This document shows positions 1-64,000 of a stretch of 64,000 nt of DNA, piece after piece. The translations under genes were made by a program, and so were the position numbers. Position 1 is the first letter of the stretch. Every line of letters starts with the position of its first letter. Origin of the DNA: Ostreococcus lucimarinus (taxonomy: Eukaryota); assembly GCA_000092065.1 (NCBI GenBank), contig CP000582.1. One strand, written 5' to 3'. The notes under the pieces were generated by a model. That model worked only from the letters and a program-made list of their open reading frames with translations. It did not search any database and had not been told where the DNA came from.

Positions 1-203
1 CCCTAAACCCTAAACCCTAAACCCTAAACCCTAAACCCTAAACCCTAAACCCTAAACCCTAAACCCTAAACCCTAAACCCTAAACCCTAAACCCTAAACC
101 CTAAACCCTAAACCCTAAACCCTAAACCCTAAACCCTAAACCCTAAACCCTAAACCCTAAACCCTAAACCCTAAACCCTAAACCCTAAACCCTAAACCCT
201 AAG
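1..203. repeat. Telomeric repeat array, (CCCTAAA)n, about 29 units (C-strand of TTTAGGG plant-type telomere); left end of a chromosome
   Basis: Perfect heptamer CCCTAAA repeated from position 1 to 196, then one degenerate unit CCCTAAG. The C-rich strand reads 5'->3' into the chromosome, as expected for a left telomere. Confidence 0.95.
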
Positions 204-503
204 CATGAGGGAGGTAGGCGCGTCGGGAGAAGTGCCGTAACCGACCGACTAGCTAATACTTATTACACCTACTCCTAGGTTCTCTGGGTCGTACTGAGGC
301 GTGAAAAGGCACTAGCATTCGCATCCTTCCTGTGCAAAACCCTTCTATTTCTAGCCCGCGATCGTTCGTTCGCGATCCCCGTGTGGTTCGCGCATGTGCA
401 TCTTCGTCGCGCGCTCGGTGACGACGCGGGGACGACGACGGTAATCGCGTGGGGGTCGCTTTGCATTTTACATCTTTAATTTCTAGGCCGTATGAGGTTC
501 TCG

Positions 504-3500
504 TTATTGCGAAGCGAACGTCTGCGCGTCGCCGCCTACGCCACTCGCGCGGCGACTATTTCTAAAGTCTTCGTGAACGCGCTTGTAAAACAGCAACGTC
601 TCCTGCGACAGCGAGGCGCGTGAACGTTTCAGAGCCTCGACCACATCGTGCGGTTCAATCGTCGGCGGAGCGTTCGGCTCAGCCACGTCTTCGCCGCGTT
701 CAACCGCTGCAGTGTACGTCTTAAGGACTCGCGTCGCGGCGACGTTCGCGCACTCGCTCACAAACGCAGCCAAATCGGCGCCTGAGAAGCTTTCCATGCG
801 CTCCGATTCGGCGATGGCGACCAAATCTACACCCGGTGCAACTTTAATCTCGCGCGTGAGTGTTCGAACGATCTTTGCGCGAGCGATCGCGTCTGGCATT
901 GGCAGATACAGCAAGTGATCGAGACGCCCTGGACGTAAAAGCGCTGGATCGACGACGTCTGGGCGCGACGTGGCGCAGATGACGAACACGCCGACGAGCG
1001 ATTCGACGCCATCCAACAGCGTTAAGAATTGATTGACCATGCGATCGGTAACGCCGCCGTCTGTCCCGCCTCGTCTCGGCGCCAAGGACTCAAACTCGTC
1101 GAAGAAAAGCGCGCACGGCGCGGCGTCCTCCGCCCTCTTGAAAAGTTTTCGCAGTGTCGCTTCGCTTTCGCCGTAATACTTGGAAAACAGTTCTGGACCT
1201 TTAATTGTGATCGAGCGCAAACCCGCGTTGACTATCGCCGCCTTGGCCATTGCAGATTTGCCACTCCCCGGGGGACCGTAGAGGAGCACTCCAGTCGGTA
1301 AACGCAGGGGACACTGTGAAAAAATCTTTGGATGTCTCGCGGGAAGCGCGATGGCGTCTTCGAGAATTTGTTTGACCTCGTCGAAGCCACCGATTGAATC
1401 GAAGCCGTCGACGTATTCGTCGATGCCTTCGCCGTCGGGCCCATCTGACTTTGCCAAGGAAAGTTGATCGATCGGTGTGTAGCCTTTGAGCGCATCCTTG
1501 AGCTCGTTAGATGACACGCGAATACGCGAGCCGATAGCGCGGTGAGACTCGTTAGCTCGTACGCTGAGCGCGCGATCGATCTCCGACTCAATAGCTCGAT
1601 CCATGATGATGCGCAAATCGGCGACGTCGAATCCATCCGTTCTCTGAGAAATCGCGTCGGCGACTTGTTCGTCGCAATCGACGCCTCGATGCGCGGCGTA
1701 CGAAAGAATCACATCTTTTCGCGCATCCATGTTTGGCTTGCGCACTTCAAAGTCGTACTCAAACACGTCCTGCTCTCGAAGCGGCTTGCATAGGGCGTCT
1801 CGTTCACTCGCCGTCGCTATAAACGTCACCTCATCCGCATCCGCCATTTCGCTCATCGCGTCGGCGATAATACACGACAGATGATAACTATCGCTACTCT
1901 GACCTTCTTCGTCGGCGTCGGCGCCGCAAATTTTCTCAAGATTCAACAGATAGCATATCGACGGTTGCCTCGATTTTGCAGCTTCAAAACCAGCGCGCAT
2001 CGCCTCCAACGCTTTGTAATGCGGCTTTGGAAGCTCGTCACACTTGATTTCGACGACGCCGCTCAATGCCTTGACATCGGTCGCCAAGTGTTTGCACAAC
2101 GACTTTACAAGTCGCGAGCGTCCGCGACCCTTGGATCCAGTGACGAGCGTTCCTGCGCACATACCGATACCATATTCGTCTCTGAGCGCGATGGCGTCGA
2201 ACCACAAGCTCGTCTTTAAATTTTTCAGAACGTGGTCCGTGTGCTCGCGGAGCGCCTCGCCCGGGATGTGCGCAAACTCGTCGTCATTTGGAATAGTCGG
2301 CCAAACCGTCACGCCCGGAGCTGGATTTCTCGTCGACGTCTTTCGAGGCGTTCGAATCGGTTCGCCGAGCTCGACGCGAATCTTTGACGACGGACCGGCC
2401 AAAAGACTTTTAAGCGACACTAGAATCGGCTTTTCGGGATTGCTCACTCGAGCCGAAGCTGGATACTTCAGCTCGACTTCGAAAATCGCGTTCGCGCGAT
2501 CGTCATTGTCTGGGACGTTCACGGCAACTCGAGTTTTTGAGTTGATCACGACCGCGCCGTCGACACCGTCTTCCCGATCCAAAGTTGATTGCTCTCTCAA
2601 CCACGCGATGAAGAGCGCTCGTGCGCTTTCGTCGTAAAACTCCGCGTGCGCTTTCGAGTCGAGATCCGCTCCGGGCGCATTGAACCCGAGCGTCACTGCG
2701 TACACTGGTCCGAGTGCTCGAGCTATCGCGAGAATAGATCGCCTTTTGGTAAAAAGATCGTCGCCACTCGTCGCCGCGGCGTTTTTGTCATCCGTGGTTT
2801 CGCTCGGAAACGCGGGCAACACTGGTCGCAGACGTGCGGTGAACGCTGTCGGTTCGTTCACGTCGTCTTCATCCACTTCTTTTATGCGAATCAAATCTCC
2901 CTGGAAAAGTTCTAGCGCGTGCGCCGCAGCTGCGCAAATCGCCACGTGTTGCGGAGCGACGACTTTGTCGTCGTCGACGACGATGACGCGCAGGAACAAC
3001 GAAGTGACGTCGTCGTCTGTGCGGGAAAAATCAAACTCGCGCTCGAAAGAGTGCTTAAACGCACGCACGAGCGATCCGTGACGAATCTTATGCTCCTTTG
3101 CGGTCGCGCTACCCACCGCAATGGCCGTCGAGCGCGGTATTTCCAACTCTTGTTCAAACTCACGGCGCTCGTAGGAAACCACACGTCGATGCGCGTCCAA
3201 AAGCTTCGCGCACGCCCCCGTGGGATGTTGTAGCCGCAATACCGTCGATGTTTTATTCTCGTCGAAGTTCTCTAACCACTCGCGCAAATCCAAGCCACCT
3301 ACGAGATCTTCGTCGTCTGAATCCATCGTCGTAGACGCGCGCCACGGCTCGACGATGAGCTCGGTGTTTGCGGCTAAGCGCGCGACTTGAGCGCTAGCGG
3401 GAGCAATCGACTGCACGCGCAAGAATAATGGCTTTCCTCCTCCGGGACCGTAAAATGGAACGGTCTGCCCGATCGCCGCAAGACCTATTTGCGACAACAG

Positions 3501-3953
3501 CGTGGCCTCCATCGCCTCGGCTTGAACGACGACAGCTTCCCAGTCGTCTGACGACAACGGCGCCACGGACACGCTCTCTGCCGTCGGAAGATCGGCGTTG
3601 AGTTCGTTGCCGAACGCAAAGCGGGCGTCGTCGCCATCCTTAATCCCGAGCGAGCTCGCCAAAGCGTGCGGCACGCCAATCTCTCGCGCGCTTTCGCCGC
3701 CTGGCGTGACTCCTCCAGCCCAAGCGAAGTGCAACACACGACGGCGTCGGCGACTCGACTTCGAGTCCTCGAACTCTAAGACGACGTGACGAGGAAATTC
3801 GCCTCCGTGTGTTCTCGATCGCAGCGTGGCGGAGACCACGTCCGCGGGTAACTGCACGAAAGCGGACCTGTCGTGCACGATTTTGACTCGTCGACGGTCG
3901 TAAGCGACGTCGTACCCGGCAAAAGCCACGTCTCCACCGTCTTCCACGCGCAT
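504..3953 (-). CDS. PEX1: Two-domain AAA+ ATPase, peroxin PEX1-like (D1 Walker A degenerate, D2 canonical)
   Basis: 1149 aa from ATG at 3953. The D1 motif GTLVTGSKGRGRSRLVKSLC resembles the PEX1 D1 motif LLLTGGKGSGKS. D2 has LLYGPPGSGKSAMAKAA with Walker B FFDEFESLAPRRG and the second region of homology ATSRPDVVDPALLRPGRLD. The ORF's first 29 codons lie in the 64-bp tandem repeat and are not expected to be coding. Confidence 0.75.
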   Translation of the reverse strand: MRVEDGGDVAFAGYDVAYDRRRVKIVHDRSAFVQLPADVVSATLRSRTHGGEFPRHVVLEFEDSKSSRRRRRVLHFAWAGGVTPGGESAREIGVPHALASSLGIKDGDDARFAFGNELNADLPTAESVSVAPLSSDDWEAVVVQAEAMEATLLSQIGLAAIGQTVPFYGPGGGKPLFLRVQSIAPASAQVARLAANTELIVEPWRASTTMDSDDEDLVGGLDLREWLENFDENKTSTVLRLQHPTGACAKLLDAHRRVVSYERREFEQELEIPRSTAIAVGSATAKEHKIRHGSLVRAFKHSFEREFDFSRTDDDVTSLFLRVIVVDDDKVVAPQHVAICAAAAHALELFQGDLIRIKEVDEDDVNEPTAFTARLRPVLPAFPSETTDDKNAAATSGDDLFTKRRSILAIARALGPVYAVTLGFNAPGADLDSKAHAEFYDESARALFIAWLREQSTLDREDGVDGAVVINSKTRVAVNVPDNDDRANAIFEVELKYPASARVSNPEKPILVSLKSLLAGPSSKIRVELGEPIRTPRKTSTRNPAPGVTVWPTIPNDDEFAHIPGEALREHTDHVLKNLKTSLWFDAIALRDEYGIGMCAGTLVTGSKGRGRSRLVKSLCKHLATDVKALSGVVEIKCDELPKPHYKALEAMRAGFEAAKSRQPSICYLLNLEKICGADADEEGQSSDSYHLSCIIADAMSEMADADEVTFIATASERDALCKPLREQDVFEYDFEVRKPNMDARKDVILSYAAHRGVDCDEQVADAISQRTDGFDVADLRIIMDRAIESEIDRALSVRANESHRAIGSRIRVSSNELKDALKGYTPIDQLSLAKSDGPDGEGIDEYVDGFDSIGGFDEVKQILEDAIALPARHPKIFSQCPLRLPTGVLLYGPPGSGKSAMAKAAIVNAGLRSITIKGPELFSKYYGESEATLRKLFKRAEDAAPCALFFDEFESLAPRRGGTDGGVTDRMVNQFLTLLDGVESLVGVFVICATSRPDVVDPALLRPGRLDHLLYLPMPDAIARAKIVRTLTREIKVAPGVDLVAIAESERMESFSGADLAAFVSECANVAATRVLKTYTAAVERGEDVAEPNAPPTIEPHDVVEALKRSRASLSQETLLFYKRVHEDFRNSRRASGVGGDAQTFASQ

Positions 3954-3958
3954 GAGTG

Positions 3959-4152
3959 CCGAGTTAATAAGACCACTTAGATGCGTTCTTCTCCGCCTGC
4001 AATTGCGCCGGCGTCTTAACCACCGAGTTAATAAGACCACTTAGATGCGTTCTTCTCCGCCTGCAATTGCGCCGGCGTCTTAACCACCGAGTTAATAAGA
4101 CCACTTAGATGCGTTCTTCTCCGCCTGCAATTGCGCCGGCGTCTTAACCACC
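3959..4152. repeat. Tandem repeat of a 64-bp unit, 3 copies (gagttaataagaccacttagatgcgttcttctccgcctgcaattgcgccggcgtcttaaccacc), intergenic, directly upstream of the PEX1-like start codon
   Basis: Copies at 3961-4024, 4025-4088 and 4089-4152 are identical in the sequence as given. The unit length is not a multiple of 3, so no ORF is maintained through the repeats. Confidence 0.9.
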
Positions 4153-4484
4153 GGTTTCGCGCGTTTTTTTGGCTTCGGGCCGCGATTCGCTTCGCCGAGC
4201 TCGACGCCTTCGGGCGCCTTCAATAAGCGAAACGTCCCCCCCGACGCGGTCGCGCGTCGACTGAACTCGAGCTCGTTCTTCTCGTTTACTTGCCGGGTGA
4301 TGTCGGCGTTTTGCTTGTGCCTCGAGACTACCGACGCCGTGCTCGACGGCGAGAAAGCAAACTTGCCCTTCCTTTGCTTTATGACTTTTCCGTGTCGATT
4401 CGCGGCGACCTTCTTCGTTTTGCCCGCCCCGACGCGCCCGGTCGCTCGCTTCGCCTTCGACTTTAACGTCTGTCCTTGCGGCAT
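4092..4484 (-). CDS. Small Lys-rich basic protein (130 aa), unknown function
   Basis: ATG at 4484. The frame has about 75-80 % GC3 with AAG-biased Lys codons. The product reads MPQGQTLKSKAKR...KPKKRAKPVVKTP. Its last roughly 20 codons and its stop lie inside the 64-bp repeat. The upstream extension of this ORF (to 5126) translates to poly-V/C nonsense and is antisense to the next gene, so it was trimmed. Confidence 0.35.
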   Translation of the reverse strand: MPQGQTLKSKAKRATGRVGAGKTKKVAANRHGKVIKQRKGKFAFSPSSTASVVSRHKQNADITRQVNEKNELEFSRRATASGGTFRLLKAPEGVELGEANRGPKPKKRAKPVVKTPAQLQAEKNASKWSY

Positions 4485-4851
4485 CAACGCCAACGTGAAC
4501 CCACTTCGCGGTGTGACGCGCGCGAACGACTCGAATCGAATCGTTTCGAAATCGCTCCTGATTGACGCGTTCGCTTTTTCGCTTGTTTTTCTCCAGCCGC
4601 CGCTCGGGTCGTTGTTCGGGCGCACCGCACACGACGACGCGCGTGACGACGACGACGCGCGCGAGTGCGTGGTGACGAGCATCGTCGTCGACGTCTGCAT
4701 CCGTCCATCGGGCTTCGCGGCGACGCGCGCCGCGCCGGGAAACGTGCGAATCGTCGTCCAACGATCCGCGTCAGGTCGTTGAAGAGAAAGGCACGTCAAC
4801 CGGGCGATTGAATCGCGCGCGCGAGCGACAGCGTCACGGACGGTGGTCGTG

Positions 4852-6009
4852 ATGACGAAGACGACGCCGGTAATCATGGAGACGGTGAACGCGACGAAAG
4901 TGGCGCCAACGACGACGCACACGACGAAAACGAAGGCGCAAAAGGCGCGGAAAACGACACAGACACAGAGGCAGACGCAGTCGCCGGCGACGGGGAAGCG
5001 ACGACGAGGAAGACCACCGACGAGCACGAAGCGAGTGATGATCAACGATGACTTGGGACAAATGAGAATCGGCGCGATGTTACCGATGGGAATACCAGGG
5101 ATGTCCACGCCTCTAACGAACGCCATGATGGCGTCGGCGGCGGCGGCCTACGCCAGTCAGTTACAAGCGGCGTTTAGCGCTTCGACGAGCTTTTACGCGC
5201 CGCACGCGGGAGCGTTTCGGTCGAGTGCAGACGTGACGGTGAACGTGAATGAAACGTGCGCGACGGATGATAACACGTCGATGAGAAATCATTACTTCGC
5301 TTCACCGAACGGGGATCCTGTGAGCGCGGCCGCGACGTTCGCGCACAGAATGATGATGTATCAACGCACCGCCTACGGAACGCTCGGTCAATACTACGCC
5401 TCCGAGGCACGTGCGATCCGCGATGCGCGAGGGACGTACGCCCAGTCGCACATGAACCAAACAACGAATCGAAATGCGGCGCAGCTTGTCGCTGCGGGCG
5501 AGTGTGCTAGAGGACGCGCCTCGATCGCGGGCGTCGATGGTGGCAAAGGAGAGCCCAGCGCGTCACAGAAGCAATGGCCGATCGTTCCTCAGGTATCGAC
5601 TGCTATTTGCCCTCCTAAGAGTGATCTCGTTCGATCAACGCCACCGGGCGCGTTCGGTCGTCCTCAAGCGGTGAATGCGGGCGTACAGGAAGCGTCTGCG
5701 GCGAAAACAAAGGCGAAGAAGGCGGCTGAAGAGAATGCGAGCGGCAATGAAGACTCGCGGTCGTCCCGAGACGACCCTGAAGCCGCAGCTGCGGCTGCTG
5801 AGGCGGTGGTGAAGCGCGTCAACGAAGCGAAAGCGCTTTTAGATCCATCGGCGGAGTTATATCGCGGCGAACACGCAAAACTTCGATCGCGTGGGCAACG
5901 TTCGAGCGCGCCGAGTCCTGAATCTAGTCTTGGCGCGCCAGTTGCCGACGGACAGCCTGAACACTCCGAGGCGCTTGGATCGAAAGGTTCGAAGAGTGCC
6001 GCTGCTTGA
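4852..6009 (+). CDS. Low-complexity protein with an AT-hook (GKRRRGRPP), unknown function
   Basis: The ORF is open from a GTG at 4843 and the first ATG is at 4852. An RGRP AT-hook is followed by an Ala/Ser/Gln-rich region and an acidic tail. It lies divergent to the small basic gene, with a 367-bp spacer. An AT-rich 3' region with a TGTAA motif follows the stop. Confidence 0.45.
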   Translation: MTKTTPVIMETVNATKVAPTTTHTTKTKAQKARKTTQTQRQTQSPATGKRRRGRPPTSTKRVMINDDLGQMRIGAMLPMGIPGMSTPLTNAMMASAAAAYASQLQAAFSASTSFYAPHAGAFRSSADVTVNVNETCATDDNTSMRNHYFASPNGDPVSAAATFAHRMMMYQRTAYGTLGQYYASEARAIRDARGTYAQSHMNQTTNRNAAQLVAAGECARGRASIAGVDGGKGEPSASQKQWPIVPQVSTAICPPKSDLVRSTPPGAFGRPQAVNAGVQEASAAKTKAKKAAEENASGNEDSRSSRDDPEAAAAAAEAVVKRVNEAKALLDPSAELYRGEHAKLRSRGQRSSAPSPESSLGAPVADGQPEHSEALGSKGSKSAAA

Positions 6010-6100
6010 GCGCTTCGATTCGCACGACGCGCTGGAACGAATGCAACTTTTTGCAGAGCGCGCGCAAATAACAGCGAACGGCTCCATGTACACTATGTTT

Positions 6101-6105
6101 TGTAA
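6101..6105 (+). promoter_or_regulatory. TGTAA polyadenylation-signal-like motif in a 3' UTR (green-algal type)
   Basis: It lies about 90 nt downstream of the stop at 6009 in an AT-rich stretch. Comparable TGTAA motifs lie after the stops at 14341 (14378-14382), 15532 (15543-15547) and 58381 (58414-58418). Confidence 0.35.
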
Positions 6106-6285
6106 TATTCAGGTACTTATTACTCGCCGTTCGAGCGCGCTATCGTATACACGCGTCGGTGCGTTGCAACGCGCACGAATCGCAAAGTAATCTGCGCGCG
6201 TCTGTTCTGATGGATTTCACCTGCCTCACCAGTCGTTGTAGTGAGGAGGGGCGGCCGCCACTCGACGTCGCGCCCGACGCCACGG

Positions 6286-6702
6286 ATGACGACCACCGAT
6301 CGCGTCGCGCCCGGTGGTGATGCGGGCACGGCGAACGCACCGACGAAGGACGCACGTTTACGCGCGCGAATCGCCGAACTCGCCGCGCTCGGGCGCGCGA
6401 ACGACGTCGATGGTTTCGTGGCAAAATTCGTGCCGAAAGACTGTGAGGTCGAGGACGTGGTGGAGTTTACTAGATCGTTGCGCGAGGATGGCGAGCGGTG
6501 GGAACTTTTACGTAGCGAGATCGATGCTATCAACGCAGGCGCGCCGCGCGCGCGATTGATCGCGGGTGATGAGATGAAACGCGCGGAATTTCGGTTTGAG
6601 ATGCCAAGGCGAGACGGAGAAGACCTGGTCATCAATCGCGAAGTCGCGTTCGTCAACTACGCCGAAGACGGCGAACCGAGCGACTGGCGAGCTGAGGGTT
6701 GA
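6286..6702 (+). CDS. Hypothetical small protein (138 aa)
   Basis: ATG at 6286 (MTTTDRVAPGG...). The sequence looks globular with high GC3 and is followed by an AT-rich 3' region. The overlapping minus-strand ORF 6120-6656 is Ser/Arg low-complexity and was rejected. Confidence 0.5.
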   Translation: MTTTDRVAPGGDAGTANAPTKDARLRARIAELAALGRANDVDGFVAKFVPKDCEVEDVVEFTRSLREDGERWELLRSEIDAINAGAPRARLIAGDEMKRAEFRFEMPRRDGEDLVINREVAFVNYAEDGEPSDWRAEG

Positions 6703-6759
6703 TGGATACACGGTACCGGTATCTTTCTAAATAAAACACTAGCTAGCACTCTGTTTCGT

Positions 6760-8250
6760 TCAAAGGTTCGGATGCGCGACGTGAAACGCAATCGGCTCGA
6801 GCTGACGCGTCGGATCGAGAGAGCGCGCTAGCGGCACCGCGAGGGTGTCGTAGTTGTGCTTCAGCAAGCTACCCACTTTGCGAAATTCTTTTACCCACGC
6901 CGTGGCGGCGGCTGAGATTCGCTTGGCCTTTTCAGGGTCATCCCTCACTTCTTGAACGAGCTCTTCAAAGTTACTGAAGTCCTCCTTCAAGGGATAGTAG
7001 TGTTCGTACGGCTTGAGCAGATCAAAGTACGAATCCTTCATCGACGTGACGTGATGAAAGAGGACCCCGGGCATGGCAAGCTTGGGGATGACTCCACTCC
7101 ACGTCGTCCCACCGCCGCCGCCAAGATCTAACTGATAGCGATACTTGCCAAACGTATCTTCTTCGATGTGCTCCCTCGTGTCCAAATGAAGCGGACCGGC
7201 AGCGTGACCCCCCCCCCAGTTGAAAAATTTGGCATCGATGAGCGATGAGTTTAACTTACTCATGAGCACCGCTTTCATTCGCGGTCCGATTCTATTGCCG
7301 GCGATCAATTTTTTCATTTTGCCTTCCCTGTTTGCCGAAGAGGCGATTTCGTTGAAGAAACTCTCCCCTTCCGGCTTCGAATTTGGCCAATGACCAGAAA
7401 GGAATACGTAATCGCTCCCTCGCCAGATGGCTTTGTCGATCAAGTTGTCCCATTCGTAATCACTCTTATTCTCCATGGCATCAATATTGAAAAGCCCGTA
7501 GTATCTGCAGTCCAAACTGGTCGCACTGCTTCCAGCACTGCGATCGCACTTCGACATGTCGTCTTTCGTCGACGGCATCTCCAAAAACTCGCACGTAGGT
7601 TCCATATCTGGCGTAACATCGAGAGTAGGCGACGGTCCCAACGTCTTATCGATGTCCATGCAATCGATCAGTACGAGTAAAGTCGCCGAGTGCATCGTCG
7701 GAAGCGTCGCTTTGTTAACTGGAGAACTTCCGAAAGCGTATATCGTGTCCCACTTTTCAAAATCACAGTGATCCTTCGCATATCCATGCGCACTGCACGG
7801 TGTGTGCGGACAATCGGTAGATGTGAAGAGTATTTCGAACGGCGCCGATCCCGGGGTCAGCCTCGACGGGTAATACCTTTCGATCGTTCTTTGTAGTAGA
7901 GCACCGGACCCCTCGTCTCGAGTTTTTCCAGCCCCTGGATGTGTGCGAAACCCGTTCGTCGGATCCCACTTCAAGCTCCCGAGTCCATTCCCGTACTGCC
8001 GAACTGTAATGTTCTTCCCACCGCGCAATAAATTGGACGTCCCCGCGTACGCGACGAGCGCGGCCGAAACGAGCGCAGACGCGACGTTCAACACCCTTCG
8101 GCCGGTCCGCGCGGAAACGAACGCGCGCGGACCTAGGACCGCTGCATCCAAAGCCGACGAAGAGGCGCGCGTGTTAGTAGTGTCATTCTGCGCGTCGTCA
8201 TCGCCCGTTCGCGACCGCGCGACCAAAGGTTCGCGCTCGGTGACGTTCAT
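6760..8250 (-). CDS. Glycosyltransferase family 90 (CAP10/Rumi-like) type II membrane protein
   Basis: 496 aa. The N-terminal tail is followed by a TM segment (VLNVASALVSAALVAYAG). C-terminal CAP10 signatures are WRG...KYRYQLDLGGGGGTTWSGVIPKLAMPGVLFHHVTSMKDSYFDLLKPYEHYYPLKEDFSNFEELV. Confidence 0.75.
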   Translation of the reverse strand: MNVTEREPLVARSRTGDDDAQNDTTNTRASSSALDAAVLGPRAFVSARTGRRVLNVASALVSAALVAYAGTSNLLRGGKNITVRQYGNGLGSLKWDPTNGFRTHPGAGKTRDEGSGALLQRTIERYYPSRLTPGSAPFEILFTSTDCPHTPCSAHGYAKDHCDFEKWDTIYAFGSSPVNKATLPTMHSATLLVLIDCMDIDKTLGPSPTLDVTPDMEPTCEFLEMPSTKDDMSKCDRSAGSSATSLDCRYYGLFNIDAMENKSDYEWDNLIDKAIWRGSDYVFLSGHWPNSKPEGESFFNEIASSANREGKMKKLIAGNRIGPRMKAVLMSKLNSSLIDAKFFNWGGGHAAGPLHLDTREHIEEDTFGKYRYQLDLGGGGGTTWSGVIPKLAMPGVLFHHVTSMKDSYFDLLKPYEHYYPLKEDFSNFEELVQEVRDDPEKAKRISAAATAWVKEFRKVGSLLKHNYDTLAVPLARSLDPTRQLEPIAFHVAHPNL

Positions 8251-8445
8251 TGCGCGTCGGACTCCGAGCGAGGCTGTGAGTGTGGTCGGTGGCGACGTTG
8301 AAGGCGACGCGAGGCGAAGGGAACGAAGGAACGACCTTTATTACACATGAAACGATGAGCAATGGTGTTGTACAGGATTCAAATCGCACCGCGAGCGTTC
8401 GCGCGCCCCGCGCGCCCGGTCGCCGCGACGCGGTCGAGAGCGCGT

Positions 8446-8745
8446 TCACGTCGCCCCCGCGCGTCCCGCGGCGGCGGCCGCCGTGGCTGTCGTCGTCGCC
8501 GCCGCCGACTTTCCGAAACTCGTCCAACCTCCCAATTGTGCCTTCACGTGATCTTCCACAGATTTCGCATTCGTCGTGAGCACGTACGCGAGCGTCAGCA
8601 TCGAAGCCCCGACGACGGCGGCCAGGACCAGGCTCACCGTCAGCGCCCACGCGGCTTCGCGGCGGCGATTCTGAAGTAAAGGCGTGGACTCATCGCGCCC
8701 GTCACCGCCGATCGCCGCCGCGAGCGTGCCGTAAGATTTCTTCAT
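8446..8745 (-). CDS. Possible small single-pass membrane protein (99 aa)
   Basis: MKKSYGTLAAAIGGDG...AAWALTVSLVLAAVVGASMLTLAYVL. GC3 is about 70 %. There is no recognisable family and no splice link to the GT90 gene 196 bp downstream. Confidence 0.3.
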   Translation of the reverse strand: MKKSYGTLAAAIGGDGRDESTPLLQNRRREAAWALTVSLVLAAVVGASMLTLAYVLTTNAKSVEDHVKAQLGGWTSFGKSAAATTTATAAAAAGRAGAT

Positions 8746-9173
8746 CGCTCCCGCGCGCGCCGTCCTCGTTCACGCGCGCCGTGGCCGCAGATCGTCCACG
8801 TGTTTTCGACACAATCGGGGTGTTACGATGTTCTTCGACACCCGCGGCGCTCGATGCGCGCGGCTTCGCGCGCGTTCGCAGCACGCCGCGCGCGCTCGAG
8901 GGATCGCTCGTCGATCGCGCGCGCCGAAGCGTTCCGCGTCGTCGTCTCGCGCGCCGCGCGTCGCGACGCGCGCGTTCGGTCGTGACGTCGCGACTGTGAA
9001 TATACACGGTGCGTGACGACATCGCAATACGTGCTGCGTTTCGATAAAAACTTCTAGGGTTCGGCCAACGCCGGGACGCGCTCGAAATCGCGATCGCGCG
9101 CGTTCGTTTTCGTTTTCGTATCGATACGGTGTATCTCTGCGCGCCGCGTCATACACGCACTCGACGCGCACGA

Positions 9174-9951
9174 TGTTCGCCGCTACCTCGCAGACCACGA
9201 TCCTCCGCGCGGTGCGTAAAACTCGTTCCCTCGCGTCGACGCCGCGCGCGCGAGGCTTGGACGCCGCGCGCGCGCGCGCGACGAACCCGAGGCCGAGACG
9301 GTTCGACGCTGCGTCGGATCGCGCCTCGATCGACGAGTGATCGCTCGGCGAGCGTGGGCGCTTTGATGGCGCTGACGACGCGCGCGATGCTTCGAACGCC
9401 GACTGACGATCACTACGAACGATGTTCCGAACCACAGACGGCCAAGCCGACCAACGCGCGACGCTCGCGCCGCGTCGCGACCGCGGCCGCGGCGGATAAG
9501 CAGGAGTCGCGCCGCGCGGCGCTCGTCGCCTTCACCGCGGGTACGTACGATTGTCGCCACGCGCGCGAAACTCGGCTTTCGACGCGATGAAAAGTTTGAG
9601 ACGCCAGAGTGCGCTCGCCATCGACGAACGAAGGCGATGCTCGAGTGTTATATCAACGACTGACGACGAACTCGACGTTTCCTCGACGCAGCGGCGTCCA
9701 TGGCGGCCAAGTCGGCGTTGGCCATCACCATTCCGTCCCAAGCCAGTAGCGGCGGTCTCGGCCGCGAATCCGGCATGGCGTTCTCCTCCACGCAAGCGTC
9801 GAGCTCTGGTTACACGTTGGAAGGCACGAAGAAGACGGGCATGTCGGTGAAGACGAAGCGCGGCACCCTCGCGTCCGTCCGCGCGGCCGCCGAGGCGGAA
9901 GTTAACGCGCCCAAGGCTGCGGCGGCGAAGCCGGCGAAGGGTAAGAAATAA
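9174..9951 (+). CDS. Three-exon small gene encoding a 133-aa Ala/Lys-rich basic protein with a transit-peptide-like N-terminus; function unknown
   Basis: Exons are 9174-9212 (MFAATSQTTILRA), 9438-9540 (phase 0 to phase 1) and 9692-9951. Donors are GTGCGT (9213) and GTACGT (9541), and acceptors are ...ccacAG (9437) and ...cgacgcAG (9691). Each intron carries ACTGACGA 27-30 nt before the AG. Frames are consistent across both junctions. Exon 3 has about 85 % GC3 and is followed by an AT-rich 3' UTR. Confidence 0.6.
9213..9437 (+). other. Intron 1 of the three-exon small gene (GT-AG)
   Basis: Donor GTGCGTAAAA. The branch-like motif GCCGACTGACGATCAC has its CTGAC at 9403-9407. The acceptor is gttccgaaccacAG. 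Confidence 0.55.
9541..9691 (+). other. Intron 2 of the three-exon small gene (GT-AG, phase 1)
   Basis: Donor GTACGTACGA. Branch CAACGACTGACGACGAA (CTGAC 9660-9664). Acceptor tttcctcgacgcAG. Confidence 0.55.
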
Positions 9952-10078
9952 GAGGATAGTGAGGACGGTGGTCGCTACTACGTATTTCCACTTAGATGCT
10001 ACAAAAGACTATGCTAATGTTTGTAGGAGCAACAGGCGTGACCTAATAAATATTACTCATCACGACGCCGTCTCGGAC

Positions 10079-11188
10079 CTAATATCCGATACCCCCGTCG
10101 TCCCGCGATCCACGCACGTGCGCAAGTAATGAGTGTACCGCCTCGCACGATGCAAAAATGCTCGCATGAAGTGGAAACGCGCGAAGAAGCGCCATGTTCA
10201 AGCCTCGAAACAGCACCATCGGTCCTTCGCGCGAGACAGATTTCATCGCGCAATCGAGAACGCCTGAGTACACACCGGGCGCCGCGGCTTGAATCCTACT
10301 CTTAGTGACATCCAGCGGATACGTCAAGAGCCATTGGACCGCACCGGCGCTTCCGCCCGCGAGCACGATAGCGGCGGCTCGCGTCGACGGCGGCGCGTCT
10401 CGAGCGTCGACGCCATCTCCGCACAACTTTCGCATACACACGCTCTTCAAACGGTCGTACGTAAGAAAGTACACAGCACACTGAGGGATCTCTCGCGCGA
10501 TCGTCGCTCCGGTACCGGCGAATATTCCCTTCATCACGCCATGTTCTCGCGCGAGCGTAAACGCCGTCGAAGTCGCGCTACGATATCGCCCGCTGTCGCA
10601 ATCCACGACTTGTTGGATCGTTTTCAATCTCTCAGCCGGGCCGCGCACGAAGCTTGACACTAAACCCGCAGATGCTCCGCTGACCACTCCTGCAAGCGTG
10701 GTAGATGCCGCCTCGGCTCCGAAGGCTTCTTCTATCGAGTCACGTACGTACGCGTTGGTGCTAAACGCCACGGCGTTGATGGCGCCGTACGCTAACATCG
10801 GCGCCGTGAGACCGCGATACAGACCACGTGCACCGTCCTGTGCCACCAAACTTTTCGCCACACACATCGCTCCCCTCGTCGTGTTCACCATCGCCGTCGT
10901 CACGGCCGGCGCCGGCGCTTGGAGTCGCGCCTTCACAGTGTCCAGCGGGTGCACCAACGCCAATCCAACCATGCCCGCAACTTGCCCGGCGATGGCGTGA
11001 TCGTATGCGCTCACGTGTCTGTGTTCCATCTTTGGAGACTCAGCTCGCGCACGTGCGCCGAGCGTGGAGGTTGATGCGTCCGACGTCATCGACCGTCCGG
11101 CGGCGCGCGCGATGTCGTCGTTGAGCGTCAGTTCTCGCGTCGTCATCGACGCCGGCGTCGACGCGGACGAAACATCGATCGCAGACAT
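10079..11188 (-). CDS. Mitochondrial carrier family (SLC25) protein
   Basis: 369 aa with three carrier repeats carrying Px[DE]xx[KR] signatures: HPLDTVKARLQ, GPAERLKTIQQ and YPLDVTKSRIQ. Confidence 0.85.
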   Translation of the reverse strand: MSAIDVSSASTPASMTTRELTLNDDIARAAGRSMTSDASTSTLGARARAESPKMEHRHVSAYDHAIAGQVAGMVGLALVHPLDTVKARLQAPAPAVTTAMVNTTRGAMCVAKSLVAQDGARGLYRGLTAPMLAYGAINAVAFSTNAYVRDSIEEAFGAEAASTTLAGVVSGASAGLVSSFVRGPAERLKTIQQVVDCDSGRYRSATSTAFTLAREHGVMKGIFAGTGATIAREIPQCAVYFLTYDRLKSVCMRKLCGDGVDARDAPPSTRAAAIVLAGGSAGAVQWLLTYPLDVTKSRIQAAAPGVYSGVLDCAMKSVSREGPMVLFRGLNMALLRAFPLHASIFASCEAVHSLLAHVRGSRDDGGIGY

Positions 11189-11423
11189 GTCGCGCGCGCG
11201 AGCACGCGTGTGCGCGCGCGAGCACGCGACGTTCGCGCGTCGCGATGCGGCCGATGGACTGCGAGCAGGCTCATCTTGAATCTCTCGATTTTATCCTGTG
11301 CCCCGAACAGGTGGAGGTGGAAGTATTACATGTATTGCACGTTTGTGTTGCACGCGTCGACCCACGCGTCATCGTTCACGCGCGACGCGCGTTTCGCACT
11401 CATTCTATTCAATCGTCGTCGCA

Positions 11424-12527
11424 TCAGAACGTCGTCTCCGGAGGCCCGCCGCGTCGGAGGAATGACAACCAACGCACCGACTCGAGCCTCTTGACGAGGG
11501 AAGCTTCAAAAGCGCGCTCGCCGTGATTTGTCACGAGCGACCACGAGCTTTCGTCCGGGATGATTTCTTGAAATAAAAGATCGACATCGCCCTCGTTATC
11601 AACGACGCGCATAGACTTGCCCTCGATCTCGCTCAACGTTTTAATCTGCAGCGACATCTTCTGCGAGCCGGGGCCGAAGACGCACGCGACGTCCGCCTTC
11701 GTGGTGTGCGCGGGTACGCGAACCTTAAGAGTCACTTCTTCGTCGTCTTGACTCCATTCGAAATCCTGGTGCGGACCCGGGCGCTGTGAAGGATCTAAGG
11801 GCGCCTTGGGCGCGGCTTCGGCGTCTAAGTCTACCGCGCCTTTGGCCTTGAACTCGGCCATGGTGCGCGCGATGTCGCCGACGTTTTCTTGGCGTTCGAC
11901 CGCCAACGTCTTGGCCTTCATTATCCACGCCGCATCGCTCGAGCACTCGTCCAACGTGAAATCTAATCTTTTGAACTGATCGTCGTCGTCGAATATCCGC
12001 GCTATGAACGCGTCACCGAGTACTTGCTGCGGTGACCCCGCCTCGGCGCTCATGCGACTCGCTCGCACGTTGGTCGGCAAACCTTTGGATATTCCTCGAT
12101 CGTCCACGTACATGTTCACGTGCACGAACCCGGTTTTTTTCGACCCGGGCAATAAAGGCACGGGTTGCGCCATCTGCATCGACAGCGCTGCCGCCATCAT
12201 ATCGTCCGACAGCGTCTTCGCGCCGCCGCCGCCGCCGCCGTCGCCGTGGCTCTCCAGCTGCGCCTTTAGTATTTCCTTTTGTTTCGCCTCGTCTCGTCCG
12301 TGCGCGCCGTCTTTCGCGCCTTCGACGCGAAAGTGTAGGCGCAGCGCGTCGAGCAAGCACTCCATCTCTCGTTCGCGCGGGATGACCATCACGCGCTCCT
12401 CCATAGCGCGCGTCTCGTCCCACGGCACGAACACGTAGCGAAACGCCAACCGATCGACGCTGACGTCGTCGTTCGCGGTGCCGAGCAATCCGCGCGCGAT
12501 TCGATCATCGCTCGCGTTCGTCGTCAT
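11424..12527 (-). CDS. CS (p23/NudC-like) domain protein
   Basis: The ORF is open from a GTG at 12614 and the first ATG is at 12527. The C-terminal CS/NudC-like beta-sandwich is FEWSQDDEEVTLKVRVP...SSWSLVTNHGERAFEASLVKRLESVRWLSF. A Gly-rich linker precedes it. Confidence 0.55.
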   Translation of the reverse strand: MTTNASDDRIARGLLGTANDDVSVDRLAFRYVFVPWDETRAMEERVMVIPREREMECLLDALRLHFRVEGAKDGAHGRDEAKQKEILKAQLESHGDGGGGGGAKTLSDDMMAAALSMQMAQPVPLLPGSKKTGFVHVNMYVDDRGISKGLPTNVRASRMSAEAGSPQQVLGDAFIARIFDDDDQFKRLDFTLDECSSDAAWIMKAKTLAVERQENVGDIARTMAEFKAKGAVDLDAEAAPKAPLDPSQRPGPHQDFEWSQDDEEVTLKVRVPAHTTKADVACVFGPGSQKMSLQIKTLSEIEGKSMRVVDNEGDVDLLFQEIIPDESSWSLVTNHGERAFEASLVKRLESVRWLSFLRRGGPPETTF

Positions 12528-12919
12528 CTTCACCCCAGCGCGTCGCGCAGTGTCGCATCGGTCCGTCGAGCGTCGCGTCCGCGCACGGCGCGCAGCGGCG
12601 CGGGCGAGCGTCACGTCGCGACGCGCACGGACGCGGCACGCGCGCGCGGTGCTCGGACGGCGCCCGGACGCGACCAGACGCGCGCGACCGCGAGTCTCGT
12701 CGTAGTCGCGCGCGAGAGAGAGCTCGAGCGCGCGCGCGCGTTCGCGTGCGCGGTCGTTCGTTCGTTTGATTGATATTTGGATTAGATTCGACGTCGGTCG
12801 TTTCGTCGAGGCGCGCGCGCGACGACGACGGCGACGAACAACGTCGAGCGGTGACGATTGATCGCTCGAGCGGACGCGGGACGAGCAGCGGGAGTGCGGA
12901 AACGCGGCGAACGAGCGCG

Positions 12920-14341
12920 ATGGCGTCGGCGAGCGCGAACGCGGGCGCGGCCGCTGCGCCCGAGCGCACGCTCGGAACGGTATTTCGCAAGGTATTGAAG
13001 ACGCTTTGGGTGCTTTTGTGCGCGCTGATCGTTATAGCTCTGCCATTCGTGTCTTACGACATGAAGAAGCATGATTATCAGACGCATTACATCGCGTGGT
13101 TCATCGCGTTTGTCTTCGTCGCGTTGTCGTTGCCAATCACGCTGTACGAAGTGACGCAGCACCTGGAGAATTATCGTGCGCCGAGATTACAGCGACACGT
13201 GATCAGAATATTGTTCATGGTACCAATTTACGCCGTGAACGCGTGGTTGGCGTTGAGATTCAGGTCGAACACGATTATTTTCGATACGGTTCGCGAGTTT
13301 TACGAAGCTTACGTCATCTACAACTTTTACACATATTGCATCGTGTATCTTCAAGAGTTTTGTTCACCTGGGCTGTCGTACATCGTCGCGCGTAAGGCGA
13401 CACAGCCGCACATTTGGCCGCTGAACTTGTTCCTGCGCGCACCCAGAATGGGTGAGCCTTTTCTGCGACTTTGTCGGCACGGGGTGATCAACTACGTCGT
13501 CGTGCGACCGGTGACGAGCGCGGCGGCGTTCATAGCCGACGGCAATGGCGTGTACGGTGAAGGGCAAATCTTGAATCCATGGGTGGCGTATCCTTACTTG
13601 GTTTTCATTAACAACTTGAGTCAGGCGTGGGCGATGTATTGCTTGATTTTACTGTACAAGGTGATGTACCGAGAATTGGCCCCGATAAACCCGTTTTGGA
13701 AATTCGTCAGCGTCAAAGCCGTGGTCTTCTTTTCCTTTTGGCAATCCATGGCGTTCGCGGTGCTCGTGAAGACGGGGATTATTTCCGCCGACGATCAAGC
13801 GTGGGCATCCGATTACGACGCCGCGGAGTTGGCGAACGGTATTCAGGCGTTTTTCATCTGCATAGAGATGTTCTTCGCCGCCATCGCGCACTCGTACGCG
13901 TTCCCACCAGAAGAGTACAACATGGGCCAAGCCGCGGCTCCACAGAGGAAGTTTAGCGAAAACATCATCGAACTTTTCGATGTGCGTGATGTGTACCAAG
14001 ACATCAAGAACTTTTGGCAGCAACATCGAGATAGACTGACGGGAAACTACAATCCTGGTGTCGCTTCGCCCGTACCGTTGCATCGATCGAATATCGCTCG
14101 AGATCGTAGGCACGAGGATCAAGGTGATCGAGCGATGATGGACATGAGCGCTGGACATGGTAAGTCACTAGAAGAAATCGAAACCGAAACACTGCTCTCG
14201 CACGCCGTCGGCGACGATCAGTTTGAACTCGTTGTGAGTAGCGGCGCCGATGGTGACGAAGCCATCGTCATCGACAGCGTTTCCTCCGACGGAGGATTAC
14301 TTCCACTCCACGCCGAGCGCGCTCGTTCGCACGATGCCTAG
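12920..14341 (+). CDS. TMEM184 / organic solute transporter alpha-like (DUF300) multipass membrane protein
   Basis: The ORF is open from a TTG at 12770 and the first ATG is at 12920. Hallmarks are YEVTQHLENYRAPRLQRHVIRILFMVPIYAVNAWLAL and FYEAYVIYNFYTYCIVYL, with seven predicted TM helices. Confidence 0.85.
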   Translation: MASASANAGAAAAPERTLGTVFRKVLKTLWVLLCALIVIALPFVSYDMKKHDYQTHYIAWFIAFVFVALSLPITLYEVTQHLENYRAPRLQRHVIRILFMVPIYAVNAWLALRFRSNTIIFDTVREFYEAYVIYNFYTYCIVYLQEFCSPGLSYIVARKATQPHIWPLNLFLRAPRMGEPFLRLCRHGVINYVVVRPVTSAAAFIADGNGVYGEGQILNPWVAYPYLVFINNLSQAWAMYCLILLYKVMYRELAPINPFWKFVSVKAVVFFSFWQSMAFAVLVKTGIISADDQAWASDYDAAELANGIQAFFICIEMFFAAIAHSYAFPPEEYNMGQAAAPQRKFSENIIELFDVRDVYQDIKNFWQQHRDRLTGNYNPGVASPVPLHRSNIARDRRHEDQGDRAMMDMSAGHGKSLEEIETETLLSHAVGDDQFELVVSSGADGDEAIVIDSVSSDGGLLPLHAERARSHDA

Positions 14342-14455
14342 GATGAATCGTAGTTCGCGCACCATTAGCACAATTAATGTAACTTCTAGGCTCAGCATTC
14401 TATTCCATCTGACAACCGGAGAAGCCAACCTCTAACCGCCGAGGCGCCGCACTCT

Positions 14456-15532
14456 ATGACTGGTCACACCGACGCGGTCGTGGAGCGCAATTTCAACCGA
14501 TGGCTCGAGCGCGTCCAAGATAACCCCGTGCGCTTTCTCTCGCGTGCCGAGAACGACGAAGGTTCGGGCGTCTCGCGCGCGTTTTTCCTCGACGTCCGCG
14601 ATGCTCAGCACTTTGCCTCGACTCGACTTCGATGGTCCTCCAACGTCCCTCTGCGCGCGCTAGACGAAGGTGCGGCGTATTTAATACCTCCTCGTACCGC
14701 GCGCTTCGCGCTTATTTGCGACGCCGACGCCAACGTGGACGAAGCTGCGAAGAAATTCGAGAGCGACTTCAAAGGCGTCGCGTGGTCGCTCGAAGCTGCG
14801 TTCGCGGGGACACCGGCGTTCTTCGACGCGTGTGCTGCGATCGACGAAAGCGACGCCACAGAGTCAAAATATAATGGGTTGTTTGAAGTAGTTCGCGGCG
14901 GTGGTACGCCCGCACCTCGCGATCGACTTCGACTTTGGCAGCCGTCGCCGGAACTCGCGAGGTGGTTGCCGAGCGTCGAGCGCAAGATGGATGCTTTCAA
15001 AGACGGCAGGCGACCGACGTGCTTGGACGTGGGATCAGGCGCGGGACGAGATGCAGTGTGGGTGGCGAGTCGCGGATGGAACGTCGTGGCGATCGATAAC
15101 GATAAAAGGGGATTGGATCGGTGCCGCTCTTTGGCAGAACGACACGGCGTGGAGGCGAGCGTTCGAACGCTCGATTTAGATTTGAATAAGCGTGCGTCCG
15201 AAGAGACGCTCGCTACAATCGACAAAATACTCGCACTTGAGTCATGGTCGCCCGTTTTAGCCGTATACGCGGTGAGATATCTTCATAAACCGTTCGTACG
15301 AGACCTGCCACGGATGTTGCCGAACCGAAGCGCGGTGTTGTGGTTTCATTTCATGCGGGGATGCGAGCGCACATCCGTCGGACGACCGACGAAAGACCGC
15401 GATTTGCTCGAGCCAAACGAGCTGCGTGACGTATTCGCACTCTGGGATGTCATCATCGACGACGTAGTGGAGCTACCAGATGGGCGGCCGGTGAGCTCGT
15501 TTGCGGTGGTACGCGGTGCAAAGGAGGTGTAA
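14456..15532 (+). CDS. Fusion protein: N-terminal rhodanese-like domain plus C-terminal TehB/TPMT-like SAM-dependent methyltransferase
   Basis: Rhodanese-like block FFLDVRDAQHFASTRLRWSSNVPL...ALICDADANV (Cys loop non-canonical). Methyltransferase motif I CLDVGSGAGRDAVWVASRGWNVVAIDND, then LDLDLN, PNELRDVFALWDVI, closely matching the bacterial TehB layout. Confidence 0.65.
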   Translation: MTGHTDAVVERNFNRWLERVQDNPVRFLSRAENDEGSGVSRAFFLDVRDAQHFASTRLRWSSNVPLRALDEGAAYLIPPRTARFALICDADANVDEAAKKFESDFKGVAWSLEAAFAGTPAFFDACAAIDESDATESKYNGLFEVVRGGGTPAPRDRLRLWQPSPELARWLPSVERKMDAFKDGRRPTCLDVGSGAGRDAVWVASRGWNVVAIDNDKRGLDRCRSLAERHGVEASVRTLDLDLNKRASEETLATIDKILALESWSPVLAVYAVRYLHKPFVRDLPRMLPNRSAVLWFHFMRGCERTSVGRPTKDRDLLEPNELRDVFALWDVIIDDVVELPDGRPVSSFAVVRGAKEV

Positions 15533-15562
15533 ATTTACAAGGTGTAATGAACGGAAAAGTAG

Positions 15563-16315
15563 CTAGCTTGATAAAACCTTAAGTGAACCCGAAGCGTTCT
15601 CCTCGCCCGGCAATCGCTTCTCGTTGTCGTGCATGATGAGCACGAAGAGATTACCCTTGTCGCCTCGCGAAACGCGCACTTCGTCGTCGACGTAAGTAAT
15701 GTCCAACGCCCCTCGCGCTCGCTCGGGTGCGGTGACTTTAATCAAACCACCAAACACAAAAAACTTCTTAAACTGTACCTTGACCGCGGAATCGCTCGTG
15801 GGCGTCAACTCTGCGGCTACGGCGTTGTAAAACGGCCACGTCTCGCGATTTCGAGCGCGCAACGACTCGGCGTCGATTGTTTGGTAAATCTTCCCGCTCG
15901 GGCGTAAAAAAGCCGGCTTTTTCGTACCTAAAATGCTCGCAGACGTCGTGTAAACCAATTCCCACTCGCCGTTGATGCACGGTGCGGCGAGTGATTTCGG
16001 GTTTGGATTGAGCGCTTCGAGCGCTGTTGCCAGAGCGTCCACGTGAGCTTTTTCCTCATCGCTCGCCTTCACCCCGCGCTCGAGCGGTTCGATCGCGCTC
16101 AGCAGCGCTCTCTTCGCATCCTCTCGCGCTTGCGCGTCGGGCGCCGATGCAGTCGCTCTCGTCAACGTCTTTCGCGCCGTCGATGTTGTCGAAGTCGTCA
16201 ACTTCTGCGTCAACTTCGGCGTGTTGGCCGACGACGAAGACGCCGTGCCGCCACGCGTGCGCGCACCGATGGAGCGTGGAGCGACGTTCATCGTCGTTAC
16301 CGTCATGGCGCGCAT
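15563..16315 (-). CDS. Fibrillin / plastid-lipid-associated protein (PAP) family, chloroplast-targeted
   Basis: The ORF is open from a GTG at 16402 and the first ATG is at 16315. PAP_fibrillin signatures are GEWELVYTTS...LRPSGKIYQTIDAE...VKVQFKKFFVFGGLIKVTAP...LDITYVDDEVRVSRGDKGNLFVL. The N-terminus is Ser/Thr/Ala-rich. Confidence 0.8.
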   Translation of the reverse strand: MRAMTVTTMNVAPRSIGARTRGGTASSSSANTPKLTQKLTTSTTSTARKTLTRATASAPDAQAREDAKRALLSAIEPLERGVKASDEEKAHVDALATALEALNPNPKSLAAPCINGEWELVYTTSASILGTKKPAFLRPSGKIYQTIDAESLRARNRETWPFYNAVAAELTPTSDSAVKVQFKKFFVFGGLIKVTAPERARGALDITYVDDEVRVSRGDKGNLFVLIMHDNEKRLPGEENASGSLKVLSS

Positions 16316-16471
16316 CGTGCTCGAGCGTCGCGTTCGACAGTGAGGAACGGCGTGCGGAGCGGTGCGGTGCGGTGAGGATAATCTTCTACTTCGTGGTATC
16401 ACACAAGAATTGGTTAAATTGATTTTACGTCACGAGCGGCGAGCGAAAAGCGAACATCTGTCTAGCAACAA

Positions 16472-17753
16472 TTAAGCTTCATCGACGCTCATCACAACGC
16501 CTTCGGCGGCTTGCATCTTCTCTCTGAACTGGCGACCCATGTCCTCAGCGGTCTCGAACACCGCGGCGGGGTTGCGAAGCATGTCGCCGTGGTTTTGCTC
16601 AAGCTTCTTCGTGCTGAGCGACAAACGGCCTTTCTCGGCATCCTTGGACATGACCAACACCTTGATGCGGTCACCCGGAGAAAGCACGTTTTCGACGGCG
16701 ACGATGCGCTCGTGCGAAATTTGAGAAATGTGCAACAATCCACTCTGACCGCCGACGTCCACAAACGCGCCGTACGGCTTCACCGCTTGCACCATGCCCT
16801 CCACGACGTCGCCAACCTCTAAGCCTTCCGCGGACACCATGTCCGTCGCCAACCGATGCGAAAGCACGAGTCGGTTCTTCTCCTCATCAACCTCGATAAA
16901 CTTGAACGGCAATTGTTGACCGATCAACTCCTCGCGGTTGAGCGTCCGCACGCCGATGTGGCTTTGCGGCACGAAACCGCGAAGCTTTTCAACTTCAACG
17001 AGCAAACCGCCACGGTTAACGCTCAAGACGTCACCAGTGAGTGCGGCATCATCCGCCTGCGCCTCGCGGCAGCGATCCCAAGCCTTCGCGAGCTCCATGC
17101 GGCGCACCGAGAGCGTCATGCAGCCCTCGCCGTTGTCGTCCTGAATGATTTCGAAGTCGTAGTCGCAATCGATGTCGAACACCGCCGCAGCCTGCGTTTG
17201 CACAAAAAACATCGCGCGCGTGATTCGTCAGTCTCGCGGTCCCTGGTATCGTCGCAATTTCTCCCTCGTTCGCGCTGGATCGCCGTCGTCTCTCTCTCTC
17301 GCGGCGACCTAAAAGCCCTAGGTTTTATCCCGTGCCGTCGCGTCGCCGTCGTTCGTTGCGATACGATGCGATCGCGCCCGCGCGCGCGCGTGGCAACGAA
17401 TAAAACGAATATATACTCACGTTGCGCACGTTTCCGAGCGATGCCTCGGACGTCGGGCACAAAGCCTCGCTCTTCGCCCCGATTTCAACCCACGCCCCTT
17501 TCGCGTCGCACGCCTTGATTTTCCCGCTGATGACGTCCCCGACCTTGTAGTTGTACTGGTACTTGTCCAACAACGACGCGAACTCGGTGTACGCCGCGCC
17601 GGTCTTCCCGACGTCCACGTCCTCGCTCACGATCGCCTTGCGAACGATCGCGCGCGCGGGCGCTCTTTGCGCGCCGTGCGTCGAGCGCGACGAGACGAGG
17701 CTCGCGCGTCGCGCGCTCATCATGGAGGTGTGCGTCGTCGTCGTGGCGAGCAT
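16472..17753 (-). CDS. PRPS1: Plastid ribosomal protein S1-like (bS1c), two coding exons
   Basis: Exon 1 is 17421-17753 (transit peptide plus first S1 fold, ...EASLGNVRN) and exon 2 is 16472-17191 (AAAVFDIDCDY... with S1 domains GDVVEGMVQAVKPYGAFVDVGG...). The intron 17192-17420 has donor GTGAGT and acceptor caaacgcAG, is phase 0, and carries the branch motif GAGACTGACGAAT. The ORF is open from a GTG at 17795. Confidence 0.8.
17192..17420 (-). other. Intron (229 nt, GT-AG, phase 0) of the plastid S1 gene
   Basis: On the minus strand the intron runs GTGAGTATAT...CGCGAGACTGACGAATCACGCGCGCGATGTTTTTTGTGCAAACGCAG. The CTGAC of the branch motif is the reverse complement of 17227-17231, 34 nt before the AG. 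Confidence 0.8.
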
Positions 17754-18457
17754 GGCTGATACGAACGAACGAAAACTTGTTTCGATGTGCGTCACCGCGC
17801 GCGGCGAGGCGTCGACGTGTGCCGACCGCGCGGGCGCCGAATCGCGTCCTCGCGGCGGCGAGACGTCGAAGCCCCCATCGCGGGCGGCGGGGATGGTGGG
17901 GGAGTGTGATGGCTTTATTTTGTGTCATTATGCGTACACGGAGGCGATCTGTGAGATAAGTACGTCATAAATCACGTCACGACTGAATACACACATACGC
18001 GTACAGACGTCGTTATCGGACATTCGGCGCGACGGTGGATTCTCGCCTCGACGCAATCGCGCGCTGCACAGGACGAAGTGCGTCGCACGTGAAACGCGCG
18101 AGATGTCCACGGCGGCGGCGCGCGCGCTCGCGGCAGTCGTCGATGCAGAACGGAGCGGTACGTCGAGGGCGCGGCGCGACGCACACGCGCGATGTGCGCG
18201 CGCGATGAGATGAAGGAATCGCGTTTGGATGCTGATGCCGATGATTGACGCGACGAACGATGGATGGCGGACGCGTCGACGCATTCGACGACGACGCACC
18301 GCGAACGAATCGATCGCGATCGATGCGCTCGTAGACTGACGCGGGTGATGACGCACACGCAGTGACGAACGTGGCGAAAGGGCGGGTGTTGAACCGAATG
18401 GAGGAATACGTCGACGTCGAGCGTCGCGAAGACGGCGAAGACGCGAGCGCGTTGGAG

Positions 18458-18583
18458 GTGCGATGATGACGACGCGCGCGAAGTGACACGAACCCTCGCG
18501 CGTGAAATGACGTCTGATGCGTCGCAAACGGTCCGAGACTGACGATTCTACGGTGCGGATGCCGACGACGTACCCAATCTAGG
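18458..18583 (+). other. Candidate 5' intron of the WD40 gene (126 nt, GT-AG)
   Basis: Donor GTGCGATGAT. Branch CCGAGACTGACGATTCTAC (CTGAC 18539-18543, 40 nt before the AG). Acceptor gtacccaatctAG. The interval contains in-frame stops. Confidence 0.5.
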
Positions 18584-21063
18584 TGGCGCCGATTACCGTG
18601 TACGAGACAAAATACGTCGAGGCGCAGTTGCGAATGATCGCCGTGAACGATGCTTTCATATGTTACGGTATTCGAAACGGGTTGATTCGAGTGTTTTCTA
18701 GAAAGTCTGGCAATGTGCGATCGTTGCTTCGCGGACACTCCGATTCAATCTCGACGCTCAAGTTTTTGGCGAACACCGACGTGTTGCTCTCGGTGGACGT
18801 GCGAGGACGGGTGATGGTTCGCAAGTTGAGTTTACAAGGCGCCGACGATGGGGCCTCGATCGATGTGAGCGACGATAACGATGCGGGATGGACGATCGGT
18901 TCGCAGAATTTGGTAGACTTCGACTTCGCAGTGGACACCCCGGACGGGCACCTGCCGCCGTCGGCGTGCTGGCTCCCGCTAGATTCGCGAAAACCCGGCA
19001 AGTGTGAATTCGCCCTGAGCGCGGGGACGTGCGTGGTGTGCTACGAGTGCTCGCTGATGAAGAAAGGGGATGCAATTGCGGCTGAGATCGATCTCAACGC
19101 CCCGCCAGCCATGGATGGTTTACAGGTGATCGAGTTTGATGCCCCGGTGTCTTGCGTGGACAGCGCCCCCGCGGGTCGCAAGCTCGTCGCCGCGAGCGAG
19201 GGCCGTGCGTACGTTTTGGTGAAGGAGGACGGTGAAACGGAGTTTGAGTGCACGGATACACTTCCATGGACGGTGGAAACCGCCGTCTTCGCCTCGGCTG
19301 AACGCGTAATTCTGGGTAACGATAATAACTCAGAGTTGATCGTCGTCGACGTGACGCAAGAAACTCCTTTCGCGGTGCAGCGCGTCGTCTTTAAGTCAGA
19401 CAGTGACAAACTTTTCAACGTATGCTTGCAGCATAACCCCGAAACAGGAATCGTATTGCTTTCGAACACGCGTATGAACACGGTGTACGCTTTACACTTC
19501 GAGAAGAGCTTTGATTACATTGCGCGCTTTGAGGCGTCGCAACCGATTTTGAGCTTTGACTCCCACGTGAAGTACGATGGCGACGGCAGTGCGACGATGC
19601 AATTGTTTTGCTTACAGACGCAAGCGATTCAAACCTTGTCCATGCCGGCTGAAGCATGCATTCCACCAGACGGAGCTCTCGAGGCGCTCGGCTCGTTGGG
19701 TACGCCCAAGACGAAAGGTTCGCTCGAGCACTCATCTTCAGCCACTCTGCTCACTCCGGATATGTTTGGCGGCGCTGAGCTCGCCGGCGACGAGGAGGAC
19801 GAAGAGGAAGAGCGTGCAGCGGTAGTTCCATCGAAAAAGGCTGCTGCGGCCCAACCAGCGTCGTCCGAAGAAAGCATGGGCGAGTCTGGTGCAGAGGAAG
19901 AAGAGGGAGAAGATGAAGAGTTTGAGTCTGCCAACATGAGTGAGAGCGGCGCTGGTGCGATTCCCGTCGCCGCCGCGTTCGATATGAAGCAGTTGAGAGC
20001 GACTATTCGTAACGAAATGCGCGAACTTCTGAACGAAGTTCGCGATGAGCGTCGTCTGGCTGCAGAAGAGCGCAAGGCAGACATGGAACGCGCTCGTAAG
20101 GCGAACGAAACCGCGGCAGCCAACTTGAAGCGAGACGTCACGAATGCTATCGCGGCTCTGTTGCAACAACATTCCGTGGACAATGCAAAGACTTTGGAAG
20201 CTGGCATCGGACGCGCTCAATCTGTTGCTGCAACAAGCGCGCAAACTGCGATGAAGTCCATCGTCGGTCCATCCATTGACGCCGCTGTTCGAGCGCAGAT
20301 GGAAACCTCCGTCGTGCCAAAAATGGAAATCGCGTGCTCGACGATGTTTACGCAAGTCAAGCACACGTTTGAACGAGGTATGGCTGACTTGAACACCGAG
20401 CTTCTCGCTGCGAGAGAATCTGCGGCAATTTCTCAAGCGACGCCGTTCGTCTCCGGTTTGCGCCAGGCGACGACCGAGGTTCGCCAAGCCGCAACAGCTT
20501 TGATGACCGATATCCCAAATCAAGTCGCGCAAGCCATGGCGAAGGTCACGGCGCGCGCACCTTCGGGCATGGGCGCACCTCCCGGGATGGCCCCAAAGAG
20601 CGTGACGCAAGGTAAGACGCTCGCTCAAATCGAACAGCGCTTGGACCCAACTGTGGAGATCAGCAAGTTGCTACAGGCAAACCAAATCGACCGCGCGTTC
20701 AATCTGGCGCTCAGCATGAGCAAGGTTGAAGTCGTCATGTGGCTCGTCAACCAAGTTGCGAGTGATCGAATCTTTGGCCAAACACCGTGTCCGTTGTCGC
20801 AAGGTGTGCTCTTGTCGCTTGTTCAGCAGCTTTCGAGCGATTTGACGACGCCAGACGCGCCCAAGAAGCTCGATTGGATTCGAGATTCTTGCCTCGCCGT
20901 CGATCCGGCGGATCCCGTGTTGCGGCAACACATGCGGCCGGTGCTCAGCACGGTGCACCAGTCGCTCATGGCTGCGGCCAATTCACCGACGAGTGCGCCA
21001 GAAGTACGCGCGGGGACACGATTGTGTATCCACGTCGTGAATTCCATGTTATCTTCTTTGTAA
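18584..21063 (+). CDS. WD40-repeat protein with an acidic/Ser-rich linker and C-terminal helical domain (architecture reminiscent of EDC4/VARICOSE-type proteins); 5' exon(s) probably missing from this ORF
   Basis: The ORF follows a TAG at 18581-18583 and has no ATG at its start. The motif ...GAGACTGACGATTC... plus tctAG immediately upstream mark a 3' splice site at 18583. A candidate exon 1 is 18398-18457 (MEEYVDVERREDGEDASALE) with donor GTGCGA at 18458 (phase 0). A further upstream acceptor candidate is at 18362. Confidence 0.6.
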
Positions 21064-21214
21064 GCCAAGGATTGTTATTTTCATCTATCGCTTCCACGTG
21101 ACCACGCGAGAGCATCTCGAATTATTCACACGCTCGCGCGTACTTCGCCGTAACGCTCAAAACTTCGACGTCTTCCAACGCGCGTGCGTACAATCCATCT
21201 TAGTTTGCTTGTTC

Positions 21215-23350
21215 ATGTCGTCGTCGTCGTCATCATCGTGGTCTAGAGATCCCTTCCTTGGAATGCTTCCTCGCTCGACGAAACTCATCCCCAAGGTGTC
21301 CATTCCCACGGCGATCGTTGAAGACGTCATTTCGCCATGGCGCGCGCTCGACGATCGATGCAAAACGTCGCCGGAATCACGGGCATCTATTGCGGTCGTA
21401 GACTCTTCGTCGCGTGGCGTCGATGCTGCACATTCCGTCGTCGAGTTCTCCTACCGCGCGCTCCGTCTCGAGGCGAGGACGCTCGCTTCGCAGTTGGAGC
21501 AAAATCACGGTATTCGAAAAGGCGATTCTGTGTGCTGCTTTCTAGATAACACAGCTGCATCTATCATCGCGTCCTATGCTATCGCGGGACTCGGAGCGCG
21601 ACGAGTCGACATCAATACTCGTTTGTCAGCTCGCGAGACGGCTTCACGCTTGAAGGTGGCAAACGTCAGAGTAATAATTGCTGGCGACGCTTACGCGAAT
21701 AAGATCGCTTCGGCGGTCTATTCGTTGATGATCGACTACTCCGATCTCAACGGTACTGACGAGCCGATGTCGATTTTGTACGCCGCAGCGCCCGGGGCGT
21801 CTTCTATGGCGGAACTGGCGCTGCCGAACTACGACACAGAGCAACTCGCAGAATTCATGGACATGATGGTCGAATCGACGCGCCTGTGCTTCGACGTCTA
21901 TTCTGCACATCGAGGTGGTGTCGACGTCGTATCAGGGGGTGGTACCGACACATACGATGCTTTCTTATCCGAGTCTGACGAGCCGTGTCTGGGTCTACTC
22001 TCTCAGCTTGAGCGAGGCGACGCGCTGTGCTGGACGCCGCGTCTGGCGGAAGAAGCGCTGCTTGATTGCGATTTTCAGGTCATGTTTACGAGTGGAACGA
22101 CGGGTGCACCAAAAGTCGTCACGCACACTCAAAGGCAAGTGATGTTACACGCGAAATCAGTCGCTCAGTGCTGTGCGTTTGCAAGCCACGACGTGTGGCT
22201 CCACGTGGCTCCGCTCTTTCACGCGATGGACGCCTTTGCGATGTACGCTTGCGTACTCGTCGGCGCCAAGCAAGTATGTACAGCCAGCGAAATCTTCGAT
22301 GTTAAAACGACGCTGCAAACGATGAAAGATGCAGGTGTTACGTTGACCGCGCTCACTTCAACGCATTTGCGAATGCTCGTTTCCGATCCAGCCTTTGCTG
22401 TCTCCGCAAAGCACTTGCGGATGTTATCTGTCGGCGGTTCGGCGGTTCCAGTAGACTTGGTGGCGTCATTAAAGTATCAGTGTCCCCAGTGCACGTACTT
22501 TACCGACTACGGAGCCACTGAGGCTTGTGGTAAGATTTGTACGACGCTCGGCGCGCCCTCGTCGTCCATTGAATCGCTCGCGCGGGCTGGCCACGCTATG
22601 CCCCTTTTCGACGTCTGCGTGGTCAAAGACTCGACAAGTATGGAATCGGTCGAATGGAACGACGTGACGAGAGGAGAAGTGCTTGTTCGAGGACCTACAG
22701 TGATAGGAACTTTTGATGGAAAATGGCACACCGTCGGCGACGTCGCCACGGTTGACGCGAGCGGCTCGGTCAAAATCGTAGATCGCTTGTCTGATATCAT
22801 CATCGTCGGGGGAGAAAACGTGTACTCGAGTGAAGTTGAAGCTGTGCTACTTGAACGTCCTGAAATCGAGGAATGTGCTGTGTTCGGTATGCCTGATAAA
22901 GTTTTGGGAGAAGTCGTGTGCGCTGCGATAGTGCTCAATTCGCGGCAGGCTTCACTGAATTCTAGTGAAGTCACAAAGCACTGCTCGTCGCGATTGGCCG
23001 ATTTTAAGCGTCCACAGCGATTGACGATTGTTGAGTCTTTACCGAAATCGCCCACTGGGAAAGTGCTGAAGCTGAAATTGCAGGCACAGCTTGCGACTCG
23101 CAGCCATGAGGACGGGACCCGTCCTCATGCGGAACTCAGCGATGTTGTTCGCCAAGAGTTTATTCATGCGATGGATTGGAACGATGACCGTGAGATTGAT
23201 ACGAAACAGACATTTTCGTCACTTGGCGTGCGATCAACGCAAGCCGTGTCTTTTGCGAATTTATTGTCTGATAGACTTGGACTTGATTTACCGTCGACGC
23301 TGATGTTTGATCATCCCAATCTCAATAGTGTCATCAACTTTGTCGCCGGA
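21215..23350 (+). other. PKS loading region: AMP-binding (acyl-activating) domain plus carrier protein
   Basis: The adenylation core motifs span about 22080-23070. The carrier Ser motif FSSLGVRSTQAVSFANLL is at about 23210-23260. Confidence 0.75.
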
Positions 23351-26300
23351 CGTACGATGATTCGGAGGAGCGCCTCGAGCATCACTCAGAAGCACGCGCC
23401 GCTATCGTTTTCAAGCGTCTTCGTCACCGAAATCAGCGATGAATTTCCACACGGGGAGATCGACGCTCAGACTGTCATACCGCTTCGCCGCTTTGACGTC
23501 GAGCACCACTTTTCTTGCGGCGATGATTTCGCAACAGCGCCTCTTGGTAGCATCGACGTTCGATTTGCGGCGCTGCTTGCAAACTTTGACGAAGAAGACT
23601 TGCTTGCTTGTGAATTGTCGCCCGTCGAAGCCTCGTACGTGGATCCGCAGCATCGCATTTTGCTCCGTCAAACGCTGCCTGTGCTTCATTTTTCAAATCA
23701 GAGTGCCGACGTCGTCACTGGCGTATTCGTCGGTTGTATGTGGGCTGACGATTACTCGAACGTTTTGTCGTCGTTTCAGTGTGTTTTCGTCTCGCCCAAC
23801 GCCACTCTTGGAATTGGATCCGGATTGGCTTTCCTCAGTGGTCGCATTTCGTTCTCCGCGAATTTGTCTGGGCCGGCGATCGGTTGTGACACGGCGTGCT
23901 CATCTTCTCTTGTTGCGTGCTCTCTTGGTCTGAGCTCGATGATGAAATTTGAATGCGACTCATCGCTGTGCGCGGGCACGAATCTTCTGCTTTTCGTAAA
24001 CACGCATTCAAAAATATGCCGATTAAACGCACTTGCCATGGATGGTCGCTGCAAGACACTGGACTACGCTGCGGATGGTTACGGACGAAGTGAGGGCGTC
24101 GGTAGTTGTCTACTATCGGTTGAAAATGGAAATCCGTGCCATGGGACGTTGGTTTACGTCGGAGTGAACCAAGACGCTCGTAGTGCTGCGCTCGTCGCGC
24201 CCCGCGGCGCCGCTCAATCAGCAGTCATAGCAGAGACGTGCTCGAGGTGCGTTGGGCAACTTACCGTTTACGAACTGCACGGTACTGGTACACAACTCGG
24301 AGATCCAATCGAAATCAGTGCTCTTCGCGAGGCGCTCGAGTGTACGGAGATAGATCTCGTGGCCATTTCCATCACGAGCGTGAAAGCTTCGTTTGGACAT
24401 AGCGAAGGCTCGGCTGGGATCGCTGGGCTTCTCTCCGCCATCATCTCCGACAAAAATCGTCAACGAATGCCGATTCATCATCTGATACATCTTAATCCTC
24501 ACGTAGCAGAGATATCGAATGGGTTGTCGACGCCATTTTCCTTTGGTCGAGTTTTGAGCGCCGGCGTGCGGATAAATCAGAGGAACGGTCGCGGTGAGCA
24601 CTCTGGCGTGAGCGCGTTCGGGATGTCAGGCACGAACGCGAGCGCACTACTTCGGTCAGCTGTACGTAGTGAACAGATAAAGCGCACGAATCGAAGAATT
24701 CTTCTCGATCTCGCGACTTGGTGCTCCATTGATCCGCCCACATTCCCGGCGCTGTTCAGCTTTTGCGTCGCTAGCGACAATGTACTCTTCCAAATCCGTA
24801 TCGATGCTCGCATTTACTCAGGAGCATTCGATATGAGCATTCAACACATGAAGTTCTTCCCTAGTGGACATTGCGTTGAAACCGCGCGTCAGTGCGCGTC
24901 AACGCTAGGGCAAAGATCAGCCGTTGTCAACAGCTTCACGATTCATTCGCCGTTGCGCTTGGCTGAAAATCGCGGCACAGACGTCGTCGTAACCGTTGAC
25001 AAAAGGTCTGGCTTCGTAACGACGGGATCAGCGGACGCATTGGTGAAGTATGCAACGTGTCGGTTTACAATACCCGTGCATTCAATTCCTCCCAAAGGCG
25101 CGCGATGGAACGCTGTCAGAGCAACACCGCCAACCACGATCACCGCTTCGATTCAGCGCACGCAAAAGGTGCGCACCGATTGCATCGACCCGATCTATCT
25201 GGAATCTTTGTTTCAGATAAATTCAGCTTTGCGGCTCGGTGCGACACTGCTAGGATCTCTCAACGCGTATTGCACGCTGACGCGATTTCCTCCGCACGGG
25301 CATCTCAGCGTTACCATGGCTGGTGAATGCGGTAACCTTGCGAGTGCGACGCGTATGACGGGACTCACGCTACATAGAGTGCGAGCAAATGCATTTACAA
25401 GCGCGCGACGAATATCTGACATGCTCTATCACGTATCTTGGTGCGCGGCTGGTGTCGCGACAGCGAGCGGTCGAACTCATCAATCTTTGCGATTAATCAA
25501 CCTCACGGCAAAAGCTTGCGATGCCGTCTGCGCCGGGTTGTCGGCGATTCAGTCTTTCGATGACGCGTCTATCTCAGCTGTTTCGGCAGAAGTTATGCCA
25601 CTCGCGTGTCGCGGCGACGCGTTGCTGGCGCTTGTGCGCACCGCCGCACAAGAGCTTCCTACGATTCGATTCGCTGGCATTCGTTGTGCCGAGAACGCTT
25701 CTTCCTATGACGCACGCGCAAAGTCGTACGCCCCAGGTGCAGCATGTGATATTAAAATCGACGCCCAAGTGGTGTACGAGCAACGCCTTTCTCGCGTCAA
25801 CATGGAATCGTCAACAAGTGAGAACCAAACGTCGTACGCCGTACTCATCACCGGAGGTCTCGGTGGCGTTGGTTTTCACATGGCTAAATGGCTACTTTCT
25901 CACGAGAGTTCTTCATTCACCAACTTACTGAGCCGGATCGGCCGTCAAAATGTGTCATTCGGCGATATCGATGGCAAGAGCGCGCTCATTATTCGTAGAT
26001 GTGATCTCTCTGATCACGAAGACGTTGTCGAAGTTCTCAAGTCGACGAAGATGCGGGCTCCTTTACGAAAGATTTTACACGCGAGTGGGATAATTCTCGA
26101 TAACACACTCGCGAAACAAAATCACGACGGCGTAAAACAAGTTTTTGCTGCAAAAGTAAGCGCGTTTGAAAACATCGAAATGTGTGTCGGGTGTCTGGAG
26201 GCGGTTCACACGAGCGTCGTTTGTAGTTCGATCGCTTCAACTTTTGGCTCACCTGGTCAAAGTAATTATTCTGCCGCAAACGCCGTCCTCGACTTTTACG

Positions 26301-29300
26301 CGATTTCCAGTCAGTATCACGGGCGACCACTTTCTAGCGTACAATGGGGTGCTTGGTGCTCCGTGGGCATGGCTTCGCGAGGAGGTTCATACATCGCTCG
26401 GGCTGAGCGCGTCGGTTTCGGCACAATCACGCCAGACGAGGGTGTTGACGTCCTACGTCGAATTTTCACTGGATGGACGACTTCGATCGTCGCAAGCCCA
26501 TTTGACTGGAACAAAATGGTAAAGAACGCTCCGATGTTCACGATGCTCGAATCTTTTTTGGGAACAAGTGGGCACAAAATCGCCCAGCCAAAAGTCATCG
26601 AAGACAAAGAGCGCATCCGCTTCCGAGTCCGAAGTATTGTCGAGAGCATTTTGGGCGGCAGCCCAGATGCAGACGCTCCACTTGCATCATCCGGTTTAGA
26701 TTCACTCTCTGCGAACGAGCTGAAGATGGAAATTGACGCGGAATTTGGCGTACAAACTCCGGCAACTTTGGTGTACGATTATCCATCAATCAATACGCTC
26801 AGCGCGTGCGTTGTTTCAGTGCTTCAGCCATCGATAAAGCTCGTGGAAGAATATCACTCGCCACAAATGAATATGACTGCGCAGACCGACATATGTGGTG
26901 TGATTTTGGGCGGTGATATTCGCACCGCTGCAACCATGCGCTTCCCTGTAGATGCGATTTCAATCGCGCCATATGGGCGTTGGGACAACAACTTTTGGAT
27001 GGATGCCAGAAACATGACGTTTCCTTTTTCTAGCGCATTCATGGTGCACTTCACAGAGTTTGACAATGATCTATTTGGCATTCCAGGCGTCGAAACACTT
27101 CTCTTGGATCCTCAGCAAAGAACGTTACTAGAAGGTGCCTTCGCGGTCGTCGACATCTCATCCCAGCAAGACGATACAACCGTATGGGTTGGCATCACCG
27201 TGTCGCAGTATAAGACCGACGTAATCAATGTGTACTGGGCACCTGCATTTCATTCATCCATGGGCACCGGAAGCTTACCAAGTGTGGCTGCGGGAAGATT
27301 GAGCTACGTGTTTTCGATGTCTGGAGCATCGATGAGCGTCGATACCGCGTGTAGCTCATCGCTGGTCGCGTGTTCTCTTGCGTTTGACTCGCTGCGTAAG
27401 CAGTGTTTGGGATCATCTGCTTTGGTGTGCGGTACGGTGGCTATGATGTCTGTTTCGGGCACAATTGATCGCCATTACGCAAACATGCTCTCCGTGGAGT
27501 GTCGTTGCAAGACTTTGGATGCAAGCGCGGACGGTTTCATTGAAGGTGAGGCGACTGGAATTATGAGTATGACGAGTGCCCTGAGAGCTTCTGGTGAAGG
27601 CGTTTCAATCAGTGGCACTGCGGTAAATCAAGATGGGCATAGCGCGTCTTTGACCGCTCCAAACGGTCCAGCGCAGACGCGCGTCATACGAGAAGCGCTT
27701 TGTTCGGCAAACATGCAAGGCGAAGAAATGGAAAGTATTTCACTGCACGGCACGGGAACGCCTCTCGGTGATCCAATCGAGCTTGGTGCCGCACTCGGCG
27801 CTCTTCAAGATTGCAAAAAACTGATGTTAGACGCGGTCAAGTCGCACGTTGGTCACTGCGAAACCGCGGCTGGCATCGTTGCTTTGTTGCGGGCACACGC
27901 GACGGTTTCCGATTCCATCGCTCACCCGGTACTGCATCTGCGTTCGCTCAATCAGCACTGTTCGTCGATAATTCAGACATCTGATACGAACGCGCCAATC
28001 GTTATACCGCGTCAAAAGGTGGATGCGAATTTCAAGACGATGGGGATTTCAGCCTTTGCGTTCCAGGGTACGAATGCGCACGCAATTCAGCGTTTGAACA
28101 GCGGCACAGTGCGAGCGGCGGTATCGAGGTTTGCGTTTCATCGACGTGAATTTTGGCCCTTGCCCACTCTACATCCACATATCTTATCGTGTACCGCTTC
28201 GACGAGTGATTTCGCGCGGTTTTGTGGTCGAGTAGAGCCTCGCGGACACGCGCATTTGCTCGATCACGTTGTGGCTGAACGCCCGCTGTATCCGGGTGCT
28301 GGTTTTCAAGAACTTTGCGCGGCTTCTGCGCGTCTGATGTTCGCAATCAACGTCGTAGCCGTAGAATCAGTTGTTCCAGCACCGCTCGTCATGCGCACGC
28401 GGGAGTTGACGTTATTCACGGTGTCGACTGAGCTTCGCAAGGGAGAAATACGTATTCAGACAAAGTCTGGCGCTGTGACGCACACAAAGTGTTTCGCTAG
28501 ACGAGCGTGCGCTCAACCCCCGCAACAGGCATCGCTTAAGCTTCTTATGAAAAGTGTCATGCCAAGATCGTGTGCTTCCGTTCACGTACCAGACTGGCAT
28601 TTGGGTTACGTGGTCCATCCTGCCTCGTTAGACGCAAGTTTGCAGTTGGCCGCCGTCGTAGATCTGACAAACACGGAAGTCAAGGTCCCGGTGGGCGCCA
28701 AGGCGTATGTTTCGGTGAAATCTTCATCGAATGCGCCAACACACTTCGCGTCGTTGCTCAAGTCGAATCATTCACTCGAAAGATCTCGCATCGTTGGCCT
28801 ACAAGTGAAGACGATGAGGCGAACTGCTTCGCGGGCGGCGGCGCACATGCCGGCTTCAAAAGACACCTACACGCTGCGATGGTTTGTCGTGCGATCTACA
28901 GGAAGATCAAGCAAATGCGTTCACTTGACACTACGTAAATGGATTGTCACAAAGTCCGTCACGTGTGCGACGATCGGGTTAGCGCAAAACTTGGCATCTT
29001 CGAGAGCGGCCGCGCTGAACGCGGACCGCGCTCGAGCGATGGAAGCCGTTCGAGCGATCGTTCGCACGGTGGCTCAAGAAGTTCAGGGAGTGCAATTCGA
29101 AAGCACGCGGCATCGTGCGGAAGATTCACACTATGTCGAACGTTCATCGACCGCAGCGTTCGTTCAGGGTGCGCCGCACGAAGTCTCCGTAGATGCGCTC
29201 GCTCTCAGCGAACCCAGGCTTCGTCGTGCGGTGGTTGTAGATAAATGGTCGAGGAAACATCATTTGAATCAACGGATTTTCGCGCGTGGGGATACAAGCG

Positions 29301-32300
29301 AGAAGTACATCTTCATTACAGGCGGACTTGGGGCCATTGGAATGGAAGTAGCTCGAGAATTTGAGCGTCGTAGTTGGCGCGTTGTCCTATTGTCACGAAA
29401 CGGCCGCGCTCAAGCCTTCGGAGAAAGGCGAGGATCGCTAGTGAACGCCATCAAGTGCGATACATCTTGTTCGGACAGCCCATCGATTAGATCATGCAGC
29501 TTATTTTGTGTCGATAACACGGAGCGCTACGTGCTGCACGCTGCTGGCGTCTTATGCGACGCCCTTCTGAATCAAACGACCGCTCGGTCCGTCTTCGCGA
29601 CGATGGGCGCCAAATTGCTGTCTTCCAATCTTGCTTATGCCAAAGTCACGCGTGCGGTTGTGCTTTGCTCGTCCATCGCGGCGTTGACGGGCAATCCTGG
29701 CCAAACGAATTATGCAGCCGCTAATGCTTTACTCGACGCGGACGCCAGAGAGCAACGTTCTTTTGGAGATTCGTATTTCTCTGTGCAATGGGGCGGATGG
29801 GCAAACGTCGGCATGGCAGCAAGCAATCCGGCGGTTGTTCAGCGGTTGGTACGCATCGGTGCGGGTGCCGTAGATCCCAAGTTTGGGGTTGACATCATCG
29901 TTAAAGTCTTTCATGGGTTGATTCCGCACGAGTCCATAGCCGTGAGTCCGTTCAACTGGCGACAAATTTCAAAGTCTCTCCCGGCTTTCGGAATATTCAA
30001 GGATGTCGTCGAATGCGCTCATTCAACTACGACGACGGAAGTTAAGCCCCCTCGTGTCGGAACGAGCGCACTCGCGATGCAAACAATGAGCAAACGAGAT
30101 GTCGAGATAAAAATTTCTTCCTTAGTGCGCGCGCTAGTCGGTCGTGAGGTGGCGGTAAACGCCCCATTGATGGAAGCCGGGCTGGATTCGCAAGCAGCCG
30201 GAGAACTCAAGAATGAACTTGACGTCGCGTTCGGCGTCGAAGTCCCGGCTGTGGCCGTTTACGACTATCCTACAATAGCGGCACTGAGCTCATACATCGC
30301 GAGCGGCACGCAAATCGTGGAAAACTTTGAAAGTAGTCCCACAGTAGCAGAGCACTTTTTGAATGACGTCGTCGCTCACATCTCTGGCGCTGAATTATTA
30401 GTACCGACGCACTCGGGCGACGGCATTACACGCGTGCCGATGCATCGTTGGGACAACTCATGGTGGTGGGACAGAGAACAGATTTTCATACCTTCTTTCA
30501 GTGGTTTCTTGATCGGTTACGAGCTTTTTGATACGACGCTTTTCGGCATCGCGAGCACCGAGGCTTTGTTGATGGACGTGCAGCAGCGCTCCATTCTCGA
30601 AGGCGTCGCCAGCACGAGACTTGCGAGCCATGAAATCAAAGATGATGCGTTAGAAGGTGACTCGTGCGGAGTATATGTCGCGATATCATCCATGCAGTAC
30701 CAGGTCGAAGTGTTGGACAAGTTTTGGAGCAACCAGTTCTCTCCGTACATTGCAACAGGAAATACGCTTTCCGTCGCTGCTGGTCGTGTGTCTTTCATAT
30801 ATGGCTTGCGAGGTCCCTCCTTCTCTATAGACACCGCGTGTTCAACGAGTATTGTAGCGACGCACTTGTGCGTCGAAGGACTTCGATCGTTCGACTGCAC
30901 GTCAGGGATTGTGGCCGGCGTCATAAGCATCCTGGGACCAGGCGTGACTACAATTTTCTTCTCATCGGGTATGCTCTCACAATCGGGGCGGTGTAAGACC
31001 TTGGACGCCAGCGCAGACGGTTACGTGCGAGGCGAAGCTCGCGGTGTGTTCTTGGTTCACGGTATGGAGTCGCACGCAATATCATCTGGTGTCGCGATTG
31101 TCGGCTCAAGCATCAATCAAGACGGGCGGTCGAGCGGGCTTACGGCACCGAATGGGCCATCTCAACAGGCAGTCATGAAGCAAGCACTCCGAGCGTCGCG
31201 AGCAAATGGCGCCGAGATCGACAAGTTACAAATGCACGGCACAGGTACGCCACTAGGGGACCCCATTGAGGTTGGAGCCACCGCAGCGGTGCTGCAGAGA
31301 CAAAGTGGCGAACCCCTTACGCTCGAGGCTATCAAATCGCACGTGGGACACACGGAAACGGCGAGCGGAATGGTCGCATTAATGCAGCCCTTGCTTTCAC
31401 TCGTCGACTCTGACGTTGAGAAAATTCTGCACTTACGATGGGTAAATCCGCACATAGCATCTATCGTCGGCAAAGGTGCGTTCGTCTCTTCGCCGCGACA
31501 GAACTTTCCGAGAAACGCAAAGCTCGCGGGTGTGAGCTCGTTTGCCTTTCAAGGTACTAACGCGAACTCGATTCAACGCGTCACGATGGGAGACAAACTT
31601 CGACATCCAATCGTCTCACCGGCGTTCGTCAGAGAAACGTTTTATCCACTTCCAAAGTTACATCCGCAGATTCATGCGTTTTCAAAGACTTTCAAACGTG
31701 GCGACACGTTGAGGTTTTGCGCAAAAGTGAACGTGCGCACCCATGCACACTTACTCCACCACCGTGTGTTCGACAGAGCACTTTATCCAGGCGCTGGATT
31801 TCAAGAACTCGCGGGCGGCGCGGCGCGCACCTTCGACGCAAAGAGCGCTACAATACTGAATTCAGCCGTACCGGCGCCGTTGCAAATGTCTCTTCTGAAG
31901 GACACCGTGTTCGACGTTCGCATTCTCGCGCCAAGCGGTCGCCTGGATGTCCACAGTGCGAACATCATTTTCATGAAGTGCTACGTGCGTTTGCACGACA
32001 ACTGCAGATGTGAAAGCGTTACTACTTCGTCTAAGTCGTTCACAAAGCGTGCCAAGACGACAAAGATATCGCTCGCCAAGATCCATTCGCTCACAACGGA
32101 GCGCCACGTCGAATACTTCGTGCACCCGACGTGCTTGGATAGTACGCTACAACTCGGTGCAGTGATGAACGCGGGGTCCTCCGAGACAAAAGTTCCCGTG
32201 GGTGTGCACGCGTACGCTGCGCAGCAAATTTCTGTCAAACGGCGCAGTTTACACGCAAGCGCGAGCAATTCGAGTGGAAATTATGTACTCGAGCGCGCAA

Positions 32301-35300
32301 ATGTCGTCGGACTCGAGCTCAAGCCCATGCGCCGTGGAAAAGCACTCGTGACAAAACAAACGCGCATGCTATACGCGCTTCGTTGGTTTGCTCTACAACC
32401 GTGCGTTCCTGGTCAAAAGCGCACGGTGAGCGATTTAGAATCGTGTGCCACGTGTGGCGTCTTGACAGCCGCGTGCGCCGTCCAGTGTAATACGGCGACG
32501 GGTATCGAAATTGAAACCATTCGCACAACAAGCAACGATGCCCTGCACGGCTTTGCTCGGACGGTTGGACAAGAAATAAAGCAGCTTCGTACGGAGAGTG
32601 TTAGGTTCGACGGCGCGCGCACGCGGTACGTTGCGTCCGCAGATGCTTCGTTAAAGTTTGTCGGCGAATCGTATGATGTCCTCGTGCAGGCGAATATGAC
32701 GTACGGCTCACGTGTACGCAAGGCGCAAAATGTGATCAAACCGCCTTCCCGAAAGTCTCTCACTCTCGAAGTGCGTATCCCCCGTCAAGCTCCAAAGACG
32801 CTGCGCGTGATGATCACTGGTGGCTTGGGCGCCATCGGTGTCGAGTACGCGACACATGTGAACTCATCCACGATTGACGCTCGCGTGCGTCTTTTGGGTC
32901 GTTCTGGGCGCGGAGCGGAATTCGATGGACGTACATTCTCTTCGGTGCACGCGTGCAAATGTGACGCGGGATTTAGCGAAGATGTCAAACCTGTGGTATA
33001 TCACCAATGCGATGAGATTCTTCACGCGGCGGGCGTGTTACGTGACGGGTTAATTCGTTTTCAAAGTGCACTGTCAGTAAGAGTTGTCATCGGTGCGAAA
33101 GTTAACTCTTGGCAAACACTCGAATCACATCTCGTGGGTGCGATGGTACGACGCATAGTGCACTGTTCTTCGATCGCAGCTCTCACAGGCTCGAGTGGGC
33201 AGTCGAACTATTCCGCCGCGAACGCGTGTTTGGATTCAATCGCCGACTTTGCGAGATTTCGAGGCGACTCTATCAGCTCAATGCAATTTGGAGCGTGGTC
33301 GAACGCCGGTATGGCAGAGGCGCGGGTTTTAGAAAAGGTTAACTCGATGGGTTTCGGTGTCGTCACCCCTGAACTTGGCATGCGCGCTCTGGAGAGAGTC
33401 ATGTCGAGACAAGGCATCGGTAACGTCATCGCGACACCGTACGATTTCAAAAAGTTTGCAGAAGCTTTACCTGTCATACCGAGGATGTATCGAGACGTCG
33501 CCGTGAAGCAAAAACAGAAAACATCGAAGAAACAGCGCAAACACGTGGGCGGAGGCGCTGCGCGCTTGAGCGTCGCCGTCGTTCGTAGAAAAATTCAGCA
33601 GATTGCGACGCAAGTCATCGGAAGAGAAATAGGCTTGGACGAACCTCTCATGGACGCTGGGCTGGATAGTCTCGGAGGGCAGGAAATGAAGGCGCAGATT
33701 GAAGATGAATTTGCCGTCGAACTTCCCGCGACGGCCGCGTTTGATTACCCCACGGTTTCAGTGTTGGGGGATTTCGTCGCAGGGGAACTGGGCGCCGGCG
33801 ATGTTGATGAAGATGAAGACACAGCGGAAGGCTCTGGAATCTCAATCGCAGACGTTCAATCGCGCGTACTACAAATTGCCTGTCAAGTGATCGGTCGAGA
33901 TGTTGACCCGAACGAGCCGTTGATGGATTCGGGACTCGACAGTCTCGGCGGTCAAGAGATGAAGCAACAAATCGAAGATGAATTTGACATCGAGCTCCCA
34001 CCCACCGTGGTATTCGATTACCCGACCATTAAAGACTTGGCGACGTTCGTCGCTGACGAAATTGGAGCCACGGCTGCGACAAAGAAGTCACCAACCATCG
34101 TCGTCGCGTCGTCGTTGAAACACGTTGCAGTGCGGAACTTTGATCTTACCGCGCCTCACCCTCCCGATGCCGACGCGATTCGTCGCGTTCCATACCACAG
34201 ATGGGATCACGACTTTTATCAAGAAGCCGTGCAAGAGTACCACTCCTCTCGCGTGAGCGGCTACAACTTGCACGTCGCTCCGTTTGGTGGATTCATGACC
34301 AATTATATCTCGTTCGACAACCGGGCATTTGCGATTTCGGCGTTAGAAGCGCTCTACATGGACGTTCAGCAAAGATCTCTTCTAGAAGGCACGTTCCAAG
34401 CGACGACTGCTGGAACTTTCGCCGTCACTAGCGAAGACACGCTCGAAGGCTCGCTATCGTCTGGCGTCTGGGTCGGGATCGCCGCGTGCGATTACGCAGA
34501 TGAGGTATTGCGAAGGTATGAACACGCGCTTCATCCGTATTTGGTGAGCGGTACTTCTCTCAACGTCGCCGCTGGACGCATTTCGTACGTGTTCAACTTT
34601 AAAGGGCCCTCTGTGAGCGTAGATACTGCGTGTAGCTCCTCCATTGTCACGACGCACTCGGCGTTTATCAGTATGAGATCTTCAGAAATCGGTCGAGCAG
34701 TGTCTTGCGGAGTGCAAGCGATTCTCAGTGAGCACATCACTGGTGTTTTCCACTCTTCAGGAATGCTCGCGCCTGATGGCAGATGTAAAACGCTTGATGC
34801 GAGTGCCGACGGTTACGTCAGAGGCGAGGCTCGAGGCGTGCTCGCCCTCGAAGCCGTTGACGCGAGTGAAGCGGTGAATGTCACGAATGTTTTACTAGCC
34901 GGAGCGGCAGTAAATCAAGACGGGCGGAGTTCTTCGTTGACTGCTCCAAATGGACCGACTCAGAAGACTGTCATTCGCGCCGCCATTAGTACAGCTTCCG
35001 CGATGACGCGAGACGTGGACGTTCTGCAACTACACGGAACTGGCACCGCGCTGGGCGATCCAATTGAGATTGGAGCAGCGCTGAGCGCTCTCGAAAGATT
35101 ACCTGCAGATCGCGCTTTTACGTTGGAAGCAGTAAAAACGCACGTCGGACACACTGAAACAGCGGCAGGGGCGGTATCGTTGGTGCAAGAGACGAAAAAG
35201 TTGGCCGGCTGTGCTACGTCGCTCGTCGCGCACTTGCGCTTGGTAAGCCCACATTTGCTGGGTTTGTTTGCCAGTGCCCAAACGAATGGCACACACATCG

Positions 35301-36616
35301 CCCGACAGTTTTCAGCTCGTTTGGCATCACTCGTTAGCGTTTCGGGCTTCGCCTTTCAAGGCACGAACGCAAACGCTGTCCTACGATTGAACTCTTCAAA
35401 ATTGCCCGCGCCGCGTCATTGTCCCAAAGCCATCTTTCATCGATCGCGCTTCTGGCCACTTCCAGAGCTCCACGTCCACTTGAAGACGTTTGATGGCAGC
35501 AACGATGCCGTTACTTTTCGGTTTACCGCGTGTGTTGACGCGAGATTACATTCGCATTTGCTCGGTTGCAAAACTTCCGCGCGAGAAGCCATCTTTCCGA
35601 GTGCCGGTTTCCTTGAACTCGCGTGCGCGGCTTCACGAATATTCGATCGCGAACCCATGGCGTGCGACGCGGCCGTCTTCGCACCTCTAGCCTTACGTAC
35701 GAATGGCGTGTACTTCTTCACAGTGGCCGTGAACGCGAAATCGGGGGAAGTCGAGGCGAAGGAGTCTTTGGACCAAGGCGAGGCGTGTATGCAATGCCGA
35801 GTTCGTCGCACAGATTTGGCGTCGAGGCGAACAGCCCCCGGTCCCGTTTCATCATTGCTCGTCGGGCGTTCGGATTCATCGAATAGAACTGTTCGAGCAC
35901 GCGTCAAGGCGAGGAGCGAGCAATCGCACTTCGAATATCGCATAGATCCTTGTGCGCTCGAGAGCTCGTTCGCCGCGAGATCGGCGATGCGCGATCCGGG
36001 CGTGCTCCGGGCGTGCGCTAGGCACTACACCACGCCTCGGACGGCAGCGATGTCTATGATCGCGACCATATGTGATCATGCACACACAATGAACGAAGTT
36101 TACACGATCGGTGTCGTATTCAAGAGGCCGTTTGATCGAGTTTACCGACTCATCAGACAAACGTTCGCGGCGACACCCGAAGCGACGACTTCACTTCGCC
36201 GTGAAGTTGTGGCGCCGTTACCGCCGCTCGAATCGCTCGAATCAATCCAGCGTAAAATCTATGCGCATTGTTCGCGAATTACAGGCGCCTCGTCGATCGC
36301 GGGCGGCGACGCGCTCGTCGATCTTGGCATGGATTCCTTGGCGGCGGCGGAGTTGCGTGCGGCAATTCAAAACGAGTTCGGAATGTTGCTCCCCATTCAC
36401 GCCGCGTTCGAGTGTCCCACCGCCGATGCACTCGCGAGTTACATCGTTCGCGAACATACAAAAAAGCGAAAAGCGGAGACCGCGGGCGCAACGCGACCGG
36501 CGTCGACTGTTGAAGGCGAGACGGTTCGTTGGCTTGTCGTTATCGCGGTTATCGTCGTCGTGATGGTTTTACACATCGTAAAGTTGACGAGAGCAGTCTC
36601 GCTCGAAGATGCTTGA
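21215..36616 (+). CDS. Giant modular type I polyketide synthase, AT-less (trans-AT-like). Domain order: adenylation-ACP; KS-X-KR-ACP; KS-DH-KR-ACP; KS-DH-KR-ACP-ACP; KS-DH-ACP; C-terminal hydrophobic helix
   Basis: A single ORF is open from a GTG at 21098 and the first ATG is at 21215 (5133 aa). Adenylation motifs are FTSGTTGAPK, YGATEA, GEVLVRGP and PKSPTGKVLK. The four KS domains have active-site Cys codons at 23897, 27350, 30839 and 34631 (DTACSS/TS), each with HGTGTxLGDPIE and VGHxExAAG. The three KR domains have GGLGxxG and YSAANA/YAAANA. The three DH domains read HAHLLDHVVAERPLYPGAGFQE, HAHLLHHRVFDRALYPGAGFQE and HSHLLGC...FPSAGFLE. ACPs carry GLDSL/GMDSL. No GHSxG acyltransferase motif occurs anywhere in the ORF. 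Confidence 0.9.
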   Translation: MSSSSSSSWSRDPFLGMLPRSTKLIPKVSIPTAIVEDVISPWRALDDRCKTSPESRASIAVVDSSSRGVDAAHSVVEFSYRALRLEARTLASQLEQNHGIRKGDSVCCFLDNTAASIIASYAIAGLGARRVDINTRLSARETASRLKVANVRVIIAGDAYANKIASAVYSLMIDYSDLNGTDEPMSILYAAAPGASSMAELALPNYDTEQLAEFMDMMVESTRLCFDVYSAHRGGVDVVSGGGTDTYDAFLSESDEPCLGLLSQLERGDALCWTPRLAEEALLDCDFQVMFTSGTTGAPKVVTHTQRQVMLHAKSVAQCCAFASHDVWLHVAPLFHAMDAFAMYACVLVGAKQVCTASEIFDVKTTLQTMKDAGVTLTALTSTHLRMLVSDPAFAVSAKHLRMLSVGGSAVPVDLVASLKYQCPQCTYFTDYGATEACGKICTTLGAPSSSIESLARAGHAMPLFDVCVVKDSTSMESVEWNDVTRGEVLVRGPTVIGTFDGKWHTVGDVATVDASGSVKIVDRLSDIIIVGGENVYSSEVEAVLLERPEIEECAVFGMPDKVLGEVVCAAIVLNSRQASLNSSEVTKHCSSRLADFKRPQRLTIVESLPKSPTGKVLKLKLQAQLATRSHEDGTRPHAELSDVVRQEFIHAMDWNDDREIDTKQTFSSLGVRSTQAVSFANLLSDRLGLDLPSTLMFDHPNLNSVINFVAGRTMIRRSASSITQKHAPLSFSSVFVTEISDEFPHGEIDAQTVIPLRRFDVEHHFSCGDDFATAPLGSIDVRFAALLANFDEEDLLACELSPVEASYVDPQHRILLRQTLPVLHFSNQSADVVTGVFVGCMWADDYSNVLSSFQCVFVSPNATLGIGSGLAFLSGRISFSANLSGPAIGCDTACSSSLVACSLGLSSMMKFECDSSLCAGTNLLLFVNTHSKICRLNALAMDGRCKTLDYAADGYGRSEGVGSCLLSVENGNPCHGTLVYVGVNQDARSAALVAPRGAAQSAVIAETCSRCVGQLTVYELHGTGTQLGDPIEISALREALECTEIDLVAISITSVKASFGHSEGSAGIAGLLSAIISDKNRQRMPIHHLIHLNPHVAEISNGLSTPFSFGRVLSAGVRINQRNGRGEHSGVSAFGMSGTNASALLRSAVRSEQIKRTNRRILLDLATWCSIDPPTFPALFSFCVASDNVLFQIRIDARIYSGAFDMSIQHMKFFPSGHCVETARQCASTLGQRSAVVNSFTIHSPLRLAENRGTDVVVTVDKRSGFVTTGSADALVKYATCRFTIPVHSIPPKGARWNAVRATPPTTITASIQRTQKVRTDCIDPIYLESLFQINSALRLGATLLGSLNAYCTLTRFPPHGHLSVTMAGECGNLASATRMTGLTLHRVRANAFTSARRISDMLYHVSWCAAGVATASGRTHQSLRLINLTAKACDAVCAGLSAIQSFDDASISAVSAEVMPLACRGDALLALVRTAAQELPTIRFAGIRCAENASSYDARAKSYAPGAACDIKIDAQVVYEQRLSRVNMESSTSENQTSYAVLITGGLGGVGFHMAKWLLSHESSSFTNLLSRIGRQNVSFGDIDGKSALIIRRCDLSDHEDVVEVLKSTKMRAPLRKILHASGIILDNTLAKQNHDGVKQVFAAKVSAFENIEMCVGCLEAVHTSVVCSSIASTFGSPGQSNYSAANAVLDFYAISSQYHGRPLSSVQWGAWCSVGMASRGGSYIARAERVGFGTITPDEGVDVLRRIFTGWTTSIVASPFDWNKMVKNAPMFTMLESFLGTSGHKIAQPKVIEDKERIRFRVRSIVESILGGSPDADAPLASSGLDSLSANELKMEIDAEFGVQTPATLVYDYPSINTLSACVVSVLQPSIKLVEEYHSPQMNMTAQTDICGVILGGDIRTAATMRFPVDAISIAPYGRWDNNFWMDARNMTFPFSSAFMVHFTEFDNDLFGIPGVETLLLDPQQRTLLEGAFAVVDISSQQDDTTVWVGITVSQYKTDVINVYWAPAFHSSMGTGSLPSVAAGRLSYVFSMSGASMSVDTACSSSLVACSLAFDSLRKQCLGSSALVCGTVAMMSVSGTIDRHYANMLSVECRCKTLDASADGFIEGEATGIMSMTSALRASGEGVSISGTAVNQDGHSASLTAPNGPAQTRVIREALCSANMQGEEMESISLHGTGTPLGDPIELGAALGALQDCKKLMLDAVKSHVGHCETAAGIVALLRAHATVSDSIAHPVLHLRSLNQHCSSIIQTSDTNAPIVIPRQKVDANFKTMGISAFAFQGTNAHAIQRLNSGTVRAAVSRFAFHRREFWPLPTLHPHILSCTASTSDFARFCGRVEPRGHAHLLDHVVAERPLYPGAGFQELCAASARLMFAINVVAVESVVPAPLVMRTRELTLFTVSTELRKGEIRIQTKSGAVTHTKCFARRACAQPPQQASLKLLMKSVMPRSCASVHVPDWHLGYVVHPASLDASLQLAAVVDLTNTEVKVPVGAKAYVSVKSSSNAPTHFASLLKSNHSLERSRIVGLQVKTMRRTASRAAAHMPASKDTYTLRWFVVRSTGRSSKCVHLTLRKWIVTKSVTCATIGLAQNLASSRAAALNADRARAMEAVRAIVRTVAQEVQGVQFESTRHRAEDSHYVERSSTAAFVQGAPHEVSVDALALSEPRLRRAVVVDKWSRKHHLNQRIFARGDTSEKYIFITGGLGAIGMEVAREFERRSWRVVLLSRNGRAQAFGERRGSLVNAIKCDTSCSDSPSIRSCSLFCVDNTERYVLHAAGVLCDALLNQTTARSVFATMGAKLLSSNLAYAKVTRAVVLCSSIAALTGNPGQTNYAAANALLDADAREQRSFGDSYFSVQWGGWANVGMAASNPAVVQRLVRIGAGAVDPKFGVDIIVKVFHGLIPHESIAVSPFNWRQISKSLPAFGIFKDVVECAHSTTTTEVKPPRVGTSALAMQTMSKRDVEIKISSLVRALVGREVAVNAPLMEAGLDSQAAGELKNELDVAFGVEVPAVAVYDYPTIAALSSYIASGTQIVENFESSPTVAEHFLNDVVAHISGAELLVPTHSGDGITRVPMHRWDNSWWWDREQIFIPSFSGFLIGYELFDTTLFGIASTEALLMDVQQRSILEGVASTRLASHEIKDDALEGDSCGVYVAISSMQYQVEVLDKFWSNQFSPYIATGNTLSVAAGRVSFIYGLRGPSFSIDTACSTSIVATHLCVEGLRSFDCTSGIVAGVISILGPGVTTIFFSSGMLSQSGRCKTLDASADGYVRGEARGVFLVHGMESHAISSGVAIVGSSINQDGRSSGLTAPNGPSQQAVMKQALRASRANGAEIDKLQMHGTGTPLGDPIEVGATAAVLQRQSGEPLTLEAIKSHVGHTETASGMVALMQPLLSLVDSDVEKILHLRWVNPHIASIVGKGAFVSSPRQNFPRNAKLAGVSSFAFQGTNANSIQRVTMGDKLRHPIVSPAFVRETFYPLPKLHPQIHAFSKTFKRGDTLRFCAKVNVRTHAHLLHHRVFDRALYPGAGFQELAGGAARTFDAKSATILNSAVPAPLQMSLLKDTVFDVRILAPSGRLDVHSANIIFMKCYVRLHDNCRCESVTTSSKSFTKRAKTTKISLAKIHSLTTERHVEYFVHPTCLDSTLQLGAVMNAGSSETKVPVGVHAYAAQQISVKRRSLHASASNSSGNYVLERANVVGLELKPMRRGKALVTKQTRMLYALRWFALQPCVPGQKRTVSDLESCATCGVLTAACAVQCNTATGIEIETIRTTSNDALHGFARTVGQEIKQLRTESVRFDGARTRYVASADASLKFVGESYDVLVQANMTYGSRVRKAQNVIKPPSRKSLTLEVRIPRQAPKTLRVMITGGLGAIGVEYATHVNSSTIDARVRLLGRSGRGAEFDGRTFSSVHACKCDAGFSEDVKPVVYHQCDEILHAAGVLRDGLIRFQSALSVRVVIGAKVNSWQTLESHLVGAMVRRIVHCSSIAALTGSSGQSNYSAANACLDSIADFARFRGDSISSMQFGAWSNAGMAEARVLEKVNSMGFGVVTPELGMRALERVMSRQGIGNVIATPYDFKKFAEALPVIPRMYRDVAVKQKQKTSKKQRKHVGGGAARLSVAVVRRKIQQIATQVIGREIGLDEPLMDAGLDSLGGQEMKAQIEDEFAVELPATAAFDYPTVSVLGDFVAGELGAGDVDEDEDTAEGSGISIADVQSRVLQIACQVIGRDVDPNEPLMDSGLDSLGGQEMKQQIEDEFDIELPPTVVFDYPTIKDLATFVADEIGATAATKKSPTIVVASSLKHVAVRNFDLTAPHPPDADAIRRVPYHRWDHDFYQEAVQEYHSSRVSGYNLHVAPFGGFMTNYISFDNRAFAISALEALYMDVQQRSLLEGTFQATTAGTFAVTSEDTLEGSLSSGVWVGIAACDYADEVLRRYEHALHPYLVSGTSLNVAAGRISYVFNFKGPSVSVDTACSSSIVTTHSAFISMRSSEIGRAVSCGVQAILSEHITGVFHSSGMLAPDGRCKTLDASADGYVRGEARGVLALEAVDASEAVNVTNVLLAGAAVNQDGRSSSLTAPNGPTQKTVIRAAISTASAMTRDVDVLQLHGTGTALGDPIEIGAALSALERLPADRAFTLEAVKTHVGHTETAAGAVSLVQETKKLAGCATSLVAHLRLVSPHLLGLFASAQTNGTHIARQFSARLASLVSVSGFAFQGTNANAVLRLNSSKLPAPRHCPKAIFHRSRFWPLPELHVHLKTFDGSNDAVTFRFTACVDARLHSHLLGCKTSAREAIFPSAGFLELACAASRIFDREPMACDAAVFAPLALRTNGVYFFTVAVNAKSGEVEAKESLDQGEACMQCRVRRTDLASRRTAPGPVSSLLVGRSDSSNRTVRARVKARSEQSHFEYRIDPCALESSFAARSAMRDPGVLRACARHYTTPRTAAMSMIATICDHAHTMNEVYTIGVVFKRPFDRVYRLIRQTFAATPEATTSLRREVVAPLPPLESLESIQRKIYAHCSRITGASSIAGGDALVDLGMDSLAAAELRAAIQNEFGMLLPIHAAFECPTADALASYIVREHTKKRKAETAGATRPASTVEGETVRWLVVIAVIVVVMVLHIVKLTRAVSLEDA
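23400..26830 (+). other. PKS module 1: KS, then an approximately 390-aa domain of unclear type, then KR and ACP
   Basis: KS is about 23400-24690. KR runs from about 25840 (VLITGGLGGVGF, YSAANAVLD). The ACP GLDSLSANE is at about 26690. The region 24700-25830 has no acyltransferase signature and no canonical DH signature. Confidence 0.7.
26900..30310 (+). other. PKS module 2: KS-DH-KR-ACP
   Basis: KS about 26900-28100. The DH motif is at 28250. KR is at 29310-29900 (IFITGGLGAIGMEV). The ACP GLDSQAAGE is at about 30190. Confidence 0.75.
30380..34060 (+). other. PKS module 3: KS-DH-KR-ACP-ACP (tandem carrier doublet)
   Basis: KS about 30380-31580. DH is at 31740. KR is at 32800-33400. Two near-identical carriers are at about 33660 and 33930 (GLDSLGGQEMKAQIEDEF and GLDSLGGQEMKQQIEDEF). 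Confidence 0.75.
34180..36450 (+). other. PKS module 4: KS-DH-ACP (no KR)
   Basis: KS about 34180-35400. DH is at about 35560. The ACP GMDSLAAAELRAAIQNEF is at about 36320. There is no room for, and no motif of, a KR between the DH and the ACP. Confidence 0.7.
36527..36595 (+). other. Predicted C-terminal transmembrane/tail-anchor helix of the PKS (WLVVIAVIVVVMVLHIV)
   Basis: A 17-23-residue, purely hydrophobic stretch lies 10 residues before the stop. No thioesterase or reductase domain follows the last ACP. Confidence 0.55.
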
Positions 36617-36637
36617 TCGAAATGTACGCGAAAATGC

Positions 36638-37456
36638 TCACAACTCCCATGATCCTCCTGCAAAACGCTGCTTCCGCGCGCGCTTTGAGATTCGAGGCGT
36701 CTGCGGGCTCTCAATTTCATCGCCAGAGGATTCGCGCGCCGTCTTCGTCATCGACGAACTCGTCGTCGTCGGTTTATATCTCTTCGTCGTGACGTTGATC
36801 TTTTCACGAACATCGCGAATGAACGATCTTCCAAACTTGAATTGCTTAGGCGGCTGCGCATGTGGAAACAAAGTTTCCCACTGCCGCTTACCGACCTCTC
36901 GTATCGTCTCATCGCCGACATCGGACGCGTCCACGGCCCGCACCGTCGCCGCGTCCAACTTCGCCCGCATCTCTTCCCACGTCATCTTGCGTTCGGGCTT
37001 TTTCGTTCGTCTCGCGCGCGGTCTCTCCGCGTCCGCATTCGGCGCAAATTCTCGCTTGACCACGAGTCCGAGTCCGAGTCCGCGTCGATCCGACGTCGTC
37101 TCGTCGTCCGACCACCCCGCGGCCAGCGCTTCGGCATCGCGCACCATTCGCTCCAACCGCTCCACCCGTCGTTTCGCGCGAGAGATTTGTTTCGAGAGCA
37201 GCTTCTCGCGCTCGACGAGCGATTCGCGTTCGCGTTCCAGCGAGTGTCTCGCCGTCGTCTGTTCTCGCAGCGCCGCGCGCGGCGCCCTCGCCGCGACCGC
37301 CGCGTTCTCGCCTCCACGCGCACCGCCCTCGTCCACGGGCACCACGAAAAGATCATTCGCGACGTCTTCCTCCGCGATCGCGGGCGCCGTCGCCTCCGCG
37401 TCCGCGCGCCACACGGCGTCCTCGAGCAGCACGGCCAACTCGGTCGCCGCCCCCAT
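36638..37456 (-). CDS. Hypothetical coiled-coil protein (272 aa)
   Basis: ATG at 37456 (MGAATELAVLLEDAVW...). A heptad-like segment is LERERESLVEREKLLSKQISRAKRRVERLERMVRDAEALAAGW. GC3 is about 60 %. It is convergent with the PKS, with the two stop codons 22 bp apart. The long upstream part of the same ORF is Arg-rich noise and was trimmed. Confidence 0.4.
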   Translation of the reverse strand: MGAATELAVLLEDAVWRADAEATAPAIAEEDVANDLFVVPVDEGGARGGENAAVAARAPRAALREQTTARHSLERERESLVEREKLLSKQISRAKRRVERLERMVRDAEALAAGWSDDETTSDRRGLGLGLVVKREFAPNADAERPRARRTKKPERKMTWEEMRAKLDAATVRAVDASDVGDETIREVGKRQWETLFPHAQPPKQFKFGRSFIRDVREKINVTTKRYKPTTTSSSMTKTARESSGDEIESPQTPRISKRARKQRFAGGSWEL

Positions 37457-38054
37457 GTCGGCGATCGGTCCGCGCGTCAGAGTGATTGACCTCGATCGAT
37501 CTTTCCCCGAGATCGATCGATCGACGGTGCGAGGTTCGTTGAATTTCGATGACCCAGGATTCGACCGACAGACCGAGCCCGCGCCTGCCGACGGCGACGT
37601 CCGCACACCCGCGCGACGATGTTCACCGTCTCCGCCCCCACGCACGCGAGCCTTCGGGCGTTCAAGCCGAACACGGTGCGTGCGAATGAATTCGTCGATC
37701 GCGCGCGCGCGATGGCGCGACGACGCGCGACGACGCGACGACGCGACGACGCGTCGCGATGCGTTATCGGGGCGCGACGCGCGGAGGGTTTCGGAAAGAA
37801 TTCGAACGCGACCGGACGCGCGAGACGCGGCGTGGACGTCGAGCGCGGGCGCGGGGACGCGCGTTAAAAAATCATGCGCGCGGTGCCGCCGTCGATGGCG
37901 TCGAGCGCAGAGCGCGCGCCGGAGGGGGGCGCGCGGGGCGATTCGAGGGTCTGGGGGTGTAGGGTTTTCGGGAAGCGCGCGTTTCCGCGCGCGTTTCCGC
38001 GCGCGTGCGTGCGATGACTGACGAGTGGTACGACGCGCGTTTTGCGATCGGTAG

Positions 38055-38585
38055 GTTTCGTCCAAGACCACGGCTGCGGTTCCGCGCTCGAGCGGCCGCG
38101 TCGGTCTCGTCGTCGAGGCGTACAAGAGAGCGGCGAAGAAGACGAAGGCGGTGCTCTTGAAGACGTCCGACGTCGGCCAAGAGGGCGACATGGTCGAGGT
38201 CTCTAACGGTTTCTTCCGCTCGTACCTCGAGCCGCAAGGTTTGGCGACCAAGGTGAGCCAAGAACTGATGGCTGAGTTCGAGGCGAAGGCTGCCGAGGCG
38301 GCGGCGGCCAAGGCGAAGGAAGTGCAAGACGCCAAGGCGCTCGCGACGGCGCTCACGACGATTGGCAAGTTTGTGGTGAAGAAGACTGTGGGTGAAGATG
38401 GCAAGATTTTCGGCTCCGTCTCGGCGGCTGATGTGGTCGAAGCGATCAAGGCTCAAACTGGCAAGGAGTTGGAAAAGAAGGCTTTTGACGTCCCCGACAT
38501 TTCCGCCGTCGGCGTCTACGAAATCAACGCCACGTTCCACAAGCAAGCGCAGTGCAAGTTCCAGCTCGAAGTTGCGAAGGATTAA
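38055..38585 (+). CDS. rpl9: Organellar ribosomal protein bL9 (L9), mature part; 5' exon with start codon not resolved
   Basis: KKTKAVLLKTSDVGQEGDMVEVSNGFFRSYLEPQGLA...GKIFGSVSAADVVEAIKAQTG...VYEINATFH aligns well with bacterial L9 (MKVILLKDV...GDxVEV...G.A). There is no in-frame ATG before the conserved N-terminus. The frame opens immediately after an AG at 38053-38054 that lies 32 nt downstream of an ATGACTGACGAG branch-like motif. A candidate exon 1 starts at ATG 37874 (aaaaaatcATG), with a donor at 37883 (GTGCCG) or 37949 (GTCTGG). Confidence 0.7.
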   Translation, partial: VSSKTTAAVPRSSGRVGLVVEAYKRAAKKTKAVLLKTSDVGQEGDMVEVSNGFFRSYLEPQGLATKVSQELMAEFEAKAAEAAAAKAKEVQDAKALATALTTIGKFVVKKTVGEDGKIFGSVSAADVVEAIKAQTGKELEKKAFDVPDISAVGVYEINATFHKQAQCKFQLEVAKD

Positions 38586-38748
38586 TTCGATCGATCACAC
38601 ACGATCACACATCGAATTCTTTTTCAAAACATTGTTTGAGTGCGAGCGCGCGCGGAGGGGAGGATAGAAAATCGCCGGCGACGACGAGTAGGATAATTCA
38701 ACGATTTCATGTAAAATGTTGGCTTCATTAAAACGTACAACCATTCAT

Positions 38749-39111
38749 CTAAGCGTTAACGTCGGTGAACTCGCTCGCGACCGTCTCGTATTCGTCGTAA
38801 TCATTCTCGGCGTACTCGGCGGCTCTCGCGTTGATCTCGTCCACCCAGCGGAATTGGTGCGGGACCAACGCCAGGTCGACGATGGCTTCACCCAGATTGT
38901 ACAACGCGTCGCGAAAGGGAACCATGGAGTATCGCACTGGTGCGAGAAACTGTTTCAACGAGCGCTTGTGCGCTTGAATCTCGTCGGCGTCCGCCGTGGA
39001 TGTCGCTTCGACCCTTCGACTCGATACAGACGCCAACACGCACAACGAGACACAAGCGATACGAGCAGTACTGCGTCGCGCGTGACGACGCTTACCTGCG
39101 TCAGATCGCAT
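38749..39111 (-). CDS. Small predicted secreted protein (120 aa), unknown function
   Basis: ATG at 39111. The N-terminal signal-peptide-like segment is MRSDAGKRRHARRSTARIACVSLCVLASVSS. The C-terminus is acidic (EYAENDYDEYETVASEFTDVNA). An AT-rich 3' region follows. Confidence 0.45.
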   Translation of the reverse strand: MRSDAGKRRHARRSTARIACVSLCVLASVSSRRVEATSTADADEIQAHKRSLKQFLAPVRYSMVPFRDALYNLGEAIVDLALVPHQFRWVDEINARAAEYAENDYDEYETVASEFTDVNA

Positions 39112-39349
39112 CCGACGATCTCTGGCCCTGAATTGCTGTCCCTCGCGAGGCTGAAAATGCGACGCGCGCCTTGAAACCGCGCGCACGCGAGCTCTCGGAC
39201 CAACAAACTCACGAAAGTCGGTTGATATCCCGAGAACGAAGAACACGCGTCATCTCGCGCCTCGCGGGCGTTCCTGCGCGGTGCGCGACGGCGTGAAACG
39301 AGAGAAAGCGCACACCCTTCACATCTCACGCCGCGCGGTCGTCACGATC

Positions 39350-39880
39350 ATGGTCTCGCGACGCGTCTTCTTCACGCTCGTCTTCTTCGCGCTCGTCGCG
39401 CGTCGCGACGCCGACGCCGCGCGGCCGCTAACTGAAGGCATCGACGCCCGCTCGCTCGCCGAGCTCGAAGATATCGTTCACCCAACGGTTATTTGGTCCG
39501 AGATCGAGCCCTTGTCGCCCGCACCGACTCGGCAGCGCGATCGAGTCGTCGTCTCCGCCGCGAGCGGCGTCGGCGACGTCGTCGTCGCCGCAGCATTCAC
39601 GCCGTTACGCGCTCCTCCACCGCCACCAGCGACGATGTACGCATCATCAACAACGTCATCGTGGTCATCCGATGTCGTGGACGCGGACGTTCGCGCGTCC
39701 ATCGTCCGCGACAGGCTCGCGCGCGCGTTCGACGTCTCGGGCCTCTCCGACGAGCGTCTCGTCGCCGCGCTCACCGGCAACACCGCCCTCACGTCGGTGT
39801 TATTCGACCCATCCGTGGCGGCTTACCTACTTTCCATTTTCAACGGCAACGACGGCGTCGCGACGAGCGTGTTCGGGTGA
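39350..39880 (+). CDS. Small predicted secreted protein (176 aa), unknown function
   Basis: ATG at 39350. The signal-peptide-like segment is MVSRRVFFTLVFFALVARRDADA. GC3 is about 80 %. It is divergent from the previous gene, with a 239-bp spacer. Confidence 0.5.
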   Translation: MVSRRVFFTLVFFALVARRDADAARPLTEGIDARSLAELEDIVHPTVIWSEIEPLSPAPTRQRDRVVVSAASGVGDVVVAAAFTPLRAPPPPPATMYASSTTSSWSSDVVDADVRASIVRDRLARAFDVSGLSDERLVAALTGNTALTSVLFDPSVAAYLLSIFNGNDGVATSVFG

Positions 39881-39968
39881 CGTGCGAACGCCCCGCCGAG
39901 CGTCGCTCGCGGCGAGGGGTAACAACCGGCGTTTTGAAACATCACATCGCGCCTCGTCCCTCGCGACG

Positions 39969-41063
39969 ATGGCGAACGTCCCGAGGCGCGCGCCGCTCGG
40001 GACGTTATCATTCAATCGCGATGACGACCATCACACGGTCGCGTCGACGTCGTTCGCATCGCCGGCGTCGAAATTCGCCGGTCGCTCGACGGCGTCGCTC
40101 GACGACGACGGGGACGCGTACGCCGTCGCGAGCGTGAACACGCCGGAGATGTGCGCCATGGCCGACGGACGCGTCGGGTCCAGTCACGAGATCGCGCTGT
40201 CGCTCGTCGTCGAGCGCGATCGAGCGATCGAGCGCGAACTGGAGATGGCGGCGTTCGCTCGCGCGGAGGCGCGGCGATGCGACGAGACGACCAGGGCGTT
40301 GGTCGCGGACGTCGAGGATTTGACGGTCGCGTTGGGGGAGACGGACGCGCACGTCGCGCGCATGCGGTGGTTGTGGGCCATACGCGCGGTGGTGAGCTTG
40401 GTGCGCTGGGATCGTGAGCGGCGGGAGGCGAGGAAGGCCAAGGCGAAGGCGCGCCGATTGGCGACGCAGTTGGCGCGGATAGAAAAGTACATCGCCACGG
40501 CGGCGTGTGATTTCGACGATTTGAACGCCAAGCTCGTGAAAGAGGCGAATGATGCGAAGATGGCGCGCGCGGAGGCGCGGGAGGCGTGGGAGATGCTCGC
40601 GCGTGAACGCGCGGCGCGCGCGGAGTCTCCGGCTGAGTCTTCGGCGGCGCTCGCGCCGCCGGCGAATCCGTCGACACCTCCGGCGCGGCGCGCGGCGAAC
40701 GCGCGAAGACGTGAGGCGAAAGATGCGTGCGCCTCGGTCGCGGCGCACGTCGAAAGTCTTCTCGCGAACTCACCTTCAAAGCAGCTGAATCAGCTCGCGC
40801 TCGCGCAGCGCGAAGCCGCCGACCGCGCTCGCGCGACGCTCGCCGATCACCCACGCACGAGTGACGGTGCGTTAGACCCCAAAGACGTCGTCGCTCTCAT
40901 CGCCGTTCACGCGCTCGAGCGGTGCGCCGAGCGCTCCTCGAGCGACGGGCGGCGCGCCTTCGCCCGAGCCGCCAAGCGCTTCGAAACCGTCGCTCGCGCG
41001 TGCGTCGCCGGCGACGACGCCGCGCCCCTCACCGCTGCCGCATCGTCATCGCGCGAAACTTAG
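39969..41063 (+). CDS. Hypothetical coiled-coil protein (364 aa)
   Basis: ATG at 39969. It has high GC3 and a central charged helical region (ERREARKAKAKARRLATQLARIEKYIATAACDFDDLNAKLVKEANDAKMARAEAREAWEMLARERAARAE). Overlapping minus-strand Arg/Pro ORFs were rejected. Confidence 0.45.
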   Translation: MANVPRRAPLGTLSFNRDDDHHTVASTSFASPASKFAGRSTASLDDDGDAYAVASVNTPEMCAMADGRVGSSHEIALSLVVERDRAIERELEMAAFARAEARRCDETTRALVADVEDLTVALGETDAHVARMRWLWAIRAVVSLVRWDRERREARKAKAKARRLATQLARIEKYIATAACDFDDLNAKLVKEANDAKMARAEAREAWEMLARERAARAESPAESSAALAPPANPSTPPARRAANARRREAKDACASVAAHVESLLANSPSKQLNQLALAQREAADRARATLADHPRTSDGALDPKDVVALIAVHALERCAERSSSDGRRAFARAAKRFETVARACVAGDDAAPLTAAASSSRET

Positions 41064-41778
41064 CTTGTATAACGTCATCGATTAGCCCGCGCCTCGTCGT
41101 CCCGCGCGGAATCCGCGCGTCGCGCCGCGGGAGCTCGAAACTAGATACCTTTTCGATTCACGACTCGTCCCGAGTCCCACCGGAACAAAAATTCAATTTT
41201 TTTCCCGCGCTTTCTCCCCGCGTCCCATCGGACGCCGGTCGACCGACCGACCGCGAAACGTCGCGTCTCGTATACCGCGACGAAAATCGCCATCAATTTA
41301 AAAATGGAACCGTGTGGGTGCCCACCAGCGTGGCGCGTGTGACGCGCGTGGCGCGCGCGCGTCATTCGTCGACGCACCGCGTCGCAACACACGCGTCACT
41401 CGTCGCGTCGCATCGCATCGCGCGATCGTTCACGCGCGCGCGCGCACGTTCGCGCGCGCGTTCGTCCCGCGTCGACGCGCGGACCGTCGTCGACGTCGTT
41501 CGCCCAATCGCGCGCGCGTTCGCGCGGCATCTTGCGCGTCCATCGAGGCGTCGTTCGCGCGCGGTCGACGCGACGCGACGCGCTGGCGATCGTCGACGAC
41601 GCGCGTAGATTTACGCTTCGTGCGTTCACGCGCGTTCGTGGACTCGAGCGCGCTCTCGCGCGTCGTCGGACGGCGACATCCATCGGTCGACCGTTCGACC
41701 GTCAACGACTCGGTCAGTCGCGGCGCGGTCGGTCGCCACGCACCGAAGGGACACTTCTGAAGTTTGATTGATTGATTG

Positions 41779-43866
41779 ATGATGACGGCGCCGTTCGCCG
41801 CGCTGGGATCGTCGCCGGGCGTGCGCCGCGCGTCGCCGATCGCGACGGCGATGCACGGGGAGAGCGCGAACTCGATCTACGGCCACTCCCCAGGGTCGCT
41901 CGGGTCCGTCATGGGGGCGAACGGCGCGCTCGCGAGTTCGCCCGCGGGACGCGGGTCGCCCGCGGGACGACCGCCGACGATGGGGACGGCGTCGGCGTCG
42001 GCGTCGAGAGCGTCGTTGCGATCGTCACCGATGTCGGTGTCGCCTGGGATGCCGCCGTCGCCGGCGAGCGTGTCGAGAGCGAATCCACCGCTGACGCGCA
42101 CGACGAGCGGGGAGCCGGCGACGGTGAAGATTGGGTTCCAAGTCGGCGGAGGCGCGGGGAGCGAACGCGCGTCGGCGAAGCCGCCGATCGGGATGCTTCG
42201 CGCCGAACTCGCGGGTGAGTTTACGTGCGATGTCTTCGATAGCGAGGCGTATCGCCGCGCGTTGACGACGGCGCCGGAAATTTTCGCCGAGCCGACGGTG
42301 CGAGAGGCGTTTGATTTCACCGCCAAGTCGCACGCGGGGCCGGGGCTGGGACCGCACTTTGATCGATGCGTGGACACCGCCATCACGCTCGCTAAGCTCG
42401 GTATGGACGCTAAAACCGTGGCCGTGGGACTGTTGCACGACACCTTGGACGTGACGTCGAGCACGAAGGAGGACTTGCGCAAGAGATTTTCAGACGAAGT
42501 CGTCGCGTTGGTCGAGGACGTCACTCGAGTACACCGCGTTTCCAAGCTTCATCGGGCGTCGGGGCGCGTGTTGGATTTCAACGAACGCGCGCAGTTCCGC
42601 GCAATGTTACTTGCGATGACAGACGCGCGCGTGGTGATCGTCAAGCTCGCGGCGCGTCTGATAAAGATGCGCAACTTGGCGAGCGCGCCTCAGTCGCAGC
42701 AACAAGCCTTCGCGGATGAGACGCTCACCATTTACGCCCCTCTCGCCGCGCGCCTGGGGATTTTCAGCGTGAAGAACGAGCTCGAGGATCTAACATTCAA
42801 ATGGATGAATCCGCAAGCGTACGCAGAGCTGTCTCAGACGCTCGATCAGCGCGAGTCAATCGTCGCCGCGCTGAACAAGCTCGACGAAGAACTCTCGTCC
42901 CGCCGTGCGCAAGTCGTCGACTTGTGCGGACGTCAAAAGTCAGTGTATTCAGTGTACAAGAAGATGCTATCCAAGAACCAAAAGCTCGAAGACATCATGG
43001 ATTTGCGCGCCATTCGAATCATCGTCGCCGACGGCGATAACGACGCCGAGTCTGAGCAAACGTGCCGAGAGACGCTTGAAATCGCGCTGTCGACTTTCCA
43101 GTCTGTCGAAGGCAGGTCGAAGGATTACATCGCGAATCCGAAGGCGAACGGGTACCAATCCTTGCACGCGGTCGTTCGAGACGAAAACGAAACCACGTTT
43201 GAGATTCAAATTCGTTCTGCCTCGATGCACAGAACCGCAGAATTTGGCGTCGCCGCTCACTGGCGTTACAAGGAGCACGAGAAATCGGCTACGAGCGCCA
43301 AGGTGGATCAGCAAATTCAGTGGGCGCGCTTCATGTTGACGTGGCAAAACGAACTCGATGACCAGCAAAAGATTCGTCCCGCGCGCGTGGCGCACGCCGT
43401 GGACTGCGGTGCGGCGCTTCGACCTTGCATGTTCCCGACGCACTCCGCCGACTGTGCGTACAGTCGGGAGGAGGGCTTTTGCCAGTCGTGCGAAGTGGAA
43501 GACGACTCTCCGAACTACATCATCACCGTCGTCGACGGCGCTGTGGCGGTTCGCGAGATTGCGCAAAACTCCACCTTGGCTGATCTTAAGCTCGAAGACG
43601 CGCACGTCCCTGGAGGGGCGCGATCGAGTGAGTTTTACCGCGTCTCGAGCGTGCGCGTCAACAAAAAATCCATCGCGACTGCAAACGCATCCTCGACGAC
43701 CTTGAAAATGGGTGACGTCATCGAGGTAAACCGCACGCGTATTCTGTCGCCAAACAAAAGCTGGGACGAGGCGGATGACGTGTCTGTGTTCGAGGATTTG
43801 AACCTCGAAATTCACGCTTTGCCGAAGACGGACGCCGTCGACAGGACCACGGTTCGGATGATCTAA
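41779..43866 (+). CDS. RSH: RelA/SpoT homologue (RSH): HD hydrolase, (p)ppGpp synthetase and TGS-like domains
   Basis: The HD domain has HFDRCVDTAITLAKLGMDAKTVAVGLLHDTLDVT...EDLRKRFSDEVVALVEDVT. The synthetase domain has GRQKSVYSVYKKM...DLRAIRIIV...DYIANPKANGYQSLHAVV...FEIQIRSASMHRTAEFGVAAHWRYKE. The C-terminal TGS-like segment is VNKKSIATANASSTTLKMGDVIEV. The N-terminus is Ser/Ala/Arg-rich and presequence-like. Confidence 0.9.
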   Translation: MMTAPFAALGSSPGVRRASPIATAMHGESANSIYGHSPGSLGSVMGANGALASSPAGRGSPAGRPPTMGTASASASRASLRSSPMSVSPGMPPSPASVSRANPPLTRTTSGEPATVKIGFQVGGGAGSERASAKPPIGMLRAELAGEFTCDVFDSEAYRRALTTAPEIFAEPTVREAFDFTAKSHAGPGLGPHFDRCVDTAITLAKLGMDAKTVAVGLLHDTLDVTSSTKEDLRKRFSDEVVALVEDVTRVHRVSKLHRASGRVLDFNERAQFRAMLLAMTDARVVIVKLAARLIKMRNLASAPQSQQQAFADETLTIYAPLAARLGIFSVKNELEDLTFKWMNPQAYAELSQTLDQRESIVAALNKLDEELSSRRAQVVDLCGRQKSVYSVYKKMLSKNQKLEDIMDLRAIRIIVADGDNDAESEQTCRETLEIALSTFQSVEGRSKDYIANPKANGYQSLHAVVRDENETTFEIQIRSASMHRTAEFGVAAHWRYKEHEKSATSAKVDQQIQWARFMLTWQNELDDQQKIRPARVAHAVDCGAALRPCMFPTHSADCAYSREEGFCQSCEVEDDSPNYIITVVDGAVAVREIAQNSTLADLKLEDAHVPGGARSSEFYRVSSVRVNKKSIATANASSTTLKMGDVIEVNRTRILSPNKSWDEADDVSVFEDLNLEIHALPKTDAVDRTTVRMI

Positions 43867-44018
43867 TTCCCCGCGCCGCTGTTACAACAAATTCTTTCAC
43901 CACTGTTGTACTAATTCAAAAAATGAACGACAATCATCATGTCAGCTGTTGTACTTTAGATCTTCAATGTGAATGAAATGTATAATATCACACTAAGCTT
44001 CGCGCAGCTAATGAATTC

Positions 44019-47000
44019 CTATAGACCCCCCGGAAGCTCGGCGAAATCTAAAACGCCTGACGGCAAACTGGCTACGGCAGCGCACAGCGCCATGCGGTTG
44101 CGCTTCAACTCAGCATCATCCGCCATCACAAATACGTTGTCGAAGAATGCTGTCGCGGCGTTGTCCATTTCGCACACGGCGGAGATCATATCGGTCACCG
44201 AGCACCCGTCGACAATTTTGGCTCGAGCGGCGACGTACGCCGCGTGCAAAGCTCGCTCTTCTTCGCACTCAAAGCTCGCTTCGTTGATACGCAAGTCCGC
44301 GTTGGCGCCCATTTTGCCTCGAACCAAGCGGGTTGGTCGGCTGAGGACGCGCACGCAAGTCTCGAGCGCCTTTCCGTCCACGGCGACGAGCTCAGAGATG
44401 GACGCGCTCGCCAGCGCCGGACTGCCGCCGCGTTCCTTCAAAACGGCACGCACGCACTCGACATCGTTACCAGCGTCGATGAATAATTGCTCCAAACGAC
44501 GCGTGATGAACGTCACGCACTCCTCGATGCGCTCATTTGAAACCTCCACTGGTTGCTTCGCCGCAGCGAGTTCGATCAGCGAGCGCAAATCACACGTCGC
44601 TCCTGAATTCACGATGGTTTGAACCAAGCCGTACGCCGCGCGACGAAGACCAAAGGGATCAGCAGAAGCCTTCGGGCCACCGACCACGGCGAACAATCCA
44701 ATAAGAGTGTCGAGACGATCGGCAACGGCGACAGTGATCCCTGCTGGGGTACTCGGGAGGGCATCGCCCGCGCTTCGCGGCAAGCACGCTTCGAAGATGG
44801 CTTCGCTCACATTCGCGGGCAAGCCTTCTTTCTGCGCGTAATGACGGCCCATCGTCCCAGCCAACGCGGTGAGTTCCATCACCATGGCCGTCGCCAAGTC
44901 TGCACGCGCTAAACCCGCCGCCACCGTGGCTGGAGCGACGACATCAGGTCCGTATCCGAGCGCTGCGGCGACGTCCGCGACCAAGCCTTCGACGCGTTGA
45001 GTCTTTTCCAACATGTTCCCGAGTTCTTGTTGGAACGTGATACCACTGAGCTCGGGCTTGAACTCAGCCAACGGTTTGTTCAGGTCGGTCTCGTAGAAAA
45101 ATTTAGCGTCTTCGTACCTCGCTCGAAGCACGGCCTCGTTGCCGTGCTTCACCACGCCTTTGTCGCAAGAACCGTTGGCAAAGGTGATGAAGTGCGGCTT
45201 GAGCGCTCCGTCCGCGCCTTCGACGGGGAAATATCTCTGGTGTTTGCGCATAACCATCACCAACACTTCCTTTGGGAGCGTCAAAAACGCTTCTTCGAAA
45301 TCTCCCATGACTAAATTGGGCGCTTCGACCAAATTGGCGACTTCCTCGAGCAAGCCCTCGCCGGCGCTATCGGGGATTTCGCCGCCGACGGTTTTCGCTG
45401 CAGCTTTCGCCTCGCTCCAGATGCTCGACATACGATCTTCAAAGCTCAGTACGATCGAATCCTTCGCCAGTAAGGCGTGATATTCCGCTGCATTAGCCGC
45501 AGAGTATGTGTCGGTTACATCGCCTCGAGTGCGCAACAAACGCGTCGTCGTTCCGCTGTGCACGCCGAGAGCCTCAAACGTCAGGTGATGGTCGCCGTGG
45601 ACGCCGAAGAGCCAACGGAGCGGCCGCGAGAACGCAGCTTCCGAGTTCGTGGTCCATCTCATGGCACGCGGGAAGTTGATCGCCGCGATAATCTTCGGCA
45701 AAGCTTCTTCGAGGACAGCAACGGCTGAACGTCCCTCCTTCTTCACCACGGCCCACACGTATTCGCCATCTTTTTCCAATGCGCCGGCGTCCACGCCATT
45801 CTTTTTGCAAAATCCTTGGGCAGCCTTAGACGGAGTCGTACCGTCTTCTTCGAACGCGCGCGATAACGGCGGGCCGCGCACGCGTTCCTCCACGTTCGCT
45901 TGGCCTGCGCTCAGGGCTTTGATGCTCAGCGTGAATCTTCGCGGTGTGGCGCCGACGGAAATGCCCGCGTGCGTCAAACCCTCCGCCTTGAGCAAAGCAT
46001 CGACAGCTTCGTGAAACTGACGAGACGTGCTCGTGACGTCCTGAGGTGGTAATTCTTCAGTGCCGAGCTCGATGACGCAATCCGCCGGTGCGGTGGGGAT
46101 CGCACCGGTGTTCTCGACGAGAGACTTGGCCGGCGGCGCCTCCGACAGGCCGAGTGGATACCCGAGCTCCTCGCGACGCGCAACCCAAAGCTGCGCGGTT
46201 TCGCGCGCCAATTTGCGCATCGACGCGAATAGCTTTTGACGCTCAGTTACTCCGACAGCTCCTCGCGCATCGAGTACGTTGAACGCGTGCGAAGCCTTTA
46301 ACAAGTTGTCGAACGCTGGCAACGGAAGGCGCGCCTCAAGCATGCGAAGCGCCTCCTTATCCGCCAATTCGAACCGCGAGCGGTGCGTCTCCACGCTCGC
46401 CTGATCGAGGTTGAACACGGACATTTCATATTCCTCTTGCATGCGCATCTCGCCGTACGTCATCATATCGTTGTATGCGATATCCTTGAAGTGATCGACA
46501 CCCTGCAGCGCCATCAAAATCCGTTCTAAACCGTACGTAATCTCAACCGCTGTCGGCGCCACTTTCAACGAACCACACTGCTGGAAGTACGTGAATTGCG
46601 TCACCTCCATACCGTCCATCCACACCTCCCACCCGAGCCCCCACGCCCCGAGCACCGGGGACTCCCAGTTATCCTCGACGAAGCGCACGTCGTGCGCCCC
46701 GGTGTCGATACCCAACGCCTCGAGCGAGCCCAAATACAGCTCCTGCACGTTCTCCGGCGCCGGCTTCAAGATGACCTGAAACTGCGTATGCTTTTGCACG
46801 CGGTTCGGATTTTCACCGTATCGCGAATCGTCCGGTCTCACCGAGGGTTCGGGATAACACACGTTCCACGGCTCGGGTCCGAGCGCTCGCAAAAACGTCG
46901 CCGGGTTCATCGTTCCCGCCCCAACCTCCGTGTTATGCGGCAGCACGATCGCGCACCCACGCGAGCTCCAGTACTCTTGCAATCTTAAAATCGCATCTTG

Positions 47001-47390
47001 AAACGTGGGCACGTCTTTACGCGCCGTCGTCGTCGCGCTTTCGCCGCTCGTCGCCGGCGCCGCGCTCGTCCCGCTCGTCGTCGCCGCCGAGCGCCTGACG
47101 ACGCGCCCGCGCGCCCGCGTCGTTGATGTCGTCGACACGGGCGACATGAGCGCCCGCACGCCTCGCGCGGGCATCGCGCGCGCCTTATCGGCGCGCGCGT
47201 GCGCGCTAAAGTTTCCAATTGAAATCGCCGACGCCGAGGCGCGTGCGAACGACGACGACGTCTGACGCGGCCTGATGACGACGGCGTGCGCGCCAGACGA
47301 CGCGCGGCTCGCGCGAGGGGCCCAGAGGGCGCGCGCCGCCGCGCCGGGGCGGATCGTTCGCGCGATGACGCCCGACATGGTGTGCGGCAT
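44019..47390 (-). CDS. Bacterial-type glycyl-tRNA synthetase, alpha-beta subunit fusion (organellar GlyRS)
   Basis: 1123 aa. The GlyQ (alpha) core is ILRLQEYWSSRGCAIVLPHNTEVGAGTMNPATFLRALGPEPWNVCYPEPSVRPDDSRYGENPNRVQKHTQFQVILKP. A GlyS (beta)-like region follows in the same polypeptide. There is a long N-terminal presequence. Confidence 0.9.
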   Translation of the reverse strand: MPHTMSGVIARTIRPGAAARALWAPRASRASSGAHAVVIRPRQTSSSFARASASAISIGNFSAHARADKARAMPARGVRALMSPVSTTSTTRARGRVVRRSAATTSGTSAAPATSGESATTTARKDVPTFQDAILRLQEYWSSRGCAIVLPHNTEVGAGTMNPATFLRALGPEPWNVCYPEPSVRPDDSRYGENPNRVQKHTQFQVILKPAPENVQELYLGSLEALGIDTGAHDVRFVEDNWESPVLGAWGLGWEVWMDGMEVTQFTYFQQCGSLKVAPTAVEITYGLERILMALQGVDHFKDIAYNDMMTYGEMRMQEEYEMSVFNLDQASVETHRSRFELADKEALRMLEARLPLPAFDNLLKASHAFNVLDARGAVGVTERQKLFASMRKLARETAQLWVARREELGYPLGLSEAPPAKSLVENTGAIPTAPADCVIELGTEELPPQDVTSTSRQFHEAVDALLKAEGLTHAGISVGATPRRFTLSIKALSAGQANVEERVRGPPLSRAFEEDGTTPSKAAQGFCKKNGVDAGALEKDGEYVWAVVKKEGRSAVAVLEEALPKIIAAINFPRAMRWTTNSEAAFSRPLRWLFGVHGDHHLTFEALGVHSGTTTRLLRTRGDVTDTYSAANAAEYHALLAKDSIVLSFEDRMSSIWSEAKAAAKTVGGEIPDSAGEGLLEEVANLVEAPNLVMGDFEEAFLTLPKEVLVMVMRKHQRYFPVEGADGALKPHFITFANGSCDKGVVKHGNEAVLRARYEDAKFFYETDLNKPLAEFKPELSGITFQQELGNMLEKTQRVEGLVADVAAALGYGPDVVAPATVAAGLARADLATAMVMELTALAGTMGRHYAQKEGLPANVSEAIFEACLPRSAGDALPSTPAGITVAVADRLDTLIGLFAVVGGPKASADPFGLRRAAYGLVQTIVNSGATCDLRSLIELAAAKQPVEVSNERIEECVTFITRRLEQLFIDAGNDVECVRAVLKERGGSPALASASISELVAVDGKALETCVRVLSRPTRLVRGKMGANADLRINEASFECEEERALHAAYVAARAKIVDGCSVTDMISAVCEMDNAATAFFDNVFVMADDAELKRNRMALCAAVASLPSGVLDFAELPGGL

Positions 47391-47497
47391 GACCTCACCG
47401 CGGAGAAACCCTCAGCGTCGCGGAACGTAAAGAATAAACAATACAACGCTGGTGCGATGCGACTAAGGCGAACGCGATGGTGAACCAAATGAAAGAC

Positions 47498-48454
47498 TTA
47501 AAAAAATTCCTCCGTCCACGGCTGCATGGCGATGCGGTAGACGTCGACCTCGACGGGGCGACCGCGCGCCTTGACGAAGGTCTCGTCGGCGTCTTCGCCG
47601 CCGCCAACGGCGACCAAATATTCATACACGGTTTGCGAAGCGACGATTTGGGGACCTGATTTCGCTTCCTCGGGCGTGCGCCACTTGTACTTTGTGACGA
47701 TGCGCGTCGATTTCACGCGCGGTTCGGCGCCGACGCGACCACGGTCGACGACGATTTGCGCGAGCTCGGACGTCGTCATCGTTCTCGCGTCGTCGTCTCT
47801 GTCGCTCGACCGCGCAGTGACTTTATAAAACACGCTCGCACCGTCCCCGGTGACGAGTTTCAACACATTCGGGTCGTCGACGTTCCATTCGATCTCACCA
47901 TCGAGCGCGCGCTTCCCTCCGGATCCTCGAGACGCCTCCGCCAACGCTCTGACGTTGAACGCGCGATCGAACACCGTCTCCCCGCGTCCATTCTCCATGA
48001 ATCGCACCGGGTACACGAATGGTTCGCGCGCCGTGGCGTCCACTTCTCCTTTCAATCTTTCAAACGCGTCGACGTCGCGAATGAACTCCATGCCGAGCGG
48101 CGCGTCCACGCTCGCCGTGCGACTCGTCGTCAACCAGTTGCCCTCAAACGCGCGAGGGAAAACCAAATCGCTCGGTGCGCCCGTGATCGCGCCCCACGCG
48201 TCCGAAAGTCCACCGTTGGGCGCAGCGAACGACGACTGAGCGATGCACGCGCTCGATGCCGTCGACACCGCGCACGCGAGCGCGCTGCGGCGTCGTAAAA
48301 CGAATTCGTTCGCGTCATCGGTGTCGTCGACGTCGACGTCGCGCACGGCGTGCGGCGCGCGCGAGAGAGGTCGACGACGACGACGAGCGCGTCGTGCGTC
48401 GCGCTCGAGCCGGAAATCGAGCGCGCGCGGCGTCGGAGCAGATCTCGACGCCAT
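47498..48454 (-). CDS. Hypothetical protein with organelle-presequence-like N-terminus
   Basis: GC3 is very high. The ORF is open to an ATG at 48514 (MNATR...) that overlaps the stop of the upstream WW-domain gene. The internal ATG at 48454 (MASRSAPTPRALDF...) is preferred. No family could be recognised by eye. Confidence 0.45.
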   Translation of the reverse strand: MASRSAPTPRALDFRLERDARRARRRRRPLSRAPHAVRDVDVDDTDDANEFVLRRRSALACAVSTASSACIAQSSFAAPNGGLSDAWGAITGAPSDLVFPRAFEGNWLTTSRTASVDAPLGMEFIRDVDAFERLKGEVDATAREPFVYPVRFMENGRGETVFDRAFNVRALAEASRGSGGKRALDGEIEWNVDDPNVLKLVTGDGASVFYKVTARSSDRDDDARTMTTSELAQIVVDRGRVGAEPRVKSTRIVTKYKWRTPEEAKSGPQIVASQTVYEYLVAVGGGEDADETFVKARGRPVEVDVYRIAMQPWTEEFF

Positions 48455-48510
48455 CGTCGCCCGTCGTCGCGCGAGCGCGGATGTGCGGCGAGTCGACACG
48501 CGCGTCGCGT

Positions 48511-50289
48511 TCATTTTACACGTTCTACTTCGCGAAGACTCGTGGGTAACGTCGTCTCGTCGAAAGTGGGTTTTCGTAAGAATCGCACGGATTCAGGGTC
48601 GCGAGTCCACGGGGCGACGAACCCGCTGGCGAGCAAGTCCTGCTCGTCCTTGCGTTCTTGCTCGGCGTTCTTGCGTTCTTGCTCGGCGTTCTTCTTCGCT
48701 TCGCGTCTCTCGCGCTTCGACTCAGAAGACGCGAAGAGTTTGCCGAATAAACCGCGACGTTTCGGAGGTTTCGATCGCTGCTTTTCGTCGTCTGCGGCGT
48801 TATCGCTACCGCTCGAGGAAGCGTCGAAATCGAGACGATCCGACGCGTGTTCATCGCCGACGCCCGCGGTGGCAACCTTCTTCGGCGCGTTCGCTATGGC
48901 AGTTGACGACGCTTCGCTCGCATTATCGCTTTCGATCGAACTTCCAGCGCCTCCAAAATGCGGCCGATCGCTACCCGTGTCGACGCGCTGGAGTATCGTT
49001 GCGGCTCTGAACATTCCGCCCATCGGCGCGGCGAGACGTCGGTAGAAAAGTGACTTGACGTTCTCCGGCGTGTCTGGGTCAAACTGTAATCGCTTGATGG
49101 AGAGTTTCGCGGACGCATTCGCGCGCGACTTCTCAAATTGGATCTCGTCAGCGATTTCAGGGGCTTTCTCAAGAGACAATCGTCGAACGCCGACGACTCG
49201 ATGCCCTTTGTGAGTAAACTTTTGCACCCCCCGTGTGTTTTCCGTCGCTCGCTTCTCGGCAAACGCAAAGTCCTGCTCCTCTTCCGTCATTTCGAACATG
49301 ATGAGGAGTAGATTGGTAAAATAATCTCTCGCCACGTTCATTGGACGCATGTCTTCCGGTGTCGCCAAATCTACCGCCGATGTGTAGCGCTCGAGCGCGT
49401 CCTCGGCCTCGTACGCCTCTTCGAAAATCTCCATACCGTGCTCTGATCCCTCGTTGTTATCCACCGAGTACGTATCCGCCTCTGGATCCCAAAACCGTTC
49501 GCGTTCGCTGTAGACGCCTTCAAAAACTTCCGGTCGCCCGGGCACGTTTTTAGACGCCGGCTGTTTCTCGAACCACTTCTCTTCTACGAGCAACATCTTG
49601 GCTAATTTCAACTCGACGTGTTCTTCGTGCGTAACGGTTCGTTCGGCGACCGCGTTGAAGGTCGGCGCGACGGCTTGGGCCGCGCTCGTGAACGCGGCTG
49701 GTACGAACCTTTGCATAAATTCCATCGCTTCGCCGTCCGGGTGATCCCACGTCGTTTCATTCGTCTCCTCGTCGACGTAATAATACTCTTCCCGCAGTTT
49801 GTCGTAATACTTCGAGTACCGACGCCCGTTCGTCGAGCTCACGAAAGATTCGCCCTCGTTCCGTCCGTCATCGATTCCCGATTCTGAGTCCGACGTCACG
49901 TCGTGTGCGTTCGGATCTTTGATCGTTTTCCACGACGGCCATTTTGAATCCTCGCGATCCTTCGTGACGGGATTATAGTAGTGCTTCCTCCTGAACTCTT
50001 TATCGACGCGCGCGTACCAAACGTCCCCAGTCGTTTTACAACGAAGCGCGGCGACGACTTCGTACCCATCCATGTCTGTCCCGATCGCGTCCATCGGCGA
50101 AGATGCCTTCGACGGGCTCGATTTACTATCCCCAGCCTCGCCCGCGTCTCGCTCGCCGCTCGGCGACGACGGCGTCGGCGTCGTCTCGGCGCGCTCGGGC
50201 GTCGACCCCGACTCGGCCTCTCTTCGCGCGAGCGTTCGCGACGAGAACGCCACCGCCGGTGCGTCCGTGATCACCGGCGATTCGGGCAT
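48511..50289 (-). CDS. WW-domain protein (two WW motifs), otherwise low-complexity acidic/basic
   Basis: WW1 is GDVWYARVDKEFRRKHYYNPVTKDREDSKWPSW. WW2 is KYYDKLREEYYYVDEETNETTWDHP. The C-terminal Lys/Glu repeats NAEQERK are encoded by a 21-bp tandem duplication at about 48650-48690. Confidence 0.6.
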   Translation of the reverse strand: MPESPVITDAPAVAFSSRTLARREAESGSTPERAETTPTPSSPSGERDAGEAGDSKSSPSKASSPMDAIGTDMDGYEVVAALRCKTTGDVWYARVDKEFRRKHYYNPVTKDREDSKWPSWKTIKDPNAHDVTSDSESGIDDGRNEGESFVSSTNGRRYSKYYDKLREEYYYVDEETNETTWDHPDGEAMEFMQRFVPAAFTSAAQAVAPTFNAVAERTVTHEEHVELKLAKMLLVEEKWFEKQPASKNVPGRPEVFEGVYSERERFWDPEADTYSVDNNEGSEHGMEIFEEAYEAEDALERYTSAVDLATPEDMRPMNVARDYFTNLLLIMFEMTEEEQDFAFAEKRATENTRGVQKFTHKGHRVVGVRRLSLEKAPEIADEIQFEKSRANASAKLSIKRLQFDPDTPENVKSLFYRRLAAPMGGMFRAATILQRVDTGSDRPHFGGAGSSIESDNASEASSTAIANAPKKVATAGVGDEHASDRLDFDASSSGSDNAADDEKQRSKPPKRRGLFGKLFASSESKRERREAKKNAEQERKNAEQERKDEQDLLASGFVAPWTRDPESVRFLRKPTFDETTLPTSLREVERVK

Positions 50290-50536
50290 CGCGAGCGCGT
50301 CGTTCGCGCGCGTGTACGCGTCGCGCGTCGGCGTAACACCACTAGAATCAATTCAGAATTCCAACTCACAACGCCGAGGCTTCGCGACGCGCGCCGTGGA
50401 CGCGTCGCGCGGCGGACGGGGTCGCGCGCGCGCGAACGCCGCGATGCGTGCCGCGCGGTGCGCGCGAGATCGACGCTCGGTGCGTCGAGGCGTGCGGTCA
50501 ATCGGTGTTCTCGTTCGCGAGGCTACAACTTCTACG

Positions 50537-51892
50537 CTAGTCGCTAAAACCGTACTTTTCGAGCGTTTGCCCGAGCGGGGCGATGAGAATTTGCTTTTTG
50601 CGGAGACGGAATTCTACGGCGAGGGCGGTTTCGGGGGACACGTTCGGGTCGGCGAGCGCGGCGACGTCGTCTTTGATTTTGGTGCGAAAGCGGCCGCCGA
50701 CGAGCAACGCGCGGCATCGAGAGGCGACGACGTCTAACCACGGAATACCGAGAACATCATCGCACGCCTCGATCAATTTTTCGTCGACTGAGTCCACCTT
50801 GATCTTCACGCGCGCGTCGTCGCCGAAGACGTCGCGTAGGCGCGCCCGCGTGGTCGCGTCGAGGTCCCGCCTGAACTCGTCGGCGACGTGCGCGACCAAT
50901 TCGTCGACGTTTTCGAAAATAACGAACGTGTCGTTGACGTTGGTACCCCTCGGGATGAAACCGAAATACATCAACCACACGTCGTTAGGGAACGAGCCGT
51001 AGGAAATTAAAATTTCCTCGCCCGCTTCCACGGTTTCGCCATCCGGGTCGACGACGAGCTCGAAAAACTTGTCCATCGTCGACGACGGCGCTATCTCTGC
51101 TATTTCTTCCGTCGCAGCCGCTCCCTGACACGTCTCCGGCGACGTCACCACGCGCACGATGGCGTTAAAGCGCGCGGCGTCGTGATTACACATGTCCACG
51201 CCCGGCACCAACAGTCGCGTCGCTCGCTCCGCCGCGCCGTCTCGCCGCGTGAACACTCTCGAGTGCACCACCGCGGTGGCCCACTTCAAATCCTCGACCG
51301 TCGCCCCGATCGCGGCCAATCGCTCGCCGTACGCCTCGCGCGCGCGCTCGTGCGCTCGCCGCACGGCCAACGCCTCGTCGACGACGCTTTCGTCTTCGAT
51401 TTCCCGCAGCGCTTCGTCGTCGAAATCCAACGCCGGCGTCTTCGGCGCCGGTCTCGGCAATCGCGTCAACCACGCCGCGCGTTCGTTCGACTCTCCCTCG
51501 CTCAGTTCTTCCAAGAGCGTCATCGCCATCGCGGACGACCACCGCGCGTCGTCGTCGCCGTCGTCGTCGCCGCTCGCGCTCGCGCTCTCCACCACCAACC
51601 CCCAGGGCACGCGCAGCAGCGTCTCTCCCGGCGCCAGATCCCGCACCGCCTCGACGCCGCGCGTCCCGAACGCGCGTCCGCGCTCGGTCAGCGCGATGCG
51701 CGTCGCCACGCCGTCGTCTTTCGTCGCGCGCGCCAACCACCGCGCGAAGTCTTCGTCTTCGTCTTCGTCTTCGTTCGCGCTCGCGCGCGCCCTCGCCCGC
51801 GCGCCGCGCGTCGCCGTCGCGCGTCGTCGTCGCGCCGTCGCGCGCGCCGCGCCGGCCGCGCCCTCGGCCGCGCGCGGCGCCGCGCGCGCCAT
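50537..51892 (-). CDS. SET-domain lysine methyltransferase, Rubisco LSMT/SETD3-like
   Basis: The ORF is open to 52333. The preferred start is ATG 51892 (MARAAPRAAEG...). SET and Rubisco-substrate-binding signatures are TRLLVPGVDMCNH, EILISYGSFPNDVWLMYFGFIP and a C-terminal helical region. Confidence 0.75.
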   Translation of the reverse strand: MARAAPRAAEGAAGAARATARRRRATATRGARARARASANEDEDEDEDFARWLARATKDDGVATRIALTERGRAFGTRGVEAVRDLAPGETLLRVPWGLVVESASASGDDDGDDDARWSSAMAMTLLEELSEGESNERAAWLTRLPRPAPKTPALDFDDEALREIEDESVVDEALAVRRAHERAREAYGERLAAIGATVEDLKWATAVVHSRVFTRRDGAAERATRLLVPGVDMCNHDAARFNAIVRVVTSPETCQGAAATEEIAEIAPSSTMDKFFELVVDPDGETVEAGEEILISYGSFPNDVWLMYFGFIPRGTNVNDTFVIFENVDELVAHVADEFRRDLDATTRARLRDVFGDDARVKIKVDSVDEKLIEACDDVLGIPWLDVVASRCRALLVGGRFRTKIKDDVAALADPNVSPETALAVEFRLRKKQILIAPLGQTLEKYGFSD

Positions 51893-51935
51893 CGAACGTC
51901 GCGACGCGCCGACCGATGCCGCACTCGGCGCCGCG

Positions 51936-52649
51936 ATGGCGACGCGCCTTCGCGCGCCTTCGCGCCCGCGCGTCGCGCCCGCGCGCGCGTCGCGACGTTC
52001 GCGCGTCGCCGCGCCGCCGCGCGCGATCGGCGTGCGCCAGGTCGCGGGCGAGGGCGCGGCGCTGGTGGACAGACTTCGCGCGTGCGCCGAGGTCACGGCG
52101 GAATCGTTCGGCGCGGACGAATCGAGCGCGGTGAGCGTGCTCGATGGGCTCGTGCGCAAGGTGAGGTACTCGGGCGATGCGTTCGCGCTGCTCGAGGCGT
52201 ACGACGACGGCGCGAGCGACGGCGAGGAGGAAAGATTGTGCGGGTGCGCGGACGTGACGGCGCTGCCGGCGTTCGGGCCGCGAGCGAGCAAGGAAACGCT
52301 CGTCGCGAGGGTGCCCATCGCGCTCGGACTCACGGAACAGAGTAATTACGCGTATCTGAGCGGAATGTGCGTGCGGGAATCGCATCGACGACGAGGGGTG
52401 GGGGTGAAATTGTTGGAGGCGTGCGAGACGTGCGCGAGGAAGATGACGCCGACGCCGGCGGCGATGGCGTTGCACGTCGATAGCGATAACGAAGGGGCGA
52501 TCGCGCTGTATGAGGGGTGCGGATACGCGCGTGTGATCGAACGCGAGGTCGACGACGCGTTCGGGCGGATGTCGCGCGCGCTCGGTGGACTCGTGGGGGG
52601 GAAAAAGAAAAAAATATTAATGTCCAAGTGGTTGAGCTCGCGCGAGTAG
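51936..52649 (+). CDS. GNAT family N-acetyltransferase with presequence-like N-terminus
   Basis: ATG at 51936 (MATRLRAPSRPRVAPARAS...). The GNAT motif A is YLSGMCVRESHRRRGVGVKLLEACE, followed by ALHVDSDNEGAIALYEGCGY. It is divergent from the SET gene with only 43 bp between the two ATGs. Confidence 0.65.
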   Translation: MATRLRAPSRPRVAPARASRRSRVAAPPRAIGVRQVAGEGAALVDRLRACAEVTAESFGADESSAVSVLDGLVRKVRYSGDAFALLEAYDDGASDGEEERLCGCADVTALPAFGPRASKETLVARVPIALGLTEQSNYAYLSGMCVRESHRRRGVGVKLLEACETCARKMTPTPAAMALHVDSDNEGAIALYEGCGYARVIEREVDDAFGRMSRALGGLVGGKKKKILMSKWLSSRE

Positions 52650-52773
52650 TCTTCGTCGGTCGCGGATGTAATCGAACGAGGACGATCGGTAGTAGCGTTG
52701 GTAGCGTACAATTCGAAGCGATGGTGTTACATGAGTATTGTTACTGTTTTCGTGTCGGTGTGGGGTCAAAAAC

Positions 52774-54468
52774 TCAAAATTGTGTGCGTCGCATGTCTCG
52801 CACGAAGCGCGCGAAGCGGTCGAAATTCTGCGGCTCGAAGAGCTCGTCGCACATCCGCAGGTACGTGAACGATCCGAGAACGCACGCGGTATCGGGTGAC
52901 GACGACGAAGTCATCATCGTATCGTCGCTCGAAAGTGAATTCCGCGACTCAGCGCCGGGTGAGCTGACGTTTTCCGCGCTCATTGAGGACGAAAGTCGCG
53001 CCAACGGCTTTGCCGGCGACGGCGAAACGCCCGCGTATCGTTCGTACGTGCGAACGATTTGCGCGAACGCGTCGACATCGAATCTCGCCAACGCGTTTTC
53101 TCCGTTCACCGTCACTCCGGCTTCGGCCGCTTCTCGCAGAACTTGCGCCAACAAGCCTTCGGGCGAGCACATGTGCTCCGGCGAGTGCTCGACGTCGCGC
53201 ATCTCCACGCACGTAAACGTAAGCTCGACGCCGAATCGAGCGCACAGGTCGATGATTTGCGAGTATCCTCGCGGTTCACATCCTAAAACCATGTCCACAT
53301 CGCCGTTCCCGTCCGCAGGCGGCGAGGGCGTGGCGTTGTAATACCCCGCCGTGCACTCCGCGGCGCGACTGGGGTGACCGTGCCACCAATGCACGCCCGC
53401 GCATTTGATGCCGAGCGAGGCGTCGACGCCGTCAAACTCCCGCACCGCGTGTTCCAAAACGCGCTCACCGTGCGCGACGAGTTCGCGACTGTACCACGAC
53501 AAGAAAAACTTACCGTACGGCGTGTTCCAATCCCCCGTTCCGTCGGCGGCGAAGAAGCTCCTCGACGCGCTCTCCGGGGCGCACGAAAAGCTCGCGCTCG
53601 TCAGGCTCGAATTCGACGTGCTCGCCGTCATCGTGTGACGTCGCTTGGCGTCGGGTTCATCCTCACTCGTTCGTCTGATCGGTGGTTCCAACACGTTTCC
53701 CTCCGGATCGCAGTTGTAGCTCGGCCCGTTCACCGGCGGGTGGCGTCCCCACTCGGGCTTGCCGCACGCCGCGGCTTCGTACGCCAGGGACATGCGCGCG
53801 CGCTCGTCAAAGGCTTGGAACTCACCGACGCCCGGGAAGTGCCATCCATCACCCGCGCGATAAGATGGATACCGAAGTTCACCGCACGGCCCGAGACCTA
53901 TGATGACTTGCGAAATCACCGGCGGCGCGTCTGCGGACCCGGTCAAAAACGTCGCGAACGCCGCGCGAAACGCCGCCATGAAGTCGCGATAACACTCCAA
54001 CGGCGATCGATCGCCTCGTCGCGCGTCCCGCGTTTCGTCCCCCCACAGCGACAAGTATTCCTCAGTGACGTTTCCTCGTCGATCGGCGTACATGTTTTCC
54101 CTCGCCGGCTCCCCCCGCGCCCACTCCGGCAAGCCGATTTCGCACCCCTCGTCCCCGACCGAGTCCCCGCACGCGTGAAACGACAGCACGACGTCCACGC
54201 TCAATCCAGCGTCTCGACACATCTCGCACAGCGCGAGATATCCCCGCCACTCGTACGCTCTCGGTCGCTCGCCCTCGCACGCCCCCCACCAGCAATCCAC
54301 CATGACGCCGTCCGCGCCCGCGTCGGCGACGCTTCGCAGCGCCTTCGCCAGCGTCTCCCGCGTCGTCCTCGTCGTCGTCCTCGCCACGCAATCCAGCGGC
54401 AGCATCACCCGCACGCCGCGTCCCGCGTCTCTTCCCTCGCGTCCGTTCGCGCCGTTTCCTCGCCGCAT
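52774..54468 (-). CDS. BAM: Beta-amylase (GH14) with low-complexity insertions
   Basis: GH14 signatures are GVRVMLPLD, DGVMVDCWWG, HACGDSVGD, GLGPCGELRYPSY, FPGVGEFQ and NGENAL. The ORF is open from a GTG at 54603 and the first ATG is at 54468. The transit peptide is therefore short or carried on an upstream exon. Confidence 0.85.
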   Translation of the reverse strand: MRRGNGANGREGRDAGRGVRVMLPLDCVARTTTRTTRETLAKALRSVADAGADGVMVDCWWGACEGERPRAYEWRGYLALCEMCRDAGLSVDVVLSFHACGDSVGDEGCEIGLPEWARGEPARENMYADRRGNVTEEYLSLWGDETRDARRGDRSPLECYRDFMAAFRAAFATFLTGSADAPPVISQVIIGLGPCGELRYPSYRAGDGWHFPGVGEFQAFDERARMSLAYEAAACGKPEWGRHPPVNGPSYNCDPEGNVLEPPIRRTSEDEPDAKRRHTMTASTSNSSLTSASFSCAPESASRSFFAADGTGDWNTPYGKFFLSWYSRELVAHGERVLEHAVREFDGVDASLGIKCAGVHWWHGHPSRAAECTAGYYNATPSPPADGNGDVDMVLGCEPRGYSQIIDLCARFGVELTFTCVEMRDVEHSPEHMCSPEGLLAQVLREAAEAGVTVNGENALARFDVDAFAQIVRTYERYAGVSPSPAKPLARLSSSMSAENVSSPGAESRNSLSSDDTMMTSSSSPDTACVLGSFTYLRMCDELFEPQNFDRFARFVRDMRRTQF

Positions 54469-55113
54469 CGCGTCCCGCGCCCTCTCGCTCGCGTCTTCTC
54501 TTCTCGCCGCGCGCGCGTTCGCCGTCGCCGCCGTCCCGTCCCGTCGCGCGCGTCCCTCTTCACCGTCTTCCCTCGTCCCGTCGCTCGCTCGCGCGTTCGC
54601 CACCGCGTCACCGCGTTCGCGTCGTCTTCTTCGCGTCGTCGCGTCGTCGTCGCGCGTCCCTCGTGCGCGTCGCGTCCCTCGTGCGTGCGTTCGTTCGTTC
54701 GTTCGACAGTCTGGCGACGGCGCGCGTTCGACGCGTCCGCGTTCGCGCCGCGCGTCCTCGCGCGCGGTCCGTTCGAACGAAAACCGCGGTCACGATTACG
54801 GATTCCCGACCTCGTCGCGCGTCGGGCGTCGCGTCGCGTCGCGTCGTCGACTCCCGCGTCGTCGACGCGCGCGCGCGCGCGCGATCGGCGCTTTCGCGAA
54901 AGATTTTTTCAGCCTCGGCGTGTACCCCTCGTGCGGGGGGTACACGCGAATCATCACTCGTCGATGTATCGATCGGTCGTCGTGACGTATTCAAGCGGCG
55001 TTCGGCGCTATGAGAGCGCGCGCGCGAGGCGGCGCGCGCGTCGAACGTAAACCGACCGACGCGTGCGCGCGACGCCGAGGCGCGGCGGCGACGGCGCGCC
55101 ACTCGACGCCGCG

Positions 55114-56314
55114 ATGCGCGCCATGACGTCGTCGCGATCGACGTTCGCCGCGCCGATGCGCGCGATGCAAAACGCGAAAACGCCCGCGCGTCGACGCGGG
55201 GGGGCGTGCGCGACGCGCGCGCGCCTGGACGCGGGCGTGGGGGCGTTCGGGAGCAAGGCTGGGATGACGCAGGTGTTCACCGACGACGGGCTGTGCGTGC
55301 CGGTGACCGTGATCGCGGTGCGCGACGGGAACGTCGTGACGCAGGTACGGGAAAAATATCGAGCGAACGCGGGATGGCCGTCGGGGGGTCGGCGCGCGAG
55401 GGCGCGCGAGACGCGGCGAACGATTCGACCGACGCGCGGGCGCGTGAGGGTTGGACGACGGGGTCGATGGATGGGCGCGGCGCGCGCGATGCGTCGACGC
55501 GCGCGGCGCGTTCACGATGGGCGAACGATCGGGTGGTGTTATCGTCGATCGCGCGCGCGCGCGAAGGGCTCGGATGGGGCGGGCGAGGCGCGAGGAGGAC
55601 CGACGCTTCGCGCGCGCGGGGAGAAGCCCTAGGGCGAGGTTACCGTCGCGACGCGCGGGCGCGGGCGCGACGGACGGATGCGTTCGGGCGCGGCGTAGAG
55701 CGACGAAACGCGAAGGAGAGAATCAGAGACTGACGATATCGCGATTCGCGCGCGTTCGTGAAACACAGGTGAAGACTGAGGCGACGGATGGGTACAACGC
55801 GGTGCAAGTCGGCTACGACGCCGTGCGCGACGACAAGCTCACGAAGCCCGAACTCGGGCACTGCAAGAAGGCGGGCGCGCCGGCGCTTCGACACCTCGAA
55901 GAGTTCCGTTTGCGCGACGCTCCGACGTACGAAGTCGGGGCGCAAATCAAGCCGACGGAGTTGTTCAAGGAGGGTGATAAGGTTGACGTGCGAGGCCGCA
56001 CGATCGGTAAGGGGTTCCAAGGCGCCGTGAAGCGTTACGGTTTCTCGCGCGGTTTGATGACGCACGGTTCTAAATCGCACCGTCAACACGGTTCCATCGG
56101 CAGCGGTACCAACCCGGGTCGCATTTACCCGGGTAAGCGCATGCACGGTCACATGGGCAACGAGATGGTGACGACGAAGGGCTTAACCGTCGTCTCCGTC
56201 GAGGACGACTGCATCATCGTCAAGGGCAACGTGCCGGGCAAGAAGGGCGCTCTGTGCAAGGTGACGCCCAACAAGAAGGTCGGGGACGCGCGCTGGAGTC
56301 CCACGTCCGCGTGA
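55114..56314 (+). CDS. rpl3: Plastid ribosomal protein uL3 (L3), two coding exons
   Basis: Exon 1 is 55114-55344 (presequence plus [28 protein letters not shown]). Exon 2 is 55769-56314 ([17 protein letters not shown]...[63 protein letters not shown]...). The junction restores the bacterial VTQVKT...DGY sequence. The ORF is open from a GTG at 55063. Confidence 0.85.
55345..55768 (+). other. Intron (424 nt, GT-AG, phase 0) of the uL3 gene
   Basis: Donor GTACGGGAAA. Branch CAGAGACTGACGATATC (CTGAC 55729-55733, 35 nt before the AG). Acceptor cgttcgtgaaacacAG. Confidence 0.85.
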
Positions 56315-56596
56315 GGTCACTTTCGCGTCACTTTCGCGTCGCCGCCGCGCGTCTTGTAGCCAATTTATAATTCGACACTCCGATTCAATCGCACGAACGG
56401 ACGACCGGTGGTGCGCGTCTCGACCGTACAATCTCGACCGATTCCACCATGTTTCGACGATTTAGTTGGACCGCACACCCGACCGCGCGTCAACGGCACC
56501 GCGCGTCGCGACTCGGCGCGTCGCGCGCGACGTCTCGAGGACGCGGGCGCGCGCGCACCGAACGCGCGCGCGCGCGCGCGCTCGCGCGCGACGCGC

Positions 56597-58381
56597 ATGG
56601 AGGGCATCGCGCGCCGATCGAGCGCGCCGCGACCGCGCTCGATCGCGACCGCGCCGACGCGTCGCGCGACGACGACGACGCGCGGCGCGCCGAACGACGA
56701 CGCGGGCGACGCGCGGTACGCGATCGCGCGATCGGTGGTGCTGAACGCGCGATCGCTGACGGAAACGAAGGCGACGACGAGCGAGCCGAGGACGAGGCCG
56801 AGGACGAGCGGGACGAGCGGGCGCGGAGACGCGAGCGGGCGCGAGAGAGGGCGAGGGTTGGCGTGCGATCGAAGCGTGGGCGATCGCGTGCGAGCGAACG
56901 GAGGGGCGAATGTGAAGCACGTGCATCCGCTGCCGCTGTCGGTGACGCACGACGATGCGTTCGCGGAGAGGTTGGGGAAGTTGAGAGCGCGCGCGAGCGA
57001 CGCGGAGGACGTGTACGACGCGCTGCGGAGACGGAAAGAGGAAGGATCGCGACCGGGGGCGAGGACGGATGAGTTGAAGATTGGACTCGTGGTCGAGGGG
57101 GGGGGGATGCGAGGGGTGATCAGCGCCGGCGCGGCCGGGGCGTTGTTAGAGGCGGGGTATTACGACTGCTTCGACGCCGCGTACGGGTCGAGCGCGGGGG
57201 CGATGAATTTGACGTATTACCTCTCAAAGCAGCCGGAAGGGATTTTTGCGTACGAGGAAGATTTATGCGACGGTTCGTTCTTAGATTTAAAGCGCCACGT
57301 CTCGAGGCGGATGACGGTGATTAAGGAGGCGCACATCGATTTGGTGCGCCCCTTCGTGCGCTTTGGGCGTCGCTCTCGAAACGCCCTCGCGGCGAGAAAT
57401 GGCGCGAGCACAATCGAGACGGCGACCATGGCGGACGTCGGCACTTTAGCAGAAACGCTGAGCGACGACGATGGGGATTCAAAGTTTGCCGTGGATCCGG
57501 CGATGAATGTGAATTACTTGCTCGAAACCGTCATGGGCGGCGAAACCGGACGTCCGTTGCGATGGAAGGACGTCATCACCTCCTCCGTACCGCTCAAAGT
57601 CGTCGCCACGTCGCTCGACACACTGACAACCGTTATTTTGGATGACTTCAAGGATGAAGCCGATCTAAAAAAGTCGTTGCTCGCGAGCGCGCGCGTGCCG
57701 GCCCTCGCGGGTAGCTCCCCGGTGACTCACAGAGGTCATCGACTGGTAGACGCCGCCGTGCTCGAGCCCGTGCCCGTGCACGCGGCGGCGCACGACGGAT
57801 GCACGCACATCCTGGTTTTACTCACCGCCCCGCACAAAGTGGACACCGAAGCGGACGTGACGAACACGGAGAAGCGCGAGAACAGACGATTTCTCGGGCA
57901 GATTCGCGAACGCCTGTCTCGCGTGCGGCAATCCAAGGCGCGAGACGTCGTCGCGGCGGCGGCGAGCGACACCAACGACAGCGATCTGAACAAATCCATC
58001 GACGACCTCGAGGCGAAACCAAAACCGGCGCAATCGGCGCTGTATCGGGCCATACGCAACTTGCTCTTTGCGCCGTCGTACATGGGCGCGGTGTGGGACC
58101 TCCACGATTCCTACGCCGCCACCCTCGACGCCCGCCACGGCTGGCGCGCGCGCGACGTCTTCATCCCCTCCACAGCTCCGAGCGCATTTCATCCCATCAA
58201 GATCGCCACCATCGCTCCATCCGGTCCGGCATCCAAAGCCATGTCCAGTCTGTGCGTCGACGCCGACCTCATCGCCGCCGCGCGTCGCGAGGGCGCCGCC
58301 GCGTGTTTCCGCGCCCTCGGCGTCGCCTTCGACGACACCGCTTCGCAGCCCAACGTCCCGAGCGCCGAGCGTTCGCGTTAA
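56597..58381 (+). CDS. Patatin-like phospholipase domain protein
   Basis: ATG at 56597. The oxyanion hole and nucleophile elbow are GLVVEGGGMRGVISAGAAGAL...FDAAYGSSAGAMNLTYY. The catalytic Asp region is LVDAAV. The N-terminal extension is Arg/Thr-rich. Confidence 0.8.
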   Translation: MEGIARRSSAPRPRSIATAPTRRATTTTRGAPNDDAGDARYAIARSVVLNARSLTETKATTSEPRTRPRTSGTSGRGDASGRERGRGLACDRSVGDRVRANGGANVKHVHPLPLSVTHDDAFAERLGKLRARASDAEDVYDALRRRKEEGSRPGARTDELKIGLVVEGGGMRGVISAGAAGALLEAGYYDCFDAAYGSSAGAMNLTYYLSKQPEGIFAYEEDLCDGSFLDLKRHVSRRMTVIKEAHIDLVRPFVRFGRRSRNALAARNGASTIETATMADVGTLAETLSDDDGDSKFAVDPAMNVNYLLETVMGGETGRPLRWKDVITSSVPLKVVATSLDTLTTVILDDFKDEADLKKSLLASARVPALAGSSPVTHRGHRLVDAAVLEPVPVHAAAHDGCTHILVLLTAPHKVDTEADVTNTEKRENRRFLGQIRERLSRVRQSKARDVVAAAASDTNDSDLNKSIDDLEAKPKPAQSALYRAIRNLLFAPSYMGAVWDLHDSYAATLDARHGWRARDVFIPSTAPSAFHPIKIATIAPSGPASKAMSSLCVDADLIAAARREGAAACFRALGVAFDDTASQPNVPSAERSR

Positions 58382-58527
58382 CTCTCGAAGATCGATCTCC
58401 AAGCATTTATTTATGTAACGAAAGCGTCGTCTCGCGCGTCCCGTCGGTCGCGGGCATAAAGTGCTCAAGTGCGGTACCCGGTACCGCGCCGCACTTCGCG
58501 CCTTCCCCGCTCTCTCTCTCGCGCGCG

Positions 58528-59808
58528 ATGCGCGAGCTCCGCGTGAAACACCAAAACTACGCGTGGGGCGCGCGCGGGTCGAGCGCCGTGCGCGCGCTCG
58601 CCCTCGCGAACGCGCAGCGTCACGACGACGCGCGTCCCGAAGACTTCGACGACTCGACGCCGTTCGCCGAGCTCTGGTGCGGCACGCACGCGTCTGGAAT
58701 GTCCGACGTCGTCGGGGAAGACGGCGCGCGAACGCCTTTGATCGAGCACGTGAAAAGCGCGGCGAACGCGACGCTCGGAGAGCGCGCGGTGGCGCGATTC
58801 GGGGACGACGTGCCGTTTTTGATGAAAATGCTCAGCGTCGCGCGGGCGCTGAGCGTGCAGGCGCATCCGGACAAGGCGCTGGCGGTGAAATTGCACGAGA
58901 GTAATCCGGAGGCGTATAAAGACGATAATCATAAGCCCGAGATGGCGCTGTGCGTGAGCGAGACGTTTGAGGCGATGAGCGGGTTCGCGAACGCCGACGC
59001 GGTTTTAACGGCGACGAGGAGACACGAGGAGTTCGGAAGAGTGATAGGGGATGATGATGCGATCGAAGCGTTGCGAAAAGCGGTAGAGAGTGGGCAGAGT
59101 AATGAGAGTGCTGCGTTGCGCGACGCGTTCAAGCGCGTGTTCACGGCGTTGATGACGGCGGAGAAGGGAAAAGTGGAGACGGAGCTGCGCGCGATGGAGG
59201 CGCGCGTGCGCGACGAAGGGACGACGGCGACGTCGTCGTCGAGCGTGGAATCGTTGTTTCTGCGGTTATGCGAACAGTATCCAGGTGACGTCGGCGCGTT
59301 TTGCGCGTTCGTGTTGAATTACGTCACCCTGCGCCCCGGGGAGGCGATTTACATGGCGGCGAACGAGCCGCACGCCTACCTCTCGGGCGATTGCGTCGAA
59401 GTCATGGCGACGAGCGATAACGTCGTGCGCGCCGGGTTGACCCCTAAATTTCGCGACGTCCAAGTGCTGTGCGACATGCTGACGTACAAGCTCGGCGCTC
59501 CCGAGATATTGACGGGCGACGTCGTCGACGCGTGCACGCGACGATACGTCCCGCCGTTCGACGAGTTCCTCCTCGACGTCGTCACCGTCTCTCGAGGCAC
59601 CGCGTACGGCGTCGTCGCCAAATCCGGTCCGAGCGTTTGGATCGTCCATCGCGGTTCGTGCGCGTTCGCGTCCGCGAAGGATTCCAAAACATTCGCCGCC
59701 GAGCCCGGCGCCGTGTTCTTCGTCGACGCCGACGAGGAGTGCGGCGTCGTCGTCCCCGACGCCGCCACCGACGATTTCGTCGCCTTCGTCGCGACGACCA
59801 ACATTTGA
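58528..59808 (+). CDS. PMI: Mannose-6-phosphate isomerase, type I (PMI)
   Basis: 426 aa from ATG 58528. PMI signatures are NYAWG, ELWCGTH, PFLMKMLSVARALSVQAHPDK, NHKPEMALCVSETFEAMSGF and LNYVTLRPGEAIYMAANEPHAYLSGDCVEVMATSDNVVRAGLTPKFRDV. Confidence 0.9.
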   Translation: MRELRVKHQNYAWGARGSSAVRALALANAQRHDDARPEDFDDSTPFAELWCGTHASGMSDVVGEDGARTPLIEHVKSAANATLGERAVARFGDDVPFLMKMLSVARALSVQAHPDKALAVKLHESNPEAYKDDNHKPEMALCVSETFEAMSGFANADAVLTATRRHEEFGRVIGDDDAIEALRKAVESGQSNESAALRDAFKRVFTALMTAEKGKVETELRAMEARVRDEGTTATSSSSVESLFLRLCEQYPGDVGAFCAFVLNYVTLRPGEAIYMAANEPHAYLSGDCVEVMATSDNVVRAGLTPKFRDVQVLCDMLTYKLGAPEILTGDVVDACTRRYVPPFDEFLLDVVTVSRGTAYGVVAKSGPSVWIVHRGSCAFASAKDSKTFAAEPGAVFFVDADEECGVVVPDAATDDFVAFVATTNI

Positions 59809-59975
59809 CCGACGTGATGATACTATTTCCTTTCGTCTCGCGCGTCGTTCTCTCGCCGGTCGATCCTCGTTCGGTTCGCGTTCGCGTTCGCGTTCCGCCT
59901 CCTTCTCCCGCGTCTCCCCTCGTCTTCGCCGCACTCTCCGTCGCGCCGCGCGCGCTCGCCCGCGCGAAGGATTCC

Positions 59976-60653
59976 ATGTCCTCTCGCGCGTCTTCCTCGC
60001 GCGCGCGCGCGCTCGGCAGAGACGCCTTGGCGCTGACGCTCGACATGTTTCGCGGCGCGCGACGCCGGACCAACAAGAGCGCGCTCGATCGCGCCCGCGA
60101 GCTCGTCGCGCGCGGCGTCATCGACGAGCCGGCGTGGATGGACGCCGCGCGCGCGTCGGCACCGAGCCCGCGGCCGTTCAGGGCGCGCAAGCCGCCCGCG
60201 ATCGCGCTCGAGACGGATCATCTGATTCGAGGGTATTACAAGCGCGAGCCCGCGGCGGCGTTCGACGCGATCGATTGCGGCACGACGCCGGAGCGCGGCG
60301 ACGCGCGCGCGCATCACGCGCAAAAATTCGCGCTGCGACAGCTGGAGGTGATGCGGACGAAAAAGATGAACGAGCGAGAGGCGCTGCGAATCGTCGAGGC
60401 GGAGCGAGACGCCGAGCGAGACGCGTACGCGCGCGCGGCGAGAGAGGGACGGCCGCTCGACGAGGGCGAGCGCGCGCTCACGGCGCCGGGCGAGGGATCG
60501 GACGTGGAATTCGGAAGCGAGATCGAGCGAATTCAAGCGACGGAGGAGGCGGAGTGGAGCGCGCGCGTCGAGGCGGCGAGACGCGCGGCGGGCGAACGCG
60601 CCGACGGCGCCGCGCCGACGGCGCAGATTCCCAGGCGTCGTCGCGGCGCGTGA
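59976..60653 (+). CDS. Hypothetical protein (225 aa)
   Basis: ATG at 59976. The sequence looks globular (DHLIRGYYKREPAAAFDAIDCGTTPERGD...) and is followed by a Glu/Arg-rich helical tail. No family could be assigned by eye. Confidence 0.45.
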   Translation: MSSRASSSRARALGRDALALTLDMFRGARRRTNKSALDRARELVARGVIDEPAWMDAARASAPSPRPFRARKPPAIALETDHLIRGYYKREPAAAFDAIDCGTTPERGDARAHHAQKFALRQLEVMRTKKMNEREALRIVEAERDAERDAYARAAREGRPLDEGERALTAPGEGSDVEFGSEIERIQATEEAEWSARVEAARRAAGERADGAAPTAQIPRRRRGA

Positions 60654-60871
60654 ACTTAGCTCGCGATTTTATTTCTTTGTCATAGCTATTCGGTTAGTCG
60701 TTCGCTCGCGCGTCGATTCGCGCGCGTCGGCGCGTTCGGGCGTCGTCGCGCGCTCGCTCGCGGCTCGGGCGGAAGCGCGGCGACGCCGACGGCGCGATCC
60801 GCACACGCGCGCGCGCCGCTCGGGTCGACGCCGCGTCGCTCGGCGAGATCGACGCGAACGCGCGCATCGCG

Positions 60872-62155
60872 ATGCTCGACGACGGCGACGTCGATGCGCA
60901 GCGCGCGTCCGCGCGCGAAGCCGCGCCTTTATTGCGGACGGATGAAGACGCAACCAGGGTGTTGGCGCATCCCGCGACGCGTTCGTCGCGCGCGGTGACG
61001 CTCTGGACGCTCGCGAGCGCGCTCGTCGGCGCTGGACTCTTCGCGTGCGTCGACGGGACGCGCCGCGAGGTGAAACACCGCGCCGCGCTGGGTGAAGCGT
61101 GGGAAACAGAGTGGGGCGCGCTGGACTTGGGCGAACGCGCGACGCGCGCGACGGCGGCGTTGCAAGGGAAAACCGAAGGGCACGGGCTGCCGGTGTTCTT
61201 GCACATCCCGAAGGCCGGTGGAACGACGATCGAAACCGCGCTGGGGGTGTTGGGAATCGATGTCGGGTATTGTCACCTCCCCGAAGCGCGCGGCACGCCG
61301 ACGCCGTACGAGACGAGTCCGACGTTTGAGAACGAGGCGTGGCACAGGCCGCCGGCGGCGTTCGTTCCGGATTCGTGGGCGATCGTGCGGAATCCGTACA
61401 GACGGTTCGCGAGCGATTTCTTGTGGGCGAAATATTTAGGGTCGGAGCCCGGGCAGTTTTGGGGGTTGAACCCAGGGTATAGCGAGCGGAACTGCGAGGC
61501 GTTTCAGAGCTACGTGAAGGATATGATCTCACCCGCCGCGTCGCCGGATGGATGGATGGATGATAAGTTCAAATGCTACAACGACGCCAAGTTCACCCTA
61601 CAGGGCATTGCTGACTGCGAGACGAAGTATCCGGGCTTTAAGATTCACCTCGGCTCGCACGTGCTACCGCAACGCATCACGACGGCGTACGCCGAACGCG
61701 TCTTCAAATTCGAGGAATGCTTCGACTCCGCGCCGGGGAAGTGCAAGGACCCGAGAAACATGATCGAGCAAGACAACATCATCGCTTTCATGCGTAATCG
61801 CTACACTCCAGCGGTGACGATCGAAGAGAAAATTAACGAATGGAACGCCGCCGTGGAGAAGCCCGATGTCATGTCGTGTTGGGCTGAATTCGACCCGGCG
61901 ATTTTACGCGTCTACGACGCCGTCTACACGCACGACTTTGCGGGATTCGGATACAACAAGATATCTCCCAAGGGCACCACCGACGGCACGTCCGTGTTCG
62001 ATAACTCGGCACACACCAATCACCACGCCGACGGCAAAACGCTCGAACAGCTCAGGTCAGAGCTTCCCGAAAACACACCCATCATGGACGTCCAGGGACC
62101 GAAGTGCGACGCGGGGGCGCCGGCCCTCGGCCGCTCGAACGATCGCGCGCGTTGA
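60872..62155 (+). CDS. Golgi-type membrane sulfotransferase (Sulfotransfer_2/3-like), paralogue 1
   Basis: An N-terminal TM anchor (VTLWTLASALVGAGLFACV) gives a type II topology. The 5'-PSB motif is LPVFLHIPKAGGTTIE and the 3'-PB-like motif is AIVRNPYRRFASDF. Confidence 0.7.
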   Translation: MLDDGDVDAQRASAREAAPLLRTDEDATRVLAHPATRSSRAVTLWTLASALVGAGLFACVDGTRREVKHRAALGEAWETEWGALDLGERATRATAALQGKTEGHGLPVFLHIPKAGGTTIETALGVLGIDVGYCHLPEARGTPTPYETSPTFENEAWHRPPAAFVPDSWAIVRNPYRRFASDFLWAKYLGSEPGQFWGLNPGYSERNCEAFQSYVKDMISPAASPDGWMDDKFKCYNDAKFTLQGIADCETKYPGFKIHLGSHVLPQRITTAYAERVFKFEECFDSAPGKCKDPRNMIEQDNIIAFMRNRYTPAVTIEEKINEWNAAVEKPDVMSCWAEFDPAILRVYDAVYTHDFAGFGYNKISPKGTTDGTSVFDNSAHTNHHADGKTLEQLRSELPENTPIMDVQGPKCDAGAPALGRSNDRAR

Positions 62156-62295
62156 GCCGTGCGTTTAAACGGACCGCGGCACTGATATCTAGTAGAATTG
62201 AAATAATCTCATTTTGTATTGCAATCGCACTCCGCGAACCCGCGAGCCTTCGTCCGCGCGCGAGCCGCCCGCACACTCGCGCGCGCGGCGCGACG

Positions 62296-63609
62296 ATGCG
62301 CGTCGGCCAAGATGAGCGCGTGAGTCTCATCCCCGAGCGCACCGCGGGCGACGACGGCGCCCCCGACGCGTCGTTCTCGTCGTCGACGCGCGCGCGCGCG
62401 TGCCTCAACACCCATCGCAGCAAGTTGACGTGGGCGTGCGTCGCCGTCGTTGTCGCGCTCGGCGCGGTGTGCGGCGTCGAGTTTAAGCTAGAGCGCGATC
62501 GCGAAATCGCGTGTCACACGCGCACGGATCGGGGGATGGGCGGACCGGGCGTGGTGCGACTGGGAGAGGGGCTGACGCCGCGCCGAGTCGGCGACTTTGG
62601 GGACGCGGCGGCGGCGGCGAAGGCGTTCCCCCTCCGTGCCGGTCACGATGATTATTCAAAGTACGACAGCGTCGCGCTGAAAGAATTAGTGATGGAACAC
62701 TTGCGCGGAAAGTGCGAAGGGAGCGGGTTACCGGTGTTCTTGCACATTCCGAAGACGGGCGGGACGACGATCGAGACGGTGCTGGGGACGTTGGGAATCG
62801 ACGTCGGGTATTGTCACAAGCGACCGTTTGAGTTCCGGAAGAAGTACATCGGGTACGAGCAGTGGCACACGCCGCCGGCGGCGGAGGTGCCGGATTCGTT
62901 CGCCATCGTGAGAAATCCTTACTCGCGAGCGCAGAGCGAATTTTTGTGGCGCATGAATTGGTTGGACAAGGCGCTCTTCCACAGCTTGAGGCCTGGATAC
63001 GACCCCGAGAATTGCAAGAAGTTTGAGAATCACATCAAGCAGCAGGTTCACGACGCCCACAAGTCCGAGTTGTCGCAGTGCTACCAAGAGGTCGAGTACA
63101 CCATCCAAGGCATGAACGAGTGCGACGGAAAGATTGCGGCGAGGTTGAACGTCGAATCGCACTGGCTCCCGCAATCCGTCACGGCGGCCAGCGCCTCGCG
63201 CTTGTTCCGCTTCGAAGAGTGCATGGGTCCAGAGGAAGGCACGTGCCCTCGTGTAAGAGGCGAAGGCGAGCAGCCCAACGTCGTGTCCTTTTTACGTTCC
63301 CGATTTCACCCCGCGGTGTCCATGGCTTCGCACGAAAACGATTGGAACGCCGCCGTGGTAAAACCCAACCTTCACGCGTGCTGGGAAAACATGAACCCCA
63401 GCGTGTTGAACGCATTCAACGCCTTCTTCAAGCACGACGTTTCAGCCTTCGGATACGAGATGGTGACCCCAGCCCACGCCCTGGACGCCCCCGACGGCGG
63501 ATTCCACTACGCTCCGGCGCTCGCGCTCGCGCCGAAAACTTTGGGCGAGATCCAAGCCGAGCTCCCGAGCGGTGACGTCGTCCAGGCCAACGTCGGTCCG
63601 CAGTGTTAA
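62296..63609 (+). CDS. Golgi-type membrane sulfotransferase (Sulfotransfer_2/3-like), paralogue 2 (tandem duplicate)
   Basis: ATG at 62296. The TM anchor is LTWACVAVVVALGAVCGV. Motifs are LPVFLHIPKTGGTTIE and AIVRNPYSRAQSEF. It shares about 50-60 % identity with paralogue 1 across the catalytic core, with collinear conserved blocks (GIDVGYCH, NEWNAAV/NDWNAAV, FGY). Confidence 0.7.
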   Translation: MRVGQDERVSLIPERTAGDDGAPDASFSSSTRARACLNTHRSKLTWACVAVVVALGAVCGVEFKLERDREIACHTRTDRGMGGPGVVRLGEGLTPRRVGDFGDAAAAAKAFPLRAGHDDYSKYDSVALKELVMEHLRGKCEGSGLPVFLHIPKTGGTTIETVLGTLGIDVGYCHKRPFEFRKKYIGYEQWHTPPAAEVPDSFAIVRNPYSRAQSEFLWRMNWLDKALFHSLRPGYDPENCKKFENHIKQQVHDAHKSELSQCYQEVEYTIQGMNECDGKIAARLNVESHWLPQSVTAASASRLFRFEECMGPEEGTCPRVRGEGEQPNVVSFLRSRFHPAVSMASHENDWNAAVVKPNLHACWENMNPSVLNAFNAFFKHDVSAFGYEMVTPAHALDAPDGGFHYAPALALAPKTLGEIQAELPSGDVVQANVGPQC

Positions 63610-64000
63610 CCCCGCGCGATGTCGATCGATCGCGCGCGACGTGCGGTCGGTAATCAACCCCAAGACATCGCAGACGTTTCCCCGTCGCCGCGCGCGCGCG
63701 CTCGAGCTCGCCGTCGTCGTCCCGACCGTCGCGCTCGACATCGCGTCGCGCGCGCCTCGCCCGAACTCGAGCTCGCGCGCGTCGCGCGCGATGCCCGTCG
63801 CCCGCGTCCTCCCCCGCGCCGCGCTCGCGTCGCTCTGGCCGCGCGGCGCGCGCGAACCGTCGCGCGCGCGTAACGACCGCGCCGCCGCCGACGATGACGC
63901 CGACGACGACGCCGCGGGACCGCCGTCGCGCGCGCGCGGCGCGCGACGACGGCGACGACCGCTTCGAGCGTCGATGAGCGCCGTCGCGGCGCCCGCGCCG

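Follow-up and report, generated by a model that had tools for sequence, protein, structure and literature searches.

One near-invariant word very probably marks the branch point of U2-type introns in a stretch of the Ostreococcus lucimarinus genome

Why should introns of different genes, on both strands of one stretch of an intron-poor algal genome, carry the same word shortly upstream of their acceptors? The question was raised by an initial annotation of 64,000 nucleotides of nuclear DNA from Ostreococcus lucimarinus CCE9901 (hereafter the window). The record to which the window belongs is probably chromosome 2, judging from its length of 895,087 bp and from its protein numbering, second in GenBank order. 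That annotation listed six introns or candidates and held that every definable intron had the 8-mer ACTGACGA as an extended branch-point motif. We mapped seven introns in the window, 125–424 nt long with a GC content of 0.56–0.71; all seven start with GT and end with AG, and CGCAG is the acceptor in three. Exact 50-nt exon-exon junctions for six of them were present in public intron-less contigs among those fetched and compared, and blastn against contigs showed the introns missing as precise deletions. The library type of these Logan contigs is unstated, and we take them to be RNA-derived because five different introns have been removed exactly at GT-AG boundaries. All six introns listed initially are real and are excised at the boundaries given for them, save that two of these boundaries were one base off.

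The first two introns interrupt a small gene on the (+) strand, whose exon 1 (MFAATSQTTILRA) lies at 9173–9211, exon 2 at 9438–9540 and exon 3, stop codon included, at 9692–9951. Intron 1 (9212–9437; donor GTGCGT, acceptor CACAG) starts at 9212 and not at 9213 as originally placed, and intron 2 (donor GTACGT) spans 9541–9691; the junctions of both are found in contig L100. The spliced 133-aa protein has no Pfam match; it is matched exactly on a Logan contig in the protein collection and is near-identical to a transcriptome entry, UniRef A0A7R9SZX9. On the (−) strand, the plastid ribosomal protein S1 gene consists of exon 1 (17421–17753), an intron at 17192–17420 (donor GTGAGT, acceptor CGCAG) and exon 2 with the stop codon (16472–17191). 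Its junction is present in the cDNA-like contigs L011–L014, and the spliced 350-aa protein is matched exactly on nine Logan contigs. The plastid ribosomal protein uL3 gene, on the (+) strand, has exon 1 at 55114–55344, an intron at 55345–55768 (donor GTACGG, acceptor CACAG; junction in L103/L104) and exon 2, stop codon included, at 55769–56314, and its 258-aa spliced protein is matched exactly on contigs of 948–949 nt. Exact protein matches from the window as a whole include ABO94338, ABO94349, ABO94339 and ABO94341.

The remaining two genes, both on the (+) strand, required larger revisions. The EDC4-like WD40 gene has a first exon (MSTAAARALAAVVDAERS; 18103–18157) that was absent from the initial list, followed by a seventh intron (intron 1, 18158–18362; donor GTACGT, acceptor CGCAG), exon 2 (18363–18457), intron 2 (18458–18582; donor GTGCGA, acceptor TCTAG) and exon 3 with the stop codon (18583–21063). 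Intron 2, which had been taken to end at 18583, ends at 18582, with its junction in L011. The 876-aa three-exon model is identical to NCBI ABO94339.1 and is present in the protein collection, from which a two-exon model starting at MEEYV is absent. The single transcript-like contig across EDC4 intron 1, L011, is unspliced there, and the fetched contigs held no spliced junction for it; support for this intron comes from the NCBI model and from an exon 1 peptide and splice signals that are kept in the orthologous loci L015 and L105. Used as a homology query, the EDC4 N-terminus returned three matches only. For the plastid ribosomal protein bL9 gene, of which only the acceptor region had been recognized, the N-terminus of a homologue (P0195) located exon 1 (MFTVSAPTHASLRAFKPNT) at 37619–37675. 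The full intron runs from 37676 to 38054 (donor GTGCGT, acceptor GGTAG; junction in L101/L102), and exon 2, stop codon included, occupies 38055–38585. This 195-aa model equals NCBI ABO94341.1 and occurs on Logan contigs too; models using donors at 37883 or 37949 are absent from the collection. Two further candidate introns on the (−) strand were rejected. One, at 39212–39071 (GTGAGT, tCTGACgc), is represented in the collection by the unspliced ORF form and not by a spliced protein, and the transcript-like contig L101 runs unbroken across it; the other, at 37645–37439, is unnecessary because an ATG at 37456 already provides the gene with a start.

All seven introns contain GACTGACG on the sense strand, with a single GACTGAC in each. 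In the small gene, the branch site of intron 1 is cgGACTGACGAtc (9401–9409; branch A at 9406, 31 nt from the acceptor G) and that of intron 2 is acGACTGACGAcg (9658–9666; branch A 9663, 28 nt). In EDC4 the sites are taGACTGACGcg for intron 1 (18334–18341; branch A 18339, 23 nt) and gaGACTGACGAtt for intron 2 (18537–18545; branch A 18542, 40 nt). Those of bL9 and uL3 are atGACTGACGAg (38016–38024; branch A 38021, 33 nt) and gaGACTGACGAta (55728–55736; branch A 55733, 35 nt), and the S1 intron has gaGACTGACGAat on the (−) strand (17233–17225; branch A 17228, 36 nt). The spacing proposed initially, 27–40 nt upstream of the acceptor, describes the six introns known at the time (28–40 nt) but not the seventh, which widens the range to 23–40 nt. 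Similarly, the claim that every intron has the motif does not stand for ACTGACGA, found in those same six introns, since EDC4 intron 1 has GACTGACGC instead; it does stand for GACTGACG. The conserved unit is GACTGACG and not ACTGACGA, whose last A is present in six of the seven introns here and varies in orthologues. Around the ACTGAC core, G occupies positions −1 and +1 in all seven introns and A occupies +2 in six (P = 4e-4), and GACTGACGA is the usual extended form in this strain.

A motif of this length could recur by chance or through codon usage (read as ACT GAC GAx, it gives Thr-Asp-Glu/Asp), and introns defined from the motif would make the argument circular. In favour of such an account, the excess across the whole window is modest: ACTGACGA occurs eight times (at 9402, 9659, 18538, 21755, 38017, 46016 and 55729 on the (+) strand and at 17232 on the (−) strand) against 2.8 expected from dinucleotide shuffles, 2 of 100 of which reached at least eight, and GACTGACG also occurs eight times against 4.6 expected, with 14 of 100 shuffles reaching eight. 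Moreover, the matches outside introns are chance occurrences: ACTGACGA at 21755 is in frame within a 5172-aa PKS ORF, ACTGACGA at 46016 is antisense to a GlyRS ORF, and GACTGACG at 14034 is read in frame within the OSTalpha ORF (DRLTG), with the next AG 60 nt off. The introns, however, were set independently of the motif, by transcript-like junctions and by protein homology across junctions, and these intervals are where the matches concentrate (P about 1e-10 to 1e-12). Intron makes up 1.36% of strand positions and holds six of the eight ACTGACGA matches (P = 1.7e-10) and seven of the eight GACTGACG matches (P = 6.8e-13). We consider coincidence or circular definition to be extremely improbable. 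As a search key within the window, the proposed ACTGACGA followed by YAG works for six of the seven introns at the cost of two false matches, while GACTGACG with an AG 20–45 nt downstream recovers all seven with none. As a separate observation, the 5′ leader of a DUF2462 gene has an ACTGAC at 5161 on the (−) strand, followed 9 nt later by an AG; this ACTGAC is not conserved in L015.

Position and sequence together point to a role in splicing. CTGAC is present in all seven introns and fits the CTRAY branch consensus, and the branch A, 23–40 nt before the acceptor G, falls inside the range of about 18–40 nt that characterizes U2-type introns. In each intron the acceptor is the first AG to follow the branch A by 8 nt or more; the only AG between a branch A and its acceptor is in the bL9 intron, 4 nt after the branch A. 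No polypyrimidine tract was seen in the seven introns (pyrimidine fraction about 0.5). The introns do not behave as U12-type, as none of the seven has an RTATCCTT donor or a TCCTTAAC branch site 10–15 nt from the acceptor, and an Rfam scan of the window found neither an snRNA nor an intronic snoRNA. We conclude that GACTGACG is very probably the branch-point sequence of ordinary U2-type spliceosomal introns in O. lucimarinus, with the branch A of the lariat assigned by inference. If the established splicing pathway holds here, ACUGAC would be bound by SF1/BBP and then by the GUAGUA box of U2 snRNA, so that the second A of ACUG-A-C would bulge out and its 2′-OH would attack the 5′ splice site (GTRMGK). 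Once the lariat had formed, the first AG about 20–40 nt downstream would be taken as the acceptor. The genome has few introns, and selection has very probably settled on a single near-optimal branch word for almost every one.

The same word might instead act as a transcriptional or post-transcriptional regulatory element, such as an intron-mediated enhancer, its likeness to CTRAC being coincidental. Consistent with this, each of the seven introns is close to the 5′ end of its gene, and plastid ribosomal protein genes account for three of them. The motif, though, is positioned relative to the 3′ splice site (23–40 nt) and not to the promoter or ATG, in introns that range from 125 to 424 nt, and it also occurs in unrelated genes (EDC4 and the small gene). 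It fits the eukaryote-wide CTRAY and, in the published genome-wide survey, marks 87% of confirmed standard introns (PMC2483917). We therefore give a regulatory element next to no credence as the explanation.

The word was also followed in orthologous introns. In the uL3 intron, whose position is conserved in every Mamiellales-like locus examined, GACTGAC was found in nine of nine distinct Ostreococcus-type lineages with the branch A 27–40 nt from the AG. Across these nine the protein identity is 78–100%, the A after GACTGACG varies, and intron length is 358–554 nt, as measured from junctions whose donor was called 9 nt too far upstream, at an in-frame GT, for which reason only the 3′ halves were used. 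The intron interiors cannot be aligned between lineages, and a global alignment of the uL3 intron took in two of the eight orthologues tried. The bL9 orthologues carry GACTGACGT (L017 and L018) and GACTGACC (L019), with GACTGAC in all three; both EDC4 intron 1 orthologues keep GACTGAC as well, within aaGACTGACGAtg in L015 and gaGACTGACGAcg in L105, and the S1 orthologue in L015 reads gaGACTGACGt. Small-gene intron 1 in L015 has tgACTGACg plus a second copy, taACTGACc. In L105, the acceptor of EDC4 intron 1 is, by reading frame, the second AG after the branch site, and EDC4 intron 2 has the variant aaGACTGAACg (GACTGAAC), so the first-AG and branch-word rules are strong but not absolute. Comparison of the sequences indicates that the motif is kept by selection, as it is conserved in orthologous introns while the remainder diverges. 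The branch-point reading of the initial annotation is supported by this conservation in unalignable introns, together with the sense-strand orientation, single copy per intron and 23–40 nt spacing.

Conservation also bears on whether the motif could be shared because the introns descend from a repeated, mobile family akin to the introner elements of Micromonas, and not because a branch site is under selection. Close lineages do differ in intron content, as the L015 orthologues lack small-gene intron 2 and EDC4 intron 2, and a 12-mer, GAGACTGACGA(A/T), is common to three of the window introns. EDC4 intron 2 is, however, also present in a third lineage, L105, so that the L015 lineage is no less likely to have lost it than others are to have gained it. 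When the seven introns were aligned locally in pairs, only short GC-repeat matches resulted, none extending past the motif; the best score, 49, corresponds to about 25 matched bases. In orthologous introns, which stay at fixed positions, the motif has been kept while the rest diverged beyond alignment. The introner elements of Micromonas, a related genus, are also spliceosomal, have recognisable branch points and vary in presence or absence between close lineages, but they are highly identical to one another along their whole length, whereas the seven window introns compared share splice signals only. Descent from such a family is thus highly improbable as the source of the motif.

How does the branch word compare with that already described for this alga? 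Irimia and Roy (2008; PLoS Genet 4:e1000148, PMC2483917) report for O. lucimarinus introns confirmed by ESTs and located outside chromosome 2 that ACTGAC is present in 87.2% and GACTGACG in 66.5%, with the donor consensus GTGCGTG, a preference for CGCAG acceptors and a distance of 20–35 bp between branch point and AG. The window introns share with that standard set the branch word, GTGCGTG-like donors, the preference for CGCAG and a broadly similar spacing. The strictness that the initial annotation called yeast-like, in an intron-poor genome, is itself a conclusion of theirs. The branch-motif pattern is correct and ordinary, and has been known since 2008; what is added here is confirmation and local correction. 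Their strong motif comes from introns outside chromosome 2, whereas the present window is probably on chromosome 2. If so, the window would sit in the standard-GC part of that chromosome, in agreement with their statement that the atypical portion takes up only about half of it. In the low-GC outlier region of Mamiellales chromosome 2 (BOC1), introns are 40–65 bp long and AT-rich relative to the exons, with no detectable branch or splice consensus (PMC3491373; PMC2367439). Such small introns occur in the same genomes, and possibly on the same chromosome, as the window introns; the latter, at 125–424 nt, GC-rich and with strong signals, are not of the BOC1 type.

The flanks of the core deserve separate consideration. 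The canonical branch-binding box of U2 snRNA is GUGUAGUA. Canonical pairing with GUAGUA sets the 5′ flanking G opposite A and the A at +2 opposite G; the 5′ G and 3′ G/A flanks are unexplained by U2 pairing. One account is that G-ACTGAC-G-A is read by lineage-specific machinery: U2 snRNA or SF1 may have co-evolved with it, or introns of the standard genome may have a second spliceosome, the low-GC introns of chromosome 2 being served differently. The invariant flanks, extending beyond canonical pairing, would fit it, and Irimia and Roy raise the idea as worth exploring; they nonetheless regard a single spliceosome as likelier, citing single-copy snRNA genes in an O. tauri screen (PMC2483917). 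Their available text makes no mention of an A following GACTGACG; the A at +2, found in six of our seven introns, has not been kept by the orthologous introns of other Ostreococcus lineages, which argues against a dedicated reader. Our literature search found no later paper on the separate-machinery possibility. We regard dedicated machinery as unlikely, and it is similarly doubtful that the invariant flanks record a lineage-specific change in a reader, be it the U2 branch-binding box or the RNA-binding surface of SF1.

Reading GACTGACG as an ordinary U2-type branch point places these introns beside two other systems. In hemiascomycete yeasts (TACTAAC) and in Cyanidioschyzon merolae (ACTAAC), a near-invariant word likewise accompanies an intron-poor genome and 5′-biased introns, many of which lie in ribosomal protein genes, and no polypyrimidine tract is needed. 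The Ostreococcus word differs from ACTAAC in having G at the fourth core position (ACTGAC) and in its flanks (G...G versus T...). Its introns are GC-rich (0.56–0.71), and the rigid word would represent independent convergence, in a green alga, with the yeasts.

In practical terms, GACTGACG plus AG is a dependable annotation aid that reveals 5′ exons of 13–19 codons missed by ORF callers. That ORF calls miss such exons, as had been proposed, is seen both in the deposited annotation, which lacked the short 5′ exons for one gene (NCBI ABO94336.1 is confined to exon 3 of the small gene, its last 83 codons), and in prodigal-style calls on metagenome contigs, which start within last exons. More widely, intron-poor genomes have converged on the use of a single rigid branch word, and Ostreococcus holds rigid and signal-poor introns in one nucleus, both points already in the literature. 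A change in the reader of the branch word, if true, would bear on how one cell splices both the rigid introns and the signal-poor outlier introns of chromosome 2.

We built spliced gene models and searched the resulting proteins by exact sequence in the protein collection. The spliced 133-aa product of the small gene, the 350-aa plastid ribosomal protein S1 and the 258-aa plastid uL3 were all present, on short contigs, and for the small protein there is, in addition, a nearly identical UniRef entry (A0A7R9SZX9) that derives from a transcriptome. For plastid bL9, two first guesses for exon 1 gave proteins that were not in the collection. The complete N-terminus of a homologue (P0195, MFTINAPAFTGLRA…) revealed the true exon 1 (MFTVSAPTHASLRAFKPNT) at 37619-37675, followed by a GTGCGT donor at 37676, and the resulting 195-aa model is identical to ABO94341.1 and was found on Logan contigs too. 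When fetched contigs were aligned to the window, the intron was precisely missing in each, and direct search of the contigs, which we treated as transcript-like, found all six 50-nt exon-exon junction strings: small-gene introns 1 and 2 in L100, S1 in L011-L014, intron 2 of the EDC4-like WD40 gene in L011, bL9 in L101/L102 and uL3 in L103/L104. Because contigs without the intron, junction strings and spliced proteins were all found, the six intervals listed in the initial annotation are real introns, with exact junctions and exact spliced-protein matches; two of the boundaries proposed there were off by one base (9212, not 9213, and 18582, not 18583).

ACTGAC also occurs at 18335, 5' of the MEEYV codons of the EDC4-like gene. 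Joining a consensus GTACGT donor (18158) to an AG (18361-18362) puts an upstream ATG at 18103 in frame, and the three exons together encode an 876-aa protein identical to NCBI ABO94339.1. Two other Ostreococcus lineages keep both the peptide of exon 1 (MSTAAARALAAVVDA…) and the intron signals, the latter as GTGCGT…aaGACTGACGAtg…TAG in contig L015 and GTGAGA…gaGACTGACGAcg…TAG in contig L105. We rate EDC4 intron 1 as not seen spliced because L011, the sole transcript-like contig across it, retains it; nevertheless, these sequence features make its designation as an intron well supported. Its branch word is GACTGACGC, and the claim that every intron carries ACTGACGA therefore fails, this intron having been missed. 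The word GACTGACG does hold for every intron of the window.

The seven introns are 125–424 nt long with a GC of 0.56-0.71. Their donors are GTGCGT and GTACGT (two each), GTGCGA, GTACGG and GTGAGT (one each), and their acceptors CGCAG (three), CACAG (two), TCTAG and GGTAG (one each). GACTGAC occurs exactly once in each of the seven, with the putative branch A 23-40 nt from the acceptor G and no intervening AG, bar one in bL9 just 4 nt past the branch A. No pyrimidine tract was seen in any of them, and no similarity among them beyond the splice signals, which argues that they do not belong to a repeated element.

Over both strands, ACTGACGA has eight matches in the window vs 2.8 expected from dinucleotide shuffles, a count reached in 2 of 100 shuffles. 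Six stand where the initial annotation had placed them; the other two were rejected as chance, one at 21755 lying in frame within the polyketide synthase (PKS) ORF (…LNGTDEPMS…) and one at 46016 antisense to the glycyl-tRNA synthetase ORF. GACTGACG also has eight matches. The seven introns account for 1.36% of strand positions and contain seven of these matches (P = 6.8e-13), and the remaining one, at 14034, is coding sequence. As a search key in the window, GACTGACG with an AG 20-45 nt downstream recovers 7/7 introns with no false match, whereas the key originally proposed, ACTGACGA followed by YAG, finds six of the seven and adds two false matches. Outside the introns, the single GACTGACG compares with ~4.5 expected from shuffles in this one small window; exons may avoid cryptic branch sites, for which the window is too small a test.

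To look for introns without the motif, the window was tiled by codon-usage score, Pfam was run on ambiguous ORFs and every gap was inspected. No further supported intron was found in the remaining genes, although short UTR introns may be present. Single complete ORFs encode PEX1, GT90, a mitochondrial carrier, a CS-domain protein, OSTalpha, a methyltransferase, fibrillin, PKS, RSH, GlyRS, a DUF6816 protein, a WW protein, an LSMT-like protein, beta-amylase, patatin and PMI, as well as two sulfotransferase-like proteins and several small unknowns. Searching for a donor, CTRAC and an AG in combination gave two extra candidates, 39212-39071 (-) and 37645-37439 (-), and the evidence supported neither. 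On the minus strand, gtaACTGACtggcgtAG at 5148-5166, with ACTGAC at 5161, lies 35 nt 5' of the ATG (5126) of a DUF2462 gene, and GTGCGT-type donors lie 40-290 nt upstream of it. From its sequence this leader may contain a 5'-UTR intron, whose spacing of 9 nt between branch and AG would be unusually short; its motif is not kept in L015.

Two deposited models differ from ours. For the small gene (window 9173-9951), ABO94336.1 (83 aa) covers no more than a part of exon 3; the transcript-supported protein of 133 aa has no Pfam match, and its N-terminal extension contains SRRAALVAFTAAASMAAKSALA, which resembles a twin-arginine signal for targeting to the lumen. ABO94589.1 (1280 aa; 47501-52345, -) joins the LSMT-like, WW-domain and DUF6816 genes via predicted introns. 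That these are separate genes is shown by the ORF-level proteins and by the complete protein (P0049, 586 aa) of an MMETSP transcript, and the annotated introns that join them are thus false. Within the LSMT-like ORF, ARAGORN reports a tRNA-Gly (anticodon ACC) at 51651-51716 (-), which is probably a false positive because Rfam reports nothing there.

Scanning metagenome contigs with the uL3 protein gave 80 loci. The intron sits at the same position (VTQ|VKT) in every genomic Mamiellales-like locus spanning the junction, and three short contigs are intron-less. Among nine distinct Ostreococcus-type introns (protein identity 78-100%; 358-554 nt by the junctions used), GACTGAC is present in 9/9, its branch A lying 27-40 nt before the AG. 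The word is followed by G in eight of the introns and then by A, G or T, and the interiors do not align. Bathycoccus-like introns, in contrast to the rigid GACTGAC of Ostreococcus, are AT-rich with ACTGAT, one Micromonas-like group has GGACTGACG and then a C-rich tract, and others lack CTRAC and have a pyrimidine tract; such a tract, with or without CTGAC, is found in several Micromonas-like introns. Across loci L020-L076, intron position is constant in Mamiellales-like lineages while the 3' signals vary by lineage. GACTGAC(G/C) is likewise kept in the S1, bL9 and EDC4 intron 1 orthologues of other Ostreococcus lineages. EDC4 intron 2 (18458-18582) and small-gene intron 2 (9541-9691) are absent from the L015/L016 lineage, where the exons are contiguous (L015 18633-18760 and 17456-17560 (-)). 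The L105 lineage (L105 640-770) does have EDC4 intron 2, which is 111 nt long and in frame there and carries the variant branch word aaGACTGAACg. Intron presence thus differs between close Ostreococcus lineages, and loss or gain are both possible.

By exact-sequence lookup, 8 of 10 ORF translations are in the public protein collection, several as O. lucimarinus CCE9901 entries (ABO94338, ABO94349 and others). We infer that the window is probably on chromosome 2, because its EukProt numbers (P000687-700 for plus-strand and P000932-939 for minus-strand genes) fit the record ranking second in GenBank order. Gene density is high and GC 0.56-0.67, apart from the type I PKS ORF (21098-36616; 5172 codons; GC 0.52-0.54) between EDC4 and bL9. 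This order recurs in contigs L017, L018 and L105; in L019 PKS is missing and bL9 directly follows EDC4. On the outlier chromosome of Mamiellales, giant PKS loci are reported to be among the variable features (bioRxiv 10.1101/2025.04.21.649811). The segment running from the small gene to S1 (9173-17753) is inverted in the L015 lineage (L015 9960-18560), where GT90 is directly followed by S1 and the small gene adjoins EDC4. The S1 contigs L012 and L014 begin at ~18058-18068, ~40 nt from the opposite-strand EDC4 start codon (18103), and L011 spans both genes; the divergent transcripts (17753-18160) nearly abut or overlap.

The data are consistent with a branch-point sequence of the U2 type that strong purifying selection maintains, as the initial annotation had correctly interpreted the motif. 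By the general splicing pathway, the A of ACTG-A-C would be the lariat branch, and SF1 and the GUAGUA box of U2 snRNA would read the motif. On the canonical U2 box ACUGACG would form six pairs, two G-U, around a bulged A. The 5' G and +2 A would be unpaired, so this pairing would not account for the fixed flanking bases of the motif.

The initial observation was right in substance, save for the exact word, GACTGACG, and the missed intron, and the strict branch-point motif of Ostreococcus introns is already known: Irimia and Roy (2008) gave it its own section, 'The peculiar case of Ostreococcus' (PMC2483917). In O. lucimarinus introns confirmed by ESTs and lying outside chromosome 2, they found ACTGAC in 87.2% and the extended GACTGACG in 66.5%, together with an atypical GTGCGTG donor consensus, a preferred CGCAG acceptor and a broad peak of branch-to-AG distances at 20-35 bp; chromosome 2, about half atypical, had weak splice signals (PMC2483917). 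Outlier-region introns are small, AT-rich and signal-poor (PMC2367439, PMC3491373). Irimia and Roy considered snRNA changes complementing GTGCGTG and GACTGACG 'worth exploring' (PMC2483917), and our literature search turned up no subsequent paper on co-evolution of snRNAs in Ostreococcus.

What the first reader, a model, noticed from the sequence alone, without database searches (positions are those of the whole stretch)
14456..15532. Rhodanese-domain / TehB-like methyltransferase fusion, a candidate chalcogen (S/Se/Te) methylation module
The N-terminal roughly 110 residues have the rhodanese fold pattern, though the Cys loop CDADANV lacks the usual trailing Arg. The C-terminal roughly 200 residues match the bacterial tellurite-resistance methyltransferase TehB (GxGxGRD…VxAxDxN…LDLN…). 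Rhodaneses bind persulfide or selenide and TehB methylates tellurite and selenite. A fusion would couple chalcogen capture to SAM-dependent methylation. This is relevant to the volatile methyl-selenide and methyl-sulfide production known in marine phytoplankton. I know of no characterised protein with this exact architecture.
Basis: partly seen in the sequence, partly recalled or inferred. Interest (0 to 1): 0.5.

Follow-up and report, generated by a model that had tools for sequence, protein, structure and literature searches.

The report
Degenerate rhodanese fused to TehB-like methyltransferase
This picoalgal gene really does encode a rhodanese-fold domain fused to a TehB-like SAM methyltransferase, but the rhodanese half has lost its catalytic cysteine in about 93% of relatives, so it belongs to a widespread uncharacterised family and is unlikely to be a sulfur/selenium capture-and-methylate machine.

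Summary

Cys88 sits at the canonical catalytic position, but only 11 of 152 family members have Cys there. The closest orthologs (about 55% identity) have Thr or Ala, the query's loop is acidic (CDADANV), and no Cys is invariant anywhere in the family. A persulfide or selenide relay therefore cannot be the family's mechanism.

The MTase half keeps invariant SAM-binding and family-specific motifs (GxGxGRD, R274, VGRP, LPDGRP). It clusters with the TehB/Slr1183/thiol-halide MTase supergroup, not with UbiG or rRNA MTases. The TehB link is remote (15% identity; Pfam 20.6 vs 20.4 bits) and the substrate is unknown.

The two-domain family is common in marine protists and trypanosomatids and rare in bacteria. 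It is already catalogued under generic names, and I found no characterised member.

The parts
14456..15532 (+). Complete single-exon CDS, 358 aa plus stop
   Evidence: ORF listing. The identical protein is called in 899 blocks of public assemblies. Orthologs align colinearly. AF2 full-length model has pLDDT 90.8 and pTM 0.89.
14456..14572 (+). N-terminal helical extension (aa 1-39); no obvious targeting peptide
   Evidence: AF2 secondary structure shows helices at aa 13-22 and 24-33. This region is poorly conserved and of variable length in the alignment. Cytosolic location is an inference.
14573..14905 (+). Rhodanese-homology domain (aa 40-150), judged non-catalytic at family level
14717..14737 (+). 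Pseudo-active-site loop C88-D-A-D-A-N-V94; Cys88 codon is TGC at 14717-14719
   Evidence: The loop aligns to PspE's catalytic loop CNAGRQS with the same length. Cys is present in 11 of 152 family members and is T/A/L in the closest orthologs. It is fixed in 11 of 11 variants of the query's own >=90% cluster.
14933..14950 (+). LWQPSP motif (aa 160-165) at the start of the MTase module; W161 is invariant among the 25 members of alignment A1 and >=90% conserved in the broader 33-member alignment A4
   Evidence: Alignments A1 and A4. Its position matches the N-terminal 'W...P' lid segment of the standalone relative P0040 (inference).
14918..15517 (+). Class I SAM-dependent methyltransferase domain, TehB/Slr1183-like (aa 155-354)
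15026..15052 (+). SAM-binding motif I, D191-VGSGAGR-D199 (GxGxGRD)
   Evidence: D191, G195, G197 and R198 are invariant in both family alignments; D199 is invariant in A1 and >=90% in A4. 168 of 175 retrieved relatives carrying the motif end it in GRD. TehB has GRN at this position (alignment).
15269..15286 (+). AVRYLH motif after strand beta4; R274 is invariant and is a candidate substrate-pocket residue
   Evidence: R274 is invariant in A1 and A4. TehB has no Arg at the aligned position (alignment). A role in the substrate pocket is an inference.
15344..15388 (+). FHFMRGCE...VGRP segment (aa 297-311) after strand beta5
   Evidence: F299 is invariant in both alignments; G302, G309 and P311 are invariant in A1 and >=90% in A4. 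The segment aligns to TehB 'TVGFPF' and to Slr1183 'tGGP' via P0040 'vGRP'.
15473..15490 (+). LPDGRP turn of the C-terminal beta-hairpin (aa 340-345), the family signature
   Evidence: P341-D-G-R-P345 is invariant in A1; in A4 R344 stays invariant and D342, G343 and P345 are >=90% conserved. It lies between strands 331-339 and 345-352 of the model. It falls in the region where TehB carries His176, Arg177 and Arg184 (residues from my own knowledge; correspondence not tested by superposition).

Best explanation
The gene encodes a soluble two-domain enzyme from a conserved but uncharacterised family. The C-terminal half is an active class I SAM-dependent methyltransferase of the TehB/Slr1183/thiol-halide small-nucleophile supergroup. 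It most likely methylates a small, probably anionic, nucleophile bound in a pocket lined by family-invariant Arg and Asp residues (R198, D199, R274, R344). The N-terminal half is a rhodanese-homology domain that has lost sulfurtransferase chemistry at the family level. It most likely serves as a non-catalytic ligand-binding, lid or docking module packed against the methyltransferase, not as a persulfide or selenide carrier.

Shown: the fold of both domains, the conserved SAM-binding motifs, the non-conservation of the catalytic Cys, and the closest relatives.

Inferred: small-molecule rather than macromolecular substrate, anionic nature of the substrate, the role of the rhodanese domain, and cytosolic location.

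For: Link to small-nucleophile MTases: standalone relatives that share the VGRP and DGRP motifs (P0040) match Slr1183 at 2e-19 and thiol/halide MTases at 7e-12 to 1e-9. One family member is fused to a TPMT domain.

Likely active enzyme: the SAM motif and family-specific residues are invariant across 25-33 divergent members, and GRD is present in 168 of 175 relatives carrying the motif.

Dead rhodanese: Cys is at the catalytic column in 11 of 152 members, the nearest orthologs have T/A/L, and no Cys appears among the invariant or nearly invariant columns of either family-wide alignment.

Stable fusion: 152 of 191 retrieved relatives carry the N-domain.
Against: No substrate evidence of any kind exists, and TehB's own physiological substrate is unknown (my own knowledge).

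hhalign stops before the TehB hairpin that carries its proposed substrate-binding residues.

Fusions to 2OG-Fe(II) oxygenase, DnaJ and PUB domains, and adjacency to trmH in Kangiellaceae, would fit a macromolecular substrate.

Cys88 is fixed within the query's own lineage, so lineage-specific redox or persulfide chemistry is not excluded.

I could not inspect model coordinates, so the domain interface and the pocket lining are inferred.
Confidence: 0.55

Rival explanations
1. One reading: the rhodanese domain captures sulfur, selenium or tellurium as a persulfide or selenosulfide on Cys88 and channels it to the TehB-like domain for SAM-dependent methylation, producing volatile methyl chalcogenides.
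For: Cys88 sits exactly at the canonical catalytic position, with a loop of canonical length (alignment to PspE). It is fixed in 11 of 11 population variants of this lineage, and a related fragment, P0058, also has Cys there. The MTase's closest solved relative is TehB, which methylates tellurite and selenite in vitro (my own knowledge). The host clade is selenoprotein-rich (my own knowledge).
Against: The Cys is absent from 141 of 152 family members, including all orthologs at 45-57% identity, which have T, A or L, while the MTase motifs stay invariant. The family's function therefore cannot depend on it. The loop CDADANV carries two acidic and no basic residues, which is unfavourable for an anionic persulfide (inference). 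The query alone fails the Pfam Rhodanese profile. There is no tehA-like partner and no S/Se-metabolism gene in the neighbourhood.
Confidence: 0.1
2. The protein is a macromolecular methyltransferase acting on tRNA, rRNA or a protein. The rhodanese-like domain serves as a substrate-recognition module, as it does in ThiI, SelU, TrhO or the MKP phosphatases.
Against: Gene context is not conserved in the other bacterial lineages, where the neighbours are TPR proteins, MltA, DUF418, TrkH, Ogt and an acid phosphatase. The profile ranking favours Slr1183 and TehB over CmoM by two to four orders of magnitude in E-value, and over RNA MTases by more. The nearest standalone relatives cluster with thiol/halide MTases. 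No recognised RNA-binding domain is present.
Confidence: 0.22
3. The protein is a non-enzymatic SAM- or ligand-sensing protein (a pseudo-methyltransferase) whose two domains act only as a regulatory or scaffolding unit.
For: One of its two domains is already catalytically degenerate. Fusions to DnaJ and PUB domains occur in some relatives.
Against: All canonical SAM-binding elements are invariant or nearly so across bacteria and eukaryotes: the GxGxG motif, the acidic residue at the end of beta2 (D214) and D242. So is a family-specific constellation around the expected substrate site (R274, VGRP, DGRP). This pattern is typical of active enzymes.
Confidence: 0.05

Closest known systems
TehB tellurite-resistance methyltransferase (Pfam PF03848; E. 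coli 2XVA/4DQ0; H. influenzae 3M70)
   Different: Identity is only 15%. The Pfam score is at threshold and covers only the SAM-binding part, and the NCBIfam equivalog cutoffs are missed by about tenfold. TehB lacks the rhodanese domain; H. influenzae TehB has a different N-terminal domain. The C-terminal hairpin with TehB's His176, Arg177 and Arg184 (my own knowledge) does not align. This family has the shorter LPDGRP turn and an extra invariant R274. There is no tehA partner.
Slr1183 (Synechocystis; PDB 2KW5/3MER) and standalone bacterial 218-aa 'class I SAM-dependent methyltransferases' such as P0040 (Rhodococcus koreensis)
   Same: Slr1183 is the best sequence-profile match among solved MTases (E=3.5e-9). 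P0040-type proteins share the N-terminal W...P segment, motif I, the vGRP motif and the DGRP hairpin with the query.
   Different: They have no rhodanese domain and no known function; the only literature hits for Slr1183 are two NMR-modelling papers and one cyanobacterial transcriptome study, none characterising its function. Identity to the query is about 31% over half its length.
Thiopurine/thiol/halide methyltransferases (Pfam PF05724 TPMT; fungal TMT1 9H0D; bacterial HMT 8AJP; plant HOL)
   Same: They belong to the same supergroup of small-nucleophile MTases. P0040 relatives hit them at 7e-12 to 1e-9. Four of 25 family members hit Pfam TPMT weakly. One family member (P0106) is physically fused to a TPMT domain.
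Catalytic single-domain rhodaneses (PspE 2JTQ, GlpE 1GN0, TVG0868615 3GK5)
   Different: The catalytic Cys is not conserved (7% of members). The query's loop is acidic. The query alone does not reach any Pfam Rhodanese score.
Non-catalytic rhodanese-homology domains (MAPK-phosphatase N-terminal domains 2VSW/2OUC, USP8 2GWF; plant TROL and CaS, the last two from my own knowledge)
   Different: They are fused to phosphatase, protease or membrane anchors, not to a methyltransferase, and they score lower structurally than the bacterial single-domain rhodaneses.
CmoM/SmtA, tRNA cmo5U methyltransferase (8JOZ/4HTF)
   Different: In the profile search it scores about 1e-5, against 1e-7 to 1e-9 for TehB and Slr1183. 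It has no rhodanese domain and lacks the VGRP and DGRP signatures.

Membership tests
Class I (Rossmann-fold) SAM-dependent methyltransferases | Seven-stranded Rossmann-like fold with motif I (GxGxG), an acidic residue at the end of beta2, and an acidic residue after beta3 | tested here: met
TehB (Pfam PF03848 / NCBIfam TehB equivalogs) | Score above the curated family thresholds over the full-length profile | tested here: inconclusive
   Pfam gives 20.6 bits against a gathering score of 20.4, covering only profile positions 33-94 of 193. NCBIfam equivalogs score 32.8 vs 303, 29.1 vs 218 and 20.1 vs 219.5, so none is met. 22 of 25 relatives hit PF03848 at E<=0.01.
TehB (Pfam PF03848 / NCBIfam TehB equivalogs) | Closest structural and profile similarity is to TehB rather than to other MTases | tested here: met
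TehB (Pfam PF03848 / NCBIfam TehB equivalogs) | Conserved substrate-site residues His176, Arg177 and Arg184 in the C-terminal hairpin (from my own knowledge of Choudhury et al. 2011; the paper is not held) | tested here: inconclusive
   hhalign ends at TehB residue 167. The query's hairpin is shorter and has one invariant Arg (R344, in LPDGRP). An ungapped extension of the alignment would put R344 on TehB Arg177 and Gly343 on His176 (inference). No structural superposition was possible.
TehB (Pfam PF03848 / NCBIfam TehB equivalogs) | Confers tellurite or selenite resistance, or methylates these oxyanions; genetic partner tehA | not testable with these tools
   This needs an experiment. No tehA-like gene lies next to the query or next to the bacterial homologs examined.
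Catalytic rhodanese / sulfurtransferase (Pfam PF00581 with an active site) | Rhodanese alpha/beta fold | tested here: met
Catalytic rhodanese / sulfurtransferase (Pfam PF00581 with an active site) | Catalytic Cys at the start of the six-residue active-site loop, conserved among orthologs | tested here: not met
   The Cys is present in the query (C88, aligned to PspE's Cys) and in its >=90% cluster. It occurs in only 11 of 152 family members and in none of the 45-57% identical orthologs.
Catalytic rhodanese / sulfurtransferase (Pfam PF00581 with an active site) | Electropositive active-site loop (e.g. CRxGx[R/T], CNAGRQS) | tested here: not met
   The loop is C-D-A-D-A-N-V, with two Asp and no Arg or Lys. 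Orthologs have [TA]DP..., also without basic residues.
TPMT / halide-thiol methyltransferases (Pfam PF05724) | Match to the PF05724 profile | tested here: not met
   The query has no PF05724 hit at E<=10. Only 4 of 25 relatives match, weakly (best 5e-4). The relationship is indirect, through the P0040/Slr1183 group.
Uncharacterised 'rhodanese-like + TehB-like MTase' family (this family) | N-terminal rhodanese-like domain with LDxR...ELPP, the LWxPSP linker, and an MTase with GxGxGRD, R274, VGxP and LPDGRP | tested here: met
   All these motifs are present in the query and are invariant or nearly invariant across 25-33 members from algae-like eukaryotes, Trypanosoma and bacteria. 263 representatives (clusters at 50% identity) score E<=1e-10.

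The most novel reading that the evidence does not exclude
The pseudo-rhodanese domain is an integral substrate-binding lid of a TehB-like methyltransferase, in a family conserved from marine picoalgae to trypanosomatids. Identifying its ligand, for example a small sulfur, selenium or halide nucleophile or an anionic metabolite, would reveal a new eukaryotic methylation pathway. It might also reveal the long-unknown physiological substrate class of TehB/Slr1183-like enzymes. In this Ostreococcus-like lineage specifically, the Cys at the canonical position could add a redox or persulfide switch.
Probability: 0.25. Interest if true: 0.55.

Novelty: new variant of a known kind. Interest (0 to 1): 0.33.

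Why it matters
If the family methylates small S, Se or halide nucleophiles, it would be a candidate source of volatile methylated compounds from very abundant marine picoeukaryotes; the exact protein occurs in 899 blocks of public marine assemblies. It would also give a handle on the unknown natural function of TehB-like enzymes.

The work also serves as a caution. A Cys at the canonical rhodanese position in one species is not evidence of sulfurtransferase chemistry when 93% of homologs lack it.

As it stands, this is an uncharacterised, already catalogued domain fusion with no functional data, so it is of moderate rather than high interest.

Tried and rejected
1. Pfam and NCBIfam scans on the query alone gave only generic or threshold-level hits and no rhodanese hit. 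Family profiles and structure prediction were needed.
2. Conserved gene neighbourhood in bacteria: 14 loci compared. Only Kangiellaceae (two loci) and one Enterobacterales MAG share spoT-ridA(-trmH) upstream; the other contexts are unrelated. I rejected this as strong evidence for a tRNA role.
3. Domain-fusion partners are heterogeneous (TPMT once, 2OG-FeII oxygenase twice, DnaJ, PUB), so there is no consistent signal.
4. A profile search of the 5.8-billion-protein set for named homologs was limited by the word index and added no new names.
5. Foldseek against AFDB50, intended to list UniProt organisms with the same architecture, was not available.
6. The TehB structure paper is not held, and other TehB papers gave no residue information.
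7. Literature searches for rhodanese+TehB, rhodanese+methyltransferase fusions, Ostreococcus, Trypanosoma, Slr1183 and algal Se-methyltransferases found no characterisation of this family. The SPS2-methyltransferase fusion in Naegleria (PMC4561486) is a different architecture.
8. The viral contig scan matched only the generic SAM motif, so a viral origin is rejected.
9. Rfam and tRNA scans of the window found nothing relevant to the finding.
10. My first Cys count used the wrong residue number (86). It was corrected to C88 with an HMM-anchored alignment.

Full report
**1. Is the feature there?**

Yes. Window 14456..15532(+) is an ATG-to-stop ORF of 358 aa, with in-frame stops upstream. It sits 114 nt after a Solute_trans_a gene and 30 nt before a convergent PAP_fibrillin gene. 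The identical protein is called on contigs in 899 blocks of public marine assemblies, with the same neighbours (CS-domain, Solute_trans_a, this gene, PAP_fibrillin, S1) in 3 of the 4 places shown; the fourth lies in a 140-Mb record with different neighbours and no DNA was returned. Orthologs at 45-57% identity align colinearly over 96-98% of the length, so the gene is complete and has no introns.

The rest of the window encodes PEX1, EDC4, a fused organellar-type GlyRS and a giant type I PKS. With the gene density and 55-70% GC, this points to a Mamiellophyceae (Ostreococcus-like) picoalga. That assignment is an inference.

**2. N-terminal half**

The query alone gives no Pfam Rhodanese hit even at E<=10, and only E=1.2 to PspE. 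With family information the picture is clear:

- Seven of 25 homologs hit Pfam Rhodanese at E<=0.01, best 2.6e-7.
- A profile of the N-domain hits the P. aeruginosa rhodanese 1yt8 (7e-16), 3tp9 (1e-10) and PspE (1.4e-8).

The domain spans about aa 40-150 and follows two N-terminal helices.

**3. Is the rhodanese catalytic?**

I anchored 152 family members carrying the N-domain on a family HMM. The Cys88 column reads G39, L38, A27, V12, C11, T4, S4, so Cys is present in 7%. Every ortholog in the 45-57% identity range has Thr, Ala or Leu. No Cys appears among the invariant or nearly invariant columns of either family-wide alignment. The query's loop has two Asp and no basic residue.

Cys88 is nonetheless fixed in all 11 sequence variants of the query's own >=90% cluster, and it recurs in one related fragment (P0058). 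It is a lineage-specific state, not a family feature.

The methyltransferase motifs are invariant across exactly the same sequences. Whatever the family does, it cannot depend on a rhodanese persulfide.

**4. C-terminal half**

It is a class I SAM methyltransferase; Methyltransf_25 and Methyltransf_11 pass their Pfam thresholds. The Pfam TehB hit is at threshold (20.6 vs 20.4 bits) and covers only the SAM-binding third of the profile. The NCBIfam TehB equivalogs are missed by an order of magnitude.

Three more sensitive tests nevertheless agree that TehB-like proteins are the nearest known relatives:

- The family profile against PDB sequences gives Slr1183 at 3.5e-9 and three TehB entries at about 1e-7. 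All other MTases score 8e-6 or worse, including a UbiG at 2.8e-3 and an RNA MTase at 1.2e-3.
- hhalign of the family against E. coli TehB gives 97.4% probability (E=1.5e-11) over TehB residues 32-167. The aligned region includes the post-beta5 segment VGRP...ELR against VGFP...GELR.

Standalone bacterial relatives that share the VGRP and DGRP motifs (P0040) match Slr1183 at 2e-19 and thiol/halide methyltransferases at 7e-12 to 1e-9. The domain thus belongs to the TehB/Slr1183/TPMT supergroup of small-nucleophile methyltransferases.

There are limits. Identity to TehB is 15%. The margin over generic MTases is modest. The alignment ends before the TehB hairpin that carries its proposed substrate residues, His176, Arg177 and Arg184 (my own knowledge; the paper is not held). 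In that region this family has a shorter hairpin with the invariant LPDGRP turn, plus an extra invariant Arg (R274) that TehB lacks.

**5. The family**

An exhaustive search of 1.84 billion representatives finds 1,224 proteins at E<=1e-3 and 263 at E<=1e-10. Of 191 retrieved sequences, 152 carry the rhodanese-like N-domain, so the fusion is the family's normal state.

Members are mostly eukaryote-like sequences from marine metagenomes, plus Trypanosoma theileri and T. melophagium. Among one genome per species for 185,579 bacterial and archaeal species, only about 17 lineages have full-length homologs: Kangiellaceae, Thiothrix, Piscirickettsiaceae, Permianibacter, Eisenbacteria and Planctomycetota.

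Residues invariant across both family-wide alignments are P78, D191, G195, G197, R198, R274, F299, E322 and R344. W161, D199, G309, P311, D342, G343 and P345 are invariant in the 25-member alignment and at least 90% conserved in the broader 33-member one. This is the signature of an active enzyme with a defined, probably anion-binding, pocket (inference).

Automatic annotation already labels members 'SAM-dependent methyltransferase/rhodanese-related sulfurtransferase' (JGI) or 'methyltransferase domain-containing protein' (NCBI). No characterisation turned up in the literature.

**6. Clues to function**

Bacterial gene context is not conserved. Kangiellaceae place the gene overlapping trmH after gmk-rpoZ-spoT-ridA, and one Enterobacterales MAG has it directly after spoT-ridA. 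Elsewhere the neighbours are TPR proteins, MltA, DUF418, TrkH, Ogt or an acid phosphatase.

Fusion partners in longer family members are heterogeneous: one TPMT domain, two 2OG-Fe(II) oxygenase domains, one DnaJ and one PUB. There are no full-length viral homologs. These data do not settle the substrate.

**7. Verdict**

My estimates for the candidate explanations are:

- About 0.55: an active TehB/Slr1183-like small-molecule SAM methyltransferase, whose N-terminal pseudo-rhodanese acts as a non-catalytic binding, lid or docking module.
- About 0.22: an RNA or protein methyltransferase.
- About 0.05: a pseudo-enzyme.

In novelty terms it is a new, uncharacterised variant of a known kind that databases already hold under generic names. 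Interest is moderate.

Noticed in passing
window 21098-36616 (+): A single uninterrupted 5,172-aa ORF encodes a giant modular type I polyketide synthase: an AMP-binding loading domain, 4 KS, 3 KR, DH domains and 4 ACP. It coincides with the lower-GC stretch of the window (0.51-0.55, against 0.58-0.70 elsewhere).
   Followed up: partly
window 44019-47390 (-): An 1,123-aa ORF fuses the glycyl-tRNA synthetase alpha and beta subunits (tRNA-synt_2e + tRNA_synt_2f). This is the bacterial or organellar type of GlyRS, here as one polypeptide.
   Followed up: partly
window 51651-51716 (-): ARAGORN calls a tRNA-Gly with the unusual anticodon ACC. It lies inside a 68% GC stretch covered by several overlapping long ORFs, and Rfam gathering thresholds give no hit anywhere in the window. 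It is probably a false positive.
   Followed up: no
window 15563-16402 (-), 16472-17212 (-), 17325-17795 (-): Directly downstream, convergent and only 30 nt from the stop codon, is a PAP_fibrillin (plastid lipid-associated) gene, followed by two S1-domain genes. These look like plastid-targeted proteins and have no evident functional link to the methyltransferase.
   Followed up: partly
window 504-4040 (-), 11424-12614 (-), 12770-14341 (+), 18583-21063 (+): The neighbours are ordinary eukaryotic housekeeping genes: a PEX1-like AAA ATPase, a CS-domain (NudC-like) protein, a Solute_trans_a (TMEM184/OST-alpha-like) membrane protein and an EDC4-like decapping factor. All appear as long single ORFs with very short intergenic spacers.
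   Followed up: partly
L001 5354-6897 (Aliikangiella maris); L015 4364-5843 (Kangiella MAG); L009 2556-5798 (Enterobacterales MAG): In these bacteria the rhodanese-MTase homolog sits at the end of the gmk-rpoZ-spoT-ridA(-trmH) cluster. It overlaps the trmH stop by 31 nt in Aliikangiella, and in L009 it occupies the position directly after ridA. Other bacterial lineages do not share this context.
   Followed up: partly
Proteins P0106, P0129, P0165, P0146, P0150 (metagenomic family members): Longer family members carry extra domains: a second, TPMT-type methyltransferase (P0106), a C-terminal 2OG-Fe(II) oxygenase (P0129 and P0165), an N-terminal DnaJ (P0146) and an N-terminal PUB domain (P0150). 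I did not check whether these are true fusions or merged gene calls.
   Followed up: no

What the first reader, a model, noticed from the sequence alone, without database searches (positions are those of the whole stretch)
21098..36616. 15.4-kb single-exon, AT-less modular type I PKS with acyl-adenylating loader, four KS modules and no release domain
By direct motif reading the ORF encodes an AMP-binding domain and ACP, followed by four condensing modules. All four KS domains retain the Cys-His-His triad. There are three KR domains, three DH-like domains, six carrier domains including a tandem doublet in module 3, and a final module of KS-DH-ACP without KR. No GHSxG acyltransferase motif is present anywhere, and only about 45 residues separate each KS C-terminus from the following DH motif. 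Extender units must therefore be supplied in trans. This matches published reports that chlorophyte and other algal modular PKSs have lost cis-AT domains. The exact domain set, loader type and product here are unknown. The trans-AT partner is not in this window.
Basis: partly seen in the sequence, partly recalled or inferred. Interest (0 to 1): 0.7.

Follow-up and report, generated by a model that had tools for sequence, protein, structure and literature searches.

The report
Known AT-less algal polyketide synthase gene
This is the already catalogued giant polyketide synthase gene OluPKS2 of the tiny marine green alga Ostreococcus lucimarinus, read correctly by the first stage; the only apparently unreported feature is a conserved hydrophobic C-terminal tail that probably anchors the enzyme in a membrane.

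Summary
There is one uninterrupted ORF at 21098-36616 (+), and the likely ATG is at 21215. It encodes an ANL-type acyl-adenylating loader and ACP, then four KS modules and six carrier domains including a tandem pair. There is no acyltransferase and no thioesterase.

The window is nuclear DNA of Ostreococcus lucimarinus CCE9901. A neighbouring gene matches XP_001416046.1 exactly. The domain string equals OluPKS2 (JGI 29828) in Shelest et al. 2015, which already classes it as a non-iterative trans-AT PKS. The core finding is therefore already known.

Refinements:
- All four modules carry DH-like segments. Only DH2 and DH3 keep the catalytic His and DxxxQ, and both motifs are conserved in an orthologue. 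DH1 and DH4 are His-less relics.
- KS-to-DH spacing is 27-39 residues, which excludes a hidden AT.
- No AT, TE or PPTase gene lies in the 64 kb.
- A convergent gene starts 22 nt after the stop, so the gene truly ends at ACP.
- Orthologues sit at the same syntenic locus in related picoalgae.
- All eight orthologues end in an 18-25-residue hydrophobic segment typical of a tail anchor. I found no report of this in the searchable literature.

The product, the trans-AT partner and the release mechanism remain unknown.

The parts
21215..36616 (+). Likely complete CDS of OluPKS2 (5133 aa plus stop). The ORF is open from 21098, and the first ATG is at 21215.
   Evidence: N-terminal conservation with P0151; domain string equals OluPKS2 in PMC4661987 Table S2
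21401..23062 (+). ANL-superfamily acyl-adenylating loader (AMP-binding plus AMP-binding_C). It is closest to long-chain fatty-acid-CoA ligase, MenE and FadD13 types.
   Evidence: Pfam (3e-51, 7e-19); PDB; NCBIfam PRK06187 at 305 bits, below its cut-off
23153..23344 (+). Loading carrier domain ACP0 (Ser in GVRST)
23489..24667 (+). KS1 (Cys in DTACS motif at 931, HGTGT at 1061, GHSE at 1100)
24746..25537 (+). Degenerate DH-like segment of module 1. His is replaced by Met and DxxxQ by ExxxQ. It is only 28% identical to the orthologue, with deletions.
   Evidence: Pfam 19.6 bits, below the cut-off of 27
25841..26356 (+). KR1 (GGLGGVG, Ser/Tyr/Lys present, LxD B-type signature)
26624..26812 (+). 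ACP1 (GLDSL)
26951..28132 (+). KS2
28172..28957 (+). DH2, probably active (LLDHVVAERPLYPGAGFQE; LDASLQL). Both motifs are conserved in the orthologue.
   Evidence: Pfam PKS_DH_N 32.9 bits, above the cut-off
29312..29803 (+). KR2
30119..30298 (+). ACP2 (GLDSQ)
30413..31627 (+). KS3
31661..32467 (+). DH3, probably active (LLHHRVFDRALYPGAGFQE; LDSTLQL). Both motifs are conserved in the orthologue.
   Evidence: Pfam 29.8 bits, above the cut-off
32807..33301 (+). KR3
33590..34051 (+). Tandem carrier doublet ACP3a and ACP3b (65% identical, both GLDSL)
34172..35422 (+). KS4
35450..36217 (+). Terminal DH-like segment, His-less (His replaced by Cys, with a one-residue insertion). It carries a conserved P..LES motif in place of DxxxQ and is homologous to DH2.
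   Evidence: BLASTP against DH2 E=2e-19; PDB DH profile hits; orthologue alignment A3; no Pfam hit
36254..36445 (+). ACP4 (GMDSL), the last catalytic-cycle domain
36533..36589 (+). C-terminal hydrophobic segment LVVIAVIVVVMVLHIVKLT, a putative tail-anchor transmembrane helix, with 8 residues between it and the stop
   Evidence: KD-19 = 2.86 against 1.92 for the next best stretch in the protein; present in 8 of 8 orthologues against 1 of 237 control PKSs at 2.0 or more; modelled as a helix

Best explanation
The ORF is the nuclear gene for OluPKS2 of Ostreococcus lucimarinus CCE9901. It is a functional, intron-free, non-iterative type I polyketide synthase with no integrated acyltransferase.

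Proposed mode of action (the domains are shown by sequence; the chemistry is inferred):
1. The N-terminal ANL-type ligase activates a carboxylic acid as its acyl-adenylate and loads it on ACP0. The ligase resembles fatty-acid ligases, so the starter may be a fatty acid.
2. Four KS modules each add one malonyl unit. A discrete acyltransferase encoded elsewhere in the genome must place that unit on the module's ACP.
3. Module 1 (KS, dead DH, B-type KR, ACP) would leave a beta-hydroxyl.
4. Modules 2 and 3 (KS, DH, KR, ACP; ACP doubled in module 3) would each give an enoyl unit.
5. Module 4 (KS, His-less DH-like, ACP) would leave a beta-keto thioester.
6. There is no thioesterase or reductase, so the chain must be released or passed on by a partner acting in trans.
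7. The protein ends in a tail-anchor-like transmembrane helix and has no long N-terminal presequence. The megasynthase therefore most likely sits on the cytosolic face of a membrane and hands a lipid-like product to that membrane.
For: - ORF and domains.
- No AT: Pfam; NCBIfam; FabD tblastn and six-frame motif scan. KS-to-DH spacing is 27-39 aa, and no segment of 250 aa or more is unassigned.
- Eukaryotic context and organism.
- Published identity: Shelest 2015 Table S2, OluPKS2, same domain string, labelled trans-AT.
- Functionality: the catalytic motifs of KS1-3, KR1, DH2 and DH3 are conserved in an orthologue that is 48-59% identical. Motif positions in four further full-length relatives at 47-54% identity indicate four KS modules and a tandem ACP pair in each. 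A 379-member cluster at 90% identity holds many 5117-aa members from marine metagenomes.
- Synteny: S1 / EDC4 / PKS / convergent gene / L9 is kept in L002, and S1 / EDC4 / PKS in L003, whose contig ends 336 bp past the PKS.
- Gene end: a convergent gene ends 22 nt after the stop.
- Loader type.
- DH assignment.
- Tail.
Against: - No transcript or protein data were examined, so expression and the single-exon structure are inferred.
- The trans-acting AT has not been identified here or in the paper read. Shelest 2015 infers it from absence.
- The starter, the stereochemistry and the activity of each reductive domain are predictions from motifs only.
- DH2 and DH3 have HxxxE/DxxxxP rather than the canonical HxxxGxxxxP.
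- The terminal-region model is poor (mean pLDDT 50.7).
- The membrane anchor rests on hydropathy and conservation alone. One orthologue tail (P0154) is only moderately hydrophobic (KD-19 1.88).
Confidence: 0.85

Rival explanations
1. OluPKS2 is only the first subunit of a split assembly line. Its ACP-bound tetraketide-extended chain is passed to the N-terminal KS of another PKS protein. A candidate is OluPKS1, which is listed as starting directly with KS and having no loader. That would explain the absence of a release domain. This reading does not conflict with the best explanation.
For: Table S2 of Shelest 2015 lists OluPKS1 as KS-KR-ACP-KS-KR-ACP-KS2-ACP with no loading module, and OluPKS2 as ending in ACP. 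No TE or reductase is present in the ORF or the window.
Against: OluPKS1 also lacks a listed release domain. No docking motifs were identified. The conserved C-terminal hydrophobic helix occupies the place where a C-terminal docking domain would be. OluPKS1 could not be examined with these tools.
Confidence: 0.2
2. The hydrophobic C-terminus is not a membrane anchor. It could be a dimerisation or docking helix, or a non-functional read-through into 3' sequence.
For: Only hydropathy and conservation of character support the anchor, and there is no localisation data. The AF2 model merely shows a helix. One orthologue tail is only moderately hydrophobic (P0154).
Against: All 8 orthologues, down to about 33% identity in the terminal region, keep an 18-25-residue stretch almost devoid of charged residues. 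It is preceded by basic residues and followed by only 1-12 residues, most of them with basic residues, before the stop. The tail sequence itself is not conserved. Only 1 of 237 other PKS hits reaches KD-19 of 2.0 in its tail. Read-through junk would not be maintained across species.
Confidence: 0.25
3. The gene is a decaying relic or pseudogene. It may be weakly expressed or not at all, and its product no longer matters.
For: Two of four DH-like domains are degenerate. Its GC3 (0.558) is the lowest of the 20 candidate ORFs compared across the window, which in this genome could reflect weak codon adaptation. KR1 is missing in some orthologues.
Against: The reading frame of 5172 codons is intact (P about 1e-95). 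All KS, KR and ACP catalytic motifs are intact and conserved in orthologues. Uninterrupted orthologous ORFs occupy the same locus in at least three further genomes.
Confidence: 0.05
4. The ORF is bacterial: either contamination or a recent horizontal-transfer island of a bacterial trans-AT PKS.
For: The gene has no introns, its GC is lower than its flanks, and the best solved-structure match for KS3 is a bacterial trans-AT bimodule (7zma).
Against: It is embedded between eukaryotic genes on both sides, with 151 nt and 22 nt spacers. The same synteny is seen in two other genomes whose flanking genes are 69-93% identical. The closest full-length relatives are the syntenic orthologues. Non-algal hits reach only 35-44% identity over the KS and are mostly cis-AT actinomycete PKSs.
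Confidence: 0.02

Closest known systems
OluPKS2 (JGI protein 29828) of Ostreococcus lucimarinus, catalogued in Shelest et al. 2015, BMC Genomics 16:1015 (PMC4661987, Table S2)
   Same: Same organism. [quoted passage not shown] It is classed there as non-iterative and predicted trans-AT. KS1 motifs DTACSSS and HGTGT match their Table S3.
   Different: The published string lists no DH domains and no C-terminal hydrophobic segment. Here four DH-like segments are resolved (two intact, two His-less), plus the tail. Identity was established by organism and architecture, not by comparing sequences with the JGI model.
OtaPKS6 (Ot02g07060) of Ostreococcus tauri and unnamed metagenomic orthologues (P0151-P0154, P0031)
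   Same: Loader, four KS modules, a tandem ACP in module 3, a terminal KS-(DH-like)-ACP and a hydrophobic tail. The syntenic position is shared where it could be checked.
   Different: Global identity is only 47-54%, while flanking genes are 69-93% identical. Module 1 lacks KR in P0151 and P0152, as in the published OtaPKS6 string, whereas O. lucimarinus keeps KR1. That P0151 is from O. tauri is a guess based on its length and architecture.
Bacterial trans-AT PKSs (bacillaene, Brevibacillus bimodule 7zma and others)
   Same: Multimodular with no integrated AT. Tandem ACPs and inactive DH-like domains occur in both. The best solved-structure match of KS3 is a trans-AT bimodule KS (4e-91).
   Different: The next best matches are cis-AT KSs (CurL, DEBS), ahead of PksL and PksJ. 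KS is followed by DH after only 27-39 residues, so the roughly 100-residue KS-flanking subdomain usual in bacterial trans-AT modules (my own knowledge, not tested against a reference set) has no room. There is no gene cluster with an AT nearby. Shelest 2015 place the algal KSs in clades of their own and propose independent AT loss.
Chlorophyte giant PKSs such as Chlamydomonas PKS1 and the BOC1 giant PKS loci of Mamiellales (bioRxiv 10.1101/2025.04.21.649811)
   Same: AT-less multimodular type I PKSs of green algae with unknown products. GC is lower than in the standard genome.
   Different: This gene is smaller (4 modules) and lies between standard-GC housekeeping genes at a stable syntenic locus. 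The preprint instead describes a structurally fluid, transposon-associated outlier region.

Membership tests
Non-iterative (modular) type I polyketide synthase | Several collinear modules, each with a KS carrying the Cys-His-His triad | tested here: met
   Four KS domains with DTACS motifs at 931/2082/3245/4509, HGTGT at 1061/2217/3380/4646 and GH(S/C/T)E at 1100/2252/3417/4684
Non-iterative (modular) type I polyketide synthase | A carrier domain with a phosphopantetheine-attachment Ser closing each module | tested here: met
   Six PP-binding domains with G(L/M/V)(D/R)S motifs. Phosphopantetheinylation itself was not tested.
trans-AT (AT-less) PKS | No acyltransferase domain integrated in the modules | tested here: met
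   No PF00698 hit at E<=0.01 in overlapping 900-aa tiles. No AT family in NCBIfam. The only GHSxG is the KS1 His motif. KS-to-DH spacing is 27-39 aa.
trans-AT (AT-less) PKS | A discrete acyltransferase that loads the ACPs in trans | not testable with these tools
   None in the 64-kb window and none called in the sequence held for the syntenic loci L002 and L003. The rest of the genome could not be searched. Shelest 2015 do not name one.
trans-AT (AT-less) PKS | KS domains belonging to the bacterial trans-AT KS clade | tested here: inconclusive
   The best PDB match is a trans-AT bimodule KS, followed by cis-AT KSs. The nearest non-algal sequences are mostly cis-AT actinomycete PKSs. The published tree puts prasinophyte KSs in clades of their own. 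No tree was built here.
OluPKS2 / OtaPKS6 orthogroup of Mamiellales | Organism, domain order and syntenic position | tested here: met
   Exact match of the neighbour gene to O. lucimarinus XP_001416046.1. The domain string is identical to Table S2. The S1 / EDC4 / PKS / convergent gene / L9 order is shared with L002, and the upstream part (fibrillin / S1 / EDC4 / PKS) with L003.
PKS dehydratase (double hot-dog) domains | Catalytic His in HxxxGxxxxP and Asp in DxxxQ/H | tested here: inconclusive
   DH2 and DH3 have the His and DxxxQ with Gly replaced by Glu or Asp. Both motifs are conserved in the orthologue, and both domains pass the Pfam cut-off. DH1 and DH4 lack the His, and the Asp is replaced by Glu or lost. 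A profile of all four hits the CurF, AmbC and rifamycin DH structures at about 1e-7.
Fatty acyl-AMP ligase (FAAL) loaders | Membership of the FAAL clade (FadD32 / FadD28-like, with the FAAL insertion) | tested here: not met
   The best 60 solved-structure matches are acyl-CoA ligases (MenE, FadD13, 4CL, among others), other ANL enzymes and aryl-acid adenylating enzymes, with no chain named as a FAAL. The best NCBIfam match is long-chain-fatty-acid-CoA ligase, below its cut-off. The insertion itself was not examined.
Tail-anchored membrane proteins | A single hydrophobic transmembrane segment within about 40 residues of the C-terminus and no other membrane segment | tested here: met
   KD-19 is 2.86 at 5146-5164, with 8 residues between the segment and the stop. 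The next best stretch in the protein is 1.92. All 8 orthologues share the feature.
Tail-anchored membrane proteins | Post-translational membrane insertion with the bulk of the protein in the cytosol | not testable with these tools
   Indirect only. Homology with orthologues starts within about 10 residues of the N-terminus, which leaves no room for a long presequence.

The most novel reading that the evidence does not exclude
The OluPKS2 orthogroup of Mamiellales may be a naturally tail-anchored modular PKS. In this reading a ~0.55-MDa AT-less assembly line is tethered by a single C-terminal transmembrane helix placed directly after its last ACP, and it has no release domain. The ACP-bound product would then be off-loaded at, or into, a membrane by a membrane-resident partner rather than by a thioesterase. 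I found no description of such an arrangement in the searchable literature. If true, it would tie an orphan, widely distributed picoalgal PKS to membrane-lipid chemistry.
Probability: 0.55. Interest if true: 0.55.

Novelty: already known. Interest (0 to 1): 0.3.

Why it matters
Ostreococcus and its relatives are among the most abundant marine picoeukaryotes, and no product is known for any of their giant PKSs. This gene is abundant in ocean metagenomes: its cluster at 90% identity has 379 members.

As a gene it is already catalogued, so the first-stage finding adds little. Three points from this check may be useful:
- It is one of the smallest and most stably placed of these PKSs. It has four modules, an intron-free gene and a syntenic locus, and it has an orthologue in O. 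tauri, which can be transformed (my own knowledge; PMC8002553 is listed but was not read). That makes it a practical entry point for a knock-out with metabolomics.
- The refined reductive-domain map predicts a specific chain pattern: hydroxy, two enoyl units, then a terminal beta-keto.
- The conserved tail anchor together with the missing release domain gives a testable hypothesis on where and how the product is delivered.

Tried and rejected
They were replaced by overlapping tiles.
With 4973 aa it timed out. The last-module query worked, but it returned only proteins of 1500 aa or less and not the self cluster.
- The initial impression that the window was bacterial, from dense ORFs on both strands, was dropped.
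- Continuation of the gene downstream, or a TE in the unannotated 36.6-41.7 kb stretch, was rejected. The ORFs there have no Pfam hits, and a convergent minus-strand gene and an L9-like ORF occupy the space.
- A hidden AT in the linkers was rejected on length.
- AlphaFold2 of the terminal 393 residues with a 7-sequence alignment gave mean pLDDT 50.7. I ran no fold search on it, and the second hot-dog half of DH4 remains unconfirmed structurally.
- Naming the organisms of the orthologues failed, because all are unnamed metagenome calls.
- KS clade assignment from solved structures was ambiguous, and no phylogeny was built.
That negative result is supportive only. It agrees with the Pfam and NCBIfam negatives.

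Full report
**Observation.** The window holds one uninterrupted ORF at 21098-36616 on the + strand, 5172 codons long. With the base composition of that segment a stop codon is expected every ~24 codons. The chance of such an ORF is about 1e-95. The GTG at 21098 is only the bacterial ORF-caller's start. The first ATG is Met40 (nt 21215) and the second is Met56. The orthologue P0151 starts MPPRDIFMGMLP, which aligns with our SRDPFLGMLP upstream of Met56. I therefore take 21215 as the start, giving 5133 aa.

**Domains.** Pfam on overlapping 900-aa tiles, an internal alignment of the four modules and motif positions give the following:
- an AMP-binding loader with its C-terminal subdomain, followed by ACP0;
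- module 1: KS, DH-like, KR, ACP;
- module 2: KS, DH, KR, ACP;
- module 3: KS, DH, KR, ACP, ACP;
- module 4: KS, DH-like, ACP.

All four KS domains keep DTACS, HGTGT and GH(S/C/T)E. The three KRs keep GGLGxxG and the Ser/Tyr/Lys residues, and they carry an LxD signature. From general knowledge that signature marks B-type reduction. Six carrier domains carry the attachment serine, and the module-3 pair is 65% identical.

**No acyltransferase.**
- No Acyl_transf_1 hit appeared at E<=0.01, and no AT family appeared in NCBIfam.
- The single GHSxG is the second-His motif of KS1.
- The KS C-terminus (GTNA) is followed by the DH N-terminus after 27-39 residues.
- No unassigned stretch of 250 residues or more remains.
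No GHSxGE motif occurs in any of six frames.
- The neighbouring ORFs contain no AT, thioesterase or phosphopantetheinyl transferase.

**Where it comes from.** The neighbours are eukaryotic and plastid-related. They include a mitochondrial carrier, Ost-alpha, PAP-fibrillin, an EDC4-like decapping factor, PEX1, an RSH (RelA/SpoT), a fused glycyl-tRNA synthetase alpha/beta, a Rubisco LSMT-like protein, beta-amylase, patatin and phosphomannose isomerase. The methyltransferase at 14456-15532 is identical to XP_001416046.1 of Ostreococcus lucimarinus CCE9901. The PKS sequence from Met56 is itself present in the collection, in a cluster of 379 members at 90% identity drawn from marine metagenomes.

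**Already published.** Shelest et al. 2015 (PMC4661987) list three type I PKSs for O. lucimarinus, with 14, 4 and 4 KS domains. [quoted passage not shown] This is exactly the architecture found here, minus the DH-like segments. The other four-KS protein, OluPKS1, has no loader. The paper infers the trans-acting AT from the absence of integrated ATs and does not identify it.

**Refinement of the DH domains.**
- A profile of the four DH-like segments hits solved PKS dehydratases (CurF, AmbC, fluvirucin, rifamycin) at about 1e-7.
- DH2 and DH3 pass the Pfam cut-off. They keep the catalytic His and DxxxQ, with Gly replaced by Glu or Asp. These motifs are strictly conserved in a 48-59% identical orthologue, L001/P0031.
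- The module-1 segment has Met in place of the His. It is only 28% identical to the orthologue, with deletions across the motif. The His is also absent in P0153 and P0154.
- The module-4 segment is clearly homologous to DH2 (E=2e-19). It has Cys at the His position, with a one-residue insertion. In place of DxxxQ it carries a P..LES motif that is conserved in all orthologues.
- An AlphaFold2 model of the terminal 393 residues was of low confidence (mean pLDDT 50.7). It showed a first hot-dog, the ACP and a long terminal helix. I did not use it for fold searching.

**Loader.** The best solved relatives are MenE, FadD13 and other acyl-CoA ligases. The best NCBIfam model is long-chain-fatty-acid-CoA ligase, at 305 bits against a cut-off of 476. 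The loader is therefore a CoA-ligase-like ANL domain fused to an ACP. It belongs to neither the NRPS A-domain clade nor the FAAL clade. A fatty or other carboxylic acid starter is plausible but not shown.

**Gene end and the tail.** A convergent minus-strand ORF ends at 36638, 22 nt after the PKS stop. A ribosomal L9-like ORF follows at 38151-38585. The same arrangement is seen in orthologous contig L002. The PKS therefore ends at ACP4 plus 56 residues. Those residues contain by far the most hydrophobic 19-mer of the protein, LVVIAVIVVVMVLHIVKLT, with KD 2.86 against 1.92 for the next best stretch.

An exhaustive search with the terminal 393 residues found four full-length relatives and two fragments. 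With P0031, that makes eight orthologues including the query. All eight end in the same way: ACP, a polar and basic spacer, 18-25 hydrophobic residues, then 1-12 residues to the stop. The tail sequence itself is not conserved. KD-19 in the last 45 residues is 1.9-3.4 for these eight. The median is 0.52 for 237 other PKS hits, and only one of those reaches 2.0. This pattern is typical of a tail-anchor transmembrane helix. Homology with orthologues starts within about 10 residues of the N-terminus, so a long presequence is unlikely. I found no paper describing a naturally tail-anchored modular PKS. Shelest 2015 contains no occurrence of "transmembrane".

**Evolutionary context.**
- Two orthologous contigs keep the upstream order S1-domain gene (-), EDC4-like (+), PKS (+). 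L002 also keeps the convergent gene and L9 downstream, whereas the L003 contig ends 336 bp past the PKS.
- Their flanking proteins are 69-93% identical to ours, but the PKSs are only 47-54% identical. The PKS evolves much faster than its neighbours.
- P0151 and P0152 lack KR1: the KS1-KS2 spacing is about 750-780 residues against 1151 here. This matches the published OtaPKS6 string.
- PKS GC3 is below that of the flanking genes in all three loci: 0.558 against 0.63-0.83, 0.522 against 0.64-0.71, and 0.658 against 0.70-0.76.
- A recent preprint reports giant, structurally variable PKS loci in low-GC outlier regions of Mamiellales. This gene sits among standard-GC housekeeping genes.

**KS affinity.** The best solved match of KS3 is a bacterial trans-AT bimodule (7zma, 4e-91). 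It is followed by cis-AT CurL and DEBS, which rank ahead of PksL and PksJ. The nearest non-algal sequences to KS4 are mostly actinomycete cis-AT PKSs at 35-44% identity. This is ambiguous. It is compatible with the published view that algal AT loss was independent.

**Mechanism.** The following is inferred from the domains:
1. Acid activation and loading on ACP0.
2. Four malonyl extensions, supplied by an unidentified discrete AT.
3. Beta-hydroxy after module 1.
4. Enoyl after modules 2 and 3.
5. Beta-keto after module 4.
6. Release or transfer by a partner acting in trans, possibly at the membrane that holds the tail.

**Verdict.** The gene is already catalogued as OluPKS2, and interest in the finding as given is low to moderate. 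The conserved tail anchor and the map of intact and dead DH domains are the only additions, and both are predictions from sequence.

Noticed in passing
window 36533-36589 (PKS residues 5146-5164): The PKS ends in a strongly hydrophobic 19-mer 8 residues before the stop. An equivalent tail is present in all 8 orthologues but in almost no other PKS hit. It is a putative tail-anchor helix, and I found no report of it in the literature searched.
   Followed up: yes
window 21263-36616 against its neighbours; L002 and L003: The PKS is a low-GC3 island (0.558 against 0.63-0.83 for the 19 other candidate ORFs compared across the window). The same tendency holds at the orthologous loci (0.522 against 0.64-0.71; 0.658 against 0.70-0.76). 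The cause is unknown; weak codon adaptation or a property shared with the low-GC 'outlier' PKS regions are possibilities.
   Followed up: partly
P0151, P0152 against window 25841-26356 (KR1): Module 1 keeps a KR in O. lucimarinus, L001, P0153 and P0154, but the KR is missing in P0151 and P0152. This matches the published OtaPKS6 string. It is a presence/absence difference between close relatives that should change the product at one position.
   Followed up: partly
L002, L003 against window 16472-21063: The flanking S1-domain and EDC4-like proteins are 69-93% identical between these genomes, while the PKS between them is only 47-54% identical. The PKS diverges much faster than its syntenic neighbours.
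   Followed up: partly
cluster members P0004, P0006; P0032, P0141: Several JGI/IMG copies of this AT-less protein are named 'acyl transferase domain-containing protein'. No AT domain is present in them. The label may be a generic whole-PKS orthology label (my guess) and is misleading.
   Followed up: no
L001 around 10001-10025: In the metagenomic orthologue the PKS is split into two overlapping ORFs in different frames, exactly within the tandem-ACP repeat. This is more likely an assembly or sequencing frameshift in repeated sequence than a real break.
   Followed up: no
P0033, P0039, P0081: NCBI holds Bathycoccus prasinos proteins with KS domains, two of them (P0039, P0081) with carrier domains as well, whereas Shelest 2015 Table 1 lists no type I PKS for Bathycoccus. 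Newer assemblies may change that census.
   Followed up: no
window 36638-38449 (-) and 38600-41700: A convergent ORF of 603 codons (coiled-coil-like C-terminal half) ends 22 nt after the PKS stop. The following ~3 kb (GC up to 0.68) has only ORFs without Pfam hits, including 39672-41063 (+). These genes are unannotated by the tools used.
   Followed up: partly
window 38151-38585 (+): This ORF's translation resembles the C-terminal part of ribosomal protein L9 (my reading of the translation; no domain scan was run on this ORF). The full gene may start upstream or contain an intron. An L9 gene occupies the same relative position in L002.
   Followed up: no
window 44019-47390 (-): A single ORF fuses the glycyl-tRNA synthetase alpha and beta subunits (bacterial-type GlyRS). 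As far as I recall this is the organellar form in plants.
   Followed up: no
window 60872-63609 (+): Two adjacent, partly overlapping ORFs both hit the Sulfotransfer_2 family. They could be one gene with an intron or frameshift, or a tandem pair.
   Followed up: no

What the first reader, a model, noticed from the sequence alone, without database searches (positions are those of the whole stretch)
36250..36616. PKS terminates in ACP followed by a hydrophobic tail helix instead of a thioesterase or reductase
After the last GMDSL carrier motif the protein continues with about 40 hydrophilic residues and then WLVVIAVIVVVMVLHIV, 10 residues before the stop. This looks like a C-terminal tail anchor. 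No thioesterase (GxSxG...H), reductase or condensation-like release domain is present. It suggests a membrane-tethered megasynthase whose product is off-loaded by a separate enzyme or passed on at a membrane. This is an unusual arrangement for a PKS.
Basis: seen in the sequence. Interest (0 to 1): 0.6.

Follow-up and report, generated by a model that had tools for sequence, protein, structure and literature searches.

The report
Tail-anchored giant algal polyketide synthase
A known 5,172-residue polyketide synthase of the tiny marine alga Ostreococcus lucimarinus ends in a carrier domain followed by one very hydrophobic helix, and every positional orthologue found has the same ending, so the enzyme is probably anchored to a membrane by its tail, which has not been described for such enzymes in the papers I could search.

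Summary
The window is Ostreococcus lucimarinus CCE9901. The 21098-36616 ORF is the published trans-AT PKS OluPKS2 (ligase-ACP-[KS-(DH)-KR-ACP]x3-ACP-KS-DH*-ACP).

The protein ends with ACP (36254-36445), a 24-residue hydrophilic linker, and then the 17-residue core WLVVIAVIVVVMVLHIV, followed by 11 residues and the stop. This core is the most hydrophobic window in the whole protein.

No thioesterase, reductase or condensation domain is present. A convergent ORF ends 22 nt after the stop, so no downstream exon is likely.

Ending in ACP without a release domain is already published for this gene and is common. The new point is the tail. Four full-length orthologues, three of them with checked synteny (PKS 42-51% identical, flanking genes 64-93%), and six fragments all end in ACP, a linker, and a 14-27-residue uncharged, non-amphipathic core 1-14 residues from the C-terminus. 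The tail sequence itself is not conserved. Forty-five other ACP-terminal PKSs among the 150 listed hits lack such a tail.

Best reading: a tail-anchored cytosolic megasynthase whose last ACP sits at a membrane. Membrane insertion, the target organelle and the release route are inferred, not shown.

Caveat: one related lineage carries a 74-nt frameshifting deletion upstream of the ACP-tail unit.

The parts
21215..36616 (+). OluPKS2, a trans-AT modular type I PKS. The ORF opens at 21098. The likely start is ATG 21215 (M40) or 21263 (M56), and the stop is at 36614-36616.
   Evidence: Uninterrupted 5,172-codon ORF. Pfam domains. The domain string matches OluPKS2 in PMC4661987 Table S2. The organism was fixed by exact neighbour proteins. 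N-terminal alignment to orthologues points to M40/M56.
21401..23062 (+). Loading AMP-dependent ligase (AMP-binding plus AMP-binding_C), similar to fatty-acid CoA ligases
   Evidence: Pfam E=1e-50 and 4e-18. The best NCBIfam similarities are long-chain-fatty-acid-CoA ligases, all below the curated cut-offs.
34622..35047 (+). Active-site region of KS4, the last ketosynthase (DTACSSS Cys motif to HGTGT)
   Evidence: Motif positions and Pfam ketoacyl-synt.
35480..36100 (+). Degenerate DH-like region of the last module. Cys replaces the catalytic His (HSHLLGC), and DPCALE replaces HPxxLD. Probably inactive.
   Evidence: Weak PKS_DH_N hit (E=0.094). Motif comparison with modules 2 and 3. The region is homologous and in frame in L019.
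36254..36445 (+). Terminal ACP (ACP4); phosphopantetheine Ser in GMDSL at 36326-36340
   Evidence: Pfam PP-binding E=1e-11. AF2 helices H8-23, H34-37, H41-55, H61-66 and H70-92, the carrier-protein helices.
36458..36529 (+). 24-residue hydrophilic linker TKKRKAETAGATRPASTVEGETVR
   Evidence: Read from the sequence. In the AF2 model its start continues the last ACP helix. The middle (model residues 93-101) is low-confidence (pLDDT<50).
36530..36580 (+). Hydrophobic core WLVVIAVIVVVMVLHIV, the predicted tail-anchor transmembrane helix
   Evidence: Top hydropathy window. Mean hydrophobicity 0.97 and hydrophobic moment 0.12. AF2 helix 100-132, block pLDDT up to 90. An equivalent core is present in all orthologues.
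36581..36616 (+). 11-residue C-terminal extension KLTRAVSLEDA plus the stop codon
   Evidence: The extension is 1-14 residues long in orthologues.
36638..37456 (-). Convergent 272-codon ORF whose stop lies 22 nt after the PKS stop. It has no Pfam family.
   Evidence: It is called as a gene in contigs L002 and L004. It is truncated at inversion junctions in other contigs.

Best explanation
The ORF is OluPKS2 of Ostreococcus lucimarinus, a cytosolic trans-AT assembly-line PKS. It has a fatty-acid-ligase-like loading domain and four extension modules.

Its C-terminus is a tail anchor. The last ACP is joined by a roughly 24-residue flexible, basic linker to a single uniformly hydrophobic helix that ends 11 residues before the C-terminus.

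Because the only hydrophobic segment leaves the ribosome after termination, and there is no N-terminal signal or transit peptide, the roughly 550 kDa synthase would be inserted post-translationally into an organelle membrane. The catalytic mass would stay in the cytosol and the terminal ACP would sit within a few nanometres of the bilayer.

The last module (KS, inactive DH-like region, ACP, no KR) would carry a beta-keto acyl chain. With no TE, R or C domain in cis, the chain would be taken off in trans at the membrane. A discrete hydrolase or acyltransferase could do this. Alternatively the chain could pass to a KS-first partner synthase: OluPKS1 begins with a KS according to PMC4661987.

Shown: the sequence anatomy, the absence of a release domain, conservation of the tail's character in positional orthologues, and its specificity to this orthologue group.

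Inferred: actual membrane insertion, topology, target organelle, release route and product.
For: Anatomy and hydropathy.

No release domain.

No signal-peptide-like N-terminus in this protein or in three orthologues (max 9-mer KD <=1.5).

All ten tails have high mean hydrophobicity (0.80-1.06) and a very low helical moment (0.02-0.20). They are membrane-spanning in character, not amphipathic.

AF2 with an 8-sequence alignment gives an ACP bundle, a low-confidence linker and one long helix (mean pLDDT 79).

Conservation: L017 (88% identity) has WFVLIAIVFVVVVMVL. L018-L020/P0112 (38-42%) have PPVLVFLFALVALLVSSVFYIA. P0107, P0108, P0109, P0111, P0114, P0117 and P0294 each have a different 14-27-residue uncharged core 1-14 residues from the end, often flanked by Arg/Lys.

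Orthology by synteny (Ost-alpha transporter, methyltransferase, PAP-fibrillin, S1, EDC4, PKS, L9). Flanking proteins are 64-93% identical while the PKS is 42-51% identical.

Specificity control: 52 of the 150 listed hits end within 130 residues of an ACP serine. Seven of those are the orthologues. The other 45 have KD17 <=1.4 in their last 70 residues.

No room for a downstream exon.
Against: There is no experimental or transcript evidence for this gene's 3' end.

No dedicated TM predictor was available. The hydropathy scales and an AF2 helix are indirect evidence.

Between the window and the 88%-identical lineage, the linker-plus-tail evolves almost neutrally at the amino-acid level (pN/pS about 0.8 on few sites, against about 0.26 for the ACP). 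The constraint is therefore on composition only.

The P0109 and P0117 cores are only moderately hydrophobic (KD19 1.8-2.0).

In the L001/L017 lineage a 74-nt deletion frameshifts the ORF upstream of the ACP-tail unit. There the unit is either separate or the gene is decaying.

I found no precedent for an integral-membrane-anchored type I PKS. That raises the prior for some other role.
Confidence: 0.65

Rival explanations
1. The hydrophobic tail is real and selected, but it is not a bilayer-spanning anchor. It could mediate self-association or docking with a partner synthase. It could also bind a lipid-droplet or plastoglobule-like monolayer.
For: Multi-subunit PKSs commonly carry short C-terminal docking elements after a terminal ACP (own knowledge). 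OluPKS1 starts with a KS and could be a partner (PMC4661987 Table S2). Only hydrophobic character, not sequence, is conserved. Some cores are short (14-16 residues).
Against: Docking helices are amphipathic and sequence-specific. These tails have helical moments of 0.02-0.20 with mean hydrophobicity 0.8-1.06, and no polar face. Basic residues flank the core, as in membrane anchors. None of the 45 other ACP-terminal PKSs among the listed hits has anything comparable.
Confidence: 0.17
2. The ACP-tail unit is not, or not always, part of the megasynthase. It could be produced as a small free-standing tail-anchored carrier protein. Alternatively the last module is degenerating, so the gene model that ends in ACP-TM overstates what the cell makes.
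For: In lineage L001/L017 a 74-nt deletion (window 35861-35934) frameshifts the ORF to a stop near window 36029. The ACP-tail ORF stays open behind in-frame ATGs and a 9-nt ATGAGATCT insertion. The DH-like region of the last module has lost its catalytic His. Gene callers report short ACP-tail proteins on short contigs (P0293, P0114, P0294).
Against: In the window, in five near-identical contigs (L012-L016) and in four divergent full-length orthologues, the ORF runs uninterrupted from KS4 into the tail. The deleted stretch is homologous coding sequence in L019, not an intron. The deletion rests on one 1,079-nt metagenome contig. The short called proteins come from short contigs, so they may be truncated ends of the same large ORF rather than separate genes.
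Confidence: 0.1
3. The hydrophobic stretch is an unselected by-product of composition: GTC/GTT/ATC-rich sequence before the first stop after the ACP.
For: The core is encoded by repetitive GTC/GTT/ATC codons. Shuffles reach this hydropathy somewhere in the protein in 2% of trials. Near-neutral pN/pS in the tail.
Against: A hydrophobic core at the same place occurs in all ten orthologous sequences despite different residues and codons. It is absent from the 45 control PKSs. Only 1 of 2,000 shuffles put such a window in the last 48 residues.
Confidence: 0.03

Closest known systems
OluPKS2 (JGI 29828) of O. lucimarinus and OtaPKS6 (Ot02g07060) of O. tauri, as catalogued by Shelest et al. 2015 (PMC4661987)
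   Same: It is the same gene. The published string, AMP-ligase-ACP-KS-KR-ACP-KS-KR-ACP-KS-KR-ACP2-KS-ACP, trans-AT with no TE, matches. OtaPKS6 has the same layout.
   Different: That paper does not contain the word 'transmembrane' and lists nothing after the last ACP. The conserved hydrophobic tail and the DH-like regions are additions made here.
Tail-anchored membrane proteins, including giant ones such as giantin and the KASH-domain nesprins (own knowledge)
   Same: A single C-terminal hydrophobic helix, a short luminal extension of 1-14 residues, no N-terminal signal, and a very large cytosolic body.
   Different: Known TA proteins are not assembly-line biosynthetic enzymes. Insertion pathway and destination are untested here.
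Membrane-coupled lipid PKS systems of mycobacteria (PpsE-MmpL7, Pks13) and the membrane-associated bacillaene megacomplex of Bacillus subtilis
   Same: The idea that a fatty-acid-primed PKS works at a membrane, so that a lipophilic product is handed over directly. The loading domain resembles fatty-acid ligases.
   Different: Those systems associate with membranes through partner proteins, not through a transmembrane helix in the synthase itself. They are bacterial.
PKS subunits that end in ACP without TE, R or C domains (non-terminal subunits of trans-AT lines; TE-less synthases released by discrete enzymes)
   Same: ACP as the last catalytic domain. 45 of the 143 non-orthologous listed hits end this way, as do several algal PKSs in PMC4661987 Table S2.
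   Different: None of those 45 has a hydrophobic tail (KD17 <=1.4). They end in short hydrophilic or docking-type sequences.

Membership tests
trans-AT modular type I PKS | Multiple KS domains with the active-site Cys and the HGTGT His motif | tested here: met
   Four KS domains: DTACS[ST]S at aa 931, 2082, 3245 and 4509, and HGTGT at aa 1061, 2217, 3380 and 4646. Pfam ketoacyl-synt E=1e-64 and 1e-91.
trans-AT modular type I PKS | Carrier domains with the phosphopantetheine Ser motif in each module | tested here: met
   Six ACP motifs; Pfam PP-binding.
trans-AT modular type I PKS | No integrated acyltransferase domain | tested here: met
   No Acyl_transf_1 hit at E<=0.01 in either half of the protein. 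Classified trans-AT in PMC4661987.
trans-AT modular type I PKS | A discrete AT encoded elsewhere that loads the ACPs | not testable with these tools
   None of the ten neighbouring ORFs scanned is an AT. The rest of the genome is not available here.
Tail-anchored (TA) membrane protein | A single hydrophobic transmembrane segment in the whole protein | tested here: met
   There is one window with KD19 2.86; the next best is 1.92. It is the only window with a negative summed insertion energy. Prediction only.
Tail-anchored (TA) membrane protein | The segment lies within about 30-40 residues of the C-terminus, so it leaves the ribosome only after termination | tested here: met
   11 residues follow the core here, and 1-14 in orthologues.
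Tail-anchored (TA) membrane protein | No N-terminal signal or transit sequence | tested here: met
   The N-termini of the window protein and three orthologues have no hydrophobic h-region (max KD9 <=1.5). In P0108 the conserved domain starts about 20 residues from the Met. No dedicated predictor was run.
Tail-anchored (TA) membrane protein | Post-translational insertion and integral membrane behaviour in vivo | not testable with these tools
   Needs localisation and fractionation experiments.
PKS terminal module with a cis release domain (TE, reductase or condensation-like) | An alpha/beta-hydrolase TE, NAD-binding R or C domain after the last ACP | tested here: not met
   No such Pfam hit even at E<=1 on the last 449 residues. 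Only 52 residues follow the ACP. The downstream + strand ORF has no Pfam family.
C-terminal PKS docking domain | Short amphipathic helices after the last ACP that pair with an N-terminal partner element | tested here: not met
   The tails have a hydrophobic moment of 0.02-0.20 and a uniformly apolar core. The partner subunit could not be examined.

The most novel reading that the evidence does not exclude
This Ostreococcus-type orthologue group is a family of modular type I PKSs that are integral tail-anchored membrane proteins. It would be the first case in which the assembly line itself carries the membrane anchor. The last carrier domain would deliver a fatty-acid-primed polyketide straight into, or across, an organelle membrane. 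That would explain why no release domain is needed in cis, and it would point to where the unknown product of these abundant picoalgae should be sought.
Probability: 0.5. Interest if true: 0.65.

Novelty: new variant of a known kind. Interest (0 to 1): 0.52.

Why it matters
The products and cellular roles of the giant PKSs of Mamiellales picoalgae are unknown, although these algae are globally abundant and the genes sit in rapidly rearranging outlier chromosome regions (bioRxiv 10.1101/2025.04.21.649811).

A conserved tail anchor gives a concrete, cheap experimental handle. The last ~60 residues can be fused to a reporter, or deleted, in a transformable alga (Ostreococcus tauri). The anchor also predicts that the product is a membrane-destined lipid-like molecule made at a specific organelle surface.

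It would add a new way of organising assembly-line enzymes spatially, which is also of interest for engineering surface-displayed synthases.

The TE-less, ACP-terminal architecture on its own is ordinary and already published.

Tried and rejected
1. Intron hypothesis. The 74-nt gap in L001 looked like a spliced intron of the low-GC outlier region. I rejected this because the boundaries are not GT...AG. The stretch is also in-frame coding sequence homologous to the DH second-half motif region in L019.

2. Recent insertion. The low GC of the PKS, and contigs breaking next to it, suggested a strain-specific inserted island. I rejected this because three divergent lineages keep the PKS between EDC4 and L9. 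The breaks are inversion junctions.

3. Biosynthetic cluster. No AT, TE, PPTase or acyltransferase lies nearby. The neighbours that have Pfam hits are housekeeping genes. The gene downstream in L018 is unrelated.

4. The word-indexed protein search returned only short fragments. The exhaustive representative search was needed to find the full-length orthologues.

5. Exact look-ups of the 272-residue downstream ORF and the 463-residue ORF found nothing.

6. Species names for the orthologues could not be obtained. All are unnamed metagenome proteins.

7. Literature searches for tail-anchored or membrane-anchored PKSs found no precedent. This is absence in an open-access library, not proof of absence.

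8. No long inverted repeats explain the inversion breakpoints.

Full report
**Identity of the locus.** Seven of eight neighbouring ORFs queried are exact matches in the protein collection. One of them carries Ostreococcus lucimarinus CCE9901 accessions itself, and other clusters contain O. lucimarinus entries from an 895,087-bp record. The finding lies at the 3' end of an uninterrupted 5,172-codon ORF, 21098-36616 (+).

Pfam finds the following domains:
- an AMP-dependent ligase;
- six carrier domains;
- four ketosynthases, each with DTACS[ST]S and HGTGT;
- three ketoreductases;
- DH-like regions;
- no acyltransferase.

This is the domain string published for OluPKS2 (JGI 29828), classified as a non-iterative trans-AT PKS in Table S2 of Shelest et al. 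2015 (PMC4661987). The O. tauri entry OtaPKS6 has the same layout. So the gene, and the fact that it ends in an ACP with no thioesterase, are already in the literature. Several other algal PKSs in that table also end in ACP or KS.

**The observation.** The last GMDSL motif is at aa 5077-5081. The Pfam carrier domain runs to about aa 5116. A 24-residue hydrophilic, initially basic linker (TKKRKAETAGATRPASTVEGETVR) follows. Then comes WLVVIAVIVVVMVLHIV (aa 5145-5161, nt 36530-36580), then KLTRAVSLEDA, then the stop.

There are 63 residues, most of which are the ACP fold. The rest of the description is correct.

This segment is the most hydrophobic 19-residue window of the protein, with KD 2.86 against 1.92 for the runner-up. 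It is the only window with a negative summed insertion energy on a Hessa-type scale that I wrote from memory. In 2,000 shuffles of the protein's residues, only one placed an equally hydrophobic window in the last 48 residues.

An AlphaFold2 model of the last 133 residues, built on an 8-sequence alignment, has mean pLDDT 79. It shows the carrier-protein helices, a low-confidence stretch, and one long helix over residues 100-132.

**No release domain, and no room for one.** No TE, terminal reductase or condensation domain appears, even at E<=1. A convergent 272-codon ORF on the minus strand stops at 36638, 22 nt after the PKS stop. The overlapping + strand ORF has no Pfam family. In near-identical contigs, the next gene called on the PKS strand is ribosomal protein L9. 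The neighbours that have Pfam hits are housekeeping genes such as EDC4, an Ost-alpha transporter, PAP-fibrillin, RelA/SpoT and GlyRS, so there is no biosynthetic cluster.

**Do orthologues end the same way?** Yes.
- A metagenome scan with the last 226 residues found near-identical contigs (L012-L016), a lineage at 88% identity (L017) and a lineage at 38-42% identity (L018-L020). All end in ACP, a linker and a hydrophobic core close to the stop.
- An exhaustive HMMER search of 1.84 billion representatives put four full-length synthases at the top: P0107 (4,793 aa), P0108 (5,228 aa), P0109 (5,465 aa) and P0111 (4,701 aa). Fragments P0112, P0114 and P0117 were also found.
- A profile search added P0294.
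- Every one of these has an uncharged core of 14-27 residues lying 1-14 residues from the C-terminus and 85-106 residues after the ACP serine. The core is often bracketed by Arg/Lys.
- The residues differ completely between lineages: V/I-rich, L/A-rich or F-rich.
- All ten cores have high mean hydrophobicity (0.80-1.06) and very low helical moment (0.02-0.20). That is the signature of a membrane span, not an amphipathic docking helix.

**Orthology is positional.** The contigs carrying P0111 and a P0108-type protein show the order Ost-alpha transporter, methyltransferase, PAP-fibrillin, S1, EDC4, PKS. The contigs carrying P0107 and the P0108-type protein have L9 downstream. This matches the window. 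Flanking proteins are 64-93% identical to the window's, whereas the PKS is only 42-51% identical. The tail's character has therefore survived extensive divergence of a fast-evolving gene.

**Specificity control.** Among the 150 listed hits, 52 end within 130 residues of an ACP serine. Seven are the orthologues. The other 45 have at most KD17 = 1.4 in their last 70 residues. Ending in ACP is common. Ending in ACP plus a hydrophobic helix is a hallmark of this orthologue group.

**Mechanism.** The N-termini of the window protein and three orthologues lack any signal-peptide-like hydrophobic region. In P0108 the conserved domain starts about 20 residues from the Met. One hydrophobic helix at the extreme C-terminus, a short extension and no N-terminal signal meet the in-silico definition of a tail-anchored protein.

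I therefore propose that the roughly 550 kDa synthase is inserted post-translationally into an organelle membrane. Its body would stay in the cytosol, and its last ACP would be held on a roughly 24-residue tether next to the bilayer.

The loading domain is most similar to long-chain fatty-acid ligases, though below the curated cut-offs. The last module has a KS, a DH-like region whose catalytic His is replaced by Cys, and no KR. The tethered end product is thus plausibly a fatty-acid-primed, partly reduced chain ending in a beta-keto thioester. Release must be in trans. A discrete hydrolase or acyltransferase at the membrane could do it, or the chain could pass to a KS-first synthase such as OluPKS1 (Table S2).

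Membrane insertion, organelle, topology, release route and product are all inferences.

**Caveats.**
1. There is no transcript or protein evidence.
2. Against the 88% lineage, the linker and tail change almost as fast at non-synonymous as at synonymous sites (pN/pS about 0.8, few sites), whereas the ACP is constrained (about 0.26). Selection is on composition only, which is usual for simple anchors but weakens the statistical case.
3. In that same lineage, contig L001 has a 74-nt deletion (window 35861-35934) inside the degenerate DH. L001 overlaps L017 with 114 identical bases. The deletion shifts the frame to a stop near 36029. The ACP-tail ORF stays open behind in-frame ATGs and a 9-nt insertion. 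The deleted stretch is coding in L019, so it is not an intron. It may be an assembly error, gene decay, or a split that yields a free tail-anchored ACP.
4. The cores of P0109 and P0117 are only moderately hydrophobic.

**Novelty.** Three relevant papers do not mention a transmembrane segment: PMC4661987, PMC7073580 and bioRxiv 10.1101/2025.04.21.649811. Full-text searches for tail-anchored or membrane-anchored PKSs returned nothing pertinent. The gene is known and the TE-less architecture is known. The conserved tail anchor appears to be an unreported variant of PKS organisation.

I rate it moderately interesting. It is a clear, well-conserved and experimentally tractable feature, but its function is so far only predicted.

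Noticed in passing
window 388 and 37374; loci L003, L005-L011: Several environmental contigs that are 99.8-99.9% identical to the window join window 37374 directly to window 388 in inverted orientation, or end within a few bases of that point. This implies a ~37-kb inversion polymorphism (388..37373) that carries the whole PKS. Other contigs (L002, L004, L012-L016) have the window's arrangement. No long inverted repeats lie at the breakpoints.
   Followed up: partly
L017 1415-1433 (window 37548 joined to 6187): The 88-92%-identical lineage has a different inversion junction, equivalent to inversion of window 6188..37548. Its breakpoint is only ~175 bp from the one above. The region just 3' of the PKS looks like a recurrent rearrangement site.
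   Followed up: partly
window 35861-35934; L001: A 74-nt frameshifting deletion in a 94%-identical lineage lies inside the degenerate DH of the last module. It gives a premature stop near window 36029. A 9-nt insertion (ATGAGATCT) lies just before the in-frame ATGs that precede the ACP-tail ORF.
   Followed up: partly
window 21098-36616 versus flanks: The PKS has lower GC (0.537) than its flanking genes (0.599). The same contrast is seen in orthologous loci L021 and L022 but not in L023. The PKS also diverges far faster (42-51% identity) than the flanking genes (64-93%).
   Followed up: partly
window 35549-35600 and about 35930-35960: The DH-like region of the terminal module has Cys in place of the catalytic His (HSHLLGC, against HAHLLDH and HAHLLHH in modules 2 and 3). 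It has DPCALE in place of HPxxLD. It is probably an inactive structural remnant.
   Followed up: partly
window 36638-37456 (-): A 272-codon ORF convergent with the PKS has no Pfam family. It is cut by the inversion junction in many contigs (only 56 or 27 codons are called there), so it may not be a conserved gene.
   Followed up: no
L018 about 400-420 versus L019: L018 differs from L019 by small indels that break the PKS frame in the DH-like region (FTPVALQ versus FTCCSAK). This is either an assembly error or another frameshift variant in the terminal module of a divergent lineage.
   Followed up: no
tool behaviour (versus 37): The word-indexed protein search returned only short fragments and never the multi-thousand-residue PKSs. 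The exhaustive representative search did find them. A null result from the first tool for giant proteins should not be read as absence.
   Followed up: no
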